The notes: generated from the letters alone by a model not told the origin. Positions 1 through 64,000 are shown, counted from the first letter of the stretch. The stretch: 64,000 bases of DNA from an uncultured delta proteobacterium (GCA_963708295.1 CAVPSJ010000017.1:32001-96000); one strand, 5' to 3'. Program-made: numbers and translations.

Positions 1-1505
1 CTATCTATTTTATGGTTCTGATTTTTGGGGAGGCTTTCAGTATATATCATACTTTTGGGGATCATGTAATTTGGCAAATATTTACTAAGGTGCTTTCTGA
101 TCTCTTTATGGCAATCTCTATCACCTGAGTAAATGAGTCTCAGTTCTTGGATCTTGTCCTTTACGTATAGAGGGATGACGACATTCTCTTTAACAAGCGG
201 TAATAACGACAGAATGTGTTCAATTTCACCCAATTCAATTCTATACCCCATGAACTTTATTTGCTGATCCTTACGGCCATGAATAAAATAGCCCACCTTT
301 GGGCTAAAGGATGCGATGTCACCAGTTCGGTAATACCTTTCTCCTTGGTCGGTAACACCAAAAGCATTTCTCGTCCTCTCTGGATCATTCCAGTATCCGG
401 CACCTACCTGAGGCCCTACAATCAATAGTTCTCCTTTATTCTGCTCATTCGGGAAATCTGTTCTGTCCAAGATGAACCTGTTATTCGCAATAGTAAAACC
501 AATAGGAAACAAATTTTCCTTTACAATTAATGGCCGACTAAAAGTGTGCAGGGCTGTATAGAAGGTGGTCTCTGTCGGTCCATAAGAATTATGGAATCTC
601 GCTTGAGGTAATAAACTCATCATCTTGGTCAAAACGTTGACCGGTATCGATTCTCCGCCAAGATGGATATCCCTCAATTTGACTAATAATTTGGGCTGGA
701 TTAAGTTGCTATCGACCAGCGAACTCAGAGTGGATGGAAGCAAAAACATCTTTGTAATCCCGTAGTCATAGGTAAGCTTCAAAACGTCTCTCGGGAATAA
801 TATCTCCTCAGGATACACCCCTAACGTTCCTCCCGAGCATAGGACTGTTAACATTTCCGCCAGTGCCATATCGAAGCCGTTTGCATTAAGGGTACTCCCT
901 ACTTCCCCAGGTCCATAACCAAAAGTCTGTATTGTATAATTTATTATGTTATACAAATTTCCGTGTGTTATCATTGCTCCTTTAGGCACTCCGGTGGACC
1001 CCGAGGTATATAATATTGAAGCCAAATCTTCTGAAGAAAGCGAAGGGAAATTCTTCATATCCTTCAGTGATTCTTCCCTAAAGCCTATTTTCTCATAGCT
1101 GTTATATCCGTTATCATCAAGATAGACTGCTCTAAACTGATTATTCAACAGTTTTTCACATTCTTGGTAATGTCCAATCGAATGGCGATCGATAAAAACG
1201 TAGAATGGGGCAATATCTTTCACTGTTCTGGCTAGTCTTGTAGACGGCGTCTTTGTTTCCAATGGGACATAGACACCCCCAGCCTGCATAATTCCAATAA
1301 TGGCGGGATACAAATAAATAGACTTGTTCATCATGACAACGACTCTATCACCTTTTTTAATTCCTGATTTTAATAGAAAACCTGATATTGTGCTTGATAG
1401 ATCCTGCAGATCCTTGTAGGTCCACATGTTATCATAAATTCTTATGGCCACGTTTGACTGATAGAGGGAAAAACACTTCTTAATAAGATCCACTAATGTT
1501 TGCAT
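1..1505 (-). CDS. Stand-alone amino-acid adenylation (AMP-binding, DltA/NRPS A-domain-like) protein; 3' end runs off the window
   Basis: Manual translation from ATG at 1505 (MQTLVDLIKK...) gives the A3 motif ILYTSGSTGVPKG, YGPTE, and an A10-like LPKNQNHKIDR at the window edge. Not in the ORF track because there is no stop in the window. Confidence 0.85.
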   Translation of the reverse strand, partial: MQTLVDLIKKCFSLYQSNVAIRIYDNMWTYKDLQDLSSTISGFLLKSGIKKGDRVVVMMNKSIYLYPAIIGIMQAGGVYVPLETKTPSTRLARTVKDIAPFYVFIDRHSIGHYQECEKLLNNQFRAVYLDDNGYNSYEKIGFREESLKDMKNFPSLSSEDLASILYTSGSTGVPKGAMITHGNLYNIINYTIQTFGYGPGEVGSTLNANGFDMALAEMLTVLCSGGTLGVYPEEILFPRDVLKLTYDYGITKMFLLPSTLSSLVDSNLIQPKLLVKLRDIHLGGESIPVNVLTKMMSLLPQARFHNSYGPTETTFYTALHTFSRPLIVKENLFPIGFTIANNRFILDRTDFPNEQNKGELLIVGPQVGAGYWNDPERTRNAFGVTDQGERYYRTGDIASFSPKVGYFIHGRKDQQIKFMGYRIELGEIEHILSLLPLVKENVVIPLYVKDKIQELRLIYSGDRDCHKEIRKHLSKYLPNYMIPKSMIYTESLPKNQNHKID

Positions 1506-1839
1506 ATTCACATCTCCCAATTAAGCATCCGGGCATTTTGGGATGGGCTAAACGGAAAAAGTCATAATGCGAATTTATTCTTCTTTCCCGCAATTGCTCC
1601 TTAGTGAATAAGAGCTTCTCCGCAGGCACTATGGAATCTTCTTTCCAGATCAACTTATCGGGGACGACAAAGATCGCATTTTTATCTTCTACCATTTGGC
1701 CAAACATCGATTTTGCCCATTTGATACCAGATTCAAGTTGGCTTCCTCCCCTTAAACCCCTCCTTCTCTCTGTTAATGTAGCTATAAGCTCGCCTTTCTT
1801 AAGTTCATAATCCTTATAAAAAACTTTATAGATTATCAT
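1480..1839 (-). CDS. Hypothetical protein
   Basis: 119-aa ORF with a GGGGG-like RBS. The C-terminus overlaps the start of the A-domain gene and may be read-through. Confidence 0.5.
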   Translation of the reverse strand: MIIYKVFYKDYELKKGELIATLTERRRGLRGGSQLESGIKWAKSMFGQMVEDKNAIFVVPDKLIWKEDSIVPAEKLLFTKEQLRERRINSHYDFFRLAHPKMPGCLIGRCEYANISGSY

Positions 1840-2084
1840 CTTGCCCCCGACTCATATATTCAGTTCTTCTAAACCAGATATATCGTAAAGGAGCAAAACT
1901 CATACCAAGTAATGCCACTGTGTCCGTTGGGTCCAATTGTTGGAAACAGTTGCTAATTAATGGTAATTTGAATAAATTCTTATAAATTTCGTATTCCCAT
2001 TGATGAAAGCCTAAGTGGAAAAGATGTTCCCAAAAGTTCCGAATCCCTTCCTGATAATGCGGAACCATTCTTGCACCCTTTATT

Positions 2085-2200
2085 GATTTACGATCAAAAT
2101 CTTCTATTTTGAAAGGTGGAAATTGAAAATTACTCTTTCAGGAAATACTAAATGAAATTTTCTTCTGGGTGATTTTGAAGTTTGGCGATTACCGAAGGAA
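2085..2200 (+). repeat. Inter-cassette element copy E1 (partial)
   Basis: GATTTACGATCAAAATCTTCTAT...CTCTTTCAGGAAATACTAAATGAAATTT shares blocks with the copies at 7885, 13612 and 15899. Confidence 0.75.
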
Positions 2201-2207
2201 ATAAACA

Positions 2208-2240
2208 AAAAAGGCAGGACCATCCCTAGTCCTGCCCTTT
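2208..2240 (-). terminator. Intrinsic terminator of the 2268-2537 gene
   Basis: GGCAGGAC/GTCCTGCC stem preceded by an A-run on + (U-run on -). Confidence 0.65.
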
Positions 2241-2267
2241 AGCAGCCGTCTCCCTTTTCATTCGTTA

Positions 2268-2537
2268 CTATTTTCTTATGCGCTCAAAGCAAATGACCCC
2301 ATTTGAACCCACTATGTGTTGTGTGGTGAATTCAGATATGTAGAACACTTGCCAACCATCATACCCTTGTAATATTCTCTTCAGTTCATTGGCGTCTCTC
2401 ATATCACAAGGTTCACATCGTGTTTGGACGTCACCACCTTCCAGTCTTGACTGGCGAAGACTCGAAGTGACATTAGCACCAGCACAGCCCATGACAGCAA
2501 CACATAATAACGAAACGGCAATTAGTAATCTCTTCAT
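2268..2537 (-). CDS. Small lipoprotein, hypothetical
   Basis: MKRLLIAVSLLCVAVMGC lipobox, AGGAG RBS, TTGACA -35 at 2634-2639. Confidence 0.75.
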   Translation of the reverse strand: MKRLLIAVSLLCVAVMGCAGANVTSSLRQSRLEGGDVQTRCEPCDMRDANELKRILQGYDGWQVFYISEFTTQHIVGSNGVICFERIRK

Positions 2538-2662
2538 TTTTTTCTCCTCCTTTTCTTAGGTTTTACGAATTTCTCCTCTCGTAACTGCTTGGTATGATGA
2601 CTGGCTTCATCTGATACACAAAATCCAACGATGTGTCAATAAGAAAATTAGGGGTCACATGC

Positions 2663-2862
2663 CATTATGTGGAAATCTGTTTCTAATGGTTTAAAGAGAT
2701 TGAATAGAGGAAGACAAATCGTGCTGTTGCCTCCAAGTTTATTTAAAACTCCCCGATTCTATCTTCATTTTATTGATAGTAAAATTTGGCGAGCACACCT
2801 ACTTATCTGCGAAGCGAGCCAACCTCGAACCTTGATGATTACGGAAAGAAACGAAGTATAAC
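2663..2862 (+). repeat. Inter-cassette element copy E2, ending in an attC-like half site
   Basis: TTGATAGTAAAATTTGGCGAGCACACCTAC (35 bp start to start) TTGATGATTACGG...GTATAAC, followed by GCCGGAGTTAATCTGC. Confidence 0.8.
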
Positions 2863-2931
2863 GCCGGAGTTAATCTGCCCGCCGCCACATTCAGTAGACG
2901 ACAAGATTTCTCCTTTCTATTCAGAAGGACT

Positions 2932-3378
2932 TTATAGGCCCACCGGCATGTCGTAAGGATGCGGACGGCCTTTGCCCGTCTCGACAAATTCCTTGAGGCT
3001 AAGCAGGAAAAGCACCCAGTGCATCGAGGACTGAGGGAACACTTTGGCATCCTCGCGCCATTTTGAGTGGCGAAGGTGAAGAAACGTTTTGTCGCCTTCG
3101 CGGAAGATTTTCCATTCAATTTCGGTGTTGACCCAATCAGGATCGCTCCGCTCAGTTGCGCGCCACCGCACGAGTTCATCAACCTTCAGAGTGGTTACAA
3201 CCATCTCCTTTAACAATTTCCCATAAAACCAGAATTCCAATTTCTTCCCGACGGCAGATTCCCCCCGCGTCTCGGTGGTCCACCAATGCGCAAGCTTTTT
3301 CACATCGGTTAACGCTTGGTAAAGCTCGCCTGGGGAAGCTTTGATAATAATTTCATGCCAGATTTCACGATATGCCAT
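2932..3378 (-). CDS. SRPBCC/AHSA1 (START-like) domain protein
   Basis: HEIIIKASPGELYQALT...LAHWW...W..FL.SLKEFVETGKGRP is typical of AHSA1. GGAGG RBS. Confidence 0.85.
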   Translation of the reverse strand: MAYREIWHEIIIKASPGELYQALTDVKKLAHWWTTETRGESAVGKKLEFWFYGKLLKEMVVTTLKVDELVRWRATERSDPDWVNTEIEWKIFREGDKTFLHLRHSKWREDAKVFPQSSMHWVLFLLSLKEFVETGKGRPHPYDMPVGL

Positions 3379-3544
3379 TGAAAACACCTCCTTTGGTTTA
3401 CCGCACTTTCCTTTTAAATTCCCGACCGCTTAATAAGAAAATGTCCATACTACTCCGAAAAATCAAGTATGACAATTCAATAGTATCCTATTGTTAAAAG
3501 CGCTCCCAACTCGATTTCAGATTTCTTCATGAAATTATACCATT

Positions 3545-3700
3545 GATTCACGCTTGAAAATGTTGTATCGAAGACTGAAAATTAGAAAACAAGACTTCAG
3601 GAAGTTATCTTCGGAAAAAGGGATGCGGATAACACCTACGAATGTTCGCTCCAAGGTATCTCGGATGGTTAGCGATTACGGATAGAAATCTTTATGAATA
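3545..3700 (+). repeat. Inter-cassette element copy E3 (complete A-B-C-D)
   Basis: TGAAAATGTTGTAT, TTCAGGAAG 41 bp later, ACACCTAC, TTAGCGATTACGG 35 bp later. Confidence 0.8.
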
Positions 3701-3764
3701 AAAGGCAGGGCATCATTCCTCACTTTATGCCTTTGGGTTATGACACCAATCTATTTCTTTCCTG

Positions 3765-5063
3765 CTATTGAGGAGGCTTGATCTCTCTTTTCAGTTCATC
3801 CAACCAGTACCCGTTCTTGTGGTCATACGTTCTTACCACGACCTTGTCAGGATAAAGATACAAGGAGTTAGTCCAAAGATTATGGTGGACTTTCCCACCA
3901 GAATGATTTTCCGCCATAATGCTTGCCCCCGTCATGTCAGGGTTTGGAATAACGACGACCCGTCGTTCGTACTGATTAATCTTATGATTAAAACTCTCAT
4001 GGGTCGGTGCAATATGGACGTGGCCTGATACCCAAAGAAATATCTGAGGATTGTCTTGAATAACGTTATGAATCTTCCTCCGTGGCTGGGCGATACCAGA
4101 CTTGTCGTCGTCAATGAATAAAGTATTACCAATTTTAAAATTACCCCGCAAGGTCCCCTTTAATGGTGCATGAAAGAAAATGATTGTAGGAACGTCTTTG
4201 TTCTTCTTTAGCTCTGACTGCCACCAATCAATCTGCTTTCCTGACATTTCACAAACATTGTCTGAGTATAGGTCGTCCACTGACAAAAAGATAAGATGGT
4301 AGGGGCCGACTCTTTTGCTGTAAAAAATCTCCTGCAATGAAAAGGTTTCTTTGAACCGTTCGAGTTTTCTTTTCCGGATGGAGTAATTGGCAGATACTCT
4401 TTTTCCTGGGGAATTATCTTCATAATGATAATCATGGTTTCCAACGATTGGGTAAAAGGGCTTTTTTAACTGGCTCAGAAATTTCTTGGCATAAGCGTAT
4501 TCTTCAATAGTTCCATGCTCCTCACATATATCTCCCGTAGCCACAGCCATATCTACGTCAGGCCAGGAATTGATGTCTTCGATTGCCTTTTCCTTCATTG
4601 TGGCGTTTTTTCCGGGAAGGTGAAGGTCAGAGAGAACAACAATCCGGTGATAGTTTTTCTCTTTCGATTCCGGTTGGCTCACCAATTTTATTTCGCCCGA
4701 AAGGCTGCTACTTTCGTTGCCATCTTTATCTTTCACCCAAATCTTCACAATCCGATAGGGTTTATGTTCCTGTGAAATCACTTTCCATCGGAGGGGGATC
4801 AGTCCCTTTTGTTTCTCTTTGATATCTGGCCGGATTGGATATTCGACAACATCTTTTTTCATCTCACCGTTTTGGGTTTCCCAGGTGTTCTCAATAAAAG
4901 CCTTGTCAACGTTCCCCTCAAATTCAACGGTGATAGTAAACCATTCTCCTATGACCACAGGATCTGTTAAGAACCGTAGATTGGATATCTTGGGGAGTTC
5001 AGCCTGAGCCTGCACAAAGGTACTTAATAGCAATATCAGAGCAAAAAAGATCGTCCTTTTCAT
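3765..5063 (-). CDS. Secreted calcineurin-like metallophosphoesterase with an N-terminal beta-rich domain
   Basis: Signal peptide MKRTIFF...AQA; motifs DLH, GD, GNHD, FHAP, SGHVH. Confidence 0.85.
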   Translation of the reverse strand: MKRTIFFALILLLSTFVQAQAELPKISNLRFLTDPVVIGEWFTITVEFEGNVDKAFIENTWETQNGEMKKDVVEYPIRPDIKEKQKGLIPLRWKVISQEHKPYRIVKIWVKDKDGNESSSLSGEIKLVSQPESKEKNYHRIVVLSDLHLPGKNATMKEKAIEDINSWPDVDMAVATGDICEEHGTIEEYAYAKKFLSQLKKPFYPIVGNHDYHYEDNSPGKRVSANYSIRKRKLERFKETFSLQEIFYSKRVGPYHLIFLSVDDLYSDNVCEMSGKQIDWWQSELKKNKDVPTIIFFHAPLKGTLRGNFKIGNTLFIDDDKSGIAQPRRKIHNVIQDNPQIFLWVSGHVHIAPTHESFNHKINQYERRVVVIPNPDMTGASIMAENHSGGKVHHNLWTNSLYLYPDKVVVRTYDHKNGYWLDELKREIKPPQ

Positions 5064-5226
5064 TTCATCCGACCTCCAGATTCGATTCAACATGGTTACT
5101 AAAGCGAGCATTGATTTGGTTTTTCGAGTGAGTCACTTTGGGTAATTTGAATATCAAAATATATTGGACTTGTCAAATATAGAATTCGGTTAGGTTTAAC
5201 CATGGAAGACGGCACTCGAAATCATT

Positions 5227-5410
5227 GAATACCGGTTGAAATGTTGCAATATACTGTGAAATTGGAAAATCACTCTTTCAGGAAGGAGGCCTTGAAAAGG
5301 GGATTACTTGTTTGACCTACTACATTGCAATGGGGAGACGATCTGGGAGTTGATGATTTCCGTTAGAAAGAAAGTATAACGGACTACTAAGCCGCGTTGG
5401 CTCGAGCGGC
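5227..5410 (+). repeat. Inter-cassette element copy E4 plus attC-like relic
   Basis: Full block order with 41-bp and 35-bp spacings. Ends GTATAAC-GGACTAC-TAAGCCGC...GCGGC. Confidence 0.8.
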
Positions 5411-5479
5411 GAGTTAGATTCATCTCTGCCGTATTTAGTTTGTATCGGTGTTTGGATCCTTTCCTCGGCGTGTTTTCCC

Positions 5480-6373
5480 CTATCGCTTCCCCGGGTCCTC
5501 AATGGCTTTTAAGAATTTGGACTGGAGCTCCGGATCATTCAGGTCCAAGATACCCCAGATCAATCTTCCCTTCCAGAAAAGGTCTACGTCTCCATGGTAG
5601 CGATCCTTCAACCGGTAGGCCCCCTCGGAGACTGTCTTCCCCTCGTTTCCGGTCTGCTTAAGGTATTTTTCCATCATCCCGCGGCAATCCCCCGCATCCT
5701 TGCCCTCGATCACAAAGATCTTGAATTTCTTGTCGCCGACTTCGTAGTCGGCCGTGTAACCGGAATGGAGATAGGAGTACCCCAGGAAGTCTTTGGAAAC
5801 GAACTTTTCCGTGTTCTTCTTCATGCCTTCCCGCGGAAACGAGGAGAGGATCTTGGGAAGGGCAGATTTCCCGCCCAGAATCCCCTCCATCTTCCGACCG
5901 AAGGCGAGCATGGTCCGCTCATCCTCCGCCCCGGTGTTGTATCCGTTGATCTTCACGTAGTAGGGGCCGACCACGAAATTCAGGACGTTCGGCTCCTGAT
6001 AGCCCTGAGCCCCGATGTCCAGAAACCTGGCGTTGGCCAGCCGCTCCTGGCTGTAGATCCCAAAGGCCTGGGTGGAATCGCCGTGTCGGTACACTTCGAC
6101 CGTCACCGCGGCTTTCCCTTCCCCTTTATACTCCGCCACGTTCAGATCCTGGAATTCATAGGTCAGGTAGAGGTCCGCCGCCCCATTGATGTATTCATAG
6201 AGCGTCCGGGGGGAGAAGACCTGGGGTTCTCCATCCTGCTTCCACCCGCCCACTTCCGGGAAGACGAGGGTCTTCTCATCCCCCATCGCTGCCCCCTCCC
6301 AAAGAGTGCCCCCCAACAACCAAAATAGGAAGAGGAGCAGGCGGAATGTGCTCTTCGATTTTAGCCCGTTCAT
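5480..6373 (-). CDS. Exported protein, DUF6599-like
   Basis: LYEYINGAADLYLTY and AFGIYSQER motifs, signal peptide; commonly found next to Tat aldo/keto reductases. Confidence 0.7.
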   Translation of the reverse strand: MNGLKSKSTFRLLLFLFWLLGGTLWEGAAMGDEKTLVFPEVGGWKQDGEPQVFSPRTLYEYINGAADLYLTYEFQDLNVAEYKGEGKAAVTVEVYRHGDSTQAFGIYSQERLANARFLDIGAQGYQEPNVLNFVVGPYYVKINGYNTGAEDERTMLAFGRKMEGILGGKSALPKILSSFPREGMKKNTEKFVSKDFLGYSYLHSGYTADYEVGDKKFKIFVIEGKDAGDCRGMMEKYLKQTGNEGKTVSEGAYRLKDRYHGDVDLFWKGRLIWGILDLNDPELQSKFLKAIEDPGKR

Positions 6374-6397
6374 ACTCTTTCCCTTTCTTCCTCCCGA

Positions 6398-7603
6398 TCA
6401 GGCGATAAATTCAGAGGGAACGTCCCGGAGGCGGACGATGTTCCGCAGCCGCTCGGAAACATTCCACTGGTTCAAGCACTTGACCGGGCACGAACCGCAG
6501 TCCCCGCAGGGATTCGCGGGAAGGTTCAGGGAGGACAGCAGATCCTGGGCCTCGACCAGATTCCGGTACCCGTAGAGGTACATGTAGGCTCTCATCAGGT
6601 CCGGAATCGGGAGTTGCTTCACGCAGGCGGTGAGACAGGTTCCGCACCCCTGGCAGTACAGACCCGACTGGAGGGCGGCCAACCGGAGGTTCTCCTTCTC
6701 GGCCTTTGAGAGGGAGAAATCTCTCAGGACCTTCACATCCACCTCCAGTTGATCAAAAGTGGTGAATCCGGTGATGATGGTATGAACGTTGGCGTCCTGC
6801 AGGGCCCACTTGAGGCACGCCGGCGCGTCGATCTGCGTGTTATGGTAGGAGCCCCCTACGTTGCCCCCGATGGTCTTCATGGCGATGACCCCCAGCCCCG
6901 CCTCTGCCGCCCGGGCAATGGCTTTCTTGACCTCTTCGCCATGCTTCTGCCTGAAATTGTAGGCCGGCAGAACCACGTCATAGACCTTGGAGTCCACCGC
7001 GGCATTGATGATCTCGGGTTCATTCCGGTGGGTGGTAATTCCGATGAAGCGGATCTTGCCCGCTTTCTTGGCTTTCACCAAAGCGTTCAAAACCGGCTCA
7101 TAGAGAGCGGTCTCCTTCACCCAAACTCCGTGGTGGTGGTAGATGTCTATATAATCCAGCCCCAGGCTCCTGAGGCTGGTATCGATCTTCTGGGCGTAGG
7201 CTTCTTCCGTGGCTTCTTCCGTGTAGAGGCCGGTCGTCTGGTTAATGGCGAGGCGGGCTTTGGTGGCGATGGCGAAGGAATCCCGGGGACGGCCCTTGAG
7301 AACTTCGCCGATCATGGATTCATTCGTGCCCCGCTGGTAGGTTTGAGCGGTATCCAGGTAGTACAAGCCGTTACTCAAGGCCGCACGAACGAGCGCCGGA
7401 TTACTGGTATTCATGACCCCCATGGTGATGACCGGGAGTTTCATCCCTGTCTTTCCCAGGGTACGGTAGGTGATTTTCTCTTCTTTCTTCTCCTGGCCTT
7501 TCGCCGGCGAGCTCTTTTCGTTGGCGCCGAGATAGACGAATCCTCCCAACCCGGCGGCCGTGGACTTCAAGAAATCCCTTCTGCCCATTCCCTTCTTGCT
7601 CAT
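6398..7603 (-). CDS. Tat-signal aldo/keto reductase with a C-terminal Fe-S binding domain
   Basis: GRRDFLK twin-Arg motif, YRTLGKTG, LDTAQTY, C-terminal CQGCGTC...C and CGDCGSC...C. Confidence 0.9.
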   Translation of the reverse strand: MSKKGMGRRDFLKSTAAGLGGFVYLGANEKSSPAKGQEKKEEKITYRTLGKTGMKLPVITMGVMNTSNPALVRAALSNGLYYLDTAQTYQRGTNESMIGEVLKGRPRDSFAIATKARLAINQTTGLYTEEATEEAYAQKIDTSLRSLGLDYIDIYHHHGVWVKETALYEPVLNALVKAKKAGKIRFIGITTHRNEPEIINAAVDSKVYDVVLPAYNFRQKHGEEVKKAIARAAEAGLGVIAMKTIGGNVGGSYHNTQIDAPACLKWALQDANVHTIITGFTTFDQLEVDVKVLRDFSLSKAEKENLRLAALQSGLYCQGCGTCLTACVKQLPIPDLMRAYMYLYGYRNLVEAQDLLSSLNLPANPCGDCGSCPVKCLNQWNVSERLRNIVRLRDVPSEFIA

Positions 7604-7884
7604 CCCTGAACCCTCCATTCCCTTCCAGGCGATTACCCGGCCCTAAGGCCGGCTGGACCTCCACTTATAAAAAAAGAAAAACCCTTCCCCGTGTTAAAAA
7701 AGATGCCTTTACCGATCTTCGGATGTGCCCAAGGAAGCAAATCCGAAGATTGCTGACAGGGATTCAAAATGATCGCTTAAAGAATAATTTAACACTACCC
7801 CTCTCTTCTATCAAGGCATTATCTGGCCCCTTCAAGAGAAGAATGTCGCGCGGAGGAAAGTCTTAGGCCAGTATTCGAGATAAG

Positions 7885-7997
7885 GATTACCAAAATGAAA
7901 TCTTGTATCATGGTCGAAGTCTGTCAGCCAACGATTACAGGAAATACTAAATGGAATTTCCTTTTTGAGATATTTGGAGCAGGTTGATAGTAAAATC
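7885..7997 (+). repeat. Inter-cassette element copy E5, fused to the 3' end of the PIG-L-like gene
   Basis: GATTACCAAAATGAAATCTTGTAT, TACAGGAAATACTAAATGG 41 bp later, ...GAGCAGGTTGATAGTAAAAT. Confidence 0.8.
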
Positions 7998-8763
7998 CGG
8001 TCCAGAGGGTTGACGCCCAGTTCAGGAAAGTCGCCGTAAGCTCAGGGGTGGAAGCGACGGGTCGGTGCGCCTGATAGGCTTCTCGGACCGACCGGAAAGT
8101 CTTCGGATCGAAGTATCCCTCGATCGTGGGAAGCCCGAGCTCGCTTGCCACGTGCACCTGCCGTGATTGGCCGTCGGCGTCGCGTAGCACCCGGATACCA
8201 GGAGCCCAGACGTCGAAGCCCGTTTCCACTGCCCGCTTTCTCACCGCGATGTTGACTAGGCGATGCTGCACATGGCCGTATTCCCCCCAATTGTTGTGTG
8301 TGATCACACGTTTGATCGGTGGCGCAAAGTAGGGTCGAAGGTGAGGCTTGATGGTCGCCAAGTTAACAATTGGGGCACGCTTGCAGAAATCAGTGAAGAC
8401 CTCGGCCCAAATGTCGTTGTCGACGGACCCCCAGATAGGAGTCCATCGCACGCGATAATTAAGCTCTGCGGGGAGGCTCTGGACGAGATCCTGAAATACT
8501 GGCGCGGCGGGGTAAGCTGCAAGAAGAAACTTGGTTGCAACGGGCCAGAATGGTAACATCCAGAGCACGTCGTCGTCCTGGTGGGCAAAGACAACGAGGG
8601 TCTGGCCATCGCTGAAGATCGCGACTGACTCTTGACCTCCATCTGTTGCGCGGAGTGTGCTCTGAGCAGATTTAGGTTTATAGTCTTTATGAGTGGAAGC
8701 ACATCCAAATAAAAAAACTGAAATGGAAATAAGCAATATCATGAGAAGCAATTTTTTATACAT
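7924..8763 (-). CDS. Lipoprotein with a PIG-L/LmbE-like deacetylase domain, 3'-truncated
   Basis: Lipobox LFGC; AHQDDD and THNNWGEYGHVQH motifs; the last ~24 codons come from element E5. Confidence 0.7.
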   Translation of the reverse strand: MYKKLLLMILLISISVFLFGCASTHKDYKPKSAQSTLRATDGGQESVAIFSDGQTLVVFAHQDDDVLWMLPFWPVATKFLLAAYPAAPVFQDLVQSLPAELNYRVRWTPIWGSVDNDIWAEVFTDFCKRAPIVNLATIKPHLRPYFAPPIKRVITHNNWGEYGHVQHRLVNIAVRKRAVETGFDVWAPGIRVLRDADGQSRQVHVASELGLPTIEGYFDPKTFRSVREAYQAHRPVASTPELTATFLNWASTLWTGFYYQPAPNISKRKFHLVFPVIVG

Positions 8764-8880
8764 ATTAACCTCTTTTTCTATATTGAAGGTATGGTTTCGG
8801 ATCGAATAGGCTTTGAGTTATCAATAATTTCCTTCTTCAGTAATTGTATCAGTTAAATTCGCAGCCACAATCTTTATCAC

Positions 8881-10269
8881 TCAAAAACCGGCAACATCAC
8901 CGACACCACTACGAAGTGAGAACCATGCAAGCTGGAGAAACGTGTCGTCTGGCTTCCGTGTGTATTTCACTTCACCGATTTTCATTGAGCCCGATTTGTC
9001 CAACATATTCGTCCCGCGGATCTTCCAGGCGTTGACGATATAAGAGCTGATCCGGTTGGAGGCGCCCCTTTCGCTTCCCGTAAGGCTGTTGCGAACTGCG
9101 ACGGCCAGATCCTTATATATCACCCGCACCGTACCGCTTGCACGGCCTGCAGTCACATTGACATCAAATGTTGCATTTTGAAGGATACCGGATTTGATAC
9201 GCAAGCTTTCGCCAACTTCAAGGAAGGAATTGAGTCTGGTCAAGTCCATGAGATCCAGTGAGCCCGAGTATCGGAACGAGATGTCAGGGGATGCGACCGG
9301 AATAACCATGAGGATTTTCATCGTACTGGTCTTCATAAAGTTCCCCTGCGCGTGAACGACTGCAGTAGCAGCAGGGGCGGCATGATTGGTAATCCCTTCT
9401 GCCAACATCTGTATTGAATCAAACGTCACCTCGGCTGGCGCCGAGCCGATGATATACCTCTCTGCGTACTTCAACCGCCCATTCATGATGTTCAGGCTAT
9501 CGACCTGTGTAATTTTCTTTATCGATGAAAGAGCTTCGTTCGGCATCAGGGGTTTTGAAGCGTTCATGTTGTAGGGCGTGTCCATGTTGACCAAAATATC
9601 GAAGGACGCATCGTTGACTTTCACCGAATGAGCACGGTAGGTCTTCCCTTGCAGCAGTCCGAGACAGTCCGCACCCGTTACTCTGCTTTGAGGAAGAACG
9701 ATCCGGAATCGGGTCCTTCTGAACTTGCTACCTGCAAAGAATTTATCATCTTCGACCAAGGGATGAAGCTCCAATGCCTCAGCCAATATCTCTGAATCTG
9801 GTACCGATACACGCAGCCGTGCACACCGAAGTTCATACTGTGACTGCCGAAAGTTCAGCGCAATTTCTCGTGCCTCTGCAACGGAGCCGTTAAAGTCTTT
9901 AGGAGCAATATCTCCTCGCCCAAGAATCTGCAGCCAACCCATCCCGCTCACAGAGAACTTAGCAATACTGCACGAAAAGGTAGAATCAATCGACGTTAGT
10001 GCTATGGAGTCGCATCCGATGCGGTTCTTCCATATACTGTAATGCACGCCTGCAATCCGTATCGAGTATGCTGGATACGCTCTCGTGAATGCCTTTATGA
10101 TTTGGTTTTTGAGGTACCCGTTGATATATGTACCAGGAAAGAAAAGCAGTACCAGCGCACAAATGAGTACAACGACCCCGACAGCAAGGCCGGCATACGC
10201 CGTGACTTTTCGCAGTGACAGCTTACTCCGGTTGGCCGGTCCATGATTCATCGGCATCGGTATCATCAA
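8881..10269 (-). CDS. Membrane-anchored AsmA/DUF748-like protein
   Basis: Single N-terminal TM helix, beta-rich body, C-terminal YTRKPDDTFLQLAWFSL. Confidence 0.6.
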   Translation of the reverse strand: MMIPMPMNHGPANRSKLSLRKVTAYAGLAVGVVVLICALVLLFFPGTYINGYLKNQIIKAFTRAYPAYSIRIAGVHYSIWKNRIGCDSIALTSIDSTFSCSIAKFSVSGMGWLQILGRGDIAPKDFNGSVAEAREIALNFRQSQYELRCARLRVSVPDSEILAEALELHPLVEDDKFFAGSKFRRTRFRIVLPQSRVTGADCLGLLQGKTYRAHSVKVNDASFDILVNMDTPYNMNASKPLMPNEALSSIKKITQVDSLNIMNGRLKYAERYIIGSAPAEVTFDSIQMLAEGITNHAAPAATAVVHAQGNFMKTSTMKILMVIPVASPDISFRYSGSLDLMDLTRLNSFLEVGESLRIKSGILQNATFDVNVTAGRASGTVRVIYKDLAVAVRNSLTGSERGASNRISSYIVNAWKIRGTNMLDKSGSMKIGEVKYTRKPDDTFLQLAWFSLRSGVGDVAGF

Positions 10270-10380
10270 CCTTCTTTCTTTTTTTCGGTACCCACATAGA
10301 CCTTTTAATGGACGACCGTTGATAAGAACTCGCTTTTGGATGAATTAAGAATATAAAAGAGGGAGCTGTATGTCAATAAA

Positions 10381-10611
10381 GAACCGATGATTAAATTCAG
10401 CCGCGAAGCGGGTGCAGATAAGGTCTAAAACGGGCTTGGACTTGGCGGAGAGAATAAGGAAGCTACGAGAAACCCTTCCCTAAATTGCGATTTCAAAGGC
10501 TTGAGTCGAGAGCGCCCCAAGAACTCAAGAAGCCTTATCAAGTTTACTTAAATAACTTAAGAATGCCCCGTGAAGAGTGTAGGCCTGATATTCAAGCTTT
10601 TCTTCTTAGCA
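10381..10611 (+). repeat. ~230-bp direct repeat copy 1 (relic of a RAYT/IS200-like transposase 3' end)
   Basis: Aligns with 11211-11450 and encodes NSAAKRVQIRSKTGLDLAERIRKLRETLP*. Confidence 0.7.
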
Positions 10612-10629
10612 ACGGTACGAGCAGGGGAG

Positions 10630-10944
10630 TTACTTTTTGCTTAAACTCTTGACATAATCAACGATGGTTATGATCTGGTCCTTGGTAAGCACTTTCTCGA
10701 AGCTGGGCATTTTGTCCTTGCCCTTTTCGATGATCGCGATCATCTCGGCCTTGTTCATCTGACTGGCGGGCAGGTAGAGTTTCGTAGGATCAATATTCAA
10801 CATTTTCGCCCTTCTCGTATTCGTCTTGGCATCACCCCCGTGGCAAGTTGTGCACTTAGCCTTGTAGTCAGCCTTGCCATCGGCGAGGGCGATCATGGGT
10901 GTGGCGAACACAATAAGAACGAGCGAGATCAACAATTTTTTCAT
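10630..10944 (-). CDS. Monoheme class I cytochrome c
   Basis: Signal peptide, CTTCH, GKDKMPSF (Met ligand). Confidence 0.9.
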   Translation of the reverse strand: MKKLLISLVLIVFATPMIALADGKADYKAKCTTCHGGDAKTNTRRAKMLNIDPTKLYLPASQMNKAEMIAIIEKGKDKMPSFEKVLTKDQIITIVDYVKSLSKK

Positions 10945-11091
10945 TGTCTCTCCTTCCTTTTTTGATCATTATAATATATCTAATACAAGAAACATGTAGA
11001 GTCAACAAAATCAGGTATGCCACCTCCTTGATCCACCCTCAATGTGTGTTTGACATGCTAAGTTAGAGTTCTGCCATTTCGTATTTCGCCT

Positions 11092-11160
11092 GGTTCAAAT
11101 TGAAATCATGTATGGATGGGTTCAGATCGAAAAACGATATTTTTTCAGAAAGTGCTCTTG
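11092..11160 (+). repeat. Inter-cassette element copy (A-B blocks only)
   Basis: TTGAAATCATGTAT, then TTCAGAAAG 44 bp later. Confidence 0.6.
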
Positions 11161-11210
11161 TGCGGGGAGTCTGGCAACATTTGGGGAAACGCTGTGGCTT
11201 GGGATGACCC

Positions 11211-11450
11211 GAACCGATGATTAAATTCGGCAGCGAAGCGGTTACGGATGAAGATCAAAAGGGACTTGGATTTAGCAGAGAGAATGAGGAACTTATTAGA
11301 AGCCGATCCCTAAATACCAGTATAGCAACCCTGATCCGAAAGCGCCCCCTGAATTCAAGAAGTCTTCCTAAGGTTACTTAAATAACACAAGTCCGTCCCC
11401 GTAATCCTGCCAAAAATGCATGAAGAGTGTAGGCCTGACCCCCAAGTTTT
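11211..11450 (+). repeat. ~230-bp direct repeat copy 2 (RAYT/IS200-like relic)
   Basis: Starts GAACCGATGATTAAATTC, encodes NSAAKRLRMKIKRDLDLAERMRNLLEADP*, ends GTAGGCCTGACCCC. Confidence 0.7.
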
Positions 11451-11750
11451 CAGATTAGAGTCCACTGAAAGGGAGGGGAGAAGTCATTGGGTCTGCCGAA
11501 CAACAATGAGTGAAAATTTGTGGTTGCAATAAATAAAAAAAGCAGGGCCCGTTTCTGACCCCGCCTCGCTCGTTGGCAATCGATCAAAAACACTATTTTT
11601 TAACAAAAGCGGCTTAATGAAACGGAGAGAGTGGTTGCTCCGAAAGAGGACACATACTTAAGCTGAGGAAAACGAACAGGCAAAAGTTTAAGGTCTACTC
11701 ATTTCCACTTAAATTGTCCTGAACGGAACTTAATCTGAAGGAGATTGTTA

Positions 11751-11778
11751 ATTGAACCCTCGACCTACCGATTACGAA
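11751..11778 (-). pseudogene. tRNA-Thr(CGT) fragment (anticodon loop to T-loop), possible att relic
   Basis: Minus strand TTCGTAATCGGTAGGTCGAGGGTTCAAT: anticodon loop TTCGTAA, variable loop AGGTC, GGTTCAA T-arm. The rest of the cloverleaf is missing. Confidence 0.65.
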
Positions 11779-11821
11779 ACCTGAAAAATGATATTTATTG
11801 CATCTGGTGTATTTTACTTAC

Positions 11822-11983
11822 TTATGGCTTCTTAGGGTCTTTCTCTGTCTTGATTACTGTTTGTTCATAAGGTTCAGACATGAGCCGCTTCCAATCATCA
11901 AGTGGTCTGTCACCTTTGCCACTCTCAGGATGCCATTCCTTAATCCGTCTTGGCTTAGATTTACTGTTTGTCTTAATTGCCAT
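11822..11983 (-). CDS. Small basic hypothetical protein
   Basis: AGGAGG RBS before MAIKTNSKSKPRR. Confidence 0.45.
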   Translation of the reverse strand: MAIKTNSKSKPRRIKEWHPESGKGDRPLDDWKRLMSEPYEQTVIKTEKDPKKP

Positions 11984-12199
11984 TTGTCTTTGCCTCCTTT
12001 TGAGGCTTAACATACTTCGTCAGTTTGTACCAGACCCTATTAGGCCCTACCCCTTTATCTGAGACCTCAAACTCAGCGTGTATCTTTTCAATGGTCATTC
12101 CACTTCCTTTAAGCCAGCGAATGTGATGCATAAATTTGCATCAGGCCACTTCTCCCATATAAGATGCATTGCCTAGTCTTCTGTGGATTTTCTTCCGGT

Positions 12200-12320
12200 T
12201 ATTACAACTTGGAATCTTGTTTGGAATCGAGATTTCCAAAAATCAGGACTTCAGAAAGTAAGCGAGCGAGGACGATATTACCCAAATTCTGGGAAGCGGC
12301 AAGAGCTATGAATAAAAGGC
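12200..12320 (+). repeat. Inter-cassette element copy E8
   Basis: TTGGAATCTTGT, TTCAGAAAG 41 bp later; ends TATGAATAAAAGGC as copy E3 does. Confidence 0.7.
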
Positions 12321-12416
12321 TTAATTAATACGTCTTAAAAGTAAAGATGTTTGGCGGATAGAGAAAAATAGCGAGTTTAAATTCTTTGGATTAAAATAGC
12401 AGAGGAGGTAAAAAAA

Positions 12417-12755
12417 ATGAAAAGAATTGTATTAATAGGCACTTTATTGCTGGTCTTTGTCCTGACAGCCGGCACAGCTTCGGCTCGGGTCATTTTGCCT
12501 CCCGGGTGGCCTTTCCTCCCACCAATCATCACTCCCCCGGTAATTGAAGCACCTCCCCCAGCTTATTACCCCGATACTTATGGCTATTACTCATACCCCT
12601 ATGGTTATTATGGTTCTCGGAGTCCGGGTTACTGGGGTTATGGTGGACGGGGTTATTATGGTTCTCGGGGTCCGAGTTACCGGGGTCATGGGGGAAGGGG
12701 TTATTATGGTTCTCGGAGTCCAAGTTACCAAGGTCATGGGGGGTATCGCCGATAG
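12417..12755 (+). CDS. Secreted Pro/Gly/Tyr-rich protein with 3 x 16-aa tandem repeats
   Basis: GGAGG RBS, signal peptide, 48-bp repeats at 12603, 12651 and 12699 (GYYGSRxPxYxGxGG). Confidence 0.75.
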   Translation: MKRIVLIGTLLLVFVLTAGTASARVILPPGWPFLPPIITPPVIEAPPPAYYPDTYGYYSYPYGYYGSRSPGYWGYGGRGYYGSRGPSYRGHGGRGYYGSRSPSYQGHGGYRR

Positions 12756-13006
12756 CACTTTTTCCGATCAACTGCACTATATAATGACGGAATCGTACCA
12801 TTCTCCACCTTCATTGACTTGAATCGGGTGGGTCGGGTTTTTGGGTTTGAGCGGGTTAAAATTAGATTAGCTAGGCTCATTTTAAGGGGAGCAGATGAGA
12901 GGTTTCTCAATTAACAAAAACCTATGTCTTTATTATTGGCTGAGAAAGAGAGTTAGAAAGAGGCAAACCTATAGGGTGTCCAATACTCTCGAAAAGGTTA
13001 TCCTGA

Positions 13007-13145
13007 TTTTTGGAAGAGAATATATACAACTTTTTTGAGATTTGTCGAGCAGGTTGATAGTGAAATTTGGCGACTTCAGCTACAAACCGTGAGGATCAGT
13101 CTCCATTAAGGGTTGATGATTTCGGATTGAAAGACAGGGTACAGC
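13007..13145 (+). repeat. Inter-cassette element copy E9
   Basis: GAGCAGGTTGATAGTGAAATTTGGCGACTTCAGCTAC, then TTGATGATTTCGG 35 bp later. Confidence 0.8.
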
Positions 13146-13253
13146 AATGTCTGAATAGTCTTCCGCAAACTTAACAAGCACCAATGGTAGAGGTTGTCTT
13201 ACCTACTCCCCCTTTTTGGTTCGCTATCGCTATGGTCTTCATTTTCTACCCCG

Positions 13254-13499
13254 TTATTGGTAAGGTGTTATCTTTCCTTCCCGAACATCTTTAAAAAACT
13301 TCTCGATGAGGTCCGTTCTCTCTTCCTCTGATTCGCAGGTTTCTACTATCTCCATTAATTCCACTAACACTTTTTCATTAACAGCCCTCATTTTTCTCCC
13401 TGTCGCTGTAAATATCTTTCTCGCAATTTCCGTCGCTTCTTTTTTCCGCTTCATTTCTCCCATCAATTCGTCTAACTTATCATCAACACTTTTTCCCAT
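13254..13499 (-). CDS. Hypothetical helical protein
   Basis: 81-aa charged ORF with GAGG RBS. Confidence 0.6.
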   Translation of the reverse strand: MGKSVDDKLDELMGEMKRKKEATEIARKIFTATGRKMRAVNEKVLVELMEIVETCESEEERTDLIEKFFKDVREGKITPYQ

Positions 13500-13611
13500 G
13501 CCTCTTGTTCCTCCATATGTAAGCCCTGGTTACTCTCTTTGCTGTATTTACTTAGTTTACACATGCTAAGATTTATAACCAAATATGAATGGAAGCGTCA
13601 ACTAAACTATT

Positions 13612-14224
13612 GATTACCATTTGGAAGAGCGTATCGAAGGACAAAAACCACTCTTTCAGCTTACTAAATGAAATTTCATTTTCGAGATTCTTGGAGCAGG
13701 TTGATAGTAAAATTTGCTGACTTCACCTCCTACTCTTTGAGTATGTTATAAGGGTATAGGAATGGGTTTAGCTCATTCAAAAGGAAGAGGCAGGAGGACT
13801 TGAGTTTCACCTGGGTCATTGAATCCTCTTTGTAGTGTGTCCCTGCCTCCCCAAGCCATGATAGGTTGGTTGGGTCAAAGAACCCTTGTGATGATGGAGG
13901 TTTGGTGGGGAGGCATTTCCTGCCCTTCCGATCAGCAGGCTATCCAAGAGAGGCAACCGTCATGTGAGGCGTGTGATTTTCCTGATGACCCTTTGTGCGG
14001 TGAGAAGCCGTAATATCTTTAGGGAGTACTTCGTCAAGAGAAAAGAAGAAGGCCTGCCGCCCAAGAAGGCTATCCTTGCTACTGCTCACAAACTGCTGAG
14101 AGTTCTTTTTGCCAGGCTAACCCGTAAATCTTACTTTCGAACGGAGGTGGTTGAAGCATAGTTGACTACAAAGAGTGGGGATGATGCTGTTCAGAAGTTG
14201 AGGATCTCGGATGAAAGTGTGTAT
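13612..14224 (+). repeat. Inter-cassette element copy E10, interrupted by an IS110 relic
   Basis: A-B-C blocks at 13612-13733; the D block TTGAGGATCTCGGATGAAAGTGTGTAT resumes at 14198. Confidence 0.75.
13739..14176 (+). mobile_element. Internally deleted IS110-family element (non-coding left end plus transposase C-terminus)
   Basis: 13964-14161 encodes FREYFVKRKEEGLPPKKAILATAHKLLRVLFA, an IS110 C-terminal signature. TTGACT near the right end; GAGT at both ends. Confidence 0.75.
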
Positions 14225-14234
14225 GTTGTGAGCT

Positions 14235-15299
14235 TCAATTTTGTCTCCCTGAAGCCTTACGAAGATCATCAAGGAAGTCTCCTGGAATTTGAAAACCTAA
14301 TTCTTCCGCCCTGGTAACATCCTCCCAAGACTTGTCATATTTTCCCTTAGAATAATAGGCTTTCGCCCGATTGTAATAGAGCAACCCGAAATAAGGATCG
14401 ATCTCCAGGGCCTTGTTATAATCCGAGATCGCCAGATCATATTGACGTTCCATCGCATAAGCAGCTCCCCGATTCGTGTAAGCCAAAGTATATCTGGGGT
14501 TGATCTCTAAGGCTTCGTTATAGTTCGAGATGGCTCGACCATATTGCTGTTTCAACGAATAAACCCATCCCCGATTGTTATAGGCTTCTGCAAACCTTGG
14601 GTTGATCTTCAGGGCATTATTGTAATCAGCGATGGCCTGCTCATATTGGCCGGTGCTGCGATAGGCATTTCCGCGATTGTAGTAGGTTTCTGCATCTCCT
14701 GGGTTGATCTTCAGGGCCTCGTTATAATCCGAGATCGCCAGATCATATTGAAGTTTCTTCGCATAGGCAATCCCCCGATTCCTGTAAATCAGCGTACGTC
14801 TCGGATTGATTTTCAAGGCCTTGTTATAATCCGAGATCGCAAGGTCATATTGACCTTTATTATGATAGGCATCTCCCCGATTGTTATAGGCCTCAGCAAA
14901 TCCCGGGTTGATCTTCAGGGCATTATTGTAATCAGCGATGGACAGATCAAATTGGCCTTTGCTGTAATAGGCAATCCCCCGATTGTTATAGGCTTCAGCA
15001 AATCTCGGGTTGATCTTCAGGGCATTATTGTAATCAGCGATGGCCTGGTCAAATTGGCCTTTGCTGCGATAGGCATCTCCCCGATTGTTAAAGGCTTCAG
15101 CAAATCTCGGGTTGATCTTCAGGGCATTATTGTAATCGAGGATGGACAGATCAAATTGGCCGTTGCTGTAATAGGCAATCCCCCGATTGTTGTAGGCCTC
15201 AGCATTCCTCGAGTTGATCTCCAGGGTCGTTGTTTCAGTTTTTTCAGGGATAGTCTGACAGCCAACGATTAAAGAAACGGCCATAACTAAAATCGTCAA
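14235..15299 (-). CDS. TPR-repeat lipoprotein
   Basis: Lipobox IVGC and ~9 near-identical 34-aa TPRs (AEAYNNRG...ALKINP). Confidence 0.9.
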   Translation of the reverse strand: MTILVMAVSLIVGCQTIPEKTETTTLEINSRNAEAYNNRGIAYYSNGQFDLSILDYNNALKINPRFAEAFNNRGDAYRSKGQFDQAIADYNNALKINPRFAEAYNNRGIAYYSKGQFDLSIADYNNALKINPGFAEAYNNRGDAYHNKGQYDLAISDYNKALKINPRRTLIYRNRGIAYAKKLQYDLAISDYNEALKINPGDAETYYNRGNAYRSTGQYEQAIADYNNALKINPRFAEAYNNRGWVYSLKQQYGRAISNYNEALEINPRYTLAYTNRGAAYAMERQYDLAISDYNKALEIDPYFGLLYYNRAKAYYSKGKYDKSWEDVTRAEELGFQIPGDFLDDLRKASGRQN

Positions 15300-15898
15300 T
15301 AGAGCAAAAAGTTTATTTCTCGTTTCCTTCTCCTTCTACTTCCTGCAATGCGCAGATAACTCATTCCTAATTGTATCAAGGTTTGGCCCGTTTAGGCTGG
15401 AGTGGCAAAGTCGGACAACATTGCTCCTAAATTTGGTAGTGTACTTGCACCGAGATGCGGATATTCCGCATCTGGCCGTGGATCAAAACGGCCCTCCACA
15501 TTCAAATCTTGTTAATATAATAAGGACTTGGTTTGGGATGGGTTGAATATACAAAAAAATGCAGCTCCAACGTCCTTGCACTTGTATTCCAGTCTATTCT
15601 TAGAGGGCAAGTACAACAATGGGTTCAATGCCGTATTTTGAGTTAAGAATGACTGCATTTTTGGGCTACAAATTATTGTAGGGGCAAGAAGTCGGATGTT
15701 ACCGTTCTATAGATATCCGCTTGACCATGTCGAGCGTAACCGCTCAATCTCGTTTTGGTTCTCCATGGCAATTCTCCATCCCTTGCTACCTCACACCAAT
15801 TCTAGGGAGAAGGACATGGGAAAACACAATACGTTATTGATCGATTTCCCGGCCCAAAATAGTGAATAGCTTGCCACCTGCACTTTACCCAAACTGAA

Positions 15899-16083
15899 GA
15901 TATCTATTTGAAATCTGCATTGGAAGGGAAGAGGGGCGTTTCATTGATTTCAGAAAGTACTAGATGAAATTTCCTTTTCGAGATTGTCGGAGCGGGGCGA
16001 TAGTAAGATTTGGCGAGTACACCTACCTATCTTCGATGTGAGCTAAGCTTCAACCTTGATGATTACGGGGAGAAAGATTGCAT
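15899..16083 (+). repeat. Inter-cassette element copy E11 (longest, about eight ~23-bp units)
   Basis: Units start at 15899, 15923, 15946, 15968, 15992, 16015, 16038 and 16061. Confidence 0.8.
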
Positions 16084-16147
16084 TGATAAGGTTTACACAG
16101 GTTTGCGGACTAGAGGAAGGAGTATTCAGAAAAAGGGGTTACGTTTC

Positions 16148-16558
16148 CTAAACTTTCTGATAGGATTTGACCAACCCTTCAAGCTCCATATGATTCAAAG
16201 AAGTCTTGACAAGAAAACGATCGGCCCCAAATCGGGAAGCTGCTTCCCGATATTCTGGTTTATCATAACTTGAAAGAATGAGAATGGTAATATTGGGATG
16301 AGTTGCTTTGATTTTCTTGGTGAGTTTCAGGCCATTTTCTCCGGGTAATCGAATATCCATGAAGATGAGATCTGGAAGGAATGTGTCGACTTTCTGCAAA
16401 GCCTCAATTCCACCTGCCGCCTCGTCAATGGCTGTCGTAGGAAGAGACGCTCGCAGAGTCGTCCTGAAGATTTGTCGAAAAGGATCATCATTATCCACTA
16501 TTAAGATTCTAAACTTCTTCATTGCTGCCGAGGGATTTATTTTCATAGCTTCCTCCAC
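16148..16558 (-). CDS. Single-domain response regulator (receiver)
   Basis: ILIVDND, PDLIFMDIRLPGENG, FLVK. Confidence 0.85.
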   Translation of the reverse strand: MEEAMKINPSAAMKKFRILIVDNDDPFRQIFRTTLRASLPTTAIDEAAGGIEALQKVDTFLPDLIFMDIRLPGENGLKLTKKIKATHPNITILILSSYDKPEYREAASRFGADRFLVKTSLNHMELEGLVKSYQKV

Positions 16559-16639
16559 CTCCCCGGAAAGATAAAATCTAGCTAAGCTTCTGGGGTTAAT
16601 AATACAGAAGATGAATCTTTTGTCAATCTCAAAATGAGG

Positions 16640-16845
16640 TTGTAATTATTAATAATTTATATAATTTACTAATTTTATTCTTATATTTATTATTTTACTA
16701 ATTTTATATATATAGTAACTAAATATAAAATAAAAATAATTAAAAATATTAAGTATAATTTTAGTGTTTTTAAAGTTATATATATAATTTAATTTTAATT
16801 TTTGTTTAATAATACAGATAATATATATGAATTATTAGTATATGA
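16640..16845. other. Extremely AT-rich tract
   Basis: About 200 bp of almost only A/T, with TTTACTAATTTTAT present twice. Confidence 0.8.
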
Positions 16846-16858
16846 AGGGAGGTAAAAG

Positions 16859-17128
16859 CTACGAACCGAATCTGTGAGCTGCGCGCAGGCGGGCTTTGGC
16901 GGCTTCAACCTCGCGATTCCTGGGAGAAGCGGTGGTCACGAGCGAGCCGAGCAATTTGGAGGAGGCCTTTGCGACTTCGTCGACCGCACGATGGAACGCG
17001 TCTTTGTTCGCAGCGGAAGGCTTAGCAAATCCGCTGATCTTCCGAACGAATTGCAGAGCCGCCATGCGGATCTCGTCATCCGTCGCCGGCGGTTCGAAGT
17101 TGTACAGCATCTTGATGTTTCTACACAC
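16859..17128 (-). CDS. DUF2277 family protein
   Basis: MCRNIK.LYNFEPPATDDEI..AALQFVRKISGF signature. Confidence 0.85.
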   Translation of the reverse strand: MCRNIKMLYNFEPPATDDEIRMAALQFVRKISGFAKPSAANKDAFHRAVDEVAKASSKLLGSLVTTASPRNREVEAAKARLRAAHRFGS

Positions 17129-17222
17129 GCTATTTGCCTCCGTAATCGGCTATCGTTGCGCAAGCCCTGGGCCTGGGCTCATCGTATGAGAAATGCCAAC
17201 TGATCTCGCGTCCGTGAATCGC

Positions 17223-17250
17223 CCCGAACGACGAGGTAAGTCGCCGAGCT
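17223..17250 (-). other. attC-like L'-R' half site upstream of DUF2277
   Basis: Minus strand CGGCGACTTACCTCGTC-GTTCGGG. Confidence 0.45.
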
Positions 17251-17414
17251 GCAGTCTTTGGATTTCAAACAACGGCTATTCTCGGAGCGCGAAAAAGGCA
17301 GAACCTTCACTTTGAGAGTCGAGAGGACCTTCACATCTGAGAGTCCAAGATAATTGAGGATCTTTAGATGAAGTAATTCCTAATTCTCAATTCCGGCAGT
17401 CCCTGTCGCCTCTT

Positions 17415-17771
17415 TCATATTCCAATGTTCGATAAGGTATTGCAGATCGAATTGACAATCCCCACAAGCTTAGGATGGGAATTCTCGAACCTTTCCACAG
17501 AGGTAGAAAGCCCCTCCAAGGATAGTTTGAAAAGTTGCGGATTCTTCTCCTCACGTATTGCTTCGTGAATTGAGACTTCGGTAAAACCGATAATACTCTG
17601 GGCGTCCTCGGCGTCGGTCTTGGAGAGTTGGGAAACTTCGGTCTTCAAAGTGGAAAGCAGATTTAGTAATTCCTTCTTTCTTTCGTCATTTAAAGACTTG
17701 GCCTTTTTGATCCTCGCTTCAATCTGGGTAATTGTCTCCTCGACCATATTTTCATCCTTTCTTCCAGGCAC
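17415..17771 (-). CDS. DUF4404-like small helical protein
   Basis: C-terminal FENSHPKLVGIVNSICNTLSNIGI. Confidence 0.75.
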   Translation of the reverse strand: MPGRKDENMVEETITQIEARIKKAKSLNDERKKELLNLLSTLKTEVSQLSKTDAEDAQSIIGFTEVSIHEAIREEKNPQLFKLSLEGLSTSVERFENSHPKLVGIVNSICNTLSNIGI

Positions 17772-18122
17772 TCAATAAGGGAAACTGATGAGGGTCTCTG
17801 GATCCCTTTCTGGAAGGAGCCAGGTAAGCACTTAATGACTCAGGGTGGCTTTGGATTCTAGGGCCCGCCCTCGTGCAATGATTAGAACTCGCTTTTGATT
17901 GTGTTAAATATACGAAAAAACGGAATTTTATGTCAAGCGAAAAGGACCACAAGATATGCATAGAAAGAAAGTTTTGTCAGGTTTTGAAATTACTTGACCC
18001 TTCCAAATCAAGATAGGTCAAGATAGAGTTAAATCCTCCTCTTCTACTTTTTAGATTAAAAACATTAAAATCAACCATTTTGTCAATCCCAAAAATGAGA
18101 TTGTGGAGATTATTGTTTGGAG

Positions 18123-18300
18123 GATTGTCATTTGAAATCTTGCATGTGCGGATGGTTTTTCAGAATCTCTCTTTCAGGAAGGAGTCTTCGTTTTCCCAAA
18201 TCCCGCCGATCAAAAAAACTATGTTGAAGTTTCACCTACCTATCTTCAGTGAAAGGATGATCAGGGAGTTGATGATTACGGGATGAAGCAAAGTGAGTTT
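18123..18300 (+). repeat. Inter-cassette element copy E13 (complete)
   Basis: TTGAAATCTTGCAT, TTCAGGAAG 41 bp later, CACCTAC, TTGATGATTACGG 35 bp later. Confidence 0.8.
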
Positions 18301-18410
18301 ATAAATCTCATTTTGTGGAAGAACGAAAAAGGGATGCAGTCCAATAGGCATGAGAGCTGCACCCCTTCCTTTCAAACTTACAAATCAATTCCCGAAAGAC
18401 TCCAATCAAA

Positions 18411-20222
18411 CTAATCTGGATTTATGGTCAGAGGAATATCGGACGCTTCTCCTCCCCAGCCCATGCCATAGGTACTTCCATCGGAAGAGTGAATAATCCA
18501 CCAGCCGCCATTGCTACTCTGGTAAATGGCGACATCCGTCTTTCCATCACCATCGTAATCCCCGGGCACAGGGGTGAATCCAGATCCGCCCCATCCCACT
18601 CCATAAGCCCCTACTTGCCCCTGTGGTCCAGTACCCGAAGAGGGAGTGATCCACCAACCACCGTTCGTGGTATTGTAGATGGCGATGTCTGTTTTTCCAT
18701 CCCCATCATAATCGCCGGGAACAGGTTTGAATGCTGATCCACCCCAGCCTATTCCATAGGCTGGAATGCCAGAAGAGGGAATGATCCACCACGCACCTCC
18801 CGTGGTATCATAGATGGCAATGTCTGTTTTTCCATCCCCATCATAATCGCCAGGAACAGGTTTGAAAGCTGATCCACCCCAACCCACTCCATAGGCCCCC
18901 ACTTGTCCTTGTGGCCCTACCCCTGAAGAGGGGATAATCCACCAGGCACCCGTTGTGGAATTGTAAATGGCAATATCGGTCTTTCCATCCCCATCATAAT
19001 CTCCAGGGACAGGTTTGAAAGCAGATCCACCCCAGCCTATTCCATAGGATGGAATACCAGAGGAGGGGATGATCCACCACGCACCGCCCGTGGTATCGTA
19101 AATTGCAATATCTGTTTTTCTATCTCCATCGTAATCTCCGGGAACGGGTTTGAATCCAGGTCCACCCCAGCCATAGCCATAGGCAGGAGAGCCTGAAGAA
19201 AGAGTGACCCACCAAACACCCGTGCTGGTACGGTAAAAGGCAATATCGGTCTTTAAATCACTGTCGAAGTCACAACTAATAGGCCTGCAACCACCAGGCG
19301 GCTTAAGATCGAAGACATACTGGAGGACCTCATGGGCCGCCTGTTCCGACCACATGACGGCGTTGGCTATCCTTTTGTCCAAAAGGACACCTTCATCGCC
19401 CTGTTCAATAATCCAATCCAAGCTAGGGAGGGGGGCTGGCCAGGCAAGTGCGGTGCTGTGCCGGTATGAAAGGAGGTCACTCTCCAAACTGATGGCGAAC
19501 GCGTCATCAGATGTGAAGCACCGACCAAAAATTCGAAAATCACTGAAACTCCAAGCCTTCGGTACGTAGTTAAAGTCGGTATTTTCCCAAACAAACTCAA
19601 GCTCCAAAGGCCAATCAACCTCCTGGTAACTGCCCCACAAAAGCGGTCCAAGGTGAGGAGGGTTGAGGAAGTCCTCTGCGAAATGCACGGCGTAGCCCGC
19701 ATGGACCATGGCTCGACTTCTGTTGTTATTGATTAAATCTTGCTTTGCCTTATCGGCCCAGTATTTTATCGGATTCCACACACTCAAATCTGCGAATTCG
19801 TGATTCATTAGGTTATCGAAGTCGTTTTCCCAGTCGTCTTTGAATGTGAAGCAAGGCTCATCGGTGCAACTATACCCAAATATGCCCAATTCGACTATGT
19901 CCCGACCTATCAATGCCTCGACCTGCAGGGCACCCTCCCACCACCAAGTGTTCTTAAGGCCAGGACCCGCCCCCCATATACCATCAGGTGTTGACGCTCC
20001 ATCCCTGAGGAGCTGCCGCTCTTCAGCAGAGAGATAGCCTGCCGGAAGCAAGTTGTTAGAATCCAACCAGAGGATCGCATTTTCCGCCATCATACCGTGT
20101 GCGCCTCCAGGGGGCACATCCGTCAAACCAAAGAGCGGCCCGGCCGACCACCCCTCTGCCCGCTGTTGAGTGCCCAATAAGCCAATCGCCACGCAAAGGA
20201 CTACCATTGAGGCGAGCCTCAC
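18411..20222 (-). CDS. Secreted Zn-dependent phospholipase C/S1-P1-like domain fused to FG-GAP/VCBS repeats
   Basis: Signal peptide ending AEG|W; H..., PD, HEF and GYAVHFAED..NPPH motifs; six GDYDGDGKTDIAIY-type repeats. Confidence 0.75.
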   Translation of the reverse strand: MRLASMVVLCVAIGLLGTQQRAEGWSAGPLFGLTDVPPGGAHGMMAENAILWLDSNNLLPAGYLSAEERQLLRDGASTPDGIWGAGPGLKNTWWWEGALQVEALIGRDIVELGIFGYSCTDEPCFTFKDDWENDFDNLMNHEFADLSVWNPIKYWADKAKQDLINNNRSRAMVHAGYAVHFAEDFLNPPHLGPLLWGSYQEVDWPLELEFVWENTDFNYVPKAWSFSDFRIFGRCFTSDDAFAISLESDLLSYRHSTALAWPAPLPSLDWIIEQGDEGVLLDKRIANAVMWSEQAAHEVLQYVFDLKPPGGCRPISCDFDSDLKTDIAFYRTSTGVWWVTLSSGSPAYGYGWGGPGFKPVPGDYDGDRKTDIAIYDTTGGAWWIIPSSGIPSYGIGWGGSAFKPVPGDYDGDGKTDIAIYNSTTGAWWIIPSSGVGPQGQVGAYGVGWGGSAFKPVPGDYDGDGKTDIAIYDTTGGAWWIIPSSGIPAYGIGWGGSAFKPVPGDYDGDGKTDIAIYNTTNGGWWITPSSGTGPQGQVGAYGVGWGGSGFTPVPGDYDGDGKTDVAIYQSSNGGWWIIHSSDGSTYGMGWGGEASDIPLTINPD

Positions 20223-20566
20223 CAGCCTGAATAGTCCGTGAGTTCGTAAAGTCTTCGTTTGCCTTCTCCTTCCGCGCCGTCACCGGCACTCACTTGTTTG
20301 TTGTTGCTGTTCAGCGTCCAGTTCAAGGACAGCCAGTTGTCATACAACAGGTCCTCAATCAGAGTCCAGAAGGTTTTCCTCGACAATTCGAATAATCGCT
20401 TCACGGATTGAAATGAACAATTATTATACTGCATTGTGTAATTTGTAAGAATCCTACCCATTCAGGTGCTTTTTGTCAATGAGAAATCAGGAAAGTCATG
20501 GGCTTCTCAGTATAGGGGCTGCCAATATAATCGGAAGGTTATCACAATTTGGGATTTTCTGCGAGC

Positions 20567-20722
20567 GAATAATTTCTTAAGAATGAAATGTTATATTGCG
20601 TGTCTATAATTCCTAAGGTCTATTATTCTGAGCATTCATCATTGAGGATTTCCGCCGAAAGAACGAATAACGGGTTCCTTAGCTGCAACGGTTAGCTGTT
20701 GGCGGAAAGATCAAGGTTAGGA
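20567..20722 (+). repeat. Inter-cassette element copy E14 joined to a degenerate attC
   Basis: Homologous to 22641-22744. Ends GAATAAC-GGGTTCC-TTAGCTGC; the R'' box TCCTAAC lies on the minus strand at 20716-20722. Confidence 0.65.
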
Positions 20723-20735
20723 ATTCCCGCCTTAT

Positions 20736-21648
20736 TCAAAAATTGCTCCTATTCGGTCGTCCGGCAAGGTATTTCGACAGACGCTCATAAGACAGAAGGT
20801 AAAATGCCGCCAACCCCCGGTATGGCTTAAAGAGTGATAATTTTCTCATCGTTCCTTGTGGCGACAAACGCTGTCCGCGACCGAGATAGCGACCGACAAT
20901 ACTTCTAATACCGAGATCTTCTGCGGGGACCCGGTCCGGACGGCTTAGGCCTCGAACAAGAAAATACTCGGCCGACCAGGGCCCAAGACCCCGTACCTGG
21001 AGGAGAACAGATCGAACATCTTCGTCGGACATCGCCTCTAACTGGTCAAGATCAAGCAGTCCATTAGCCACCTTATGAGCCACTCCCTTCACATACTCTG
21101 CTTTGCGTTGAGAAAGTCCGCATGTCATAAGATCTGCCGCTGAACTCTCACTCAATCGTCTCGGGGTTGGAAAAGCCCAAAGGCCATTCACAGGGTCCCC
21201 AAACCGTTCGATCATCCGCGTTCTAATACGATAAGCAGCTGCCAAAGAGATCTGTTGCTCGGTGATGGCAATGACAAGCATTTCAAATAAAGATGCAGGT
21301 CGAATCGGCTTGAGGCCATGCAATTCTTGGGTTATCCGCCCTAAGACTGAGTGGGATGCCGTGAGCTGGTAGAATGGCAAAAGATCCAGCTCAGCGGAGA
21401 TGATCCATCTCGCTATCCGGTTGACCTCTGATGCACTGTCCGGCTAGATCGGTCCGTATCTCAAACGTAGGAGGATCACGACGGACTTGGCTCAATTCCA
21501 ACGTTGTCGGGATATCTCGGATTCTAACCGCGGAGCGAAGAACAGAGAAATCCTGGAATGGATCAGGCGAAAAACTCCTCGCAACACGCAAAGACAATTC
21601 AAAATCATGCGGACCAACTGACGAGATAGAAAACGCAGTCATGTTCAT
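20736..21648 (-). CDS. DNA-3-methyladenine glycosylase II (AlkA-like), frameshift near 21430
   Basis: Two ORFs join; EQQISLAAA, AFPTP, HhH motif GLGPWSAEY, DLGI. Confidence 0.8.
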
Positions 21649-21678
21649 ACCGATGGCCTATGTTCTTCATTCGCAAAC

Positions 21679-21733
21679 TCCTAACGCAAAAATCAACCAC
21701 GAGTCTAACGAGTCGGCTGCACTGCCTTCGGCA
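21679..21733 (-). other. Degenerate integron attC site
   Basis: Minus strand GCCGAA-GGCAGTGCAGCCGACTCG..TCGTGGTTGATTTTTGC-GTTAGGA. Its R' GTTAGGA is complementary to the TCCTAAC after the alkA-like gene. Confidence 0.7.
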
Positions 21734-21790
21734 ATCAATTGGCCTTTATTTCCTGTCGCTTGTCCGTTGTGACCCCATCCTCTCTGATAT

Positions 21791-22430
21791 TTACAGCCAG
21801 CTTACTGATTTTGCCAATGTAGGATATTCGACGGAAGGAGGTTGATAGTTATCTGCCGGATATCCCAGCGCGCATCCATCAAGCGCATATTCCCCAGCGG
21901 GAATATTCGAGAAGTCTGCAAAAATCAGGGTCACTATCCATTTGCATCGTTGCACTGACAAGTTGAAGACCAATACCGAGTGATGTTGCTTTCAGCCACA
22001 TATTCTGAAGGCAGTAGCTAAGCGATTGTGCGGCAACTGGAGGCATTCCTTTTCTTTCTCCGACAACAACAAAATATGGTGCATTACCGACACCGGGTAC
22101 GCCTTGTTGTCCGATTCGTTTTAGATTCTGCACAAAAGGAACAGGTCCCACCTTCTTTTCAAGTTCATCGGCCAGCTTTGCCATTCGGTTTTTGAGAATA
22201 TCCGCTGCGGCTTCCATCGCTGATGACGAGTTTCGAATCACGAATACCTTTCTAAAGTCAGGTTTCCCGGCAACCGCAAGTGCTCCAAATGGAGCTAACA
22301 GGCCCGCTTGGATTATTGCCTCAATAGCCTCTTGGCTTGGCGGGATAGAGCTAAATGCTCTTACTGAGCGCCGTGCTCTTATGATTACATCAAGGGCTGC
22401 ACTGTGTTCGGGGGTGATGTTTTCAAACAT
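21791..22430 (-). CDS. Nitroreductase family protein, frameshift near 21910
   Basis: IRARRSVRAF, LAP, QNMWLKATSLGIG; C-terminus ALGYPA in the second frame. Confidence 0.85.
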
Positions 22431-22597
22431 CCTGTTCTCCTTTCATTTGTTGTCTTTTCTCTTATGCCTAACAATCATCATGCTACAAGGAATAATTTCT
22501 TGAATTTTATCCCCAAGAGCACTTTCTGTCAATCAATTCGGGCCTCTTAGCATTCTACCGATAAAGCGAATCATGATGGACTTCTTATCGTATTTTT

Positions 22598-22840
22598 ACT
22601 TTCAGGATATTTCAGCGATTATAAACCCTTTATTCTATTTGAATAATTTGTTAAAAACGAAATGTTATATGACGTGAATATCGTTCCCAAGGGTTATGAT
22701 TATCGATTATTCACGCTCAACACTTTCCAGTTGAAACATTGTATAAACAAGGTCGCTTCAAGGTTGAGGACTTTAGGAATAAGTAAATAATCTATTTAGA
22801 ATTGTATGTAGGATGAGATTTTCATTTGACCAAAGTAATA
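22598..22840 (+). repeat. Inter-cassette element copy E15 at the right edge of the accessory region
   Basis: Units ACTTTCAGGA, CGAAATGTTATAT, ACTTTCCAGTTGAAACATTGTAT and TTGAGGACTTTAGGA. Confidence 0.6.
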
Positions 22841-23038
22841 GTTTCACAGGGCACTTGAATGCAGCCGGGACCAGGGCTCAAAAAGTTGGTGACCGCGGGT
22901 TGGTACGGAGGTCGTTCGTCCACTGAATACTCTTGACGAACGGAGGCGTTTTGGATAAATTTACTTGTCAAGTCATTTCGGGGGTGGCGCACGCAGGGCC
23001 TATCCTGAACCTACCTCTTCTCGACAGGGAGCTTTTCT

Positions 23039-23377
23039 GTGGCAAAGTTTTCAACTTGGTTTAAAGTAAAGGTAGTCCTCATCTGCATCGGCGTTATCAT
23101 CTTATTGGCCCTCTACAGCTATTTCATCCCCGATACGGTCCGGACCAGGATAACCGACGCCCAGATGGCGAAGGTCGATGGACGCTTCATGATCGCAACC
23201 GAATACCGGCCGTTCGTGAACTATGACGCGAAGTACCGTTTCAAATTCAACTCGGGTACGATCCAGAACGAAGCCATCAGGCTGAAGGGGAAGGAAGCCA
23301 AGATCAGGAAATATGGGTGGAGGGTTCCGGTATTTTCCATGTATGAAAATGTCGTTTCCATCAAAGAAGTAAAGTAG
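23039..23377 (+). CDS. DUF1523-like membrane-anchored protein
   Basis: TM helix; FKFNS..IQ..A...YGWRVP.FSMY.NV motif. Confidence 0.7.
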   Translation: MAKFSTWFKVKVVLICIGVIILLALYSYFIPDTVRTRITDAQMAKVDGRFMIATEYRPFVNYDAKYRFKFNSGTIQNEAIRLKGKEAKIRKYGWRVPVFSMYENVVSIKEVK

Positions 23378-23481
23378 GTTGTAGACTTCCTGCAGAGCAA
23401 AAGTAAAAGAAATCGACCCTTTCCTCGGGACGAGTCGATTCCGACCGCCAGGGGAGGGGGGGGTATAAAAAAGGTTTGCTC

Positions 23482-24486
23482 ATGACCCTTCCCATCATCG
23501 GGATCACAATGGGTGATCCGACCGGCATCGGACCGGAGATCATCGTGAAGGCTTTATCCACGGACGAGCCGTTTCGAGTCTGCCGACCCGTAGTCTTCGG
23601 CGACCATGGGGTGCTTTCAAGGGCCATCCGGATCCAAAACCTTTCCGCGACTTTGGAGGCCATCGATCGTATTCCGCGGGATGGATACGCCCCCCGGAAG
23701 ATATTTTTCTTTCCTTTAACTCAATTGGAGGTCGCTTCTCTCCGCTTCGGACAGCCGGATCGGGCGTGCGGGGAGGCAATGGTGAGATATATTGAAGCGG
23801 CGGTCAAGCGGGCAAAGGACCGAGACCTGGACGCCATCACCACCTGTCCGATCAATAAAAAGGCGATGAATGAGGCGGGTTTTTTCTTTCCCGGCCACAC
23901 GGAGCTCTTGGCCCATCTGACGGAAGCCCCGTCGGTCGCCATGATGTTTCTGGGATCGAAGTGGAGAATCGTTCTGGCGACGATTCATCTTCCTTTGAAG
24001 GATGTTTCAAGATGGATCAGCAAAGACCGCATCCTCTCAACCCTTCGCTTAACAGACGAAGGGATGAAGAAGCACTTCGGCATTCCTCACCCGAAAATCG
24101 CGGTCCTCGGCCTCAACCCCCATTGCGGAGAAGAAGGACTGCTGGGGGATGAAGAGAAAAGAGAGATCCTCCCGGCCATTGAAGAGGCGAAAGTCCTTGG
24201 AATGGATGCTGCAGGACCTTTTCCCGCCGACTCTTTTTTCAATATGTCGGGCCGTTACGCCTTTGATGCCGTCATCGCCATGTACCACGACCAGGGACTG
24301 ATCCCGATCAAGATGATAGATTTCAAGGAGGCGGTCAATTTTACTTTGGGCCTGCCTTTTGTCCGGACATCAGTCGACCACGGGACAGCTTATGACATTT
24401 CCGGAAAGGGATTGGCCGATCCGACCAATCTCGTTAAAGCCATCTTCACAGCAGCTAACCTTTCGAAATCAAAAAAAGATTATTAA
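23482..24486 (+). CDS. pdxA: 4-hydroxythreonine-4-phosphate dehydrogenase
   Basis: TMGDPTGIGPE, GHTE, GLNPH, AMYHDQG, RTSVDHGTAYD. Confidence 0.95.
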   Translation: MTLPIIGITMGDPTGIGPEIIVKALSTDEPFRVCRPVVFGDHGVLSRAIRIQNLSATLEAIDRIPRDGYAPRKIFFFPLTQLEVASLRFGQPDRACGEAMVRYIEAAVKRAKDRDLDAITTCPINKKAMNEAGFFFPGHTELLAHLTEAPSVAMMFLGSKWRIVLATIHLPLKDVSRWISKDRILSTLRLTDEGMKKHFGIPHPKIAVLGLNPHCGEEGLLGDEEKREILPAIEEAKVLGMDAAGPFPADSFFNMSGRYAFDAVIAMYHDQGLIPIKMIDFKEAVNFTLGLPFVRTSVDHGTAYDISGKGLADPTNLVKAIFTAANLSKSKKDY

Positions 24487-24635
24487 AATTTCAACCCGAA
24501 AGAAAGGTATTGACAAAAAAAATGTTTTGAGCTAAAAAACATACTTGTGAAAATTATCTCTTGAACTAACCCATACCCCTTCTTTCTTCATTTCGTCACC
24601 TTTCAAGCAACGGGGGGAATAAAAGGAGAATCAAA

Positions 24636-25919
24636 ATGAGAGAAGTTGTGATTGTTAGCGCAGCCAGAACGGCTGTCGGTACGTTCGGGGCCTCCTTGAA
24701 AGATGTCTCGGCCATCAAATTGGGCGCCCTCGCCATCGGAGCGGCCATCAAAAAGGCCCGTTTCAAGCCGATCGTTACAAAGGAGCTTCGCGATGTCGCT
24801 CCCGATGCATTCAAGGGAGCAGGAATGACGGAGCTGGAAAAATCCCATTACAAGTGGGATGAGTCCATGCAAGGGGTTCAAGTGGATGAAGTGATTATGG
24901 GTAATGTGCTTCAGGCCGGCCAGGGACAGAATCCGGCCCGCCAGGCAATGATTCATGCGGGAGTCCCGAAGGAAACCAATGCTTTTACGGTCAGCAAGGT
25001 CTGTGCCTCCGGCATGAAAAGCATCGCATTAGGCGCTCAGTCCATCATGCTGGGGGACGCAGACGTCGTGGTGGCGGGTGGAATGGAGAACATGAGTCAG
25101 GTCCCCTATGCGTTCCCTCAGGGCCGCTGGGGAGCCAGGATGTTCAACCAGGAGATGGTCGATTTGATGGTGTTCGACGGTCTCTTTGAAATTTTCTACG
25201 GCTACCACATGGGACTCACCGCCGAAAACATCGCTGAGAAATTCGGAATATCGAGAAAGGAACAGGATGAATTAGGATTGATGAGCCACCAGAGGGCGAG
25301 GGCCGCCATCAAAAATGGACTTTTCAAGGAGGAGATCGTTCCGGTGATGATCCCGCAAAGAAAGGGTGAACCCATCATCTTCGATACGGATGAAAGACCC
25401 ATGGATACCTCACTGGAAAAGATGGGAAAGCTCCCGACCGCCTTCAAGGCCGGGGGAACTGTTACCGCGGGGAATGCTTCCGGGATCAATGACGCCGCTG
25501 CCGCTGTCGTGTTAATGTCTCTGGAAATGGCAAAGACCTTGAAATTAGAACCGATGGGCACGATTCGGTCTTACGCCGCCGGAGGGGTTGACCCGGCCTA
25601 TATGGGATTAGGCCCCATCCCTGCGGTGAGAAAAGCCCTGAAAAAGGCCGGGGTCGGTTTGAGTGACATCGGGCTGGTTGAACTGAACGAAGCTTTCGCT
25701 TCCCAGGCGATTGCGTGCATCCGGGAGCTGAAATTTGATATGGAAAAGACCAATGTCAACGGGAGCGGGATCTCCCTCGGTCATCCGATCGGATGCTCGG
25801 GAGCGAGGTTGATTGTGACGCTGCTCCACGAAATGGAGCGGAGGAAAACCAATCTTGGTCTTGCCACCCTCTGTATCGGGGGCGGCCAGGGCATGGCGAT
25901 GATTGTCGAAAGGAGTTAA
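24636..25919 (+). CDS. Acetyl-CoA C-acetyltransferase (thiolase)
   Basis: KVCASG, NEAF, GHPIG, LCIGGGQG. TTGACA promoter at 24510. Confidence 0.95.
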   Translation: MREVVIVSAARTAVGTFGASLKDVSAIKLGALAIGAAIKKARFKPIVTKELRDVAPDAFKGAGMTELEKSHYKWDESMQGVQVDEVIMGNVLQAGQGQNPARQAMIHAGVPKETNAFTVSKVCASGMKSIALGAQSIMLGDADVVVAGGMENMSQVPYAFPQGRWGARMFNQEMVDLMVFDGLFEIFYGYHMGLTAENIAEKFGISRKEQDELGLMSHQRARAAIKNGLFKEEIVPVMIPQRKGEPIIFDTDERPMDTSLEKMGKLPTAFKAGGTVTAGNASGINDAAAAVVLMSLEMAKTLKLEPMGTIRSYAAGGVDPAYMGLGPIPAVRKALKKAGVGLSDIGLVELNEAFASQAIACIRELKFDMEKTNVNGSGISLGHPIGCSGARLIVTLLHEMERRKTNLGLATLCIGGGQGMAMIVERS

Positions 25920-25920
25920 A

Positions 25921-26090
25921 TCCGAAGCACGAAATCCCTGCCTTCGACGAAGCGGCTTCGCGCAGGCAGGCGAAATCCTAAACAAACTCGAATGACCGAA
26001 ATTCAAAATTTGGGTTTCGTTGCCTTTGAAATTTGAAAATTCGAATTTTGAAATTGTTTCGAGTTTCGATATTCGAGTTTCGAATTTTAG
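25921..26090. repeat. Heptamer-type AT-rich inverted intergenic repeat
   Basis: CGAAATC/TTCGAAT units forming a long imperfect hairpin, with a nested CCTGCC...GGCAGG palindrome. Confidence 0.6.
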
Positions 26091-26109
26091 GACATTAAAG
26101 GGAGGCGAG

Positions 26110-26893
26110 ATGGACTATAAAAATATTCTGTTGTCCTTCGAAGGAGGAATCGGGATCCTCGCGCTGAACCGGCCGAAGGCGCTCAATGCGCTGAATATCG
26201 AGACGCTGAAGGATATCCAGGCGGGAATTCAGGAGGTGAGGGACCATTCCGAAGCGAAGGTTCTCATCATGACCGGGAGCGGAGAGAAAGCGTTCGTGGC
26301 GGGGGCCGATATCGCAGAGATGAAGGGAATGAACTCTTTTGAAGCCCTCAACTTTGCAAAATTGGGCCATCTCACCCTGAAGATGATCCAGGACCTTGAT
26401 CGACCGGTCATCGCGGCCGTCAATGGCTTTGCCCTCGGAGGAGGGACGGAGATTGCTCTTGCCTGCGATTTCATCTACGCCTCCGAGAATGCAAGATTCG
26501 GATTTCCCGAGGTGACCCTCGGCATCTTTCCGGGCTTCGGAGGGACCCAGCGACTCCCCCGTCTGATCGGGAAAGGAAAAGCAAAGGAGCTGATCCTAAC
26601 GGGGAAGATGATCACGGCTCAGGAGGCCTATCAGATGGGGATTGTGAATCGGATATTTCCCCAGGCCTCGCTGATGGAGGAGACCAAGAAAGCGGCCCTC
26701 CAGATCGCGGCCAACGGGTCCATCGGAGTGAGATTAGCCAAGATGGTAGTGGATGCCGGTTTCAATATGGATCTTGACAGAGGCGTTAAATCTGGAATCC
26801 TATGCCTTCAGCTTCGGGTTTACCACCGAAGATCAGAAGGAAGGGATGACGGCATTCGTTGAGAAGAGGAAGCCCAACTTCAAAGGGAAATAG
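26110..26893 (+). CDS. crt: Enoyl-CoA hydratase (crotonase), frameshift near 26785
   Basis: [32 protein letters not shown]; corrected C-terminus [17 protein letters not shown]. Confidence 0.85.
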
Positions 26894-26902
26894 GAGGAGA
26901 AA

Positions 26903-27703
26903 GTGAAAATCGCCGTATGCATCAAACAGGTTCCGGACACGACAGATGTGAAGATTGACCCGAAGACCAATACACTGGTCCGGGAGGGTGTGGCTAGCAT
27001 TACCAACCCCTTCGATGAGTATGCGGTCGAAGAAGCGCTTCTCATCAAAGAGAAGCACGGGGGAGAAGTCCACGTGATCAGCATGGGCCCTCCTCAGGCC
27101 TCCGAAGTGTTGAAAAACGCGCTGGCCGTAGGTGCGGATAAGGTTTATCTGGTCTCGGACAGGGCCTTTGCAGGAGCAGACACATTGGCGACGGCTTATA
27201 CGGTTGCCACGACCATTAAGAAGGTTGCCGCGGATGTGGATCTGGTGATTTGCGGAAAGCAGGCCATCGACGGGGATACGGCCCAAGTCGGGCCCGGTAT
27301 TGCCACGCGCCTGGGCATCCCGCAACTGACATATGTTTCAAAGGTCAAAGAGATTGACCCCGCAAAAAAGAGAATTGTGGTTGAACGATTGCTGGAGAAT
27401 GGAAAAGAAATTGTGGAATCCTCGCTTCCCGCATTGATCACGGTCGTTAAAGGTATCAATGAGCCGAGACTTCCTTCGCTTTTAGGGATAAAGAAGGCGG
27501 CCAAGGCGCCGATTCCTGTGTTGACCGCCAAAGATATCGGCGCGGATGAGAATCGCATCGGATTGAAGGGATCACCGACCTGGGTGACGAAGGTGTTTTC
27601 TCCCGAGGCCAGAGGCGGCGGCGGCGAGATTCTAAAAGGAGAACTCCCGGAAGTGGCTGCTCTTCTCGTGAACAAATTGATGGATACGAAACTTATCAAA
27701 TAA
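26903..27703 (+). CDS. etfB: Electron transfer flavoprotein beta subunit
   Basis: CIKQVPD, NPFD, DRAFAGADTLAT, GKQAIDGDTAQVG. Confidence 0.95.
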   Translation: MKIAVCIKQVPDTTDVKIDPKTNTLVREGVASITNPFDEYAVEEALLIKEKHGGEVHVISMGPPQASEVLKNALAVGADKVYLVSDRAFAGADTLATAYTVATTIKKVAADVDLVICGKQAIDGDTAQVGPGIATRLGIPQLTYVSKVKEIDPAKKRIVVERLLENGKEIVESSLPALITVVKGINEPRLPSLLGIKKAAKAPIPVLTAKDIGADENRIGLKGSPTWVTKVFSPEARGGGGEILKGELPEVAALLVNKLMDTKLIK

Positions 27704-27761
27704 TAGCGCGATGCCCCATGCCCTATGCGCTTAGCTTTATTCTCGTGAGGAGGAGAATCAA

Positions 27762-28967
27762 ATGGCCAAATTGATTATCGATAAAGAGACTTGCACCGGA
27801 TGTGAATCCTGTATTTCCGCCTGCCCTTTCGGCGCACTGAGTATGAAGGAAGAGGTCGCCACGGTCGATGAGAAGTGCACCTTCTGCGGCGCCTGTGTGG
27901 ATGTCTGCCCGGTGGGTGCGATTACCTTGGAGAAAGAAGAGAAGGCCGTCACGATTGATATCGGCGCTTATAAAGACGTCTGGGTTTTTATCGAGCACGA
28001 ATTCGGCAAGGTCTCAAATGTTTCCTTCGAACTTCTCGGCGAAGGGAGGAAGCTGGCCGATGGCGTAGGAAGCAAGCTGTGCGGGATACTCTTTGGGGAC
28101 AAGGAGACCGTTGACAAATTTGCCAAAGAGGCCATTGCCTACGGGGCGGAGAAGGTCTACGTGATGGAAAGCCCGTTGCTCAAAGACTATCGCACCGATC
28201 CTTATGCCAAGGCTGCCATCGACCTCATTCGGAAATATAAACCGGAGATCGTCCTTTTCGGGGCGACCACCCAGGGTCGAGATTTTGCAGGAACGGTGGC
28301 CACCACCATCGAGGTCGGATTAACGGCCGACTGTACAGGGCTGGACATCGATCCCGAAACGAAATATCTCAAACAGACCCGGCCGGCTTTCGGCGGAAAC
28401 ATCATGGCCACGATTCTCGACTATCCCAACTACCGCCCTCAGATGTCAACCGTCCGGCCCAAGGTCTTCGCCATGCCCCCGAGGGATGATTCGAGAAAGG
28501 GAGAGGTGATTCGCGAAACGCTCCAGATGGCCGAAGATCAGATCCGGACAAAGGTTCTGGAATTCATGAAAGGGGCGGAAACGATCAATCTCGCGGATGC
28601 GGAGATCATCGTCTCAGGAGGCAGGGGGATGGGGGGGCCCGAGAATTTTAAAGTCATCCGCGAGTTGGCGGATGTTCTCGGGGCTGCCGTCGGGGCCTCT
28701 CGTGCAGCCGTCGATTCAGGCTGGGTTCCTTATGAACATCAGGTCGGGCAGACGGGGCGGACCGTTCGGCCCAAGATTTATATCGCCTGTGGAATCTCCG
28801 GTTCCATTCAACACCAGGCGGGCATGAAGACATCAGATATTATCGTCGCCATCAATAAGGATGCGGAAGCTCCCATTTTTAAGATCGCCACCTATGGAAT
28901 TGTTGCCGATCTTTTTACCGCCGTTCCCTTGGTGACGCAGGAGTTCAAAAAACGTTTGGGAAGATAG
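27762..28967 (+). CDS. etfA: ETF alpha subunit with an N-terminal 2[4Fe-4S] ferredoxin domain
   Basis: Two CxxCxxCxxxCP motifs; VSGGRG, QVGQTG, GISGSIQH. Confidence 0.95.
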   Translation: MAKLIIDKETCTGCESCISACPFGALSMKEEVATVDEKCTFCGACVDVCPVGAITLEKEEKAVTIDIGAYKDVWVFIEHEFGKVSNVSFELLGEGRKLADGVGSKLCGILFGDKETVDKFAKEAIAYGAEKVYVMESPLLKDYRTDPYAKAAIDLIRKYKPEIVLFGATTQGRDFAGTVATTIEVGLTADCTGLDIDPETKYLKQTRPAFGGNIMATILDYPNYRPQMSTVRPKVFAMPPRDDSRKGEVIRETLQMAEDQIRTKVLEFMKGAETINLADAEIIVSGGRGMGGPENFKVIRELADVLGAAVGASRAAVDSGWVPYEHQVGQTGRTVRPKIYIACGISGSIQHQAGMKTSDIIVAINKDAEAPIFKIATYGIVADLFTAVPLVTQEFKKRLGR

Positions 28968-28977
28968 TTTTTTGAAA

Positions 28978-29152
28978 GACAATCCAAATGCCAAAGTTCG
29001 CACGAAGTGATGAACCGAAGGTGAATCAAGGTCAAATCAATGCCTGAATTTCAAATGTCAAATTTACTGCTTTGGGCAGGCAGGAAATTTGATTTTTGGG
29101 ATGGGTCATTCCTTTTTTTCGTTTGAACTTTGAGCTTTGACATTTGGCATTT
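28978..29152. repeat. Heptamer-type inverted intergenic repeat
   Basis: CAAATGC/CAAATGT units paired with TTTGACA/TTTGGCA units. Confidence 0.6.
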
Positions 29153-29232
29153 TTCCCATCCCCTCCATTTTGTTCTTGATTTTTTCCATTCCTTTCATCA
29201 TAATGTCGAAAAGTTGCTAAAAGAGGTTTTCC

Positions 29233-30225
29233 ATGATCATCACGTGCGCCTCCTGCTTGACCAAGTTTAATTTAGACGATTCTCTAATCCAGGCGAAGGG
29301 CATCAAGGTTCGGTGTTCGCGATGCAAACATACATTCTATGTCGTTCCTCCACCGGAGACGAAACAGGAGATCATCGAGAACGCTGAATCCTTTGCCAAG
29401 TATCATGCAGATTTGATGGAACCGGGCGAGAGAAAAGAGGAGGCCCCCCCGGAGCCAATCGCCCAGGAAGAAATGGCGGTGCCAGAGACGGAAGAGGAAC
29501 CGGCATTCCTCTTTTCGAAGAAGGCTCCGATAGAGGAAGCGGAGCAATCGGCTCCCCCTCGCAAGGCGGAGGAACCGGCTCCTTTGGAAGAAGCAGGAGC
29601 ATTCCTCTTTGAAGAGCCAAGAAAGGCGGAGAGAGAGGAAACGAAGCCCGCCAAGCCGAAGACCATGATGCGGGCTGAAAAAAGAGGCCCTCTTCGATTC
29701 CTTCCGATGGGAATCATCCTGGTCCTCCTGATCTTGGGTGTCTTCTATGTATGGTCCGAGTTGAGTTCCGGCGGCAGACTCTCCTCCTATTTGGATTATT
29801 CAGTGAAGAAGATGAATGATCTTTGGACACAGCTTTGGGGGGTGGAAAAAGAAGATCTGAGCGTCGGAGATCTCAGCAGGTATGACGAGCAGGGTGAGGC
29901 CCTCACCCTGTTTATCATCGAGGGAAAAGTAAAAAATCAGTCCAAGTTCACCAAAAAGTACATCAAGGTAAGAATCATTATTTTTGATGAAGAGAAGGCC
30001 AAGCTGGCTGAGCAGGACGCGATCTGCGGCCGCATCATTCCTCGGGAAGAATTGAAGAATCTACCCCCGGAATTTTTCCAGGGGGACATGACGATTAAAC
30101 CTCAAACAGAGCAAGAGATGGTCACGCCTTCGGGCAAGACAACTCCTTTTATGGTCATTTTTAAGGATCTTTCCAGCCGGGCCAAAGATTTCAAATACGA
30201 GATCGTAGAAGCACCGAATCTTTAA
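29233..30225 (+). CDS. Zinc-ribbon / DUF3426 membrane protein
   Basis: MIITCASC...KVRCSRC zinc ribbon, acidic linker, TM helix, periplasmic domain. Confidence 0.85.
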   Translation: MIITCASCLTKFNLDDSLIQAKGIKVRCSRCKHTFYVVPPPETKQEIIENAESFAKYHADLMEPGERKEEAPPEPIAQEEMAVPETEEEPAFLFSKKAPIEEAEQSAPPRKAEEPAPLEEAGAFLFEEPRKAEREETKPAKPKTMMRAEKRGPLRFLPMGIILVLLILGVFYVWSELSSGGRLSSYLDYSVKKMNDLWTQLWGVEKEDLSVGDLSRYDEQGEALTLFIIEGKVKNQSKFTKKYIKVRIIIFDEEKAKLAEQDAICGRIIPREELKNLPPEFFQGDMTIKPQTEQEMVTPSGKTTPFMVIFKDLSSRAKDFKYEIVEAPNL

Positions 30226-30308
30226 GAAGTAAACTGTTTTTTTACTTGACCCAAAACCCATGGTGGGATGATCGTTCAACATGAATGCTTTCGTGGAATT
30301 AATCCGTA

Positions 30309-30464
30309 TTACTTCAATATCTCCTCATCCTAGATTTTCTCAAATTTTAGCGTGTGTTTAGCCTCCTCTTAGGCCAGGAAGGCAAAGAGCTGCCTTAAGT
30401 CTTCATCCCTGCACGACGCTTTCAGGTCGTTATAAAGTTTCGCGGAATGTTCTTCGTTCTTCAT
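30309..30464 (-). pseudogene. Rubrerythrin/ferritin-like C-terminal fragment
   Basis: MKNEEHSAKLYNDL...LFAFLA*EEAKH..KFEKI*DEEILK with two internal stops. Confidence 0.65.
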
Positions 30465-30484
30465 TCTCCTTTTCGTTAGGGATC

Positions 30485-30811
30485 CTATTTCAACTCTGTC
30501 GGGTGAGGGGTCTTGATCACCCAAAAGGCAAGCCTCCCCTTCGACTCGTTTTGGATACTCATGGGCGACTGAAACGGAACCCGCAGGAGTTTCCCCGGAC
30601 CCATGCGGGTTGCCTCATCTCCCACATGAAAGGTTCCCTCTCCGCGGACCACCGTGAGCGTCACATTGGAGTTCGCGTTGTGTTGCGGCACTTGCTGACC
30701 GGGTTCCAGACAGACCTGATTGATCTGGAGGTACTTTTCATCCACCAGGTTGGCAAATCCTCGATCCTCTTTTTTGAAGACTTCCTTCTCCTTGAGATCG
30801 ATGACGTTCAT
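30485..30811 (-). CDS. Cupin domain protein
   Basis: LEPGQQVPQH...TVVRGEGTF; GGAGG RBS. Confidence 0.85.
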   Translation of the reverse strand: MNVIDLKEKEVFKKEDRGFANLVDEKYLQINQVCLEPGQQVPQHNANSNVTLTVVRGEGTFHVGDEATRMGPGKLLRVPFQSPMSIQNESKGRLAFWVIKTPHPTELK

Positions 30812-30886
30812 AAGAACCTCCTTTCTATTACTCAAGTCTCTTGAAAAAGTTTATTACAAATATAATCCCATCCGGCATCGGAGTCT

Positions 30887-30900
30887 TTGACTTGAGTCAA
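30887..30900. promoter_or_regulatory. Crp/Fnr-family (Dnr/HcpR-like) binding box upstream of the cupin gene
   Basis: Palindrome TTGAC-N4-GTCAA about 41 bp upstream of a plausible TSS behind the TATATT -10 (30859-30864, minus strand). Confidence 0.6.
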
Positions 30901-31098
30901 TCTCCGGTTCCGTCGGAGTAAAGGCCTGGACATGCCCAGGACCCGATCTCTGACGGAGGGTCTCAGGGTTAATTCAGCGCGCCACAGATGGGGTCTCCTC
31001 GGCTCAGCGAAGGATGCGACGCTTCCCCTGCTGCCCGAAGGTAAGGCAGCGCGGGCGGACCGCCAAAAAGGCTCCGAGGAGGTCTCTCGGTTAAGAAC

Positions 31099-32256
31099 TT
31101 AATAAATTTCTGTGAGAAGAGGATAGTTGAAAACAAATGGGACAACAAGATTGGTATTCCGAACCCCGAACCAAATACTCCGAACTATGATCCAGCCTTG
31201 GACTTTGACTCCCTGAATATAAATTTCGACAAGGGTAAGGAAAAAGGTTGCAACCAAGGGGCCTGCGATCACGCCGATTAGTCCGAAAGCCTGAATCCCT
31301 CCCAGGACAGCAAAGAAGAGGAGCAATGGATGGATGTTGGTTCTCGCGCTGATGAAGAATGGTTTGAGAAGATTGTCCACCATGCTAATCACAAATACGC
31401 CAATGCCGAGCAACAGGATTCCTTTTAAAACGGCCCCTCCGATCAATAAGATAACGGCTGCAGGGGCCCAGATCAAAGCGGTTCCACCGATGGGGATGAA
31501 TGAAAGCAGAGCCATTGCTGTTCCCCAGAAGATAGGCGAAGGAAGGCCGAGGGCCCAGAAGGATAACCCTCCTAAGACCCCCTGGATCACGGCGATCAGG
31601 ATCCCCCCATAGATGGTGGCATAGATCATGTCCCTGAACCGTTGAATAAGAAGGTCTTTCTCTTTGGACGGGAGGGGAGCGGTCTCCTTCAATCCCTCGA
31701 AAAGGGTGCTTCCATCTTTGAAAAGATAGTAAAGGGAGAGAAGGGTGAAGAAAAATCCGGCAACAAATGTGGAGAATCCTTTGATGAGGATGGTAGTTTG
31801 GTTGAAGATGAACGTGCTGATCTGATTCAGGTTCTTTAATAAGAAAGGGACGGGATCCATGATCGAGAGGTCGACGTGCTGCCCCAATTTCGCCAGGATC
31901 CATTTGAGAATAGGGATCTCCTTGACTCTCTCGAAATAGGCCTGAAGCTCACCGGTCTTGATCATATTTTCTATCTGATGGTAGAGGCTGACCACATCGC
32001 TGGCCAAAGAGGCCATGAGAAGGGTGAAAGGCAGTACGATGACCACGAGCACCAACAGGGTCATGATGAGAGCGGAGAGGATCTCCCTTTTTCTCAAGAG
32101 GCTTCGAAGTTTCTTATGGACAGGATATAAGACCATGGCCAGGAGAATGGCCCATACGATGGAAGAGAGAAAGGGGGAGAGGATTTGATAGAGGAGATAG
32201 ATGGAGAGGAAAGTGAGGAAGAGGATGAAGATAAGAAAGATATGTTCCCTTTTCAT
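31099..32256 (-). CDS. AI-2E family transporter
   Basis: Multiple TM helices; SFIPIGG, DNLLKP, GGIQAFGLIGVIAGP. Confidence 0.9.
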   Translation of the reverse strand: MKREHIFLIFILFLTFLSIYLLYQILSPFLSSIVWAILLAMVLYPVHKKLRSLLRKREILSALIMTLLVLVVIVLPFTLLMASLASDVVSLYHQIENMIKTGELQAYFERVKEIPILKWILAKLGQHVDLSIMDPVPFLLKNLNQISTFIFNQTTILIKGFSTFVAGFFFTLLSLYYLFKDGSTLFEGLKETAPLPSKEKDLLIQRFRDMIYATIYGGILIAVIQGVLGGLSFWALGLPSPIFWGTAMALLSFIPIGGTALIWAPAAVILLIGGAVLKGILLLGIGVFVISMVDNLLKPFFISARTNIHPLLLFFAVLGGIQAFGLIGVIAGPLVATFFLTLVEIYIQGVKVQGWIIVRSIWFGVRNTNLVVPFVFNYPLLTEIY

Positions 32257-32279
32257 TTCTTACCTCGACGGTAAAACAT

Positions 32280-32717
32280 TTATCCTTTTGAACGAACGAG
32301 AAGGATGGGCGTCTCAGCCCGGATGATGACTTTGTGGGCTGTACTCCCAAGTACCCACCGAGTAATTCCGGATCGGCCATGGGTGCACATGACGATCAGG
32401 TCCGCTCCAACCTCTTTGGCAAAGTCGATGATCTCCGCGGCCACCTGCTGCCCTGTCTTCACCATCAACGTCACCCTGAAACCCCTCTTTTTCAATTCCT
32501 CAGCGACGGTCGCAAGATACTTCTCGACCGCTTCCTTTTGCTTTTCATCAACGATCAGAGGCGTCACCAGTTCCGGCGATCCATAGATAGGCATAAAAGG
32601 AACCACCTGAAATAGAACAATTTCAGCTTCGAAGAACTTGGCCAGCTTTTCGGCTTCTTCTAAGCCCCTTTTTGCCAAATCCGACCCGTCCAAAGGAACT
32701 AAAATTTTTTTATACAT
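32280..32717 (-). CDS. Universal stress protein
   Basis: YKKILVPLDGS...DLIVMCTHGRSG...LGSTA. Confidence 0.95.
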   Translation of the reverse strand: MYKKILVPLDGSDLAKRGLEEAEKLAKFFEAEIVLFQVVPFMPIYGSPELVTPLIVDEKQKEAVEKYLATVAEELKKRGFRVTLMVKTGQQVAAEIIDFAKEVGADLIVMCTHGRSGITRWVLGSTAHKVIIRAETPILLVRSKG

Positions 32718-33195
32718 ACCCCACCTCCGTCACGGCTTTTGAATGATTTATATCAATTTTACTCGGTCAAAGCAACAGAAAAGAAGATTCGAGGCGCAGG
32801 AAAGGATTGCGAAATATGGATCAGATTTCTTGATAATGGCCAGTCGAACTATCGAAATTACCGATTTGACATCTCTGGGTTTTCCAGGTATCTGTTTTCA
32901 GTAACCTTTCTTAACTAACGATGGGAGATTTCAACGTGAAAAAAGCCCCAATGCCCTTTTCTCTTAGATGAAGGGCCGCATTCGGCCTGAAGAGACCTAG
33001 GTTAGGTCTCCGGTTTAACAGAAGGAGAGAGAGAAAAGGGGCGTCCCTCACTTTTTTCTAACCCTTTGCTTCCTCAATTCCTTGCCCATCTCTTCCTCCT
33101 GACTTTTGCCTAATACGAGTTGCCTATGATTTAATGCAATGTCCTTAACATGTATAAACTGAACTAATTTAAATAAACGAGGAGAGAGGTGCCGT

Positions 33196-33696
33196 ATGGA
33201 AATCAAAAAAAGTGCTTTGTTTGTTTGTCTGTCTATCGGCTTGGCCTTTTTGGCAGTAACAGGGACGGCATGGGCCGCCGACAAGGAGTTGGAGAACGAA
33301 AAGATTGCGGTAAAATTCGGAAGAGAGGTCGATCGAGGCGGATACAAGGTGGTCACCACGCAAGAATTGAAAAGTTGGATTGATCAGAAGAAAGACATGC
33401 TGATCGTCGATACCATGCCGCCAGACAGCTTTAAGAAGCAGCACATCCCCGGTGCTGTCAACTTTGAACTTCAGAGGCCGGAGTTGACGCAGATGAGCGA
33501 GAAAATGCGGGATGACTTCGAAAAATTACTTGGACCGAACAAAGAGCGGACGATCGTCTTCTATTGTGGATTTACCGACTGCGAACGGAGCCACAACGGA
33601 GCCATGTGGGCGACGAAGTTCGGTTACAAGAATGCTTACCGGCAGCCGGGCGGCATCAAGGGGTGGCTTGAAGCAGGCTACCCGGTAGAAAAGTAG
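33196..33696 (+). CDS. Periplasmic rhodanese-like protein
   Basis: Signal peptide; HIPGAVN, YCGFTDCERS, GGIKGW. Confidence 0.9.
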   Translation: MEIKKSALFVCLSIGLAFLAVTGTAWAADKELENEKIAVKFGREVDRGGYKVVTTQELKSWIDQKKDMLIVDTMPPDSFKKQHIPGAVNFELQRPELTQMSEKMRDDFEKLLGPNKERTIVFYCGFTDCERSHNGAMWATKFGYKNAYRQPGGIKGWLEAGYPVEK

Positions 33697-33865
33697 TTCG
33701 ATTTTTCCGTATAAATATTTTCTCGGTATTTGAACCACATCTTGGAGGCGAGACATCGTTTCCGGTTGTTTCGATCAATTCCTTTTTTCGACATGAGACG
33801 GGAGGCAAACGAGGGCCTGGGAATTCAACAAGCGGACGAGATGGAATCAACAGAGGAGAGAGAAT

Positions 33866-34456
33866 ATGAAAGAGATCGATTGTAGAGGAATGGCATGTCC
33901 TCAGCCTGTGGTTTCGACCAAACAGGCGTTGGATCAACTGAAAGAGGGAGAGATGATTGTCATCGTGGACAATGCCTCCTCCCGCGACAATGTGGAACGA
34001 TTTGTTCGAAGTCAGGGATGTACAGCGGAAATTAAGGAGAGTGGCCAGGATTTTTATATTCATGTTCGAAAGACCGACGGAAAGACGGAAGAAAAGACGA
34101 ATCTGTCTGAAGGGAAAGGGAAAAAAATCGTCGTTTACATCAACTCTCATCTTCTTGGAAGTGGAGATGAGGCGTTGGGGACTTTCTTAATGAAGGCATT
34201 TTTGAAGACCCTTCTCGATATGGGGACGAAGCCCCAGCGTTTGATCTTAGTCAATAGCGGCGTCCAATTGGCGGCAGGGGATTCCAAGGTGTTAGAGTCA
34301 CTCCAGGGATTCGCGGGGAAAGGGGTGGAGATTGTCTGCTGCGGAACCTGCGTCGATTTTTACGAGCTGAAGGGGAAGACGAAGGTCGGGGTCATTTCAA
34401 ATATGTACGACATTATTCAGTCTATGATCGATGCCGATAGTGTGATTAGGCCATAA
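33866..34456 (+). CDS. yedF: Selenium metabolism protein YedF (TusA + DsrE domains)
   Basis: DCRGMACPQPV, CGTCVDFY; adjacent to selD. Confidence 0.9.
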   Translation: MKEIDCRGMACPQPVVSTKQALDQLKEGEMIVIVDNASSRDNVERFVRSQGCTAEIKESGQDFYIHVRKTDGKTEEKTNLSEGKGKKIVVYINSHLLGSGDEALGTFLMKAFLKTLLDMGTKPQRLILVNSGVQLAAGDSKVLESLQGFAGKGVEIVCCGTCVDFYELKGKTKVGVISNMYDIIQSMIDADSVIRP

Positions 34457-34595
34457 TGACTTAGAAAAGGGTTGCAGAACCCTTGATTCTTTCCCGGTAA
34501 AGAGGATTTTGGACGGGAATGAAAAGAACATTTATTTTATCGGTTGGATGTGATAGCCTAGACTTATAATTTGTTTTATCTGAGCGGAGAAAAGA

Positions 34596-35636
34596 ATGGA
34601 TGAAGTTCGACTGACTTCGAAGGTGAAGAAAGCGGGTTGAGCCGCTAAACTGGGTCCAGAGGATCTGGATCAGGTCCTGAAAGGATTGCCGATCCCGAAG
34701 AATCCGAGGGTTCTGGTGGGGCTGGATACGTCGGACGATGCCGGGGTCTATCAATTGAATGAGGAGGTCGCCCTGGTTCAGACGGTCGACTTCTTCACTC
34801 CGATTGTGGACGATCCCTTCACCTTCGGCCAGATCGCTGTGGCCAACGCCCTGAGTGACGTCTATGCCATGGGAGGAACTCCCCTCACGGGTATGAACCT
34901 GGTGGCCTTTCCCATCAAGACCCTCTCTCCTTCGATTTTGAAAAACATCCTGCTTGGAGGCCTTTCAAAGATGGAGGAGGCAGGCGTGGCTTTAGTGGGG
35001 GGCCATTCGATCGACGACCCGGAGATCAAATACGGCCTGGCGGTCACAGGCGTGGTCCATCCGAATAAAATCCTGACCAATGCCAAAGCAAAAACTGGGG
35101 ACAGATTGGTTTTGACAAAACCTCTCGGCACGGGGATCATCTCCACAGCCCTCAAAGCCGGGATGGCTTCGGAGGAGGCGATCCGGAAGAGCGTGGAGAG
35201 CATGGGGGCTCTTAATCGGGCAGCGTCCGAATGGATGAAGAAATTCGGAGCCCATGCCTGTACGGATATCACAGGGTTCAGTTTCATCGGCCATGCGTTA
35301 GAGATGGCTATCGCAAGCCAGGTGGGGATGGTGGTACAATCAAAGGCTGTTCCCGTCTTTCTGGAAGCCGTGGAATATGCGAAATTGGGGTTGATCCCCG
35401 GAGGGGCATCTTCGAATCGAGATTTTTTCTCCTGCCGGGTTGACGTTGATTCCGGCGTCCCCGCCCTTTTAGTCGATCTCTTTTATGATCCTCAGACATC
35501 GGGCGGTCTCCTGATTTCGTTGCCTCCCGGCGAGGCGGAGGAATACGTAGCCACGCTCAAAATAGAAAAGAATGTGGATGCCTCAATCGTGGGCGAAGTC
35601 GTGAAAGAACCTCCCGGGAAAATTCGGATTCTCTAA
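34596..35636 (+). CDS. selD: Selenide, water dikinase; selenoprotein (UGA at 34638-34640)
   Basis: MDEVRLTSKVKKAG-U-AAKLGP is in frame with the 34686 ORF; DDAGVY, VDFFTPIVDDP, DPQTSGGLL; hairpin immediately after the UGA. Confidence 0.95.
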
Positions 35637-35769
35637 TTTTCTTTCCTCAGACCACTCTTGTGGTTGGAAGAGGATTGCAGTAACATGGAGATTGAGATTC
35701 GGGCTCGGCCCATTCGGACGAGTGAAGAGATCCGTGAGGCCAGAAGAACAAGGGGAAGGGAGAAAGTCG

Positions 35770-36009
35770 ATGCAGATTGAAGTAAAATTGTTTGCCACGC
35801 TGCGCGATTATCTCCCGAAAGGAAGCAGCCGTTTTTCCTGTAAGATGGAGGTGGATGACTCTACTCGGGTTCAGGATATTTTATCTCGGCTCAAAATACC
35901 CGAAGAGATGCCCAAGATTATATTGATCAACGGCGTTCATGGGAAGAGGGAGCAGGGGTTAAAGGATGGGGACGTCCTGAGCATCTTTCCTCCTGTCGCA
36001 GGAGGCTAA
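35770..36009 (+). CDS. MoaD/ThiS family sulfur carrier
   Basis: VKLFATLR...IFPPVAGG with C-terminal Gly-Gly. Confidence 0.9.
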   Translation: MQIEVKLFATLRDYLPKGSSRFSCKMEVDDSTRVQDILSRLKIPEEMPKIILINGVHGKREQGLKDGDVLSIFPPVAGG

Positions 36010-36015
36010 CGGATG

Positions 36016-36131
36016 GTTCAATGACAAATGCCAAGGTTCAAATGACAAATGAAATCCAAAGCTCAAATATTAGATATTTTTGATTTTCAATTTGACATTC
36101 CTTTGATATTTGGATTTTGAAATTTGGATTT
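36016..36131. repeat. Heptamer-type inverted intergenic repeat
   Basis: CAAATGA/CAAATGC units versus TTTGACA/TTTGGAT units, between convergent genes. Confidence 0.6.
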
Positions 36132-36160
36132 AACAAACGGGCGGGATGCAACTTATATAG

Positions 36161-37913
36161 TTACTTCCGTTTTCCTTTGAGCTCCCGAATCTTCTTTTGC
36201 AGCCTTTCCTTCTGATCTGATTTGGGATCCAATTTCAAAGCCTTTTCGTAAAACTCGATGGCTTTATCGACCCGGCTCAGTTTAACGTAACCGTCAGCCA
36301 GATGTTCTGAGATCGTGGAATCGTCTGGAGTCAACTGGTTCGCTTTCTCAAGCTCGGTCACGGCTTTCTTGTAGTCCCCAAGCTTGTAATAGACCCAACC
36401 CAAGCTATCGGTGATGTAGCCCATATTGGGTTTCAATTCCATCGCCTTCTGGATCAGTTTCAAGGCCTCCTCCAGTTGGAGGCCCCGCTCGGAATACGAA
36501 TAGCCGAGATAGTTGAGGGCATCGGCATGATTCGGGTTAAGCCGAAGGACTTCTTTCATCTCGGCGACCATCTTATCATACTCCCCCATCTTATCGTAGA
36601 GCGTACCGATTTGAAAATGGATTCCCTCGCTCTTTTGAATCTTCTCAAGCCCTTTCTTCAGGGCGGCCAAGGCCTTTCCCAGCTGGTTTTCTTTTTCAAA
36701 GACCTCGGCGAGCAATAAGTAAAGGTCTTCCTCGCCCGGTTTGGCCTGGACCGATTCTTCCAGGATTCGGATACCCTCTCCGGTCTTGTTCTGTTTCTTC
36801 AGGATGAGGAAGATATTTCTCCTCGAATCCGCGAAGAGATCCGACTCGGGAGGGATCTTCTTGAACTCTGAGAGGGCCTGATCCAGGGTTTCTCTCTCCA
36901 CATAGGCCGCTCCCAAATAATATCGTGCCCGATCGTCCTTGGGATTCGCGGCGAGGACAAAATTGAATTCCAAAATCGCCTGGTCGAATTTGCCCTGTTC
37001 TAAATAGATCAAACCCATCTTCGTACGGATATTGAGATCGTCTGAATCGCTCTTTTGCATCTGTCGAAACTGGTCCAATGCCTCGTCAAACTTCTTCTCC
37101 TTGAGAAAAATCCGGCCGAGTCGGTCTCTGGCCCTTTTATTGTCCGGGTCGAGATTCAGGATCTTCTGGTAAACCTCTGCTGCCTTTTCAGGTTCATTCT
37201 GGATCTCATAGGTCAACCCCAAATCCAACAGGACGGAGGTCATATTGGGTTCGATCGCCAGTGCCTTCAAGAAATATTGTTTCGCCAGTTCATAAGATTT
37301 TGTCCGGATATAAATTCTGCCCAGGGCATAAAGGCCCATCACAGAGTCGGGTTCAACGGCGAGGAATTCTTTAAGGGTCTGGATGGCCTGATCATGCTGC
37401 TGGATCTCTTCGTAGAGGGAACTGAGAAAGAGGTGACTTTCCCGATGTTGAGGGTTGATCTGCAGTACTTTCTTGTAGGAGGCAATGGCTAAGGGATACT
37501 TCTTGAGGATGGAATACAGCCCGCCCAGGAGTAAATGGGCAGGGACATGGTCCGGATCGTCCAGAAGGGCGGTATTGCACTCTTCGATCGCCTCGTTCAA
37601 AAGGCCTTTCTGAACGTAAAGGGTGGCCAATTCAACGTGCAAAGAAGGCTCTTTGGCATCCCGGGCGATCGCTTCTTTGAGAGCCTCAATCGCTTCATCA
37701 ACTTTTCCGTTCCGCAATTTCAGCTGGGAGAGGAGAAAGTAGTAATAAGCACGGGGATTTGAAGACGAAGGTCTCTTTTGAGCTACTTCGGGTTTTTTTG
37801 GAGCGGGCCAGTGCGGGTGAAGCTTGCTTTTGAAACTCGAGCCTTCCAGCACAAGCCCCCAAAAAGAATAGAAATAATGAAACAACGAAGACTTTGACGA
37901 AGGGTCGTTCCAT
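36161..37913 (-). CDS. TPR-repeat lipoprotein (frameshift near the 5' end)
   Basis: Lipobox FLGAC in the 37698-37940 frame joins the 574-aa TPR ORF; ALNYLGYS...DSLGWVYYK. Confidence 0.85.
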
Positions 37914-37944
37914 CCTTAAAAAATAACAGACTTTGGTCATAAAG

Positions 37945-38670
37945 TCAAAAACTCGAATTCGACCTTAAAAGGTTTTCCAGGGCATCCGAAGCAGCGTAAC
38001 CCTCCACCATTTTCCCATTTTGAAAGAGAAGCGTGGGGGTGGATTCGACGAGGAGACGCTTTCCCAGTTGCATATTCCTATCGATGGGACTCGTATCGCA
38101 CGAGGAGGGGGAAAATTCTTTCCCCTCGTGGGCTTCTTCCAGCGCCTTCAATCTACCTTGTGAACACCAGATGGCCTTGGCCTTCTCATAGGAAGCAGGG
38201 GTCAAAGGGTATAAAAAGAAGAAGACTTGCAGGTCCTCGATCAGCTTCAGCTCTTGATGCAGCTGCGAACAAAAATGGCATTGGGGATCCGTAAATACAT
38301 AAAGTTTTCGTTTCCCCTGTCCCATGGAAATGGCATTCTCGAGGGGAAGGGTGGAAATATCTACCCTTCGGAAGTCTTTTAATCGCTCTCGAATAATATC
38401 CCTTTTCGTTTGGCGATCCAATATCCGGCCGTGGACGATGAATCTCAGGGTTCTATCGATATAAATAATCGTCCTTTCTTGACCGATCTCCATGACCACC
38501 TCCCAGAACCCTTCCAGGGGCGCCTCCTTGATTTCCAAGATTCTAAATTCCGTCTTAATGAATTCCTTTAAGAGAGGGGAGGCCTCTTCGCTTGTGAGAG
38601 CAAGGGACTTCCCAAAAGGGAGGAAGATCAAGAAAGAAAACAGAGTTAGCGTCATCATCATTCGCTTCAT
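37945..38670 (-). CDS. dsbC: DsbC-family thiol:disulfide interchange protein
   Basis: FTDPQCHFC, AIWC, STP cis-Pro loop, signal peptide. Confidence 0.85.
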   Translation of the reverse strand: MKRMMMTLTLFSFLIFLPFGKSLALTSEEASPLLKEFIKTEFRILEIKEAPLEGFWEVVMEIGQERTIIYIDRTLRFIVHGRILDRQTKRDIIRERLKDFRRVDISTLPLENAISMGQGKRKLYVFTDPQCHFCSQLHQELKLIEDLQVFFFLYPLTPASYEKAKAIWCSQGRLKALEEAHEGKEFSPSSCDTSPIDRNMQLGKRLLVESTPTLLFQNGKMVEGYAASDALENLLRSNSSF

Positions 38671-38982
38671 GATAAAACCTCCTGATGCCATTATAGCTTT
38701 TTGGATAATAAAGAATAAAGATCCGTTTATTTTTCTCATTTCCGTGTCTTTTTTTTTATGAAGTTGTAACGGGCTAATATTATCATCATTTCCTAGTTTT
38801 CCTCCATTTCCTTTGAGCCATTCTTGACTGCGGGTCCAGTCCCGGCCCTTTTCAGAAGATGAATTCAAGAGTGGGGAGATGAGAATAAAGACGTAAGGGG
38901 GGTGACGGCGGTTTCAGGGTGAGTTCCTTAGCAACTAACCATGAGTCGATCGAGGTCGTTTATAACATCGATGAAAAGAAAA

Positions 38983-40329
38983 TCAATTGGCCTGTCCCTT
39001 TTTTTCGAACCGATACAGGGTTCTTGGGTTTACCCTTAGGATTTCTGAAGCGATTCTTTTGTTTCCCCCGACCTCCTTGAGTATTTCTTTTATATATTCG
39101 GACTTGATATCCTCCAAGGACTTCCGATCCTTCACTCCTCTTTTAATCATTTCCGTAAACCCTTCCGTCATCTCTTTCGGAAAGTCATTGGGACCCAACG
39201 GATCCTGATCGGTCATGATCACAGCCCTTGCGATGGCATTTTCCAATTCTCTGACGTTCCCCGGCCAATGATATTCCAAAAGGAGCTTCATTGCTTCTTT
39301 TGAAATCCCATGGATGTCCTTCTTGGCCTCTTTCGAATAGAGATCGAGAAAATGGTGGGCGAGCAACGGGATATCTTCTTTTCTGTCTTTCAGATCGGGA
39401 AGAAAAATGGGGAAAACATGAAGGCGATAGAAGAGGTCTTCCCGAAATTTTCCCTTCTTCATATTTTCTTCCAGATTTTCGTTAGTGGCAGCGATCATTC
39501 GGACATCGATTTTGGTTCTCTCCGTGCTCCCCACCTTCATCAACTCCTTCTCCTGAAGGACTCTTAGAAGTTTGACCTGAACAGAGGGAAGGATCGTGGA
39601 GATTTCGTCCAGGAAAAGTGTCCCTCCGCTGGCCTCTTCGAATAAACCCTTCTTCGCCTGGATCGCGCCGGTGAAGGCACCTTTGGTATGGCCGAAAAGT
39701 TCACTCTCTACCAACGTTTCAGGGATCGCCCCACAATTAAAGGGGATAAAAGCCCGGTCCGCCCTTGGGCTGTTATAATGGATGGCCTTCGCCACCAATT
39801 CTTTACCGGTTCCGCTCCCTCCGTAGATGATCACTGTACTGCTTCCAAGGGCAACCTTTTCAATCAGAGAAAAGACCTCCTGCATCTTCTTGCTTTTTCC
39901 GATGATGTTGTGAAATTCAAATTTCTTCTTCACTTCCATCCTCAGGAGCCTATTCTCTTTGAGGAGGAGGCTTTCTTTTTGGGCCTTGGAGATATGGATG
40001 AGGAGGTCATTGAAGTTAACGGGCTTGGTAATGTAATCATTTGCCCCTATCTTCATGGCCTCCACGGCTGTCTCGATCGATCCATAGGCGGTCATGAGGA
40101 TGACCATCACCTCGGGTCTCGTTCCTTTGATGGCTTTCAGGAGTTCGAGGCCGTCCATCTCGGGCATCTTCAGGTCGGTCAATACGAGATCGAAGACATC
40201 CTTTTCCATCTTCTCAATGGCCTCGAGACCGCTTTGAGCGACTTCTACATCATATCCTCCCATCTTGGAAAGACCTTTTCTAACGACGTCCCGGACAAGG
40301 GTTTCATCATCGACGACCAATATTTTCAT
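38983..40329 (-). CDS. Sigma-54-dependent response regulator (NtrC/AtoC-like)
   Basis: Receiver domain, GGSGTGKE, GAFTGA, Fis-type HTH. Confidence 0.95.
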   Translation of the reverse strand: MKILVVDDETLVRDVVRKGLSKMGGYDVEVAQSGLEAIEKMEKDVFDLVLTDLKMPEMDGLELLKAIKGTRPEVMVILMTAYGSIETAVEAMKIGANDYITKPVNFNDLLIHISKAQKESLLLKENRLLRMEVKKKFEFHNIIGKSKKMQEVFSLIEKVALGSSTVIIYGGSGTGKELVAKAIHYNSPRADRAFIPFNCGAIPETLVESELFGHTKGAFTGAIQAKKGLFEEASGGTLFLDEISTILPSVQVKLLRVLQEKELMKVGSTERTKIDVRMIAATNENLEENMKKGKFREDLFYRLHVFPIFLPDLKDRKEDIPLLAHHFLDLYSKEAKKDIHGISKEAMKLLLEYHWPGNVRELENAIARAVIMTDQDPLGPNDFPKEMTEGFTEMIKRGVKDRKSLEDIKSEYIKEILKEVGGNKRIASEILRVNPRTLYRFEKKGQAN

Positions 40330-40603
40330 CGCTTCTGCATCAGACTCCTTTCCGGCGGTATTTTAACCAGAAATGGGTTTTTAAATCAATGGAAAACATT
40401 TTTTGAGAATTCTTCATTCCAAGTTTTTCGGCGGAGTGGACCCATTCGGCGGCGCACGCTCGGCTCTGAGTTCAATCGAGGGGCTCGGGTTGAAGGCAAG
40501 CCCAGACTTTTCAGGCCGGGGAGTCGAAGGGTTGACTGTTTGTCAATTTCTTATTAAATATATCGTTGTAAGAACCCAGGGGAATCCCGGAAAGGGGGCG
40601 GTC

Positions 40604-41656
40604 GTGGAAGACCAAATTCTCATTGTGGATGACGAAAAGATAATCTGCAGTGTCATCGCTCAAAGGCTGACCAGAGAGGGATATTCGTGCGTCACAGCCC
40701 AGAACGGGAAGGAAGCCTTCGAATATTTTTGCAGGGGAAATTTTTCTCTGGTCATTTCGGATATCCGGATGCCCGAAAAGGATGGTTTGGAGCTCCTGAG
40801 GCTTGTGAAGGCAGTGCGACCGAACATGAAGTTCATCATCATGACCGCCTATGCAGAGATCGATGTCGCCGTTGAAGCGATGCACCTGGGAGCGAATGAC
40901 CTCCTCCTCAAGCCCTTCGAATTGGAGCTTGTCGTCTTCAGCGTGAAAAAAGCCCTTGAGCAGAAGAAGATGGAGGAGGAGCTCGAGTCTTATCACAAAA
41001 ATCTGAAGAAATTGGTGGCAGAGAGGACCGCGAAGCTTCAAGAGGCTTATCATACGTTGAAGAAAGCCCATCTGGATTCGGTCAAGGTTCTGGCAGAGGC
41101 GATCGATGCCAAAGACCCCTACACACGAGGCCACTCCGACCGGGTGAGGCAGATGAGTTTGCAGATTGCCGCTTCTCTGGGATTTACCGAGGAGAGAATG
41201 GAGATTCTGGAATACGGAGCCCTCCTCCATGATATCGGCAAGATTGGGATTAAAGATGAGATTCTCCGGAAACCGGAAGCCCTGAGCGCCGAAGAGTATC
41301 AGACGATTCGGGAGCATCCGTTGATCGGCGTAAAGATCGTGGAAGGGGTTGAGTTTTTCAAGGATAAGATCCCCATGATTCGTCATCACCATGAACAATT
41401 TGACGGAAAGGGATATCCGGATGGTTTGGCGGGGGAAGCCATTCCCCTTGAGGCGAGGATCATCGCCGTTCCCGATGCTTTCGATGCCATGGCCAGCCTG
41501 AGACCCCACCGGAGGACCAGGTCCCTTGAAGACGTCCTTTCGGAAATGGAACAATACGGGGGACGACAATTTGACCCAAGGATTTTGGAAATCTTCCTGC
41601 GGGAAAAAGTTTACGGATGTTTGATTCGTTCTCCCTTATCCGGTTCGTTTGCGTAG
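40604..41656 (+). CDS. Response regulator with an HD-GYP c-di-GMP phosphodiesterase domain
   Basis: Receiver domain; YTRGHS, LHDIGK, HHEQFDGKGYP. Confidence 0.95.
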   Translation: MEDQILIVDDEKIICSVIAQRLTREGYSCVTAQNGKEAFEYFCRGNFSLVISDIRMPEKDGLELLRLVKAVRPNMKFIIMTAYAEIDVAVEAMHLGANDLLLKPFELELVVFSVKKALEQKKMEEELESYHKNLKKLVAERTAKLQEAYHTLKKAHLDSVKVLAEAIDAKDPYTRGHSDRVRQMSLQIAASLGFTEERMEILEYGALLHDIGKIGIKDEILRKPEALSAEEYQTIREHPLIGVKIVEGVEFFKDKIPMIRHHHEQFDGKGYPDGLAGEAIPLEARIIAVPDAFDAMASLRPHRRTRSLEDVLSEMEQYGGRQFDPRILEIFLREKVYGCLIRSPLSGSFA

Positions 41657-41663
41657 AGGAAAG

Positions 41664-42446
41664 ATGGTTTTTGTATTGGGGATTGATATCGGGTCAGCTT
41701 CATCCAAGGGAATCGTTCTGGGGGATCAAGGCCCCGTGGGTTCTTTTGAGTGCCCTTCAGGGGGGGACTTCAAGCGGACGGCTGAGAGTTTGAGAAGGGA
41801 GCTGCTTTCCCGGGCCGGGATCTCGGCCAGTGATATTTCTCGAACGATCGCGACCGGATTTGGCTCAAAACTGGTCACTTTTGCGGATGACGTCAAGCCG
41901 GATATCGTCTGCCAGGCCGAGGGGGTTGCTTCCGTTTTTCTTTCTGTGAGGACCGTCATCGATGTGGGAGATCTTTACACCAAGGTTCTCCGCGTTGATG
42001 GAACGGGAGCCGTCCATCGTTTTCTGTTAAGCGGAAAGTGCGCTGGCGGGAGCGGCAGAATCCTTCAGGTCATTGCTAATGTTCTCCGGCTCAAGGTAGA
42101 GGAGATCGGCGAGTTGTCTTTGAAATCAAAAAAGAGAGTTGAGTTTAACACGGGGTGTGCCGTTTTTGCCGAGTCAGAGGCCATCTCCCGGCTCTCCCAG
42201 GAGGTCGCCCAAGAAGACCTTCTGGCAGGCATCCATAGAGCTCTTGCGGCCCAGATCAACAGTCTGGCGGAGAGATTAGGCGTGGAACAGGACGTGGCCA
42301 TGGTCGGCGGCGGCGCAAGAGACGTAGGTCTTGTCCATGCCTTAAGGGAGGCGAGAGGCCATGACATTCTCGTGCCGCCCGAGCCTCATATGACGGCTGC
42401 ATTGGGAGCGGCGCTGATCGCCATGGAAAGCTTAGCAGGCCGGTGA
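41664..42446 (+). CDS. ATP-dependent activase subunit (BzdP/BcrD/HgdC-like)
   Basis: GIDIGS, DVG, KCAGGSG, GCAVFAE, GGGA. Confidence 0.85.
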   Translation: MVFVLGIDIGSASSKGIVLGDQGPVGSFECPSGGDFKRTAESLRRELLSRAGISASDISRTIATGFGSKLVTFADDVKPDIVCQAEGVASVFLSVRTVIDVGDLYTKVLRVDGTGAVHRFLLSGKCAGGSGRILQVIANVLRLKVEEIGELSLKSKKRVEFNTGCAVFAESEAISRLSQEVAQEDLLAGIHRALAAQINSLAERLGVEQDVAMVGGGARDVGLVHALREARGHDILVPPEPHMTAALGAALIAMESLAGR

Positions 42447-42685
42447 AAAACGCCCATCTGCTGCGATCCGGTCCGCTCACCTTCTCGCGGGCATGCCAAG
42501 AAGTTGTGACTTATTCGTCACAACGTCACCCCCTTATCCTTCCCCGTATCAAAGCACGGGGCAGGTTTGTTGCCGCAGGGTGTAGGGAACGGTTTCAAAC
42601 CGTTCCCGATGAAAGATTTCGGGAGCCTGGCATCTGGGCATTTTTGACCAGCCCGGAAAGAATAACTTTTTAAACGACCTGCTTA
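42433..42685. mobile_element. MITE-like element with nested palindromes
   Basis: Ends AGCAGG...CCTGCT; homologous to 53003-53160; contains GGGAACGGTTT/AAACCGTTCCC. Confidence 0.65.
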
Positions 42686-42804
42686 GAGCAATAAGATTGA
42701 AACATAAGGCCAAATCATTGTATATTTCTCTTAGTCAGTCGACGCATATACCCCTTTAAAGATCGGACGCATTCAACGGATAGATTGTAAAAAGGAGATG
42801 CTCG

Positions 42805-43966
42805 ATGAGCAGAAAACAGGGCAGCATTTTTGAAACGGTGGAAGCCTATTACGGGGATTACGGGGTCAGGGCAAGGGAGCTGAAGAAGGAGGGGAAACAA
42901 TTTATCGGCTATATCTGTTCCTTTGTTCCTCTGGAAATGATCTCCGCTTCCGGCTGTATCCCTTTTCGGGTGAGAGGGAATGTTCATGAGCCTATTACAA
43001 AAGGGGATACCCTTCTCGAAACCATTGTGTGCCCTTATTACCGGAGCATCTTCGACCTCTCGGTAAAGGGAAAATATGACTTTCTCTCTGGATTGGTCAT
43101 CCCTCACGGATGCGACAGCATGGTGCGGAGTTTCGCCACCTGGAGTTATTCTCTGCCTTATTCCTATTTTCACTTTGTCAACATTCCAACGGTTTGTGTC
43201 GAATCGTCCTTTGAATTCTTCGACGCAGAGCTAAACACCTTCAGGAAAAGTCTGGAGAAGTTTACCGGAAGAGCGATCACGGACGCGGATCTAAAAGAAG
43301 CCATCCGAATCCATAATGAAAGCAGGGACAAGGTCAGAGCTCTCTATGAATTCAGAAAGGCAGATCCGCCTCTCCTCTCGGGAAGGGAATTAACGATGGT
43401 GCTCACGGTCGGATCCAGTCTGCCCATTGCCGAAGCCAATCGATTGTTGGATCAGGTCTTGGCGGAAATCGGGAAAAGAGGGAAATCCCCTCTTCAGAAA
43501 GGTCCCCGTATATTCATTGACGGCGCCTGCCTCGATAACATTGAATTGATCAAGCTCGTGGAAGAACTCGGGGGCAATGTGGTGGCGGATACGATATGCA
43601 ACGGGGCCAGGGATCACTTTCCGAAGACGGATGAAGGGGGAGATCCCATCGATGCGCTGAGCCGGCGGTATTTGGAGAGAATCAATTGCCCCAAGACGTA
43701 CAGGGAGAACAAGACGGGGACCTTTGAAGGAGATATGGCCTCCCGATTTGGCGATATCGGAGCCTATACGAAGGAGTTTAAGGTGGAAGGCGCCATTCTT
43801 TACGTCTACAAATATTGTGACCCTTTCGGCTTTGAAGTCCCCGCACGAAAAGCCTACTACCAATCCATCGCATGTCCCCCTTCTTTGCCTGGAGGATGTC
43901 TATTCTGCGGGGACGATGGGTCAACTCCGGACGAGGATTCAGGCCTTTTTGGAGATGATCGGCTGA
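42805..43966 (+). CDS. 2-hydroxyacyl-CoA dehydratase/benzoyl-CoA reductase subunit (BzdN/BcrC-like), frameshift near 43870
   Basis: GYICSFVP.E, VCPY, CD, KYCDPF; C-terminus GQLRTRIQAFLEMIG in the shifted frame. Confidence 0.85.
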
Positions 43967-43989
43967 AAAGGGTAAAGGAGGATGAAGTC

Positions 43990-45392
43990 ATGGCTGAGGA
44001 ACAAAAAGAAGCAAAACCAAAAAAGAGGATGACGGCAACCCAGGCCGCTGCTTCCATCGGTCCCATGGTCAAGGAGTTTATTACGGGTACCCTTCGGGCA
44101 CGGGCAGAGGGAAAACAGAAATTAGCCTATACCTTTATCGTCTGCCATCATGAGGAGATCTTCCGGGCCATGGATGTCATCCCTTTGTGGACAGAGAATT
44201 TTGCCGGTATCTGCGGGGCAAAGAGAGACGCGGAAAGATTCCTTCAGAGAGCGGAGTCTCTGGGCCTTTCCCGCTCTTTGTGCACCTATGCCCTTTGCGG
44301 GATCGGTTTTGACCAATGGAGGGAAGAATTGGGCCAGATGCCTCCGGATGCTCCGTGGGGGGGACAGGCAAGGCCTGACTTCATGATATCCAGCGGGCAG
44401 ATCCTCTGTGATCCGAGATCCAAGTGGTATCAGGCCTCCCAGCAGTTTATGCCCGATGTGCCCATCTACAATATAGACCTTCCCTATCCTCTGTTTCAGA
44501 GGGATCGAGATCACCGGGACGTCTGGGGCTACTACCACAAGTATATCGTCAAGCAATTGCGCGGGCTGGTGGCCTTTCTCGAAGAGCAGACTGGAAAGAA
44601 GATGGATTATGATCGCCTCAGAGAGTTGGTTGATCTGAGCGATCGAACCTGGAACCTGATCGAAGAAACCTATAGCCTCCGAAAGGCTGTCCCTTGCCCC
44701 ATGGGGACAGGCGATGCCATGAATACCATGGTGCCCATCAACTTTATGATGGCCACCCAGAAGGCTTATGATTTTTTTGCAGACCTCAAAAAGGAATTAG
44801 AGGAAAAAATCGCCAAGGGAGAAGGAGAGGTTCAGGAAGAGAAATACAGACTCATGTGGGGAGGCGGATTGCCTTCCTGGTTTGCCCTGACCGATTTCAA
44901 TTACTTCAACAGCAAGGGGGCTTCGTTCCCTGTGGAAACGACCTATCGCATGGTTGCTCCCCTCGACGAGATGGAACTCCCGGAGACAAAGGATCCCATT
45001 GAGCACCTCGCATGGAGATGGCTCGGATACTGGACGTTCTGGTACGATCGGGCCAAGAAACGGCCGGGATCAGAACCCGATGTGGAACGCCTCATCCACT
45101 GGATCGAAGAATACAAGATTGATGGAATCGTGATGCACGAAGCCTTTTCGTGTCGAACCTGGCATGTGGGCCTCATTTGGCAGTTGCATCAACTGGCGAA
45201 AATATACAAACCCATCCCTGTCTTTGTCATCGGAAAGGATGGAAAGAAGGAAAAGGTTTACAGAGAATTCCTTCGTTGATTTTGGAAAGTGATATCATTG
45301 ATATCACCTCCTATTCGGAAGAAGATACAAGGAATAAGATTGATGCCTTCATCGAAACCCTGGAATCCAATCGATTAAGCAAGGCAGCCTGA
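43990..45392 (+). CDS. 2-hydroxyacyl-CoA dehydratase/benzoyl-CoA reductase subunit (BzdO/BcrB-like), frameshift near 45270
   Basis: AESLGLSRSLCTY, CD.RSKWYQ, DGIV....SCR; C-terminus LESD...KIDAFIE. Confidence 0.85.
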
Positions 45393-45429
45393 CTCTGGAT
45401 CGCCGAGAACCGAACAAGATCTGCGATCA

Positions 45430-45590
45430 CAAATTCTAAAATGCAAATTTCAGATTCCAAGTAAATTCCAATTTCCAATTCCAAGTGACCGAAAGATTAT
45501 CTGAGATCTTCAATTTTGGTCATTCCTGCCTGCGCGAACCCTGCCTTGCGGACGAAGGCAGGTGCTTGGTATTCGGTGCTTCCAGATTGA
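45430..45590. repeat. Heptamer-type inverted intergenic repeat
   Basis: CAAATTC/CAATTTC units with a nested CCTGCC...GGCAGG. Confidence 0.55.
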
Positions 45591-45641
45591 CTTCAAAGCG
45601 ACGGATAACAGGAAGGTCTCCCCTCTGAATCCGAGGTTGAA

Positions 45642-46445
45642 TTGAAGCCGTATTTTGCGGGCATTGATGTCGGTTCGACGATGACGAAGGCGGTGATTCT
45701 GAATCATGGGATCATCGCTTCGATCATCGGCCCTACAGGTCCGGAGCAGCGCCGGCTCGCGAACAAGGTCATGGAAGCGGCACTTAGGAAGGCGGCTCTA
45801 CCGTTCCAGGCCATCACCTACATTGTCGCTACGGGTTACGGCAGGATCAACGTCCCGTTTGCCGATAAGCAGTTCACAGAGATCACGTGTCATGCCAAGG
45901 GCATCATCCATCTTTTCCCTGAAGCCAGGACCGTCATTGATATCGGAGGTCAGGATGTTAAGGCAATCAGGATAGACGCTAACGGCAAGACCGTTGATTT
46001 TGTGATGAATGACAAGTGCGCAGCCGGTAGCGGCCGATTTATAGAAGTGATTGCCGATACCCTCGGGGTCTCTCTGGATGAAGTGGGCGACTTATCTCTG
46101 CAAAGCAAGAATCCCGCAAAGATAAGCAACATCTGCACCCTATGGGCCCAGCAAGAGGTCGCAGCCAGTTTGGCACAAGGGGTACCCATTTCTGATCTGC
46201 TTGCGGGGGTCCATCATTCACTCGCAGACAGGATCGGCAGAATGGTCAACAGGTTAAGGGTGGAGGAGGCGATTATTCTGACAGGGGGAGGTGCCAAGAA
46301 TAAGGGTCTCCTGAGAGCCCTTTCCGAACAATTGGGCCATGAGATTCTGGTGCCCGAAGAGCCTTTGATCACCGGAGCCCTGGGTGCTGCTCTGCTGGGA
46401 AAAGAGATCGTGGAAAAGGCCGAGACAGAACAATACCTCCGCTAA
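45642..46445 (+). CDS. ATP-dependent activase subunit (BzdQ/BcrA/HgdC-like)
   Basis: GIDVGST, TGYGR, EITCH, DIGGQD, NDKCAAGSG. The true stop is probably ~46486 after an indel. Confidence 0.9.
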   Translation: MKPYFAGIDVGSTMTKAVILNHGIIASIIGPTGPEQRRLANKVMEAALRKAALPFQAITYIVATGYGRINVPFADKQFTEITCHAKGIIHLFPEARTVIDIGGQDVKAIRIDANGKTVDFVMNDKCAAGSGRFIEVIADTLGVSLDEVGDLSLQSKNPAKISNICTLWAQQEVAASLAQGVPISDLLAGVHHSLADRIGRMVNRLRVEEAIILTGGGAKNKGLLRALSEQLGHEILVPEEPLITGALGAALLGKEIVEKAETEQYLR

Positions 46446-46599
46446 AAACAAAAGAACGAATCTTAGAGCAAATCGAAATCCTTTGACGCACTCCATTTTG
46501 CCTTTTTTTTCTTGACAAAAAATGAATATTTGTTAGACTTTTTGGTCTAAAGAATTAAGAGGGGGAATCAGATCTTGGGGGAAAGGGGGTGAGACAATA

Positions 46600-46971
46600 A
46601 TGAAAAAAGGGTTGATTAGTATGGGAATCCTCGCAGGTTTCCTGCTCTCCATCCTGATGGTGAGTGGTGCTTTTGCTGCTAAAGACGTGATCACCTTTGA
46701 TGTTCCTCAGGGAAAGGTGACATTCCACCACAAGAAGCATGCCGAAACGCTGAAGATCGATTGCATAAAATGCCATCATACCTGGAAGAAGGGCGAGACA
46801 ACGGGAAAGTTGTGCGTAGACTGCCATAAGGACAAGGACGAGGGAAAGACTCTTTCGGCAAAGAATGCGTTCCATCAGGATTGCTACAAGGGTTGCCATA
46901 CCGAGGCCAAGAAAGCCAGCAAACCTGCCGGGCCGACAGTGTGCACCCAGTGCCACGTGAAGGCGAAGTAG
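46600..46971 (+). CDS. Tetraheme cytochrome c3
   Basis: Signal peptide; FHHKKH, CIKCHH, CVDCH, AFH.CYKGCH, CTQCH. Promoter TTGACA..TAGACT at 46512-46539. Confidence 0.9.
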   Translation: MKKGLISMGILAGFLLSILMVSGAFAAKDVITFDVPQGKVTFHHKKHAETLKIDCIKCHHTWKKGETTGKLCVDCHKDKDEGKTLSAKNAFHQDCYKGCHTEAKKASKPAGPTVCTQCHVKAK

Positions 46972-47010
46972 TAAGCTGAAATTTTCTGTCGCCTGCGAAC
47001 AGGCAAATTG

Positions 47011-47047
47011 AAAAGGGGTAGTTCCAAAAAGGAGCTACCCCTTTTTG
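47011..47047 (+). terminator. Intrinsic terminator after cytochrome c3
   Basis: AAAAGGGGTAG-TTCC...GGAG-CTACCCCTTTTT. Confidence 0.8.
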
Positions 47048-47162
47048 CTTGACAGTAGATAAAAGGATATGTTAAATATTTCAAGTACTTCCCTGCCAGT
47101 CATATTTCACTTCAGGCCGGATTAAAATTTGTCTGTGATAATAGGATCGATCAAAGGATACT

Positions 47163-48733
47163 ATGAAAGAATCGAAAGACGCAGCTAAAGTGAAAGAAAG
47201 CGGATTCCTTTCCATCATCTATGACCTTTTCCGGTCACTCAAACTTACCATTTCTCTCCTCATTCTACTTGCCATCCTTTCCATCATCGGCACGCTGATC
47301 ACACAGAATGCCACCCGTCCGGAATATATTCAGCGATACGGGATCGGCCTGTATGAGGTGTTGAACTTTTTCAACCTCTTCGATATGTACCATTCCTGGT
47401 GGTTCAGCGCCATTCTCTTGCTCCTCGTGATCAATTTGATCACCTGCTCTGTCCATCGCCTCCCGGGGATCCTGAGCCAGATTTCTCGCGGAGTCAGGAG
47501 AATTGGAAGATTAGATGCTCAAGACCCTTCCTTATGTGGAGAAGATCCGAATTCAGAATCCGACAAAGAAGGAGGAGGATATCCAGTCTTCCTTGAAGAA
47601 ATGGTTTAAGAACTGGGAGACGGATCGAGACAGAAACAGCCATCACGCTCTTCTCAGAAAAGGGAAGGTTCTCCAGATTGGGGGTCCCCATCACCCATTT
47701 AAGCATTCTGATCATCCTGATCGGAGGAATTCTTGGGTTCCCTCTACGGATTCAAAGGATCATGTCAATATCCTGGAAGGGGAAACGGTGGATCAGATTT
47801 TTCTGAGGACAAAAGATGAGAGAGATCTCCAAGCCGCTTGATTTCTCCGTGCGATGCGATGATTTCAAGATCACCTATTACGACCTTCCCGGGAAGAAAA
47901 GAAAAACATGTAAAGGAATATACAAGCCTCATCACGATTCTTGAAAACGGAAAAGAGGTTTTGAAAAAGACCGTTCAGGTCAATCATCCCCTTCACTATA
48001 AAGGGTTGGCTTTCTATCAAGCCAATTATGGAGCCATTCACGATGTCACCTTGGGAATTCAGTGGAAGGATAAAAAGGAAAAGACAACTTTTAAAGTCCT
48101 TGAGGGAAATACGGTTCCGGTCCCGAATATCCAATGACTTGATTCGGGTACTGCAATATGAACACTCAAGTCCACAACTTCGGGGAAGGAGTTCAGGTGG
48201 TCCTGTTCAAGCCCAACCAGGAACCACGCCCCTTTTGGTTATTGAAAGCCTTTCCGAAATTTGACGAGCAGAGGAAGGATGAGTTCGTCCTCACCTTTGA
48301 AGGGGATGCTCCAAGGGAATATACGGGACTTTCGGTGACGAAAGATCCTGGAGTCTGGGTGGTCTGGATCGGGTGCGGCCTGATGATTTTCGGCTTCATT
48401 GTCTCCTTCTTCTTCTCCCATCAGAGGGTTTGGGTAAGAATTCCAAAAAGCCCGGCAGGAGAGATTGTTTTGGCCGGTTCCGCCAACAAGAACCGGGTAG
48501 GTTTTGAAAAGACCTTTGGTGAATTGGTGGAGGAGATTCGTAAAGGAGGTTCGGAGTTCGGAGCTAAAGAGTTATCCATTTTTTGGGAAATTACGAATCC
48601 TCGAAGCGGTTATGAAACGCTGAGTTTACCCAGCCCATCCTCCCCGCTGGACGCGAGAAGATTTGCCCGAAAGGGAAAAGACCTTGCCTTTTTTGGAAAT
48701 GCGGTGCAATATATTCGAAACCATCTACTTTAA
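47163..48733 (+). CDS. resB: Cytochrome c biogenesis protein ResB/CcsB (split by several indels)
   Basis: SLKL.I.LL...IIGT, YHSWWF, VNHPLHYKG..FYQ, KDPGVWVVWIG...HQRVW spread over several frames; 3' end approximate. Confidence 0.8.
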
Positions 48734-48839
48734 CCCCTCACCCTATCCCTCCCCCCTTGCTTGCCTGCCCAGCCCTCGGTCGGGACCGGGGCCGGTAGGC
48801 AGAAGGGAGTGGGGAAAGATGAGAGGGAAGGGAGGAGCT

Positions 48840-49127
48840 ATGAACAAGGCTGAGCTCATTACGAAGGTTTCAGAGAAGGCGAACGTGACACAAAAGGTCG
48901 CCAAGGTCATTGTCGACACCCTTTTTGACGGGATGAAGGAAAGTCTCGAGAAGGGGGAACGAATCGAGATCAGAGGATTTGGAAGCTTTGTGGTGAGAAA
49001 TTACGGTGGCTACAAAGGCCGAAACCCGAAGACCGGGGAGATCGTAGATGTCCCTCCGAAGAAGCTCCCTTTCTTTAAGGTTGGAAAAGAACTGAAAGAG
49101 ATGGTGAACACACCGGGTGAAGGTTAA
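48840..49127 (+). CDS. Integration host factor beta / HU family protein
   Basis: MNKAELI...IEIRGFGSF...GRNPKTGE. Confidence 0.95.
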   Translation: MNKAELITKVSEKANVTQKVAKVIVDTLFDGMKESLEKGERIEIRGFGSFVVRNYGGYKGRNPKTGEIVDVPPKKLPFFKVGKELKEMVNTPGEG

Positions 49128-49153
49128 CACGTTCCGAGAAATCCGGTTATTGA

Positions 49154-50216
49154 CTACTCAAGGCTCTTCCAGTACCGTTTCTGTATTTCCTTCAATTGAA
49201 GGAGGGATTTCTCGATTCGGGGATAATCCACTTTCTCTTTTTCGAGCAGGTCGTCTCTTCTCGAGAGGAGAGGCCTGAGAAAGCTCTTCCAAGACGGCCT
49301 TCACAGACCGTCTCTGGCTCGCCACATTGTAGCCACCCTCAAGGGTGAGCACCAGTTTTCCTTGAGCAGTGGCTCCTGCGATCTCCATCAGGATTTGCGT
49401 CATCCTTGCGTATCCCTTTTCCGATACGTCCATTCCACCCAGGGGATCGTTGTAATGGGTGTCAAACCCGGCTGATACCAAGATCAGCTGGGGTTGGTAT
49501 TCCAGGGCAATGGGCTTGAGCAATTTTTCGAAAATGTTTCCATAATCCGCATCACCCGCTCCTGTCGGGAGAGGGACGTTCACGGTGAACCCCTCCCCCT
49601 TCCCTTTGCCTACCTCCGTTGCCCCCCCTGTCCCTGGATAGAAGAAGCCATAGCGATGAGTGGAGAAATAGAGGACCTGGGGATCTTCATAGAAGGAATC
49701 CTGGGTTCCATTGCCGTGGTGGACATCCCAGTCCACGATTAAAATCCTCTGTAGAGAGAAATTCTGGAGGGCATATCGAGCGCCGATCGCAACATTGTTG
49801 AAGAGACAGAATCCCATGGCCCTGTCCTTCTCAGCATGATGGCCCGGAGGTCGCACCAGCGCAAACCCGTTATTGAGTTTCTCCTGCATCACAACCTTGA
49901 TCAACTCCAGGAGGCCTCCGGCAGCCCACAGGGCAGTCTCGTACGACTTTGCACACGTGGAGGTGTCCATGTCGAGTCGGACAGAGGGCTTGCCCGCCGT
50001 TGAGGCAACGAGATCGACATAAGCAGGAGAGTGGATCATCTCTATCTCCTCGCGGGTGGCCAGGCGGGGCTTCACCTTCCCCAGGGGCCGCCCCTTCATT
50101 TCCTCCTCCTCAAGCATGTGATAAATCTCCTGAAGTCGCTCCGGACTCTCCGGATGACCAGGGTCCATCACGTGCTCCAAATACCTCCGATCCTTAACAA
50201 CCCCCGTTCGGTTCAT
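49154..50216 (-). CDS. Histone deacetylase-family (AcuC/AphA-like) protein
   Basis: HPESPERL, RPPGHHA, DVHHGNG, SAGFD, LEGGY; indel near 49250. Confidence 0.9.
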
Positions 50217-50446
50217 CTAATCTCCCCATGCTTCAAAGAAAAAGATAATTTTCTCAAAGGATTTAACTCAGCCTATCTTTTTTGTCATTTCTTGTCAAGA
50301 TGACCGATTTTACTAAGTCTTATTCTTACCGGAGGATGACCTTAACCATTCTGAGCAAAATCGGGGGATACAACATCCTTCGGTGAATCGCTCCGTCAGT
50401 AACAAACCTATCCTAAGGGGTCAAAAGATAAGAGAAATAGGTCGCA

Positions 50447-50477
50447 ACCCCTCGCTTTCAGGCGGAGGGGTTCTATG
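50447..50477. mobile_element. IS200/IS605-type end hairpin relic
   Basis: AACCCCTC-GCTTTCAGGCG-GAGGGGTT. Confidence 0.45.
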
Positions 50478-51030
50478 AAAAGCCCCCGTGTGGCAAGGGC
50501 ATAAAATACTTTTGACATTTTTATGCAAATTTAGTAAACGATTACGGATATTCAGAAGTTCGACGTTTTAGAGGTTACGGTAAGGATGCCCTTTAGCAAA
50601 GGGCCAGGTCATCGATGGTTTTTCCCCCGCAGGCCGGGGAAATTTCCTTTTCCTTTATCTGAAGATATCGGACCCACCGTGGGTGGCCTGCGATATTATG
50701 ACTCCGGGAGCAGGGTGGAACCAGGTGAGTGTAAAGACGAAGTGCCGTTTTGGATCACCATTGGTCGAAATCCAAAGATCTCCGGAAGAACATACGCTTA
50801 CGATTATCCGGATGCGAATACCGGAAACAATATCGCCGGGAGAACGATGAATTATCTAATTCGTTGTCCACGTTAGGATTAGGGGAACGGAAAATCGGAT
50901 GGGGGGAGAAAGAGGGTTAGGCTTTCTCCATCTTTTGGGCCGCAACAAACAGTATTGGTCTTGAAGAATGCCCTTATTTTTTTGGGATCGGTCAGAATTG
51001 AAGCAGAGCGCAAATAAGAGGAGGAGGAAA

Positions 51031-51477
51031 GTGAAGACAACAAGAATTTTTGCAATGATGGCTGCAGCGGTTTTGATCATGGTGTGGTCTCACATGATTT
51101 TTGCCGAGGAGAAGTCCATTGCACTGCCAGTAAGAACAAAGGTTGAGAAGTTGGGTTCAGGGCACTTCAAGTTCAAACTTCCAAGTGGGCGGATTGTGGA
51201 GGTGAAAGGCTATTCGAAAGGCAGTGGTACGACGGCTTTGATTGGCGATTCCAGAATATATGATCGCACGGGAAAATTGATAGCTTCGGCAAAACAGGGG
51301 ATGCTGAAAGGCGGCCCGACACCTAAAGAGTTTATAAAAGAGAGCAAAAATTCTGTGAAGATTGACGATGACGTAATATGGCTCCCTGCCACGATCACAT
51401 TTCAAGCCGTCGAAATGAAGAGGAAGCAGGGTGTGAATGGTTTAAGCCCTCAGCCCGATCCACCGGGCAAGAAATAG
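51031..51477 (+). CDS. Secreted hypothetical protein with a C-terminal LSPQPDPP motif
   Basis: GGAGG RBS with GTG start, signal peptide. Confidence 0.7.
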   Translation: MKTTRIFAMMAAAVLIMVWSHMIFAEEKSIALPVRTKVEKLGSGHFKFKLPSGRIVEVKGYSKGSGTTALIGDSRIYDRTGKLIASAKQGMLKGGPTPKEFIKESKNSVKIDDDVIWLPATITFQAVEMKRKQGVNGLSPQPDPPGKK

Positions 51478-51572
51478 AGTGGTAGACCTTTAATGGAAAA
51501 TAATGGATCATTTGAACCTTTTCGAAAGAGGTTGCCATATACAGGTGAACAGACCTGATGGGAGGTGGAGTT

Positions 51573-51812
51573 ATGAAAACCCCCATATGCGTCAAGCTCG
51601 AGACGCCTGGCGGAAGCCTTGCGGAACAAACACATCCTGGAATTGGGGTGACCGCAACCGGGCCTATCCTTGTGAGGTTCAAATCAGTGAAACATGCCAA
51701 ACCCGGGACGTATGAGGTGAAAGCGATGCTCCTGACCAAAGAATGCAGGGAGCCGTTGAAGCAGGCGAAGGCCCCTCTCCGGGTGGAACGGGTGATCGTT
51801 AGAGCGCCATAG
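51573..51812 (+). CDS. Hypothetical protein
   Basis: GGAG RBS before MKTPICVKL. Confidence 0.45.
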   Translation: MKTPICVKLETPGGSLAEQTHPGIGVTATGPILVRFKSVKHAKPGTYEVKAMLLTKECREPLKQAKAPLRVERVIVRAP

Positions 51813-52018
51813 GCGTTCTAGAAAGGAACCCGGGAAGGTGCTACCGGGTCATGACGCTTTTCCCAGAAGAAAATCACTTTTGCTTTGAGACGATAAAAGA
51901 AGTAAAATGGCCTGAAAGGTTATGCGGGCCCGTCCGCGTGTCAGCGACCGAAGAGCATGAAGTTTTGGGATCATGCGCTGCGCTTCCCTGCTGAATGCAG
52001 CACATCATAACCAGAGAG

Positions 52019-53005
52019 ATGCCTGCCAATCTCACCCCCCAATACTTAGACGCAGAGCTCAAGTTCAAGCAAGCGAAGACCACCCCGGAGAAGATAAAAG
52101 CTCTCGAAGTCATGATGGCCGTCATCCCAAAGCATAAGGGGACGGAGAGACTTCGCGGACAGCTCAAGAGCCGGATGGCTAAATTAAAGGAGGAACTCCA
52201 GAGGAAACCTGCTGTCGGAAAGGCAGAGCAGGCCTACAACATTAAGAGAGAGGGAGCCGCTCAGGTTGTTCTTTTGGGGCTTCCCAATTCCGGCAAATCA
52301 AGCGTTTTTTCCCGAATCACCCATGCCTCTTCCGAGGTGGCCGACTACCCGTTCACCACACAGAAACCCATCCCCGGAATGATGACGTTTGAAAATCTGC
52401 AGATTCAGCTGGTGGACACTCCACCGGTTCAAATGGATCATATCGAACCCGGATTCCCAAACCTCATCCGAAGCGCGGATGGTCTTCTTTTCCTGGTTGA
52501 CCTGACCGAAGATCCGATCTTCCAGATGGAGATCCTCCTGGAGGAATTGAATAGAATGAAAATAAGGGTGGCCGGGAAAGGACCCCGCCCCTTCCCGGAT
52601 GCGGGATGGATCTCTCTTCGAGCGCTCCTTGTCGGAAACAAATGTGAGATTAAAAACACCATGGAGGCCTACCGGAGATTTGAGGACCATTTTCGAGACG
52701 CCTTTCCCATCCTGCCTATTTCCGTCGAGGGAGGAATGAATCTTGACGAATTGAGGAAAGAGATTTATCAAATCCTGAACATCCTCCGGGTCTATACCAA
52801 AACCCCGGGAAAAGAAGCAGATCGGACGGAACCTGTTATTCTGAAAAAGGGGAGCACGGTGGAAGAGGTCGCCCTCTCCGTTCACAAGGATTTTGTTGCC
52901 AATCTTCGATATGCAAAGGTCTGGGGGTCTGGAAAATTTGACGGCCAGAGGGTGAAGCGGAATTATGTCGTGAACGAGGGGGATGTGATCGAGCTACATC
53001 TCTAA
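52019..53005 (+). CDS. OBG-family (DRG-like) GTPase with a TGS domain
   Basis: PKHKGT, GLPNSGKS, YPFTT, DTP, NKCE, C-terminal TGS domain. Confidence 0.9.
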   Translation: MPANLTPQYLDAELKFKQAKTTPEKIKALEVMMAVIPKHKGTERLRGQLKSRMAKLKEELQRKPAVGKAEQAYNIKREGAAQVVLLGLPNSGKSSVFSRITHASSEVADYPFTTQKPIPGMMTFENLQIQLVDTPPVQMDHIEPGFPNLIRSADGLLFLVDLTEDPIFQMEILLEELNRMKIRVAGKGPRPFPDAGWISLRALLVGNKCEIKNTMEAYRRFEDHFRDAFPILPISVEGGMNLDELRKEIYQILNILRVYTKTPGKEADRTEPVILKKGSTVEEVALSVHKDFVANLRYAKVWGSGKFDGQRVKRNYVVNEGDVIELHL

Positions 53006-53160
53006 CAGGCTGCTGAAAAAAGCCCATCTGCGGCGTTCCCCTCATCCTTCGTCGTTGCGGCGTACCTCGAAGTACGCCTCACTCCTCAGGATTTTGGGCG
53101 CCTTGCATCTGGGCATTCTTGAGCAGCCTGCAAAGAATGACTTTTCCGGCAAACTGCTGA
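53003..53160. mobile_element. MITE-like element
   Basis: CAGGCTGCTGAAAAAAGCCCATCTGC...GCATCTGGGCATTCTTGAGCAGCCTG palindrome; homolog of 42433-42685. Confidence 0.7.
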
Positions 53161-53261
53161 TGCCTCGTGGAATATCGGAATCATGGAGCATTGGAATAGT
53201 GAATTTAGAAAAGTTAGAATTGAGGTGTTACTATTCCAGTCATCCAACACGCCATCATCCC

Positions 53262-54128
53262 ATGGCTAATAAAACAACGAATCTTGTGACTCGGAGACTT
53301 TTTTTAAGACTTCTTTTGGGGCTTCCCCTACTCTCTCCTTTTCGCCTCCATGTTCCGGAGACATGGGCCTATCTTCCTTCCCGCCCAGGCAAAGAAAACA
53401 GGACCTCCATCGGTCAATTTTTCGAAGGAGAAGAACTTCAGTATGAAATTGGGCTCTGGGTGTTTCAGAAAGTGGCCGTGGGAAAAATAAGCTTCGAGGA
53501 AACGGGCAAAAAAGGCCGTTATCTGTCCACCCTTCAGGGGGAGACGTCGAGCGTCCTGGGATTTCCGGCACGTTATCGAATGGACATTTATCGCTCCATC
53601 ATGGAAGAAATGGACGGGGGGAAACGGCTGCGATCCATTTCCTTCGAAGAAGACGTGAAAATCGGAAGCAAGCGGAGGAGGCGAACCCACTTCCTCGATT
53701 ACCAGAAGCGAAAATGGATTCAAATCAGGCAAAGAAATGACGGTCCCAAGACAAGGGAAGAAACGGAGATCCCTCCGGGGATGGTCTACGACGATTTCGT
53801 CACCGCCACTTATAACTTCCGTTATGGCGCTTACGGGGAGATTGAGAGAGGGAAAACGTACAGGGTAGCTACTTTTCCAAAAAAAGGGGCGACCAGTTAT
53901 GAAGTGAGAGTGGCTTCCAGAGAGGAGGAAGAGAAGAAAAGGAAATCTGAGAGATCGAAGGAGGGTAAAGAATTTCTTCTTAAACTCCTTCTGGATGCAG
54001 AACTCACCCATTCCAAAGAGGGTCTGATTGAGGGGTGGTTATCGAAAGAGCTCTATCCCGTTGAAGGGAAGATCAAGGATGTGATCTTCTTCGGGGACGT
54101 GAAAGGAACGCTGATTAAGAAGATTTAA
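53262..54128 (+). CDS. DUF3108-like exported protein
   Basis: TRRLFL Tat-like signal, GEELQYEI, beta-rich. Confidence 0.7.
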   Translation: MANKTTNLVTRRLFLRLLLGLPLLSPFRLHVPETWAYLPSRPGKENRTSIGQFFEGEELQYEIGLWVFQKVAVGKISFEETGKKGRYLSTLQGETSSVLGFPARYRMDIYRSIMEEMDGGKRLRSISFEEDVKIGSKRRRRTHFLDYQKRKWIQIRQRNDGPKTREETEIPPGMVYDDFVTATYNFRYGAYGEIERGKTYRVATFPKKGATSYEVRVASREEEEKKRKSERSKEGKEFLLKLLLDAELTHSKEGLIEGWLSKELYPVEGKIKDVIFFGDVKGTLIKKI

Positions 54129-54180
54129 TTCCGGGTGTGGATCTTAAAATCATTAACTTAGATCGGCGGACCCAAGCCTT

Positions 54181-54705
54181 CTACTCCAGGATCGCCCGCC
54201 TCCCTTCGACGATCTTCGACTTCTCTTTCTTCAGCCTGCAAAACCTAACCCATCTCAGCGAGAGCGGATAGGCAACGACACTGAGGAGACTGCAGAGAAT
54301 CAAGGAGCCGATCAGAAAAGACATCAGGAGCCCCCATTGGGAGGTGATAGAACCCCAGAAAATCGAACTCATAAATCCTCGGTCCATTCCCAGTTGAAAA
54401 ACTTCTTTGAGTGTCGACCACTCCATCCGGAATCCCGTTACCCCCATTCCTACCCATGTGGCCATCATATAAAAGGGAACGAACCACCAGGGGCTATTCG
54501 TCCAGACTCCGAGAAGAATGGCCACCCGATTGAAACCGAACAGAAACGCGAAGGCTAAACCCAGGAGGGTGTGAAGGCCTAAGAAAGGCGAGAAACCGAG
54601 AAAGATCCCAATGGAATAGGCCAGCGCAGTTCTTTCAGGCGAGTCTTCGATATGCAGAAGTTTCTTAACGAGATCTTTGATAGAAGTCATTCTCCTGTCA
54701 GTCAA
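54181..54705 (-). CDS. DUF2062 membrane protein
   Basis: DSPERTALA..IGIFLGFSPFLGLHT. Confidence 0.85.
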   Translation of the reverse strand: MTDRRMTSIKDLVKKLLHIEDSPERTALAYSIGIFLGFSPFLGLHTLLGLAFAFLFGFNRVAILLGVWTNSPWWFVPFYMMATWVGMGVTGFRMEWSTLKEVFQLGMDRGFMSSIFWGSITSQWGLLMSFLIGSLILCSLLSVVAYPLSLRWVRFCRLKKEKSKIVEGRRAILE

Positions 54706-54732
54706 CCTGCCGCCTTATTTCTTAACCTTCCT

Positions 54733-55446
54733 TCACCGCATATGCAACATGGGGATGCGATGACCGAAATAGAGACACTTGCCCGAAAAGAAACAAAGAT
54801 CACAAGAGGGTTTCCTTGCCTTGCAGACCGACCTTCCAAATCGGATCAGGTTAAGGTGCAGGGACAAGGACTTTTTCCTTGGGATGAGAGGGCTCATCCA
54901 TTCATGAGCCTTTTCCGCATCCATCCTGTCTGGAATGAAACCGAGGCGCTTCCCGATCCGAAGGATATGAGTATCCACCGGAAAGGCCTCTCTTCCCAGG
55001 CCGAATAATAAAAGACAGTGAAGCGTTTTAGGACCGACGCCTTTCAGCGGGCCGATCGTGTCCTTGATTTCTTCTGAGTCCATCCTTCTCAAAAAGGAGA
55101 GACTCAATTTCCCCTGCCGTTTTTTGATCCAGTGAAGAATTTCACGGATGCGTCTCGCCTTCTGCACAGCCAGCCCACCCTCTCGGATAGCTGAAACGGT
55201 CCTTTTCATTTTCGCTTCGAGGACATCCTCCCAGCGGGGAAATCGTGTTTTCAATTTCTGATAAGCTTTGTCTCGATTTTGGTCGGTGGTATTCTGGGAA
55301 AGAATGGTCTCAATGAGAATATCGACGGGATTACCCGGAGGGGTCCTCCGGGGGATGCCATATTCCTTTTCGAGAAGGAGAGTGATTTTACTTAGCTTCG
55401 TCCTTAAAGGCTTACGTTCCAGCCATGACCTTTTTAATCTTCTCAC
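54733..55446 (-). CDS. nth: Endonuclease III-family glycosylase
   Basis: ILSQNTTD, HhH GVGPKT, VDTH, CKARKPSCDLC..C Fe-S motif; start uncertain. Confidence 0.85.
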   Translation of the reverse strand: MRRLKRSWLERKPLRTKLSKITLLLEKEYGIPRRTPPGNPVDILIETILSQNTTDQNRDKAYQKLKTRFPRWEDVLEAKMKRTVSAIREGGLAVQKARRIREILHWIKKRQGKLSLSFLRRMDSEEIKDTIGPLKGVGPKTLHCLLLFGLGREAFPVDTHILRIGKRLGFIPDRMDAEKAHEWMSPLIPRKKSLSLHLNLIRFGRSVCKARKPSCDLCFFSGKCLYFGHRIPMLHMR

Positions 55447-56620
55447 TCAATTTTCCCTTAAGAAAATCCTTCATTCGTTCTTTCACCTTTTCGACAAAAC
55501 CTTGATAGGTTTCGTTTCCTTCCAGTACTTGTACGTAAATTTCCCCAAGCTCCGGATAGCGCTTCAGGGTTCCGTAGGCCAATTTCGTAAAACGAAAAAC
55601 GATATGAGAGAGAGCAAGCGCCCATTTCAGGTTCTCGCAGATGTCCAGATGAACGGCCTTTTGATAAAAATCAGAAGGAACGATTCCTTCTTTTTTCCAT
55701 TCCAGGATCGATTCGGCAGCCAGCATTCCGCTCCGAACGGCATAGTAGATTCCCTCTCCCTGGAGAGGGTCCATCAGATGGGCTGCATCCCCGACGAGGA
55801 GAAACCTTCCCTGCGAGACCTTCTGTCTCTCATCGTAAAAAGAGGGGAGGAGATGGCCCATCACTTTTCCTGGCTCCCCTTCCGGGAGATAGCTTAGTCC
55901 TTTGACGAAGGATTTGAAGTAATGGCGGGGGTTCATTTTCTTGGTCTCTCTAAACATTCCGCCGATACCGATGGAGAGCCATTCCTTTTTTGGGAATACC
56001 CAACCATATCCGTTCGGAACGCTCCCGAAATCCAGGTGGACGAACTTAAGCTCCTCTTTCGGAAAAGGAATGGATGAGTTGAAGGGAGTCTCGCTCTCGA
56101 CGGCAATCCCGTATCCGCCGTTCTTCTGCGGCCGCAAGGATAAAAACCTGGCCACCATGCTTTCTGATCCATCTGCTCCGATCAGGACCTGGCAGCGGAA
56201 TTTCATCCCACTGGCCAATTCTACGTTCACCCCATCGGCCCTTTCTCCGACTTTGGTCACCTTCTCCCCGTCCAGTACCTTCGTGCCAGCCTCCAGCGCC
56301 CTGTTGATGAGAAAATGATCAAAACGATCCCTCATGACCAGAAATGCGATTGGGTTTCTAGATTCGATGAAAAAGGGATCTTCCGAACAATAGGTGAATT
56401 TTGCTCCATAGATGGTGTTCTCAATGACCGGACTCAGATCAAAGCCGAGCAAGCGAACCGTTTTGGCGGAAAGGCAACCCCCGCAGGGTTTGTATCTGGG
56501 GAGCCGTTCCTTCTCGATCAGGAGCGTTTTCACCCCGGCCTCGGCACAAAGCCTTGCCGCCGTTGATCCCCCCGGCCCTCCGCCCACGACAATGACATCA
56601 TAGTCCGGATTCATGTCCAT
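55412..56620 (-). CDS. Geranylgeranyl reductase-family FAD oxidoreductase
   Basis: GGGPGG, RYKPCGG, GYGWVFP, GDAA...GEGI. Confidence 0.9.
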   Translation of the reverse strand: MDMNPDYDVIVVGGGPGGSTAARLCAEAGVKTLLIEKERLPRYKPCGGCLSAKTVRLLGFDLSPVIENTIYGAKFTYCSEDPFFIESRNPIAFLVMRDRFDHFLINRALEAGTKVLDGEKVTKVGERADGVNVELASGMKFRCQVLIGADGSESMVARFLSLRPQKNGGYGIAVESETPFNSSIPFPKEELKFVHLDFGSVPNGYGWVFPKKEWLSIGIGGMFRETKKMNPRHYFKSFVKGLSYLPEGEPGKVMGHLLPSFYDERQKVSQGRFLLVGDAAHLMDPLQGEGIYYAVRSGMLAAESILEWKKEGIVPSDFYQKAVHLDICENLKWALALSHIVFRFTKLAYGTLKRYPELGEIYVQVLEGNETYQGFVEKVKERMKDFLKGKLSEKIKKVMAGT

Positions 56621-56674
56621 GATTCTAAGCTAATTTGAGCAAAATTACCACGAAATCCAGATTTGTCAACACTC

Positions 56675-57724
56675 TCATTTTATCATCTGAGCAACATATT
56701 CGCCGATGGCAGGGGCAGCCGTCAGCCCCGGAGACTCAATCCCCAGGAGATGGACCCTCCCCTTCTCTTGCTTCTGTATCACAAAATCTTCTTGCAATTC
56801 GCCGTGATAGTAGACCTTCGGGCGATTGCCCGAATAGCCTGGATAGATCTTGTGGGCGTTAAAATCAGGGATCAAGGTGAGGGCCCCTTTCTCGAATTCT
56901 TCACGGGGCGTCGTCACCTCATAATCCTCTTTATTCCTTGCTTTGATACCCGAAGGGCCGATCAGGGTTTCTTCTCCAAGCGTCCGAGTCAGGTGGATTC
57001 CAAGCGTGTGGGGAGAATCAGGAACAGGATAGACCAGCCCTCGGATGATCTCTTCGGTCGTATTATAATAATCCCCCTTGTGGGGAGTGATTACGTATCC
57101 CTCGAGGCCGCACATCGCTGCGATGGTGTCGCTGTGAAGGCCTGCGGCGTTGATGATGATCTCCGTCTCCATTTTACCCCGGGTCGTGGTGAGGGTATTA
57201 TGATCGTCAACGGATAGGGCCTTGCATTGCTTTACGACCGTTACCCCCGATTCTTTCAGGGCCCTTTCGATCATTCTCATGTAGCCGGCCATGTCAAGAA
57301 TTCCGGTTTCAGGAGAGCAGAGGGCGGCTAAGCACCTCACCCTGGGCTCGATCTTTTGAGCCTCGGCCCCATCGATGAGCCTCAAATTTTCCACGCCGTT
57401 TTCATCCCCTCGCTTCTTAAGGTCCTCCAGTGCCTTCAATTCGGCATGAACCAGGGCGACGATGAGCTTGCCGCATTTTCGATGGGGGATGTCGTGGTTC
57501 TTCAGGAATTCATAGGTCAAATGGCGGCCTCGAACACATAATCGGGCCTTGAGGGACCCCTGAGGATAATAGATGCCTCCATGAATGACGCCGCTGTTTC
57601 GTGTGCTCGTGTGTTCCCCTAAGGCCTTCTCCTTTTCCAGGAGAAAAACTTCTTTTCCCCCTTGCGCCAAACGATAGGCGATGCAGCATCCGACGATGCC
57701 ACCGCCGATCACAGCAATCCCCAT
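56675..57724 (-). CDS. FAD-dependent oxidoreductase (L-2-hydroxyglutarate oxidase-like)
   Basis: GGGIVG, STRNSGVIHGGIYY, GIESPGLTA. Confidence 0.9.
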   Translation of the reverse strand: MGIAVIGGGIVGCCIAYRLAQGGKEVFLLEKEKALGEHTSTRNSGVIHGGIYYPQGSLKARLCVRGRHLTYEFLKNHDIPHRKCGKLIVALVHAELKALEDLKKRGDENGVENLRLIDGAEAQKIEPRVRCLAALCSPETGILDMAGYMRMIERALKESGVTVVKQCKALSVDDHNTLTTTRGKMETEIIINAAGLHSDTIAAMCGLEGYVITPHKGDYYNTTEEIIRGLVYPVPDSPHTLGIHLTRTLGEETLIGPSGIKARNKEDYEVTTPREEFEKGALTLIPDFNAHKIYPGYSGNRPKVYYHGELQEDFVIQKQEKGRVHLLGIESPGLTAAPAIGEYVAQMIK

Positions 57725-58107
57725 GGATTGTTTCCTTTCAAGAAATGAATTGTGGCTGGTTAGCTATCCTCGAACAATAAGAATCACAACAGTTCCCGTC
57801 TTCCCCTAAATTTATATCATAACTCTCTGGATCATTTATATCATTTTTTGTTTTTCGGCCTAAACATGGACACCTGCGAACCTATTCAAGGGTCAAGGCA
57901 TGTTGTTCAAGGTGATCAAATCCCTCAGTGATGAGTTCGAGTAATCTAAATGTAACCTCAAGGGCAAATTTTCTCAGCATAATTATGAAATCCCCCTTTA
58001 TCCCCCTTTGCCAAAAGGGGGATGAGAATACCCGAGACTGAGGGGGCTACTGTTCAAGACTATCCCTCATTGGAAAAGGAGGATTCGTCAGGTATAATAA
58101 TAGAATT

Positions 58108-59442
58108 ATGAAAGAAACGGCCTGCCTTGTCAGTCTGGGATGTCCGAAGAACCTCGTCGATTCCGAAGTGATGCTTGGCCTGCTTTCGAAAGAAGGCCAT
58201 CCTTTGACGACCGATCCTTTGAAGGCTGAAATAATCATCGTCAACACGTGCTCCTTTATTGAGGAGTCGACGAAAGAGGCCGTTGAAACCATTCTTCAAC
58301 TCTCCCGTCTCAAGAAGGAAGGCCGCTGCCGTCTTCTGATCGTTTCCGGATGTCTTCCCCAGCGATATGGGAAAGTGTTGGAAAAAGAATTGCCCGAGGT
58401 GGACCTCTTCGTCGGCACCGGGGCGTTTCAAAACCTTCCCAAATTGTTGTCCCAGAAACAGAAACGGAAGAGTTACGTTCCCAAATCCGGTTTTCTCTAT
58501 AATGATAAGACACCTCGCATTCTCTCGACCCCTCCTTTTATCGCTTACCTGAAGATTGCGGAGGGCTGTTCGAATACATGCACCTTTTGCACCGTTCCGA
58601 AGATCAGGGGCAGATATCAAAGCAGAAAGCTCCGATCCATTCTGGAGGAGGCCAGAAGGCTTGCGGATCAAGGAGTTCAGGAACTCATCCTGATCGCCCA
58701 GGATACGACGGGTTACGGAAGAGACCTCCGGGATGGAACCAATTTGGAAAAGCTCCTGAAATCCCTCGTCAGGGTGGATGGGCTTCGCTGGATTCGAATG
58801 CTCTATTCCTACCCCAGGGCAGACCATTTCACGGACGGGCTTCTTGAACTCATCGCCCGGGAAGAAAAGATCTGTCCTTATCTTGACCTCCCCCTGCAGC
58901 ATATCGATGACGAAATCCTTAAACGGATGGGGCGAAGAACAAAGGGTGAAGAGATTCGGAATCTCTTCAAGAAGATTAGAGCCTTTGTTCCGGAAGTCAG
59001 CTTGCGTTCCTCATTGATCGTAGGCTTTCCGGGGGAAAAGGAAAGTCAATTCAAGGCCCTCCTGGATTTTGTGGAGGAGGCTCAGTTCGATCATGTCGGC
59101 GCCTTCAAATATTCTCCTGAAGAGGGAACGCCTGCTTCCCGACTTCCCCACCCCATTCCGGAGAGCGTGAGAGAGGAGCGTCTCAGAACCCTGATGCAGA
59201 TTCAGAAAAAGATCTCTCTCAAAAAATACAAGAAGATGGTCGGCCAGAAGAAGGTGGTTCTGGTCGAGGGGCCGCAGCAGGGACGGGGAATTCTCAGGGG
59301 GAGACTTCAAACCCAGGCTCCTGAGATTGATGGCTCCGTTCTCTTGAATGGAAAAGCGAAACCCGGCAACTGGGTGGAAGCCCGAATCACCCAGGCCCTC
59401 CCTTACGACCTGGTCGCCCAGATCGAGAAAGTCCTGCCTTGA
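58108..59442 (+). CDS. rimO: Ribosomal protein S12 methylthiotransferase
   Basis: SLGCPKNLVDSE, CSNTCTFC radical SAM motif, APEIDG TRAM domain. Confidence 0.95.
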   Translation: MKETACLVSLGCPKNLVDSEVMLGLLSKEGHPLTTDPLKAEIIIVNTCSFIEESTKEAVETILQLSRLKKEGRCRLLIVSGCLPQRYGKVLEKELPEVDLFVGTGAFQNLPKLLSQKQKRKSYVPKSGFLYNDKTPRILSTPPFIAYLKIAEGCSNTCTFCTVPKIRGRYQSRKLRSILEEARRLADQGVQELILIAQDTTGYGRDLRDGTNLEKLLKSLVRVDGLRWIRMLYSYPRADHFTDGLLELIAREEKICPYLDLPLQHIDDEILKRMGRRTKGEEIRNLFKKIRAFVPEVSLRSSLIVGFPGEKESQFKALLDFVEEAQFDHVGAFKYSPEEGTPASRLPHPIPESVREERLRTLMQIQKKISLKKYKKMVGQKKVVLVEGPQQGRGILRGRLQTQAPEIDGSVLLNGKAKPGNWVEARITQALPYDLVAQIEKVLP

Positions 59443-59780
59443 ATCTTTAGATACCAGACTGGAATAAATGACCCATCCTATCGGAAGCGGTGTATGTCTA
59501 GCGAACGGGGAAATGACACTTGACACAATCAATCAAGAAGACCCTTCCCGCGGGTGACCGTTCCTCGTTCCACCATCTTCATGTGATGCCACCGCTGTAA
59601 CTCCTTTTGAACCAATAGGATCCTTCCCGCCTTCCAAGGGATATTCCCCCGAAGCCACATGCGGAAACTGCCTTTTCCCTTGACGGATATGGCAAAATGG
59701 GTTAGTTTGGAAAGTCTTAAGAAGTTATTAAATCTTAATGAGATTCATATCATAGACAAGGTTGCCTCGGAGCGGAGAAG

Positions 59781-61266
59781 ATGGACGAGACGAGTGAACT
59801 GATCCAGCAGAGGATCAAGAAACTGGAGGCCCTGAGAAAGGACGCAATCGATCCTTATCCAAATGATTTCAGGGTGACCCATACCTCCAGAGACCTTCAC
59901 GGGACCTATGGCTCGCTCTCTGATGAGGAGTTGAAATCAGTCGAAGAGACCTTCTGCCTCGCGGGTCGGATCATGGCCCTCCGTAACTTCGGGAAGGCCA
60001 GCTTTATCCAAATCCAGGACCGAAAGGGGAGAATCCAGGCTTACCTGCGAAAGGATTTTGTCGGCGATGCCGCTTTTCAACTTTTTAAAACACTCGATCT
60101 CGGAGATTTTATCGGGGTCGAGGGAAAAATCTTTCGGACGAAGACGGGTGAACTCACCCTCCAGGCTCAGAACTTCAAGCTTCTCGTGAAGTCTCTTCGG
60201 CCTCTTCCCGAGAAATGGCACGGTTTGACCGACATCGAAGCCCGTTATCGTCAACGTTATTTAGATCTGATTGTGAATCCCAGGGTCAAAGAGATTTTCC
60301 TCACGCGGAGCCAAGGCCATTCAAATGATTCGAGACTTCTTTACCCGCCGGGAATATACGGAGGTGGAGACTCCGATGCTTCACCCGATTCCCGGAGGCG
60401 CGACTGCCAAGCCTTTTAAGACCCACCATAATGCCCTCGACATGGAACTCTATCTGCGAGTCGCTCCCGAACTCTTCCTCAAACGATTAGTGATCGGAGG
60501 ACTCGAAAGGATCTTCGAGATCAATCGCTGTTTTCGGAACGAAGGGATCTCCACGCTGCACAATCCCGAATTCACCATGCTCGAGTTCTACCAGAGTTAT
60601 GCGACCTTTGAAGAGATGATCAAAATGACGGAGGAGCTTCTCTCCTCCATTGTCAAAGAAATTCATGGCGGACTCCACCTTCCCTACCAGGGGAGGGAGA
60701 TCGATTTCACCCCTCCGTGGAGAAGGATCCTCTACAAAGATTCGCTTTTGGAATATGGAAAGGTTGATCCGGTGATCATGAAGGAGCCCTCCCGCGCGAT
60801 CGAATTAGCCAAGAGCCTCGGCCTTGAACTGAGACGGGGAACCTCCCATGGGAAGGTTCTCGACGATCTCTTTAAGGAACTCGTCGAGCCCCATCTCGTT
60901 CAACCGACGTTTGTGACTCATTACCCCACCGAGGTCTCCCCCCTCTCCCGCCGGAACGGGAAGGATCCCGAGGTGGTCGATCGATTCGAGCTCTTCATCG
61001 CCGGGCGGGAAATCGCCAACGGTTTCTCTGAATTGAATGACCCTGTGGATCAACGGGAACGCTTTGTCCGGCAGCTGAAGGAGCGTGCCGATGAGGCCGA
61101 TGCGGTTCTCAACCTCGACGAGGACTTTCTTCGGGCTCTCGAATTCGGAATGCCTCCGACGGCCGGCGAAGGAATTGGGATTGATCGCTGGGTCATGCTC
61201 CTCACCGATGCGCCTTCCATCCGAGACGTCATCTTCTTCCCCTTACTTCGAACGGAGAAACCCTAA
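59781..61266 (+). CDS. lysS: Lysyl-tRNA synthetase (class II), frameshift near 60310
   Basis: LPEKWHGL..RYRQRYLDL, GGATAKPF, FRNEG, GMPPTAGEGIGIDR. Confidence 0.95.
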
Positions 61267-61372
61267 GGGATTGATCGGGGAATGAAGGGATTCGTTTCTT
61301 TGAAGTATTCAGGAGATTGAGGAAAAGGGGATATAACCCAAAATTCCTCAATTCTCAGATTCGGGAACCCAT

Positions 61373-62624
61373 ATGAAGTATGAGTGGTTTATCGGCCTGA
61401 GGTATCTCAAGGCCAAAAGAAAACAGACCTTCATCTCGATCATCACGATCATCTCCATCGTCGGGGTCGCCGTAGGGGTCATGGCCCTGATCATCGTTCT
61501 GGCCGTGATGAGCGGCTTCGAAAAGACCCTCAAGGAAAAAATCCTGGGTACCCAGGCCCACCTCGTTGTGCTAAAGGCCGGTCCGGAAGGCATGGATCAT
61601 TACGAAGAGGTGTTGAAACAGGTTCAGGAGGTGAAAGGCGTCGTCTCCGCCGCCCCGTTCATTTTCAATCAGGTCATGCTCTCATCAGAAGCCAATGTCA
61701 CCGGCGGGGTGGTAAAAGGCATCGATCCGGATCGAGTGGGAAAAGTCACCGAATTGGCCCACAACATGAAGACCGGCCGTCTTCAAGACCTGAAGGGAGA
61801 TGGCGACTTCTCCGGGCATTGTCCTCGGGGTGGAATTAGCGAAGCATCTCGGTGTCTCACTCAACGATGTAATCCAGGTGATCTCCCCTCTCGGGACCAT
61901 CACCCCCATGGGGATGATGCCCAAGATGAAGCGGTTTCGTGTCGTGGGCATCTTTTACTCGGGAATGTACGAGTATGACAACACCATGGCCTATCTTTCC
62001 ATCGGAGGGGCCCAGAAGTTCTTCGGCATGGGAGCTCGTGTCACGGGCATCGAGATCAAAACCATCGATCTCTATAAAGTGAAAGAGATCGGCAGGGCGA
62101 TCCGGAAAAAGCTGGGATTTCCTTTCTGGACCAAGGACTGGATGGAGATGAACAGAAATCTCTTCTCTGCCCTGAGGCTGGAGAAGATCGCCATGTTCAT
62201 CATTCTCGTCTTGATCGTTTTAGTGGCCGCCTTCAACATCATCTCCACGCTCATCATGGTGGTCATGGAGAAGCATAAGGATATTGCCATTCTAAAATCC
62301 ATGGGGGCCTCCTCCATGGGGATCTTGAAGATCTTTATCATCGAAGGCGGGGTGATCGGCGTCGTCGGAACATTCATCGGGGCGATGCTCGGGCTTTTGG
62401 CTGCCTTCAATTTGGAGAAGATCACAGGGTTTGTTGAAAACTTATTCGGATTTAAGATTCTTGCGAGCGATGTCTACTATATTGATAAACTCCCTTCCCA
62501 GGTGAATCCTGTCGATATCACACTGATCGTGATGACGGCGATTCTCATCAGTCTCCTGGCGACCCTGTATCCTTCCTGGAGGGCGTCGAAGCTCGACCCT
62601 GCCGAGGCACTGCGATATGAATAA
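61373..62624 (+). CDS. lolE: Lipoprotein-releasing ABC permease LolC/E, frameshift near 61810
   Basis: [41 protein letters not shown]. Confidence 0.9.
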
Positions 62625-63796
62625 GAAAAAGATGTCTTTGAAGTCAAAGGCCCAGCTCGCCCTCTCGCGGGGGGAATGGAAAAAGGCGCTCGAATGCTTC
62701 CGGGGTCATTGCCTCAAGGAACCGAGGGACCTTCGGGCACGGCTCAAGGTAGCCGAACTGCTGGAGCGGTTGGGTCAGAAGGAAGAGGCCGTCCAGATGT
62801 TCCGAAAAGTGGCCGAGGGCTATGCTTCGGATGGTTTTATTCTTCAAGCCATCTCCGTCAACAAGATGATCTTAAGGATGAATCCTTCCTCGAAAGACGC
62901 GAGTGAACGGTTGGCGCAACTTTATTCGGAAAAAATCAGAGAGGCAAAACCCGCCCGTCCGTTTCCACCACTCCCGCTCTTCCCCGACCTCCAGAAGGAG
63001 GAACTCCAATCCTTCCTCTCCTATATCCGGAGCAAAACCTATCCCAAAGACGCCCTGGTCTGCCAAGAGGGAGAAGGAGGGGGATCCCTCTTCGTCATCA
63101 GTCGGGGAGAGGTCGCGATTTTCAAGCGGGCGCCGGGGGGGAGAGGGATCCGGGTTGGAAACCTCAAGGATGGGGATTTGTTCGGAGAGTTCGGGTTTTT
63201 CATCGATCAAAAAAGACACGCCACCGTCAAGACCATGACCACCTGTGAACTCCTGGAGATCTCCAGAAATGGATTCCGTGAGATGGTCAAGGTTCACCCG
63301 AGATTGAATGAGGTGCTCCAGAACCTTTTCAAAGAACGCGTACTGGACAACTTCCTCGCCCTCTCTCCTTTATTCTCTTCCCTCACTTTTGACGAAAGAA
63401 GGAAGGTGATGGAGCGGTTTCATCTTCGCCGGGCCCCGGAGGGGACCCTGCTCTTCAAGAGGGGGATCCTTCCGCCTCATCTTTATGGTGAGAAATGGAG
63501 AAGTGGAGATCTTTACTCAAAACGGTCGCGGGAAAAAAGTAAGATTGGCACTCCTGCAAAGCGGAAATATTTTCGGTGAGATCGGGCTTCTCTTCGACAG
63601 GCCCCGGATGGCCAGTGCGAGGACCACCCGTCCTACAAAATTGTTTGAAATCACCCAGGAGGATTTTAAAGCCTGCCTTCTCCAAATCCCCAGCCTTCGG
63701 GTGAAACTCAAAGCTGTTTCTCTGAAGCGCCTCTCTCGGACGAAGGAACTTCTTTCCCAAGAAGCCATTCAAAAGGCGAGGGAGGCGATGGTTTGA
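62617..63796 (+). CDS. TPR plus two cyclic-nucleotide-binding domains, frameshift near 63470
   Basis: N-terminal TPR; GDLFGE...RHATV and GNIFGE...RMASA. Confidence 0.85.
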
Positions 63797-64000
63797 AAGA
63801 ATTGGTTGAAGTCCAGAAAATTTTTAAGTCCTATGGAAACGGAACCAAACGCGTGGAGGTTCTCAAGGGGGTCGATCTCGTTTTTTCTCGGGGAGAGAAG
63901 GCTGCCATCGTCGGTGCCTCCGGCGTTGGGAAGACAACCCTTCTTCATGTCCTGGGCACGCTCGATCGACCGACGGCCGGGAAGGTCCTCTTTGAGGGAA
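63793..64000 (+). CDS. lolD: Lipoprotein-releasing ABC ATPase (partial)
   Basis: VLKGVDL...[21 protein letters not shown] Walker A; runs off the window. Confidence 0.85.

Follow-up and report, generated by a model that had tools for sequence, protein, structure and literature searches.

Organization of the locus

The window, that is, the whole stretch of 64,000 nucleotides analysed here, comes from a genome (G000) whose host is described as an uncultured sulfate-reducer-type bacterium. Its left part carries an array of genes with mutually unrelated functions that are separated by members of a single family of intergenic elements, and conserved genes (pdxA, thiolase) take over from about position 23470, to the right of the last family member at 22724-22789. 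A sensitive nhmmer search restricted to the window detected 12 copies (E<=0.012) spanning 2082-22789, with starts at 2082, 2672, 3543, 5225, 7882, 11096, 12201, 13000, 13609, 15896, 18121, and 22724, all 12 on the plus strand, and no match at E<1 from 23000 to 64000. These results bear out the two principal claims of the preceding sequence-only reading, namely that repeated co-oriented elements occupy 2085-22840 and that none occur in the housekeeping 23-64 kb. Eleven of its 13 main positions were recovered; at 20567 there is only a faint D-like match (E 4.7), and the copy placed at 22598 is actually the module at 22724-22789. Neither of its two weak traces (8790 and 17350) reappeared. The literal block-A pattern from that reading finds only two sites at <=2 mismatches; the blocks are degenerate, and hence the family is visible as a profile rather than as a string.

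A complete junction comprises about 190 bases and is a mosaic of two end modules and an exchangeable linker. The C-D module, positioned behind the terminator of one cargo gene, consists of the heptamer CACCTAC (block C) followed, at 35-38 bp, by a core of roughly 27 bp of the form TTGATGATTACSG-TTGAAAG (D core). The A-B module, positioned upstream of the next cargo gene, consists of the same kind of core in direct orientation (A core) followed, at a fixed 41 bp, by TTTCAGGAAG (block B). The cores at the two ends are direct rather than inverted repeats. The linker M between B and C is 28, 62, about 190, or about 370 nt long, and the three linker types are conserved between species. What had been described as one element is made up of two end modules that are independent of each other and a linker joining them. 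The fixed spacing described at the outset is exact, A to B being 41 bp at all six listed pairs and C to D 35 bp at all six. The copies and the characterized cargo segments of the window are the following (profile positions and E-values in brackets).

2082..2210, plus strand: junction copy with A-B at 2082-2169, a truncated linker and a D core at 2171-2210, without block C (2-87, E 3e-10, and 151-190)
2672..2861, plus strand: full junction copy with degenerate A-B, CACCTAC at 2796-2802 and D core from 2832, C to D 35 bp (5-191, E 2e-19)
3543..3690, plus strand: full junction copy with short linker (about 28 nt), A to B 41 bp, C to D 35 bp (3-183, E 1e-18)
3691..5224, minus strand: cargo, secreted metallophosphoesterase gene (ORF 3765-5111, Pfam PF00149) with terminator
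5225..5379, plus strand: full junction copy with short linker (3-191, E 4e-21)
7882..8000, plus strand: A-B with long linker (2-119, E 7e-25); the 3' end of ORF 7924-8763 stands in place of the C-D module
8818..10393, minus strand: cargo, 462-aa ORF of no known family with a promoter-like module, right end within the A-type core GATGATTA
11096..11153, plus strand: weak A-B module (10-64, E 0.012, window-only search)
11800..12211, minus strand: cargo, small gene (about 55-63 aa) with promoter region
12201..12259, plus strand: A-B module alone, A to B 41 bp (6-64, E 5e-5)
13000..13138, plus strand: linker and C-D, without A-B (47-187, E 9e-27)
13609..13740, plus strand: A-B and long linker, without D (2-142, E 2e-26)
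15896..16081, plus strand: best full copy, with A, B, a 62-nt linker, C and D (2-187, E 1.5e-38)
18121..18294, plus strand: full junction copy (3-187, E 5e-32)
22724..22789, plus strand: A-B module, right-hand end of the array (7-72, E 0.0013)

The D core of the first copy is found in metagenome contigs preceded by a full C-D, with loose ends at 2187.

Distribution and orientation of the junction family

A profile built from nine window copies and iterated over the whole genome, separately from the window-only search, yielded 98 matches. A distance of 41 bp separates A and B in 22 of 24 modules; for C and D, 25 of 34 show the modal spacing. With respect to composition, forms with A-B only number 27, those with C-D only 36, and full junctions 22; there are also C-core-B units of about 105 bp that contain a single core and no cargo. 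Among 48 C-D modules, CACCTAC is exact in 26 and has one mismatch in 13, each position being kept in at least 36 of these 39. The best copy of the window (15896-16081) has a counterpart in 13 of the 14 other genomes of the genus.

The array itself is real but was drawn too small: it extends leftward as far as the contig start, and all 24 of its matches, over 50 kb (G000:C17:582-50294), are on the plus strand. The remaining matches (74 of 98) lie elsewhere, singly or in small clusters, so that the elements are not private to the single platform that had been implied. Matches are present on all large contigs, 94 of the 98 are intergenic, and 41 are unclustered. A spread through ordinary intergenic DNA had been named in advance as a point against gene capture and is indeed observed. 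Synteny with four relatives begins at about 23470, and the array is absent at the syntenic place in all four, none of which has an element at that position.

By crude longest-ORF calls, the D-side gene turns its 3' end to the element in 79 of the 98 matches and the A-side gene its 5' end in 71 of the 98; element orientation and gene direction are strongly coupled (55 vs 3). The minus-strand order previously proposed, of gene stop, element, TTGACA promoter and next gene, holds for the stop, the element and the gene; a TTGACA-type promoter was found by the promoter scan between element and gene at only some junctions, as in the cargo at 8818..10393 (TTGACA-17-TATTCT at 10376-10348). The coupling would also fit a role in transcription. 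In the corresponding explanation, the genes of a regulon would have the element in common as an upstream regulatory or promoter module, with the cores as operators controlling the downstream gene on the minus strand. The meeting of the A side with gene starts, the TTGACA module adjoining some A cores, and the TTGTAG-17-TACTAT that the long linker together with C presents on the minus strand (as read from the profile consensus) all agree with this proposal. Nevertheless, we consider it very improbable, given that the promoter scan places sites inconsistently within elements, that the distance from A core to start codon varies from 14 to >260 nt, that C-D-only modules follow genes and have no downstream gene that they could control, and that the cargo functions are unrelated.

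Comparison with known repeat and integron families

The best copy folds worse than shuffled sequences on both strands (z +1.13 and +1.81), in agreement with the long non-palindromic sites that the sequence-only reading had envisaged. The Rfam comparison suggested there (Rfam 15) gave no match at gathering score within the window and, at E<=1 over positions 1-23500, two chance-level matches (E 0.5-0.7), both outside the elements, which accordingly match no Rfam family. In the plasmid collection the junction elements have zero matches. No significant fold of the kind expected of BIME/REP palindromic units was detected, the repeat finder covering direct repeats. The terminal inverted repeats expected of MITEs or mobile insertion cassettes are absent: the unit ends, CACCTAC... 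and ...TTTCAGGAAG, are not inverted copies of each other.

The integron analogy calls for separate consideration. A co-oriented array with one site per junction is present (24 of 24 matches in the 50 kb, 12 of 12 in the window). Across the whole genome, the integron integrase model TIGR02249 reached at best 86.4 bits against a cut-off of 265, with no hit above it. With no IntI above cut-off and no attC-type fold, the identity of the system as an integron is rejected, and the analogy does not survive as an identity.

A two-recombinase element that joins its flanks at block C

A multicopy element of 2.1 kb, bounded by perfect 12-bp terminal inverted repeats and carrying two Xer-like tyrosine recombinase genes, is present in three species: three full copies in G000, on contigs other than that of the array, four in G010 (98.2-99.95% alike) and three in G003 (99.8% alike), the recombinase element of G003 showing only 52% amino acid identity to that of G000. 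The ends read CTATACGTAACA...TGTTACGTATAG in all copies. CACCTAC adjoins the left side of the element in 10 of 10 junctions and its right side in eight of the nine that are readable, the ninth reading CACTAC; a C-D module lies to the right in eight of nine. Block C is therefore the 7-bp direct repeat that flanks the element, and CACCTAC is the site where the element joins its flanks, nearly always beside a C-D module. If joined, the element ends would yield a 12-7-12 site of the lox/FRT/dif type. The arms around CACCTAC in the junctions are weak, with inverted repeats of <=5 bp in some copies and flank positions that are far from invariant.

Alignments to the XerA and XerD structures show that both recombinases keep the R...HxxR...H...Y signature; they are 28% identical to each other. 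Recombinase 1 scores 192 bits with the XerA model (cut-off 220) and 191 with XerC (cut-off 335), and recombinase 2 scores 153 and 138 bits, respectively. Both fall below the NCBIfam equivalog cut-offs, so that identity with XerC, XerD, or XerA is rejected; their TIGR02249 scores are 111 and 78 bits (cut-off 265). By these scores, the two are predicted to be Xer-like proteins and not Xer. Neither has a recognised arm-binding domain, and their nearest plasmid-borne relatives are at most 32% identical. An identity with RIT elements was likewise rejected, the repeated unit having two recombinase genes and the third ORF beside the C5 copy encoding an alpha/beta hydrolase. Modules bounded by pdif or Xer sites were also rejected, the 12-7-12 site occurring only at the joined ends of the recombinase element. 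A full-text literature search did not find the two-recombinase element described.

No recombinase is encoded within the window, as had been stated before. The search of the left end proposed at that time brings up a truncated copy of the element within the array (C17:30886-31556), 444-1114 nt left of the first base of the window. This copy begins with the CACCTAC of one junction, and its fusion point lies at block B of the following junction. Five of the 14 other genomes of the genus (G003, G004, G010, G011, and G007) match the recombinase query at E<=1e-30, the G007 match being distant (32%); nine give no match at this threshold, in fragmented assemblies of the kind in which multicopy elements are often lost. 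The recombinase element could simply be parasitic, with C-D modules as its insertion target; the centre of the core is targeted in a similar way by an IS3-family element.

Exchange of cargo and positions of breakpoints

Cassettes are 90-98% identical between species, compared with 71-83% for adjacent core genes. The metallophosphoesterase segment (window 3673-5079) is 91% identical to a segment of G009:C363 that likewise lies between C-D and A-B modules; the modules flanking the two copies are only about 50% identical, and thus the cassettes do not move as C-to-C units, which is what a simple recombinase model would predict. A second match to G009 (92%) starts at 7997, about profile position 116. 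The cargo at 8818..10393 is 93% identical to G004:C54, and in each genome the homology reaches no further than the first bases of the A core. The small cargo at 11800..12211, whose product has no Pfam match, is multicopy and 92-98% identical across species; it begins immediately after a D core in C15 and ends within the A core at 12201. Exchange, both among species and among loci, affects the cargo that lies between one D core and the A core that follows. Two conserved genes delimit an orthologous site at which three species retain C-D and A-B, with 3.8 kb, two cassettes, or 17 kb of unrelated DNA between these modules; in a fourth species the site is without an element. That the sites bound swappable gene modules is supported by this cross-species identity and by the unrelated cargo at the orthologous site. 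Terminators, and often promoter-like sites, are part of the cargo itself.

Homology breakpoints cluster at four places, the A core, the end of B, C, and the D core, and continue to do so after removal of the recombinase element's own ends. A 3.4-kb duplicate shared by C8 and C5 (95.6%) spans precisely the interval from CACCTAC to the end of TTTCAGGAAGAA, with no target duplication at its ends, and an 83% duplicate at C15:100811, which reproduces the copy at 18121..18294 from block C onward into the FG-GAP gene, begins at block C. Same-strand pairs in the order C-D...A-B number nine, against two in reverse order, and solitary pairs enclose 0.4-3.9 kb. These observations are what would be expected if the C-D and A-B modules were the left and right ends of non-autonomous transposon-like cassettes (mobile insertion cassettes), moved whole in trans by an enzyme other than the Xer-like pair, with M as leftover target DNA. 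We regard this alternative as quite unlikely: inverted repeats are lacking at the ends, a search for a target duplication was negative, the ends persist at the orthologous site while the cargo differs, conservation between species extends to all three linker types, and no candidate transposase is linked to the units.

A different explanation is that these are mosaic intergenic repeats of the BIME/REP kind, kept by the host as binding sites for a nucleoid or regulatory protein or to insulate transcription units from one another, that serve passively as IS targets while cargo moves by ordinary horizontal transfer into intergenic DNA that tolerates it. Enterobacterial BIMEs are targeted by IS1397 and ISKpn1, and here two unrelated mobile elements target the modules. 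The dispersal of largely intergenic matches over all large contigs, the mosaic forms, the tie between element orientation and gene direction, and the retention of C-D and A-B at the orthologous site point the same way, as does the species-group-specific character of a mosaic of short ordered motifs, into one of which the IS3-family element inserts precisely. Unlike BIME/REP repeats, however, the modules lack palindromic units and fold, bound variable cargo, and form a 50-kb array of 24 co-oriented copies that is absent at the syntenic place in relatives; moreover, the cargo is far more alike between species than core genes are, there are four fixed positions within the element at which breakpoints occur, and the invariant heptamer is the overlap sequence of the recombinases. 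We therefore hold host-kept repeats to be an unlikely explanation.

Interpretation

Taken together, the repeats are most likely junctions between mobile gene modules, each junction being formed from the two conserved end modules of its neighbours. As for the nature of these junctions, the reading that we favor, at a probability of roughly 0.55, is that they serve a cassette system other than an integron as its multipart recombination sites. The lack of an enzyme linked to the A and D cores counts against this reading. Where species have near-identical cargo in common, the similarity stops at the A and D cores or at or near the gene, not at block C; movement of the cassettes by the recombinase pair is therefore putative. 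No excision product, circle, or within-species pair of empty and filled sites was seen, metagenome contigs over the region being a few hundred bases long. Of the earlier gene-capture interpretation, the module boundaries stand and a tyrosine-recombinase element matching C has been added; the link from enzyme to cassette is putative.

Integrons, which include sedentary chromosomal integrons and CALINs, combine IntI and attI with arrays of attC cassettes, and attC sites are imperfect palindromes that fold as single strands. The present system resembles them in its long co-oriented array of unrelated, mostly single- or few-gene modules with one conserved site between them, in the involvement of a tyrosine recombinase, and in having cassettes common to several species in an array that relatives lack. 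In contrast to integrons, its junctions of about 190 bp do not fold and are built of direct repeats, IntI is absent, the cargo has its own terminators and often promoter-like sites, the recombinase pair resides on its own 2.1-kb element with inverted-repeat ends, and sites are also dispersed in the chromosome. The pdif sites of Acinetobacter plasmids are 28-bp 11-6-11 sites in alternating orientation that are acted upon by host XerC/XerD and flank small gene modules. Both systems have small gene modules bounded by sites of a Xer-type pair and found in differing contexts, but the junctions described here are 190 bp long, co-oriented and chromosomal, the recombinases are element-borne, and the only 12-7-12 site is that of the element's joined ends.

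Several known elements move as units of adjacent tyrosine recombinase genes. [quoted passage not shown] As far as these accounts go, the element shares with them the joint movement of adjacent recombinase genes and several identical copies per genome, and differs in that its 2.1 kb hold two Xer-like genes, its 12-bp ends are perfectly inverted, and a 7-bp repeat flanks it.

A-B-M-C-D in one piece resembles a double-stranded multipart attachment site. In attP of the lambda type, about 200 bp long, a short crossover region is flanked on either side by repeated protein-binding sites whose distances from it are fixed. A junction has a comparable length and fixed distances, with a putative layout of core and arms, but the recombinases are of a simple Xer type lacking a recognised arm-binding domain, and the arm role of the A and D cores, as two putative arm-type protein-binding sites at fixed distances, is suggested by this analogy. 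In such a mechanism, the crossover site would lie at C, perhaps with a second at B; cargo would be excised and integrated at junctions by the recombinase pair or by a different, core-reading enzyme; C-core-B units would serve as landing pads; and arrays like the 50-kb one would grow by serial integration. The function would be integron-like, without IntI, attC hairpins or single-strand folding. The modules swap and block C is the joining site of the element; thus, the region behaves in an integron-like manner without being an integron.

Tentatively, and with considerably less confidence than the general reading, we suggest that this might be a second, independent integron-like invention, in which the C-core-B pads take up circular cassettes through a heteromeric Xer-like pair by double-stranded recombination. 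If so, it would use non-hairpin multipart sites, with putative arm sites 41 and 35-38 bp from two crossover points, and would be a system that shuttles genes between species of wetland Thermodesulfobacteriota.

Extent of the repeat family

The genome under study (G000; its contigs carry C-numbers, individual loci L-numbers) is a 4.95-Mb assembly in 20 contigs with approximately 50% G+C, 91% complete and 5.6% contaminated; the window corresponds to C17:32001-96000, and the gene positions used here are crude longest-ORF calls made without a gene finder. A sensitive profile search of the window alone detected 12 matches at E<=0.012, all on the plus strand and within 2082-22789, so that the repeat family described by the sequence-only reading is real; the absence of elements from the housekeeping region at 23-64 kb also stands, with 0 matches at E<1 there in the same search. 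Of 13 main positions originally named, 11 were recovered, the one at 20567 was not, and the one at 22598 is actually an A-B module at 22724-22789; two weaker traces likewise went unconfirmed in the window-only search. The fixed geometry holds for the pairs from which it had been deduced (A to B, 41 bp in 6/6; C to D, 35 bp in 6/6) and extends genome-wide, with 41 bp between A and B in 22/24 modules and the modal C to D distance in 25/34. The literal string proposed for block A proved too strict, finding only 2 sites at <=2 mismatches.

Approximately 190 nt are alignable across nine window copies, and a profile iterated on the whole genome yielded 98 matches at E<=0.01. Twenty-four of these lie in C17:582-50294, a stretch that opens with the contig's first bases and reaches window position 18294, and all are on the plus strand. 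A 16-base pattern run over a collection of genome contigs returned nearly all chance hits; after re-scoring, true elements were present at 2 loci (L042 and L106) among the matches listed.

Anatomy and orientation of the junction

The consensus starts TGATGATTACCGTTTGAAATCTTGTAT and finishes TTGATGATTACCGATTGAAAGAAAGTAT, indicating that blocks A and D are two direct copies of a single core of about 27 bp. Between B and C lies an exchangeable stretch, M, found in forms of 28 nt, 62 nt, ~190 nt (conserved in three species) and ~370 nt. All three copies of the ~370-nt form, which has no obvious gene and is 87-90% alike among copies, begin directly after block B; both C17 copies reach block C and replace the linker there, and the right end of the C8 copy is not resolved.

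Types of the 98 genome-wide matches
C-D only: 36
A-B only: 27
Full junction: 22
Linker plus C-D: 7
A-B plus linker: 6

Copies of the ~370-nt form of M
C17:16479-16853
C17:401268-400912, minus strand
C8:111167-111449

Candidate cargo-free units (n=3)
C19:60718-60616
C17:301707-301802
G010 (another species of the genus), L147:9076-9172, weaker

The cargo-free units, which are rare, contain a single core in the order C, 28 nt, core, 25 nt, B; they come from a search with two half-profiles that replaced a fuzzy regular expression whose output was mostly noise. Separately, a 181-nt direct repeat (window 10381-10561 and 11211-11391, 74% alike) opens with a core split by about 21 extra bases (GATGATT, the insert, then ACGGATGAAG).

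Nearly all matches are intergenic (94/98), both neighboring genes run opposite to the element in 55/98, and both run in the same direction in only 3. The order on the gene strand is gene, terminator, D, C, M, B, A, next gene, much as had been read from the sequence. This strong tie of element orientation to gene direction, together with the dispersed copies, is the main support for the rivals of the cassette-site reading, among them the possibility that the junction is a regulatory module, which we consider very improbable: a scan for sigma-70 promoters and terminators found promoter-like sites in excess of shuffled sequences, yet placed inconsistently in the elements. Two further readings, a sigma-54 promoter for the long linker and a box for IHF or Fur within the cores, were dropped by eye on account of wrong spacing or weak match. 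As a separate observation, a promoter-like module (TTGACA, 17-18 nt, TATTCT or TATATT, then a conserved leader) recurs on the minus strand at window 10320-10376, 15518-15556 and 17879-17936; the one at 10376 abuts an A-type core and is conserved together with its cargo in the related species G004.

Relation to known elements

No Rfam family matched the window at gathering score and none matched inside the elements at E<=1, and on either strand the best copy is less well folded than its shuffles (z +1.1 and +1.8); together these searches and folds rule out a structured RNA or an attC-like hairpin. An integron integrase is absent from the genome (best score 86 bits against a cut-off of 265), and integron identity is rejected given that integrase scores in the genome and those of the element-borne recombinases described below fall under the cut-off. 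The plasmid collection contained no match to the element.

With the best copy (window 15889-16095) as query, matches were found in 13/14 other genomes of the genus, in 3/10 from the family's other genera and in 0/16 outside it. The matched modules are 75-94% identical, above most coding DNA, and the copies in relatives are again co-oriented in runs (7/7 on one strand in L162, 5/5 in L172). The full-text literature searched contains no description of such junctions, nor of an element with two Xer-like recombinases and these ends. [quoted passage not shown]

Homology breakpoints

The endpoints of element-touching matches that are >=85% identical cluster at four places, namely the A core, the end of B, C and the D core, and the clustering persists after removal of the ends of the recombinase element itself. 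A 3.4-kb duplicate (C8 versus C5, 95.6%) starts exactly at CACCTAC and finishes exactly after TTTCAGGAAGAA, and a second duplicate, at 83%, that covers window 18229 into the FG-GAP gene has its start at C. Cargo common to species terminates at the cores: a match in G004 stops at GATGATTA of the A core, and a 412-nt cargo in C15 has its first base directly after the D core. A match in the species G009 extends from the D core to a point a little upstream of the ribosome-binding site, with the modules on both sides only ~50% identical.

The cores are also occupied by an IS3-family element with two overlapping frames, the inverted repeat TGACCTTCCCC and a 3-bp duplication. Every copy examined, at least 6 in the species G003 and one in G000, sits in the center of an A/D core, for which the element seems to be specific. 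That the junctions are BIME-like repeats kept by the host, and merely targets for such elements, is an explanation that we regard as unlikely.

Copies of the IS3-family element
G000:C15:291243 onward
L172:7222-8478
At least 5 more copies in G003

Another short dispersed sequence (L025:5233-5393, corresponding to G000:C15:291232-291392), of which G003 has 17 or more copies at 87-88%, coincides at least partly with the end of the IS3-family element.

An element with two Xer-like recombinases

Integrase matches below threshold led to a repeated 2.1-kb unit on C8, C5 and C12 that encodes two tyrosine recombinases, both combining a SAM-like N-terminal domain with a catalytic one. Although Xer-like, both fall short of all curated Xer and IntI cut-offs; the two share 28% identity, and alignments to the solved XerA and XerD structures show that the R...HxxR...H...Y signature is kept in both. 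An apparent recombinase trio at C5 was discarded, the third ORF being a hydrolase.

Copies of the 2.1-kb unit in the genus
G000: 3 copies
G010: 4 copies, 98.2-99.95% alike, 88% nucleotide identity to those of G000
G003: 3 copies, 99.8% alike, only 52% amino acid identity to those of G000
G011 and G004: a single copy each

The unit terminates in a perfect 12-bp inverted repeat (CTATACGTAACA ... TGTTACGTATAG) in 10/10 copies read. Directly outside its left end stands CACCTAC (10/10), and the same heptamer follows the right end exactly in 8/9 readable junctions, the ninth having CACTAC; joined in a circle, the ends would make a 12-7-12 site of the lox/FRT/dif type. CACCTAC is block C as defined from the window, exact in 26/48 and off by one in 13/48 C-D modules of G000, with variable flanks. 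A C-D module lies to the right of the unit in 8/9 readable copies and A-B-M to the left in only 3/10, indicating that the target is the C-D module and not the whole junction. At C15:113646 (minus strand) a solitary sequence resembling the right end, AATTACGTATAG, directly precedes CACCTAC and may be a footprint or solo end.

The suggestion that a recombinase be sought beyond the left end of the window was rewarded: a truncated copy (671-679 nt, 86-89% identical to full copies) lies inside the array at C17:30886-31556, 444-1114 nt left of the first base of the window. It starts at the CACCTAC belonging to one junction, and its fusion point is block B in the following one. There is a further remnant at C17:393554-393895, next to a full junction. 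Metagenomic data show the recombinase to be very common, with at least 120 clusters at 85-100% identity; the best 120 listed are ~306-340 aa long, come mostly from contigs of 1-3 kb and are named only 'XerD' or 'tyrosine-type recombinase'. Close homologues bear the source label '[Thermodesulfobacteriota bacterium]', which points to G000 as an uncultured organism of Thermodesulfobacteriota type. Given these lengths, the 379-aa ORF called in G000 probably starts too early.

Beside the unit, in 2/3 G000 copies (C8 and C5), are genes for a winged-helix protein of 108 aa and a secreted beta-sandwich protein of 112 aa (L021:3283-3609 and 2689-3027 in the C8 copy), and the 95.6% identity continues through this cassette up to block B. 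Of the two proteins, the winged-helix one is a candidate for binding to the cores.

Mobility of the cargo

Window 1-20000 was searched against 14 other species of the genus, revealing segments of near identity.

Near-identical segments in other species
Window 8818-10393: 93% in G004
Window 3673-5079: 91% in G009
Window 7997-8667: 90-92% in G009
Window 17329-17812: 95-97% in G011, G003 and G012
Window 11604-12117: 92-98% in at least six species

Housekeeping genes that adjoin the array have 71-83% identity to these genomes; for conserved genes flanking other sites the figure is 77-83%. In the relatives, the matching segments lie in other contexts, often again beside repeat modules. For the DUF4404 cassette (window 17300-17800 against 4 species), the alignment boundaries fall close to the gene and are uninformative.

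Several cargo genes merit separate mention. A small gene for a basic protein of ~55-63 aa, with its upstream region, occurs at window 11800-12211, C15:290831-291242 and C17:3591-3894 (96-97% alike); it belongs to no Pfam family, and its 92-98% identity to copies in six or more other species greatly exceeds that of core genes. A Gly/Tyr-rich protein of 112 aa, encoded by 24-nt repeats (window 12417-12755, plus strand), among the few plus-strand genes of the array, has matches at 76-86% in several related species. A TPR protein (14235-15299, six 102-bp repeats) and an FG-GAP repeat protein (18411-20222) have many paralogues elsewhere in G000 (C4, C8, C11, C15 and C19).

In G010, G003, G008 and G011 the array is absent from the neighborhood of pdxA and thiolase; ~111 kb from these genomes contained 1 element match, and none just upstream of pdxA. 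To the left of pdxA, G000 and its relatives all differ from one another, so that no clean empty site is definable for the whole array. When 'isolated' elements together with their flanks served as DNA queries, the neighbors proved to be scattered modules themselves, precluding a simple presence/absence test. The clearest case of swapped cargo is a C13 site between two conserved genes, where the three cargoes share no similarity and the chromosomal flank past block B is alike in G010 and G003.

Organization of the C13 site
G000: C-D, 3.8 kb, A-B
G010: C-D, cargo, full junction, cargo, A-B
G003: C-D, 17 kb, A-B
G011: 1.2-kb gap without any module

At least 20 metagenome runs contain part of window 2001-12000, none of those listed more than 30% of its sampled words. 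Contigs from 4 runs compared with window 1-20000, a few hundred bases each, show many loose ends at core starts (2187 and 5349) and some joints between repeated modules; they are too short to show excision, and gaps in their coverage are not evidence of absence. Cargo of this kind could also consist of transposon-like cassettes moved by another enzyme, which we regard as quite unlikely.

A proposed cassette system with multipart sites

We propose, with a probability of roughly 55%, that the junctions are recombination sites of a cassette system. Multipart recombination sites would best fit the facts: the crossover heptamer, demonstrated for the two-recombinase element, would lie at C; B would be a second recurrent breakpoint; and the two core copies, at fixed distances, would mark the boundaries of the cargo. 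Cargo that ends at the cores would require a crossover there, by the recombinase pair or by another enzyme that reads the cores. Within this cassette-system reading, the bolder form, in which the Xer-like pair itself is the cassette recombinase, is tentative and rather doubtful; the pair may move itself alone.

Integrons are the textbook case of gene capture one cassette at a time, relying on one enzyme family and folded single-stranded sites. If the system is as it appears, the outcome of an integron would be reached from different parts, as long co-oriented arrays of exchangeable modules that are common to species with only 71-83% identity in their core genes. A mobile element with two recombinases and a simple 12-7-12 site would be a further gain, and the recombinase and its site might prove to be a new pair for engineering. 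For the study of gene flow among anaerobic wetland bacteria, the system would supply a concrete enzyme and site that can be tested together.

Follow-up and report, generated by a model that had tools for sequence, protein, structure and literature searches.

Non-coding R units joined in fixed register to integron attC sites in an uncultured delta proteobacterium

The window, by which we mean the whole 64-kb stretch of DNA that was analysed, carries at positions 1-22760 the right-hand part of an array of short repeats, the R motifs. The array occupies contig C17 (1-55475) and spans at least 55 kb. All 24 of its R motifs are on the plus strand, and the genes are mostly on the minus strand. The genes between the motifs are unrelated and vary in G+C, and the array is missing from the same position in five relatives. 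The first conserved core gene at its right border is pdxA (23476-24486, plus strand), as evidenced by a TIGR00557 score of 377.9 bits and by synteny; given this score, we rejected the border gene as a candidate IntI.

The repeated element is a 20-nt R motif with a GTATAAC-type box, and the two close a modular non-coding unit, the R unit. The unit is ordered as R motif, box, link, promoter-like box, CACCTAC, variable part, R motif and box. The genome contains approximately 50-100 copies of the unit, and the R motif search returned 108 hits in 2 x 4.95 Mb. The promoter-like box, TTGAGA-17-TAGTAA with an upstream TG, has a weak likeness to the consensus and was not listed by a simple promoter scan. 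All copies described here for the window lie on the plus strand. A full R unit is found at 15964-16077 (93.9 bits) and another R unit at 13030-13134 (77.1 bits). Partial copies comprise the promoter-like half at 13666-13740 (model positions 1-75, 65.7 bits), the half from CACCTAC to R at 18230-18288 (39.4 bits), and a truncated unit at 7872-8000 with the upstream R, the link and the promoter-like half only. Behind the R motif at 2174-2217 come an A-run and a hairpin of terminator type, which the terminator scan placed at 2240-2209 on the minus strand, and at 3661-3694 the R motif search placed another motif that is followed by a hairpin.

Two other identities of the repeat were considered and rejected. 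A structured RNA was rejected because Rfam gave no match on the window, no consensus fold was found in 46 R copies, and the folding energies of the R copies were similar to those of shuffled sequences (mean z -0.33). A CRISPR-like solitary repeat, suggested by the ...TTGAAAG end, was rejected because the genome has no such arrays; the sole periodic match in that search was a leucine-rich-repeat gene. Contigs of four wetland DNA runs were also compared with positions 2500-22499. They gave short pieces and joints between R-unit copies only, and such joints are also expected from repeats in an assembly graph. The loose ends of these contigs at 5349 and 5442 match a paralogue on contig C4. No RNA run was listed as covering positions 12900-20900.

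At three places the conserved motif, with its GAAA end, stands directly before an AAC box: GTATAAC at 2856-2862 and at 5374-5380, and GAATAAC at 20665-20671. Each box is followed by a G, 6-8 bases and then TAATCTGC, TAAGCCGC or TTAGCTGC. The initial annotation had reported these joins and had read the sequences behind them as attC half-sites fused to the same edge of the element. Direct reading of the sequence found the three junctions as claimed, and flank displays confirmed that the likeness between repeat copies ends at the AAC-box edge.

To score attCs, we built a covariance model, R1, from 10 attCs adjoining IntI genes of relatives, and refined it on 36 matches to give R2; both models are home-made. 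The model recovers held-out attCs: in the integron loci of relatives (119,541 bases) it gave 36 matches at E<=0.001 on consistent strands. A naive scanner for AAC...GTT hairpins served to seed the model in relatives and had no further use. In the array it proposed six candidates, none of them attC-like, at a density equal to the genome background (458 in 4.9 Mb). An nhmmer search with a 22-position half-site profile overlooked obvious sites, and a two-block weight matrix was used instead, built from 33 L'-R' halves of relatives and calibrated on a background of 100,000 random 36-mers.

On the 64-kb window, R1 gave a single match at E<=10, which was 5374-5419 on the minus strand (18.6 bits, E 0.012, full model). 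R2 with filters off gave five matches at E<=10 in positions 1-24000, and only 5374-5419 was below E=1 (18.1 bits, E 0.015); taken alone against the whole genome, this match has an E of about 3 with R2. The sites at 2856 and 20665 had no match at E<=10 in either search. The half-site matrix scored 5374 at 20.8 bits (p 1e-5), 2856 at 11.0 bits (p 9e-4) and 20665 at 9.6 bits (p 1.8e-3). Scored by itself, and so independently of the AAC box, the L' part gave p values of 1.2e-4, 0.048 and 0.029, respectively. The covariance search that the initial annotation had proposed as a check thus upheld an attC half at 5374 and left those claimed at 2856 and 20665 unmatched, even with filters off. The flanks are of attC type, being L'-R' ends on the bottom strand, and the further claims that the join is a G|TT crossover and that the cassette has the conserved part on its downstream side were also supported.

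The segment 5374-5419 is an attC. It is 46 nt long, below the range of 57-141 bp described for attCs, and a second attC of this length occurs in another genome, G001 (L082:964-1009, 27.1 bits). Its parts are R'' ATCTAAC, a 5-nt spacer, L'' with one extrahelical C, a 5-nt loop, L', a spacer and R' GTTATAC, and its far and near boxes carry AAC and GTT. On the gene strand, the stop of ORF 5480-6373 is 60 nt upstream of it, and its paralogue at C4:1133160-1133205 scores 28.8 bits with R2. The R unit joined to it (5267-5380, plus strand) was detected with an nhmmer element model (positions 6-116, 39.6 bits; R motif 32.4 bits) and consists of a CACCTAC-type box, a variable part, the R motif at 5350-5369 and the box GTATAAC at 5374-5380. 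The final seven bases of this unit are the R' box of the opposite-strand attC.

The GTT is present at all three sites, but the AAC at the far box is missing at 2856 and 20665. An R motif with its box occupies 2824-2862 on the plus strand (core 2832-2851, 22.7 bits). It adjoins a possible decayed attC at 2856-2937 on the minus strand, with an R' box and a weak L', whose far box, TTTATAG, overlaps the stop of ORF 2932-3387. A weak R motif with its box lies at 20634-20671 on the plus strand (10.4 bits), preceded by a promoter-like site at 20583-20610 (promoter scan, 10/12 matches), and adjoins an imperfect palindrome of 73 nt at 20665-20737 on the minus strand. This palindrome begins at the stop codon of ORF 20736-21380 and finishes in GTTATTC. 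Its place and shape are attC-like, but its R'' is GAATAAG. The attC at 5374-5419 sits directly 3' of a same-strand ORF, and the palindromes ending at 20737 and 2937 overlap stop codons. Judged from their half-site scores, the sites at 2856 and 20665 are marginal and would at best be decayed attCs.

No intact IntI above the cut-off was found in the assembly, which is 91% complete; the best of 19 TIGR02249 matches reached 86.4 bits against a cut-off of 265. The integrase gene of a complete integron is accordingly absent from this assembly, and IntI is frequent in the lineage (23/68 genomes, and 4/14 in the genus). A cluster of attC sites (CALIN) requires at least two attC sites close together. 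C17:1-55475 has one model-supported attC only and lies outside this class, and attCs do stand that close together elsewhere in the genome, for example with six matches at C4:1007774-1012107. The junction at 5374 resembles an integron cassette boundary (R' core GTTRRRY, G|TT) in that the attC follows an ORF on the gene strand, the next unit starts from TT, and the architecture R''-spacer-L''-extrahelical base-L'-spacer-R' is present. It differs in that the genome has no intact IntI or attI, the attC is unusually short and the sole model-supported one in 55 kb, and the next unit opens with a conserved 30-nt motif rather than with unrelated sequence. Sedentary chromosomal integrons of the Vibrio VCR type have array-specific attC repeats. 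As there, each boundary of a long co-oriented array has a conserved repeat here, but this repeat is distinct from the attC and lacks a hairpin signal.

R2 detected 29 attCs in the whole genome, and seven of them have an opposite-strand R motif that starts 4-6 nt from the R' box. By arithmetic from the 108 hits in 2 x 4.95 Mb, approximately 0.001 such junctions are expected by chance. Eleven of the 108 R flanks reached a half-site p<=0.001, compared with 0.108 expected; 15 have AACG in register, and 12 of these 15 have an L'-only p<0.05. Regarding all surroundings, 7 of the 108 R hits adjoin a model-supported attC, 40 adjoin other hairpins (20 with an A-run and terminator-like, many of them mutually similar), and 52 adjoin neither. 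The R copies away from model-supported attCs are not accounted for by IntI.

For the comparison among genomes, we used a junction model, R3. It matched 45 of the 68 genomes of the class, own genome counted; among the other genomes, matches were found in 44/54 of family f1, 0/8 of f2 and 0/5 of f3. At least 18 genera carry the R module. For 29 other genomes, the best R3 locus was searched with R2; in 23 of the 29 it has an opposite-strand attC with the G of its R' box at model position 46, although these best matches are biased to attC junctions because R3 includes 40 nt of the attC half. The offset of the crossover G was 0 in 21 loci and 1 in two. The boxes joined to R are GTATAAC, GTGTAAC, GGGTAAC and GCATAAC, whereas the R' boxes of the relatives' attCs are mostly GTTAGGC, GTTATGC or GTTATGT, as would follow if TTAYNC is part of the R side. 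The non-random fusion of edge and attC claimed in the initial annotation is borne out by the seven fixed-register junctions and by the 23 loci in other genomes. A chance resemblance to attC, with the repeat being just an ordinary intergenic one, is hardly credible. The failure of 2856 and 20665 in the covariance model and their marginal L'-only scores would suit it, but the covariance match at 5374, the seven junctions, the half-site scores and the fixed register in 23 other genomes speak against it. Chance is refuted in the case of 5374 and of the junction seen across the family, and it may account for 2856 and 20665 taken alone.

R units were also found within cassettes bracketed by two attCs in three genomes: in the own genome at C4:1073686-1075517, with a 399-aa ORF; in G041 at L046:11996-13501, in an array beside an intact IntI; and in G057 at L096:10013-10962. 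These three have an upstream G|TT and their own downstream attC, as a cassette does, whereas the R units of the window end at terminator-type hairpins. Short pieces of R unit plus attC, approximately 330-370 nt without an ORF of >=80 aa and apparently gene-less, occur at C12:119185-119558 and C4:1120942-1121268. Two junction loci were compared with relatives, and at both of them the entire block, R unit included, is an insertion. The orthologous unoccupied sites, with gaps of 195-250 nt (read directly) and 18-40 nt, have no R unit. These empty sites fit R as cassette content better than R as a resident acceptor.

The initial annotation had interpreted the edge as a preferred crossover point that accepts cassettes. 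In this explanation the R-box edge would be a double-stranded IntI target that resembles attG or attI, except that its recognition part lies on the 3' side of the crossover, and free cassettes would be captured beside resident R units. The register is fixed, and the GTT core is kept at the R edge, including some copies that have no attC. Of the 16 scattered attCs in this genome, 7 have R joined to them, compared with none of the 13 in arrays of at least three (hypergeometric p ~0.007, arithmetic) and with 1 of 33 attCs in the relatives' IntI-linked arrays; this pattern suits an acceptor site better than cassette content. In addition, the junction attC is usually the last of a short run with other attCs upstream. 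Against R as cassette content, no attC follows within 1.5 kb after the R unit in 6/7 loci with several attCs. Genomic integration of cassettes is described as widespread and non-classical at attG sites (Loot et al. 2024, cited in PMC12614218). As outlined there, attC cassettes outside the integron platform are likewise joined at GTT, but here the same 30-nt motif flanks each join and the relatives' unoccupied sites are without it. The attC-bracketed R units in three genomes and the R-less unoccupied sites at 2/2 loci weigh against the acceptor claim, as does the fact that most R copies have no cassette. No R-like motif adjoins intI or attI in 12 IntI loci (best E 0.05, not adjacent), and R as an attI was rejected on this ground. 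We consider an acceptor edge unlikely.

An alternative is that the R unit is a small mobile element, either MITE-like or moved by a Xer-like pair, that inserts just 3' of terminator or attC hairpins. Some hairpin adjoins 47 of the 108 R copies at the same edge. Furthermore, a pair of Xer-like tyrosine recombinase genes has R-unit parts at both ends, the module beginning exactly at CACCTAC and ending at the link. Three full and two partial copies of the module were found, all beside R units, and it is multi-copy in genome G010 as well. However, close homologues of the recombinase occur in 15/55 genomes of the family compared with 44/54 for R3, and it is absent from six R loci of relatives (L091-L096); we rejected the pair as the R enzyme on both counts. 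Elements that target attCs are known. Group IIC-attC introns and IS1111-attC elements insert near the attC 5' end and encode a reverse transcriptase or a DEDD transposase, and, as far as PMC3001079 describes them, they are also antisense to cassettes and have outward promoters; like R copies, IIC introns are found after terminators too. In contrast, R sits at the 3' (R') crossover, measures 30-300 nt and has no ORF, which places it outside that class. Neither terminal inverted repeats nor target duplications were seen at R units, and an exact G|TT coincidence in 21 of 23 loci is the outcome that IntI would give. A mobile R element is, in our judgement, quite improbable.

A second cassette-like system, in which the R-box is the recombination site that closes each unit of the 55-kb array and attC cassettes are occasional guests, would have in its favour the co-orientation of 24/24 R motifs in C17:1-55475 among unrelated genes of varying G+C, and a constant R-box with variable sequence behind it. 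It would also draw on an R array with few attCs in another genus (G035), with 6-7 R3 matches and two attCs in 20 kb. No recombinase was found to co-vary with R, there is no evidence of unit exchange at the R-box between genomes, and the contigs of other samples showed repeat-type joints only, all of which make such a system less probable again. The related proposal that the R-box itself is a recombination site, a double-stranded partner exchanged at the G|TT of the attC by IntI or another recombinase, is doubtful.

We lean towards the explanation that R units form the content of common cassettes, which often lack a gene, and that the fusion is an ordinary integrase-made boundary, now a fossil because the assembly has no intact IntI. 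The attC at 5374-5419, the fixed register, its recurrence across the family and the attC-bracketed R units are the observations behind it. Several observations weigh against it: the 55-kb array has a single model-supported attC, only 7 of the 108 R hits adjoin one, R is joined to scattered attCs rather than to those in arrays, the attC at 5374-5419 is short with a genome-wide E of about 3, and the assembly has no IntI above the cut-off. The AAC flanks would be the L'-R' ends of integron attCs on the gene (minus) strand, one compact attC still fitting the model and the other two being decayed at best. The repeat edge would be the first base after the G|TT crossover and the start of the next cassette, and the six bases TTATAC would move along with the R unit. 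The R unit would then be the non-coding 5' part of a family of integron cassettes, gene-less or gene-carrying, that is common in this bacterial family. The strand exchange by IntI is always at G|TT, so the same junction would arise wherever such a cassette is placed behind an attC. IntI probably made the joins, and the array of the window may be a fossil in a genome without intact IntI. The promoter-like box is predicted to point outward from the cassette it belongs to and to fire across the attC upstream, and it may be an antisense promoter or belong to a small-RNA gene that ends at the hairpin as a terminator. Blanco et al. 2024 (PMC11014356) describe integron cassettes without genes that have promoter activity, among them some whose antisense promoters silence the cassette upstream. 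The R unit is likewise non-coding with a predicted promoter box that faces the upstream cassette. Compared with the cassettes as presented in that source, R is one sequence family with many copies per genome in at least 18 genera, it is also fused upstream of genes and beside plain terminators, and its promoter is a prediction.

In the R family, one non-coding module opens cassettes in fixed register across at least 18 genera, forms long arrays in an integrase-less genome, and stands beside attCs and ordinary terminators alike. An integron cassette is usually described as a promoterless gene plus attC, with a 5' end without conservation. If R units are true regulatory cassettes that carry an antisense promoter or a small RNA, they would be the first such sequence family that can be followed by comparative genomics. 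If the edge is a recombination target, it bears on the spread of cassettes outside integrons and on how genes acquire recombination sites. If the R-box is a recombination site of its own, genes that bring nothing but a terminator hairpin could line up in cassette-like arrays, here with 24 units over at least 55 kb, and any R unit could serve as a capture point for true attC cassettes. Arrays would then be built and dispersed outside the classical attI platform, and the R unit may represent an intermediate in cassette genesis.

The element at the three junctions studied (window positions 2856, 5374 and 20665) is a dispersed repeat. A 116-position profile identified 50 copies in the whole assembly (4.95 Mb, 20 contigs) at E ≤ 0.001. 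The complete repeat, here called the R unit, is modular and non-coding. It comprises, in order, a 20-nt R motif (reading TTGAnGATTACC, then about four bases, then GAAA), a GTATAAC-type box about four bases past the motif, a link of about 45 nt, a well-conserved promoter-like half (about 70 nt), CACCTAC, about 35 nt of variable sequence, and a second R motif with its box. A profile of the R motif plus box had 108 matches in the assembly at E ≤ 10. No consensus structure was obtained from 46 repeat copies, and single folds (mean z-score of -0.33) carried no fold signal. No CRISPR arrays were found, and an Rfam search of the window gave no match.

The window is C17:32001-96000, and its left part belongs to an array of R motifs. 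C17:1-55475 holds 24 of the 108 matches, all 24 on the plus strand, where they alternate with unrelated minus-strand genes of varying G+C. From window position 1 to about 22,400, the minus strand carries all sizeable ORFs apart from the plus-strand ORF 12417-12755, which has 24-nt Gly/Tyr-rich repeats at 12603-12746 and is the one sizeable plus-strand ORF in its part of the array. The minus-strand gene at 14235-15299 encodes a TPR protein and contains 102-nt tandem repeats (14395-15204). The plus-strand ORF at 23476-24486 was considered as an integrase and rejected; it is pdxA. No such array was found beside pdxA in five same-genus relatives, and in two of them pdxA comes directly after a block corresponding to C4:1046779-1053114 of the genome under study. 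The array thus belongs to a strain-specific island that occupies a variable spot. The spot upstream of pdxA (window 22760-23475; relatives' loci L024, L028 and L029) varies in content: the core block and pdxA are 163-212 nt apart in relatives G011 and G013 and about 10 kb apart in G010, and here an array of at least 55 kb takes the place of the core block. If C4 and C17 abut, the array may extend onto the end of C4. A second dispersed repeat of about 36 nt, REP-like and unrelated to R, occurs at about 25936-26090, and each of the five relatives searched carries dozens of copies (90-98% identity).

Direct reading of the three junctions returned the sequence described in the initial annotation. 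The boxes are GTATAAC at 2856-2862 and 5374-5380 and GAATAAC at 20665-20671. On the 5' side of each is a conserved stretch that closes with GAAA and four more bases; on the 3' side come G, 6-8 bases and then TAATCTGC, TAAGCCGC or TTAGCTGC. Sites 2856 and 20665 are imperfect palindromes whose end falls on the upstream ORF's stop codon, as is often the case for attCs. A short GGTGTATATTAC-type motif (gene strand) is found repeatedly in the stretch that separates the upstream R from the following gene's start (window 5240-5262; L097:4505-4525 in a relative; C4:1075270-1075300), and the TATATT within it could be a sense-strand -10 box.

We built attC covariance models from relatives. The first (R1) used ten aligned canonical attCs, with R''/R' and L''/L' pairs, from arrays adjoining the relatives' integron integrase (IntI) genes. 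On the relatives' integron loci (119.5 kb) it found 36 sites at E ≤ 0.001, all 36 lying on the strand that the integrase orientation predicts, and it recovered sites left out of training. The second (R2) was rebuilt from these 36 sites; the genome under study took no part in its training. On the 64-kb window, R1 returned a single minus-strand site at 5374-5419 (18.6 bits, E = 0.012); the match covers the full model, and its loop is only a few bases long. With filters off, R2 scored the same site at 18.1 bits in window 1-24000, with nothing else below E = 3.5, and found nothing below E = 5 in the 32 kb left of the window. Thus, the array is not an attC array. Further 46-nt mini attCs occurred at L082:964-1009 of relative G001 (27.1 bits) and at C4:1133160-1133205 (28.8 bits); the range usually quoted for attC sites is longer.

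The half-sites were also scored with a two-block weight matrix (L'-spacer-R') made from 33 relatives' sites, against 100,000 random 36-mers of the genome under study. The p values were 1e-5 (5374), 9e-4 (2856) and 1.8e-3 (20665); for L' alone, which is independent of the AAC box, they were 1.2e-4, 0.048 and 0.029, respectively. The initial annotation had placed attC halves at all three edges and suggested a covariance-model check. The check bears out 5374-5419, whereas 2856 and 20665 are not attCs by either model and are decayed attCs at best. The observation is thus partly confirmed, with one of three sites supported in the window and the phenomenon strongly confirmed elsewhere.

In the whole genome, R2 gave 29 matches (150 of 1048 first-look candidates were scored), including true attC runs at C4:1007774-1012107 beside an IntI remnant, C6:65810-67740 and C12:87904-90545. 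Seven of the 29 had an R motif on the opposite strand, its GAAA ending 4-6 nt before the R' box: C4:1075458, C4:1133160, C8:167450, C12:119501, C17:401946, C17:434304 and the window site. Given how densely R matches occur, about 0.001 such fixed-register junctions were expected. Likewise, half-sites at p ≤ 0.001 occurred in 11 of 108 R flanks (0.108 expected). In G041, which belongs to a different genus and has an intact IntI (a 456-aa ORF), one attC (57 nt, 33 bits) of an array of 14 adjoins an R unit. A sequence-only model (R3) derived from nine junctions matched 45 of 68 genomes of the class, the present one included; among the others it matched 44 of 54 in the same family and none in two other families. 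When the best R3 locus was taken from each of 29 other genomes, R2 placed an opposite-strand attC with its R' G at R3 position 46 in 23 (offset 0 in 21 and 1 in 2), although R3 holds 40 nt of the attC half and so favours attC junction loci; R2 differs in requiring the whole hairpin. These 23 attCs were 46-132 nt long. Counted over more copies, the fusions are enriched, and the R/attC junction is real and general. We found no published description of it in the portions available to us of the literature on attC-targeting elements, cassette formation, attG and ORF-less cassettes.

No IntI above the NCBIfam cut-off was found in the assembly; the best match (86 bits against a cut-off of 265) is an 87-aa remnant on C4. 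This remnant is followed by six plus-strand attC matches (18-59 bits), and C4:1007421-1012107 resembles a decayed integron in which the repeat adjoins no attC. IntI is nevertheless common in the lineage: 23 of the 68 class genomes and 4 of the 14 from the genus carry it. At the relatives' IntI loci L031-L042, the open frames with an integrase match span 343-508 aa, compared with a 315-position family model, and the family's integrases may have an additional region.

The top strand of the attC coincides with the gene strand, so the repeat starts at the first base past the IntI crossover point G|TT, where the next cassette begins. The conserved part does lie downstream of the cassette, as first described. 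The boxes joined to R (GTATAAC, GTGTAAC, GGGTAAC, GCATAAC) are unlike the usual R' boxes of the lineage, as would be the case if their last six bases were part of the R side. The known attC-seeking elements, group IIC-attC introns and IS1111-attC, insert near the other end of attC (PMC3001079), whereas the R unit lies at the R' end.

The R unit is probably cassette content. Two attCs bracket R units in three genomes: here at C4:1073686-1075517 (399-aa ORF), in G041 (209-aa and 77-aa ORFs) and in G057 (L096:10013-10962). Short pieces of R unit plus attC lacking an ORF of at least 80 aa occur at C12:119185-119558 and C4:1120942-1121268, with a partial piece at C17:432432-432703. Vibrio is known to have cassettes that contain no gene but show promoter activity in the sense or antisense direction (PMC11014356). 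At both junction loci compared with relatives, cassettes, attC and R unit together make up an insertion. The initial annotation read the edge as a crossover point that accepts cassettes, and its interpretation is partly supported: the G|TT register is fixed, but the unoccupied sites at both loci lack an R unit. Such an acceptor site is unlikely also in view of the attC-bracketed units, even though R joins 7 of 16 scattered attCs against 0 of 13 in this genome's runs of at least three and 1 of 33 in the relatives' IntI-linked arrays, junction attCs are mostly the last of a run, and genomic attG integration is an accepted route (as cited in PMC12614218).

A supported attC adjoins only 7 of the 108 R copies, and G035, from another genus, has a similar R array with few attCs. 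Twenty copies adjoin an A-run and hairpin that form a good terminator for the upstream minus-strand gene; these hairpins resemble one another and so seem to travel with R. The other copies adjoin other hairpins (20), the link of a further unit (9) or nothing recognisable (52). A 3.4-kb module with two Xer-like tyrosine recombinases (356 and 379 aa) and a small winged-helix ORF begins exactly at CACCTAC and ends at the link of the repeat. Outside the window it is found at C8:162450-165868, C5:98775-102192 and C12:1-2116, with fragments at C17:30878-31556 (some 450 nt to the left of the window) and C17:393617-393856. It is multi-copy here, has four copies in G010, and has close homologues in 15 of 55 family genomes, their identity reaching 84-90%, so it may be a horizontally mobile element. 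We rejected this module as the general cause of R, since R3 matches 44 of 54 family genomes. No RNA data were found for window 12900-20900, and contigs of other samples were uninformative. The R unit may serve as an antisense promoter, a small RNA ending at the hairpin, or a protein-binding site.
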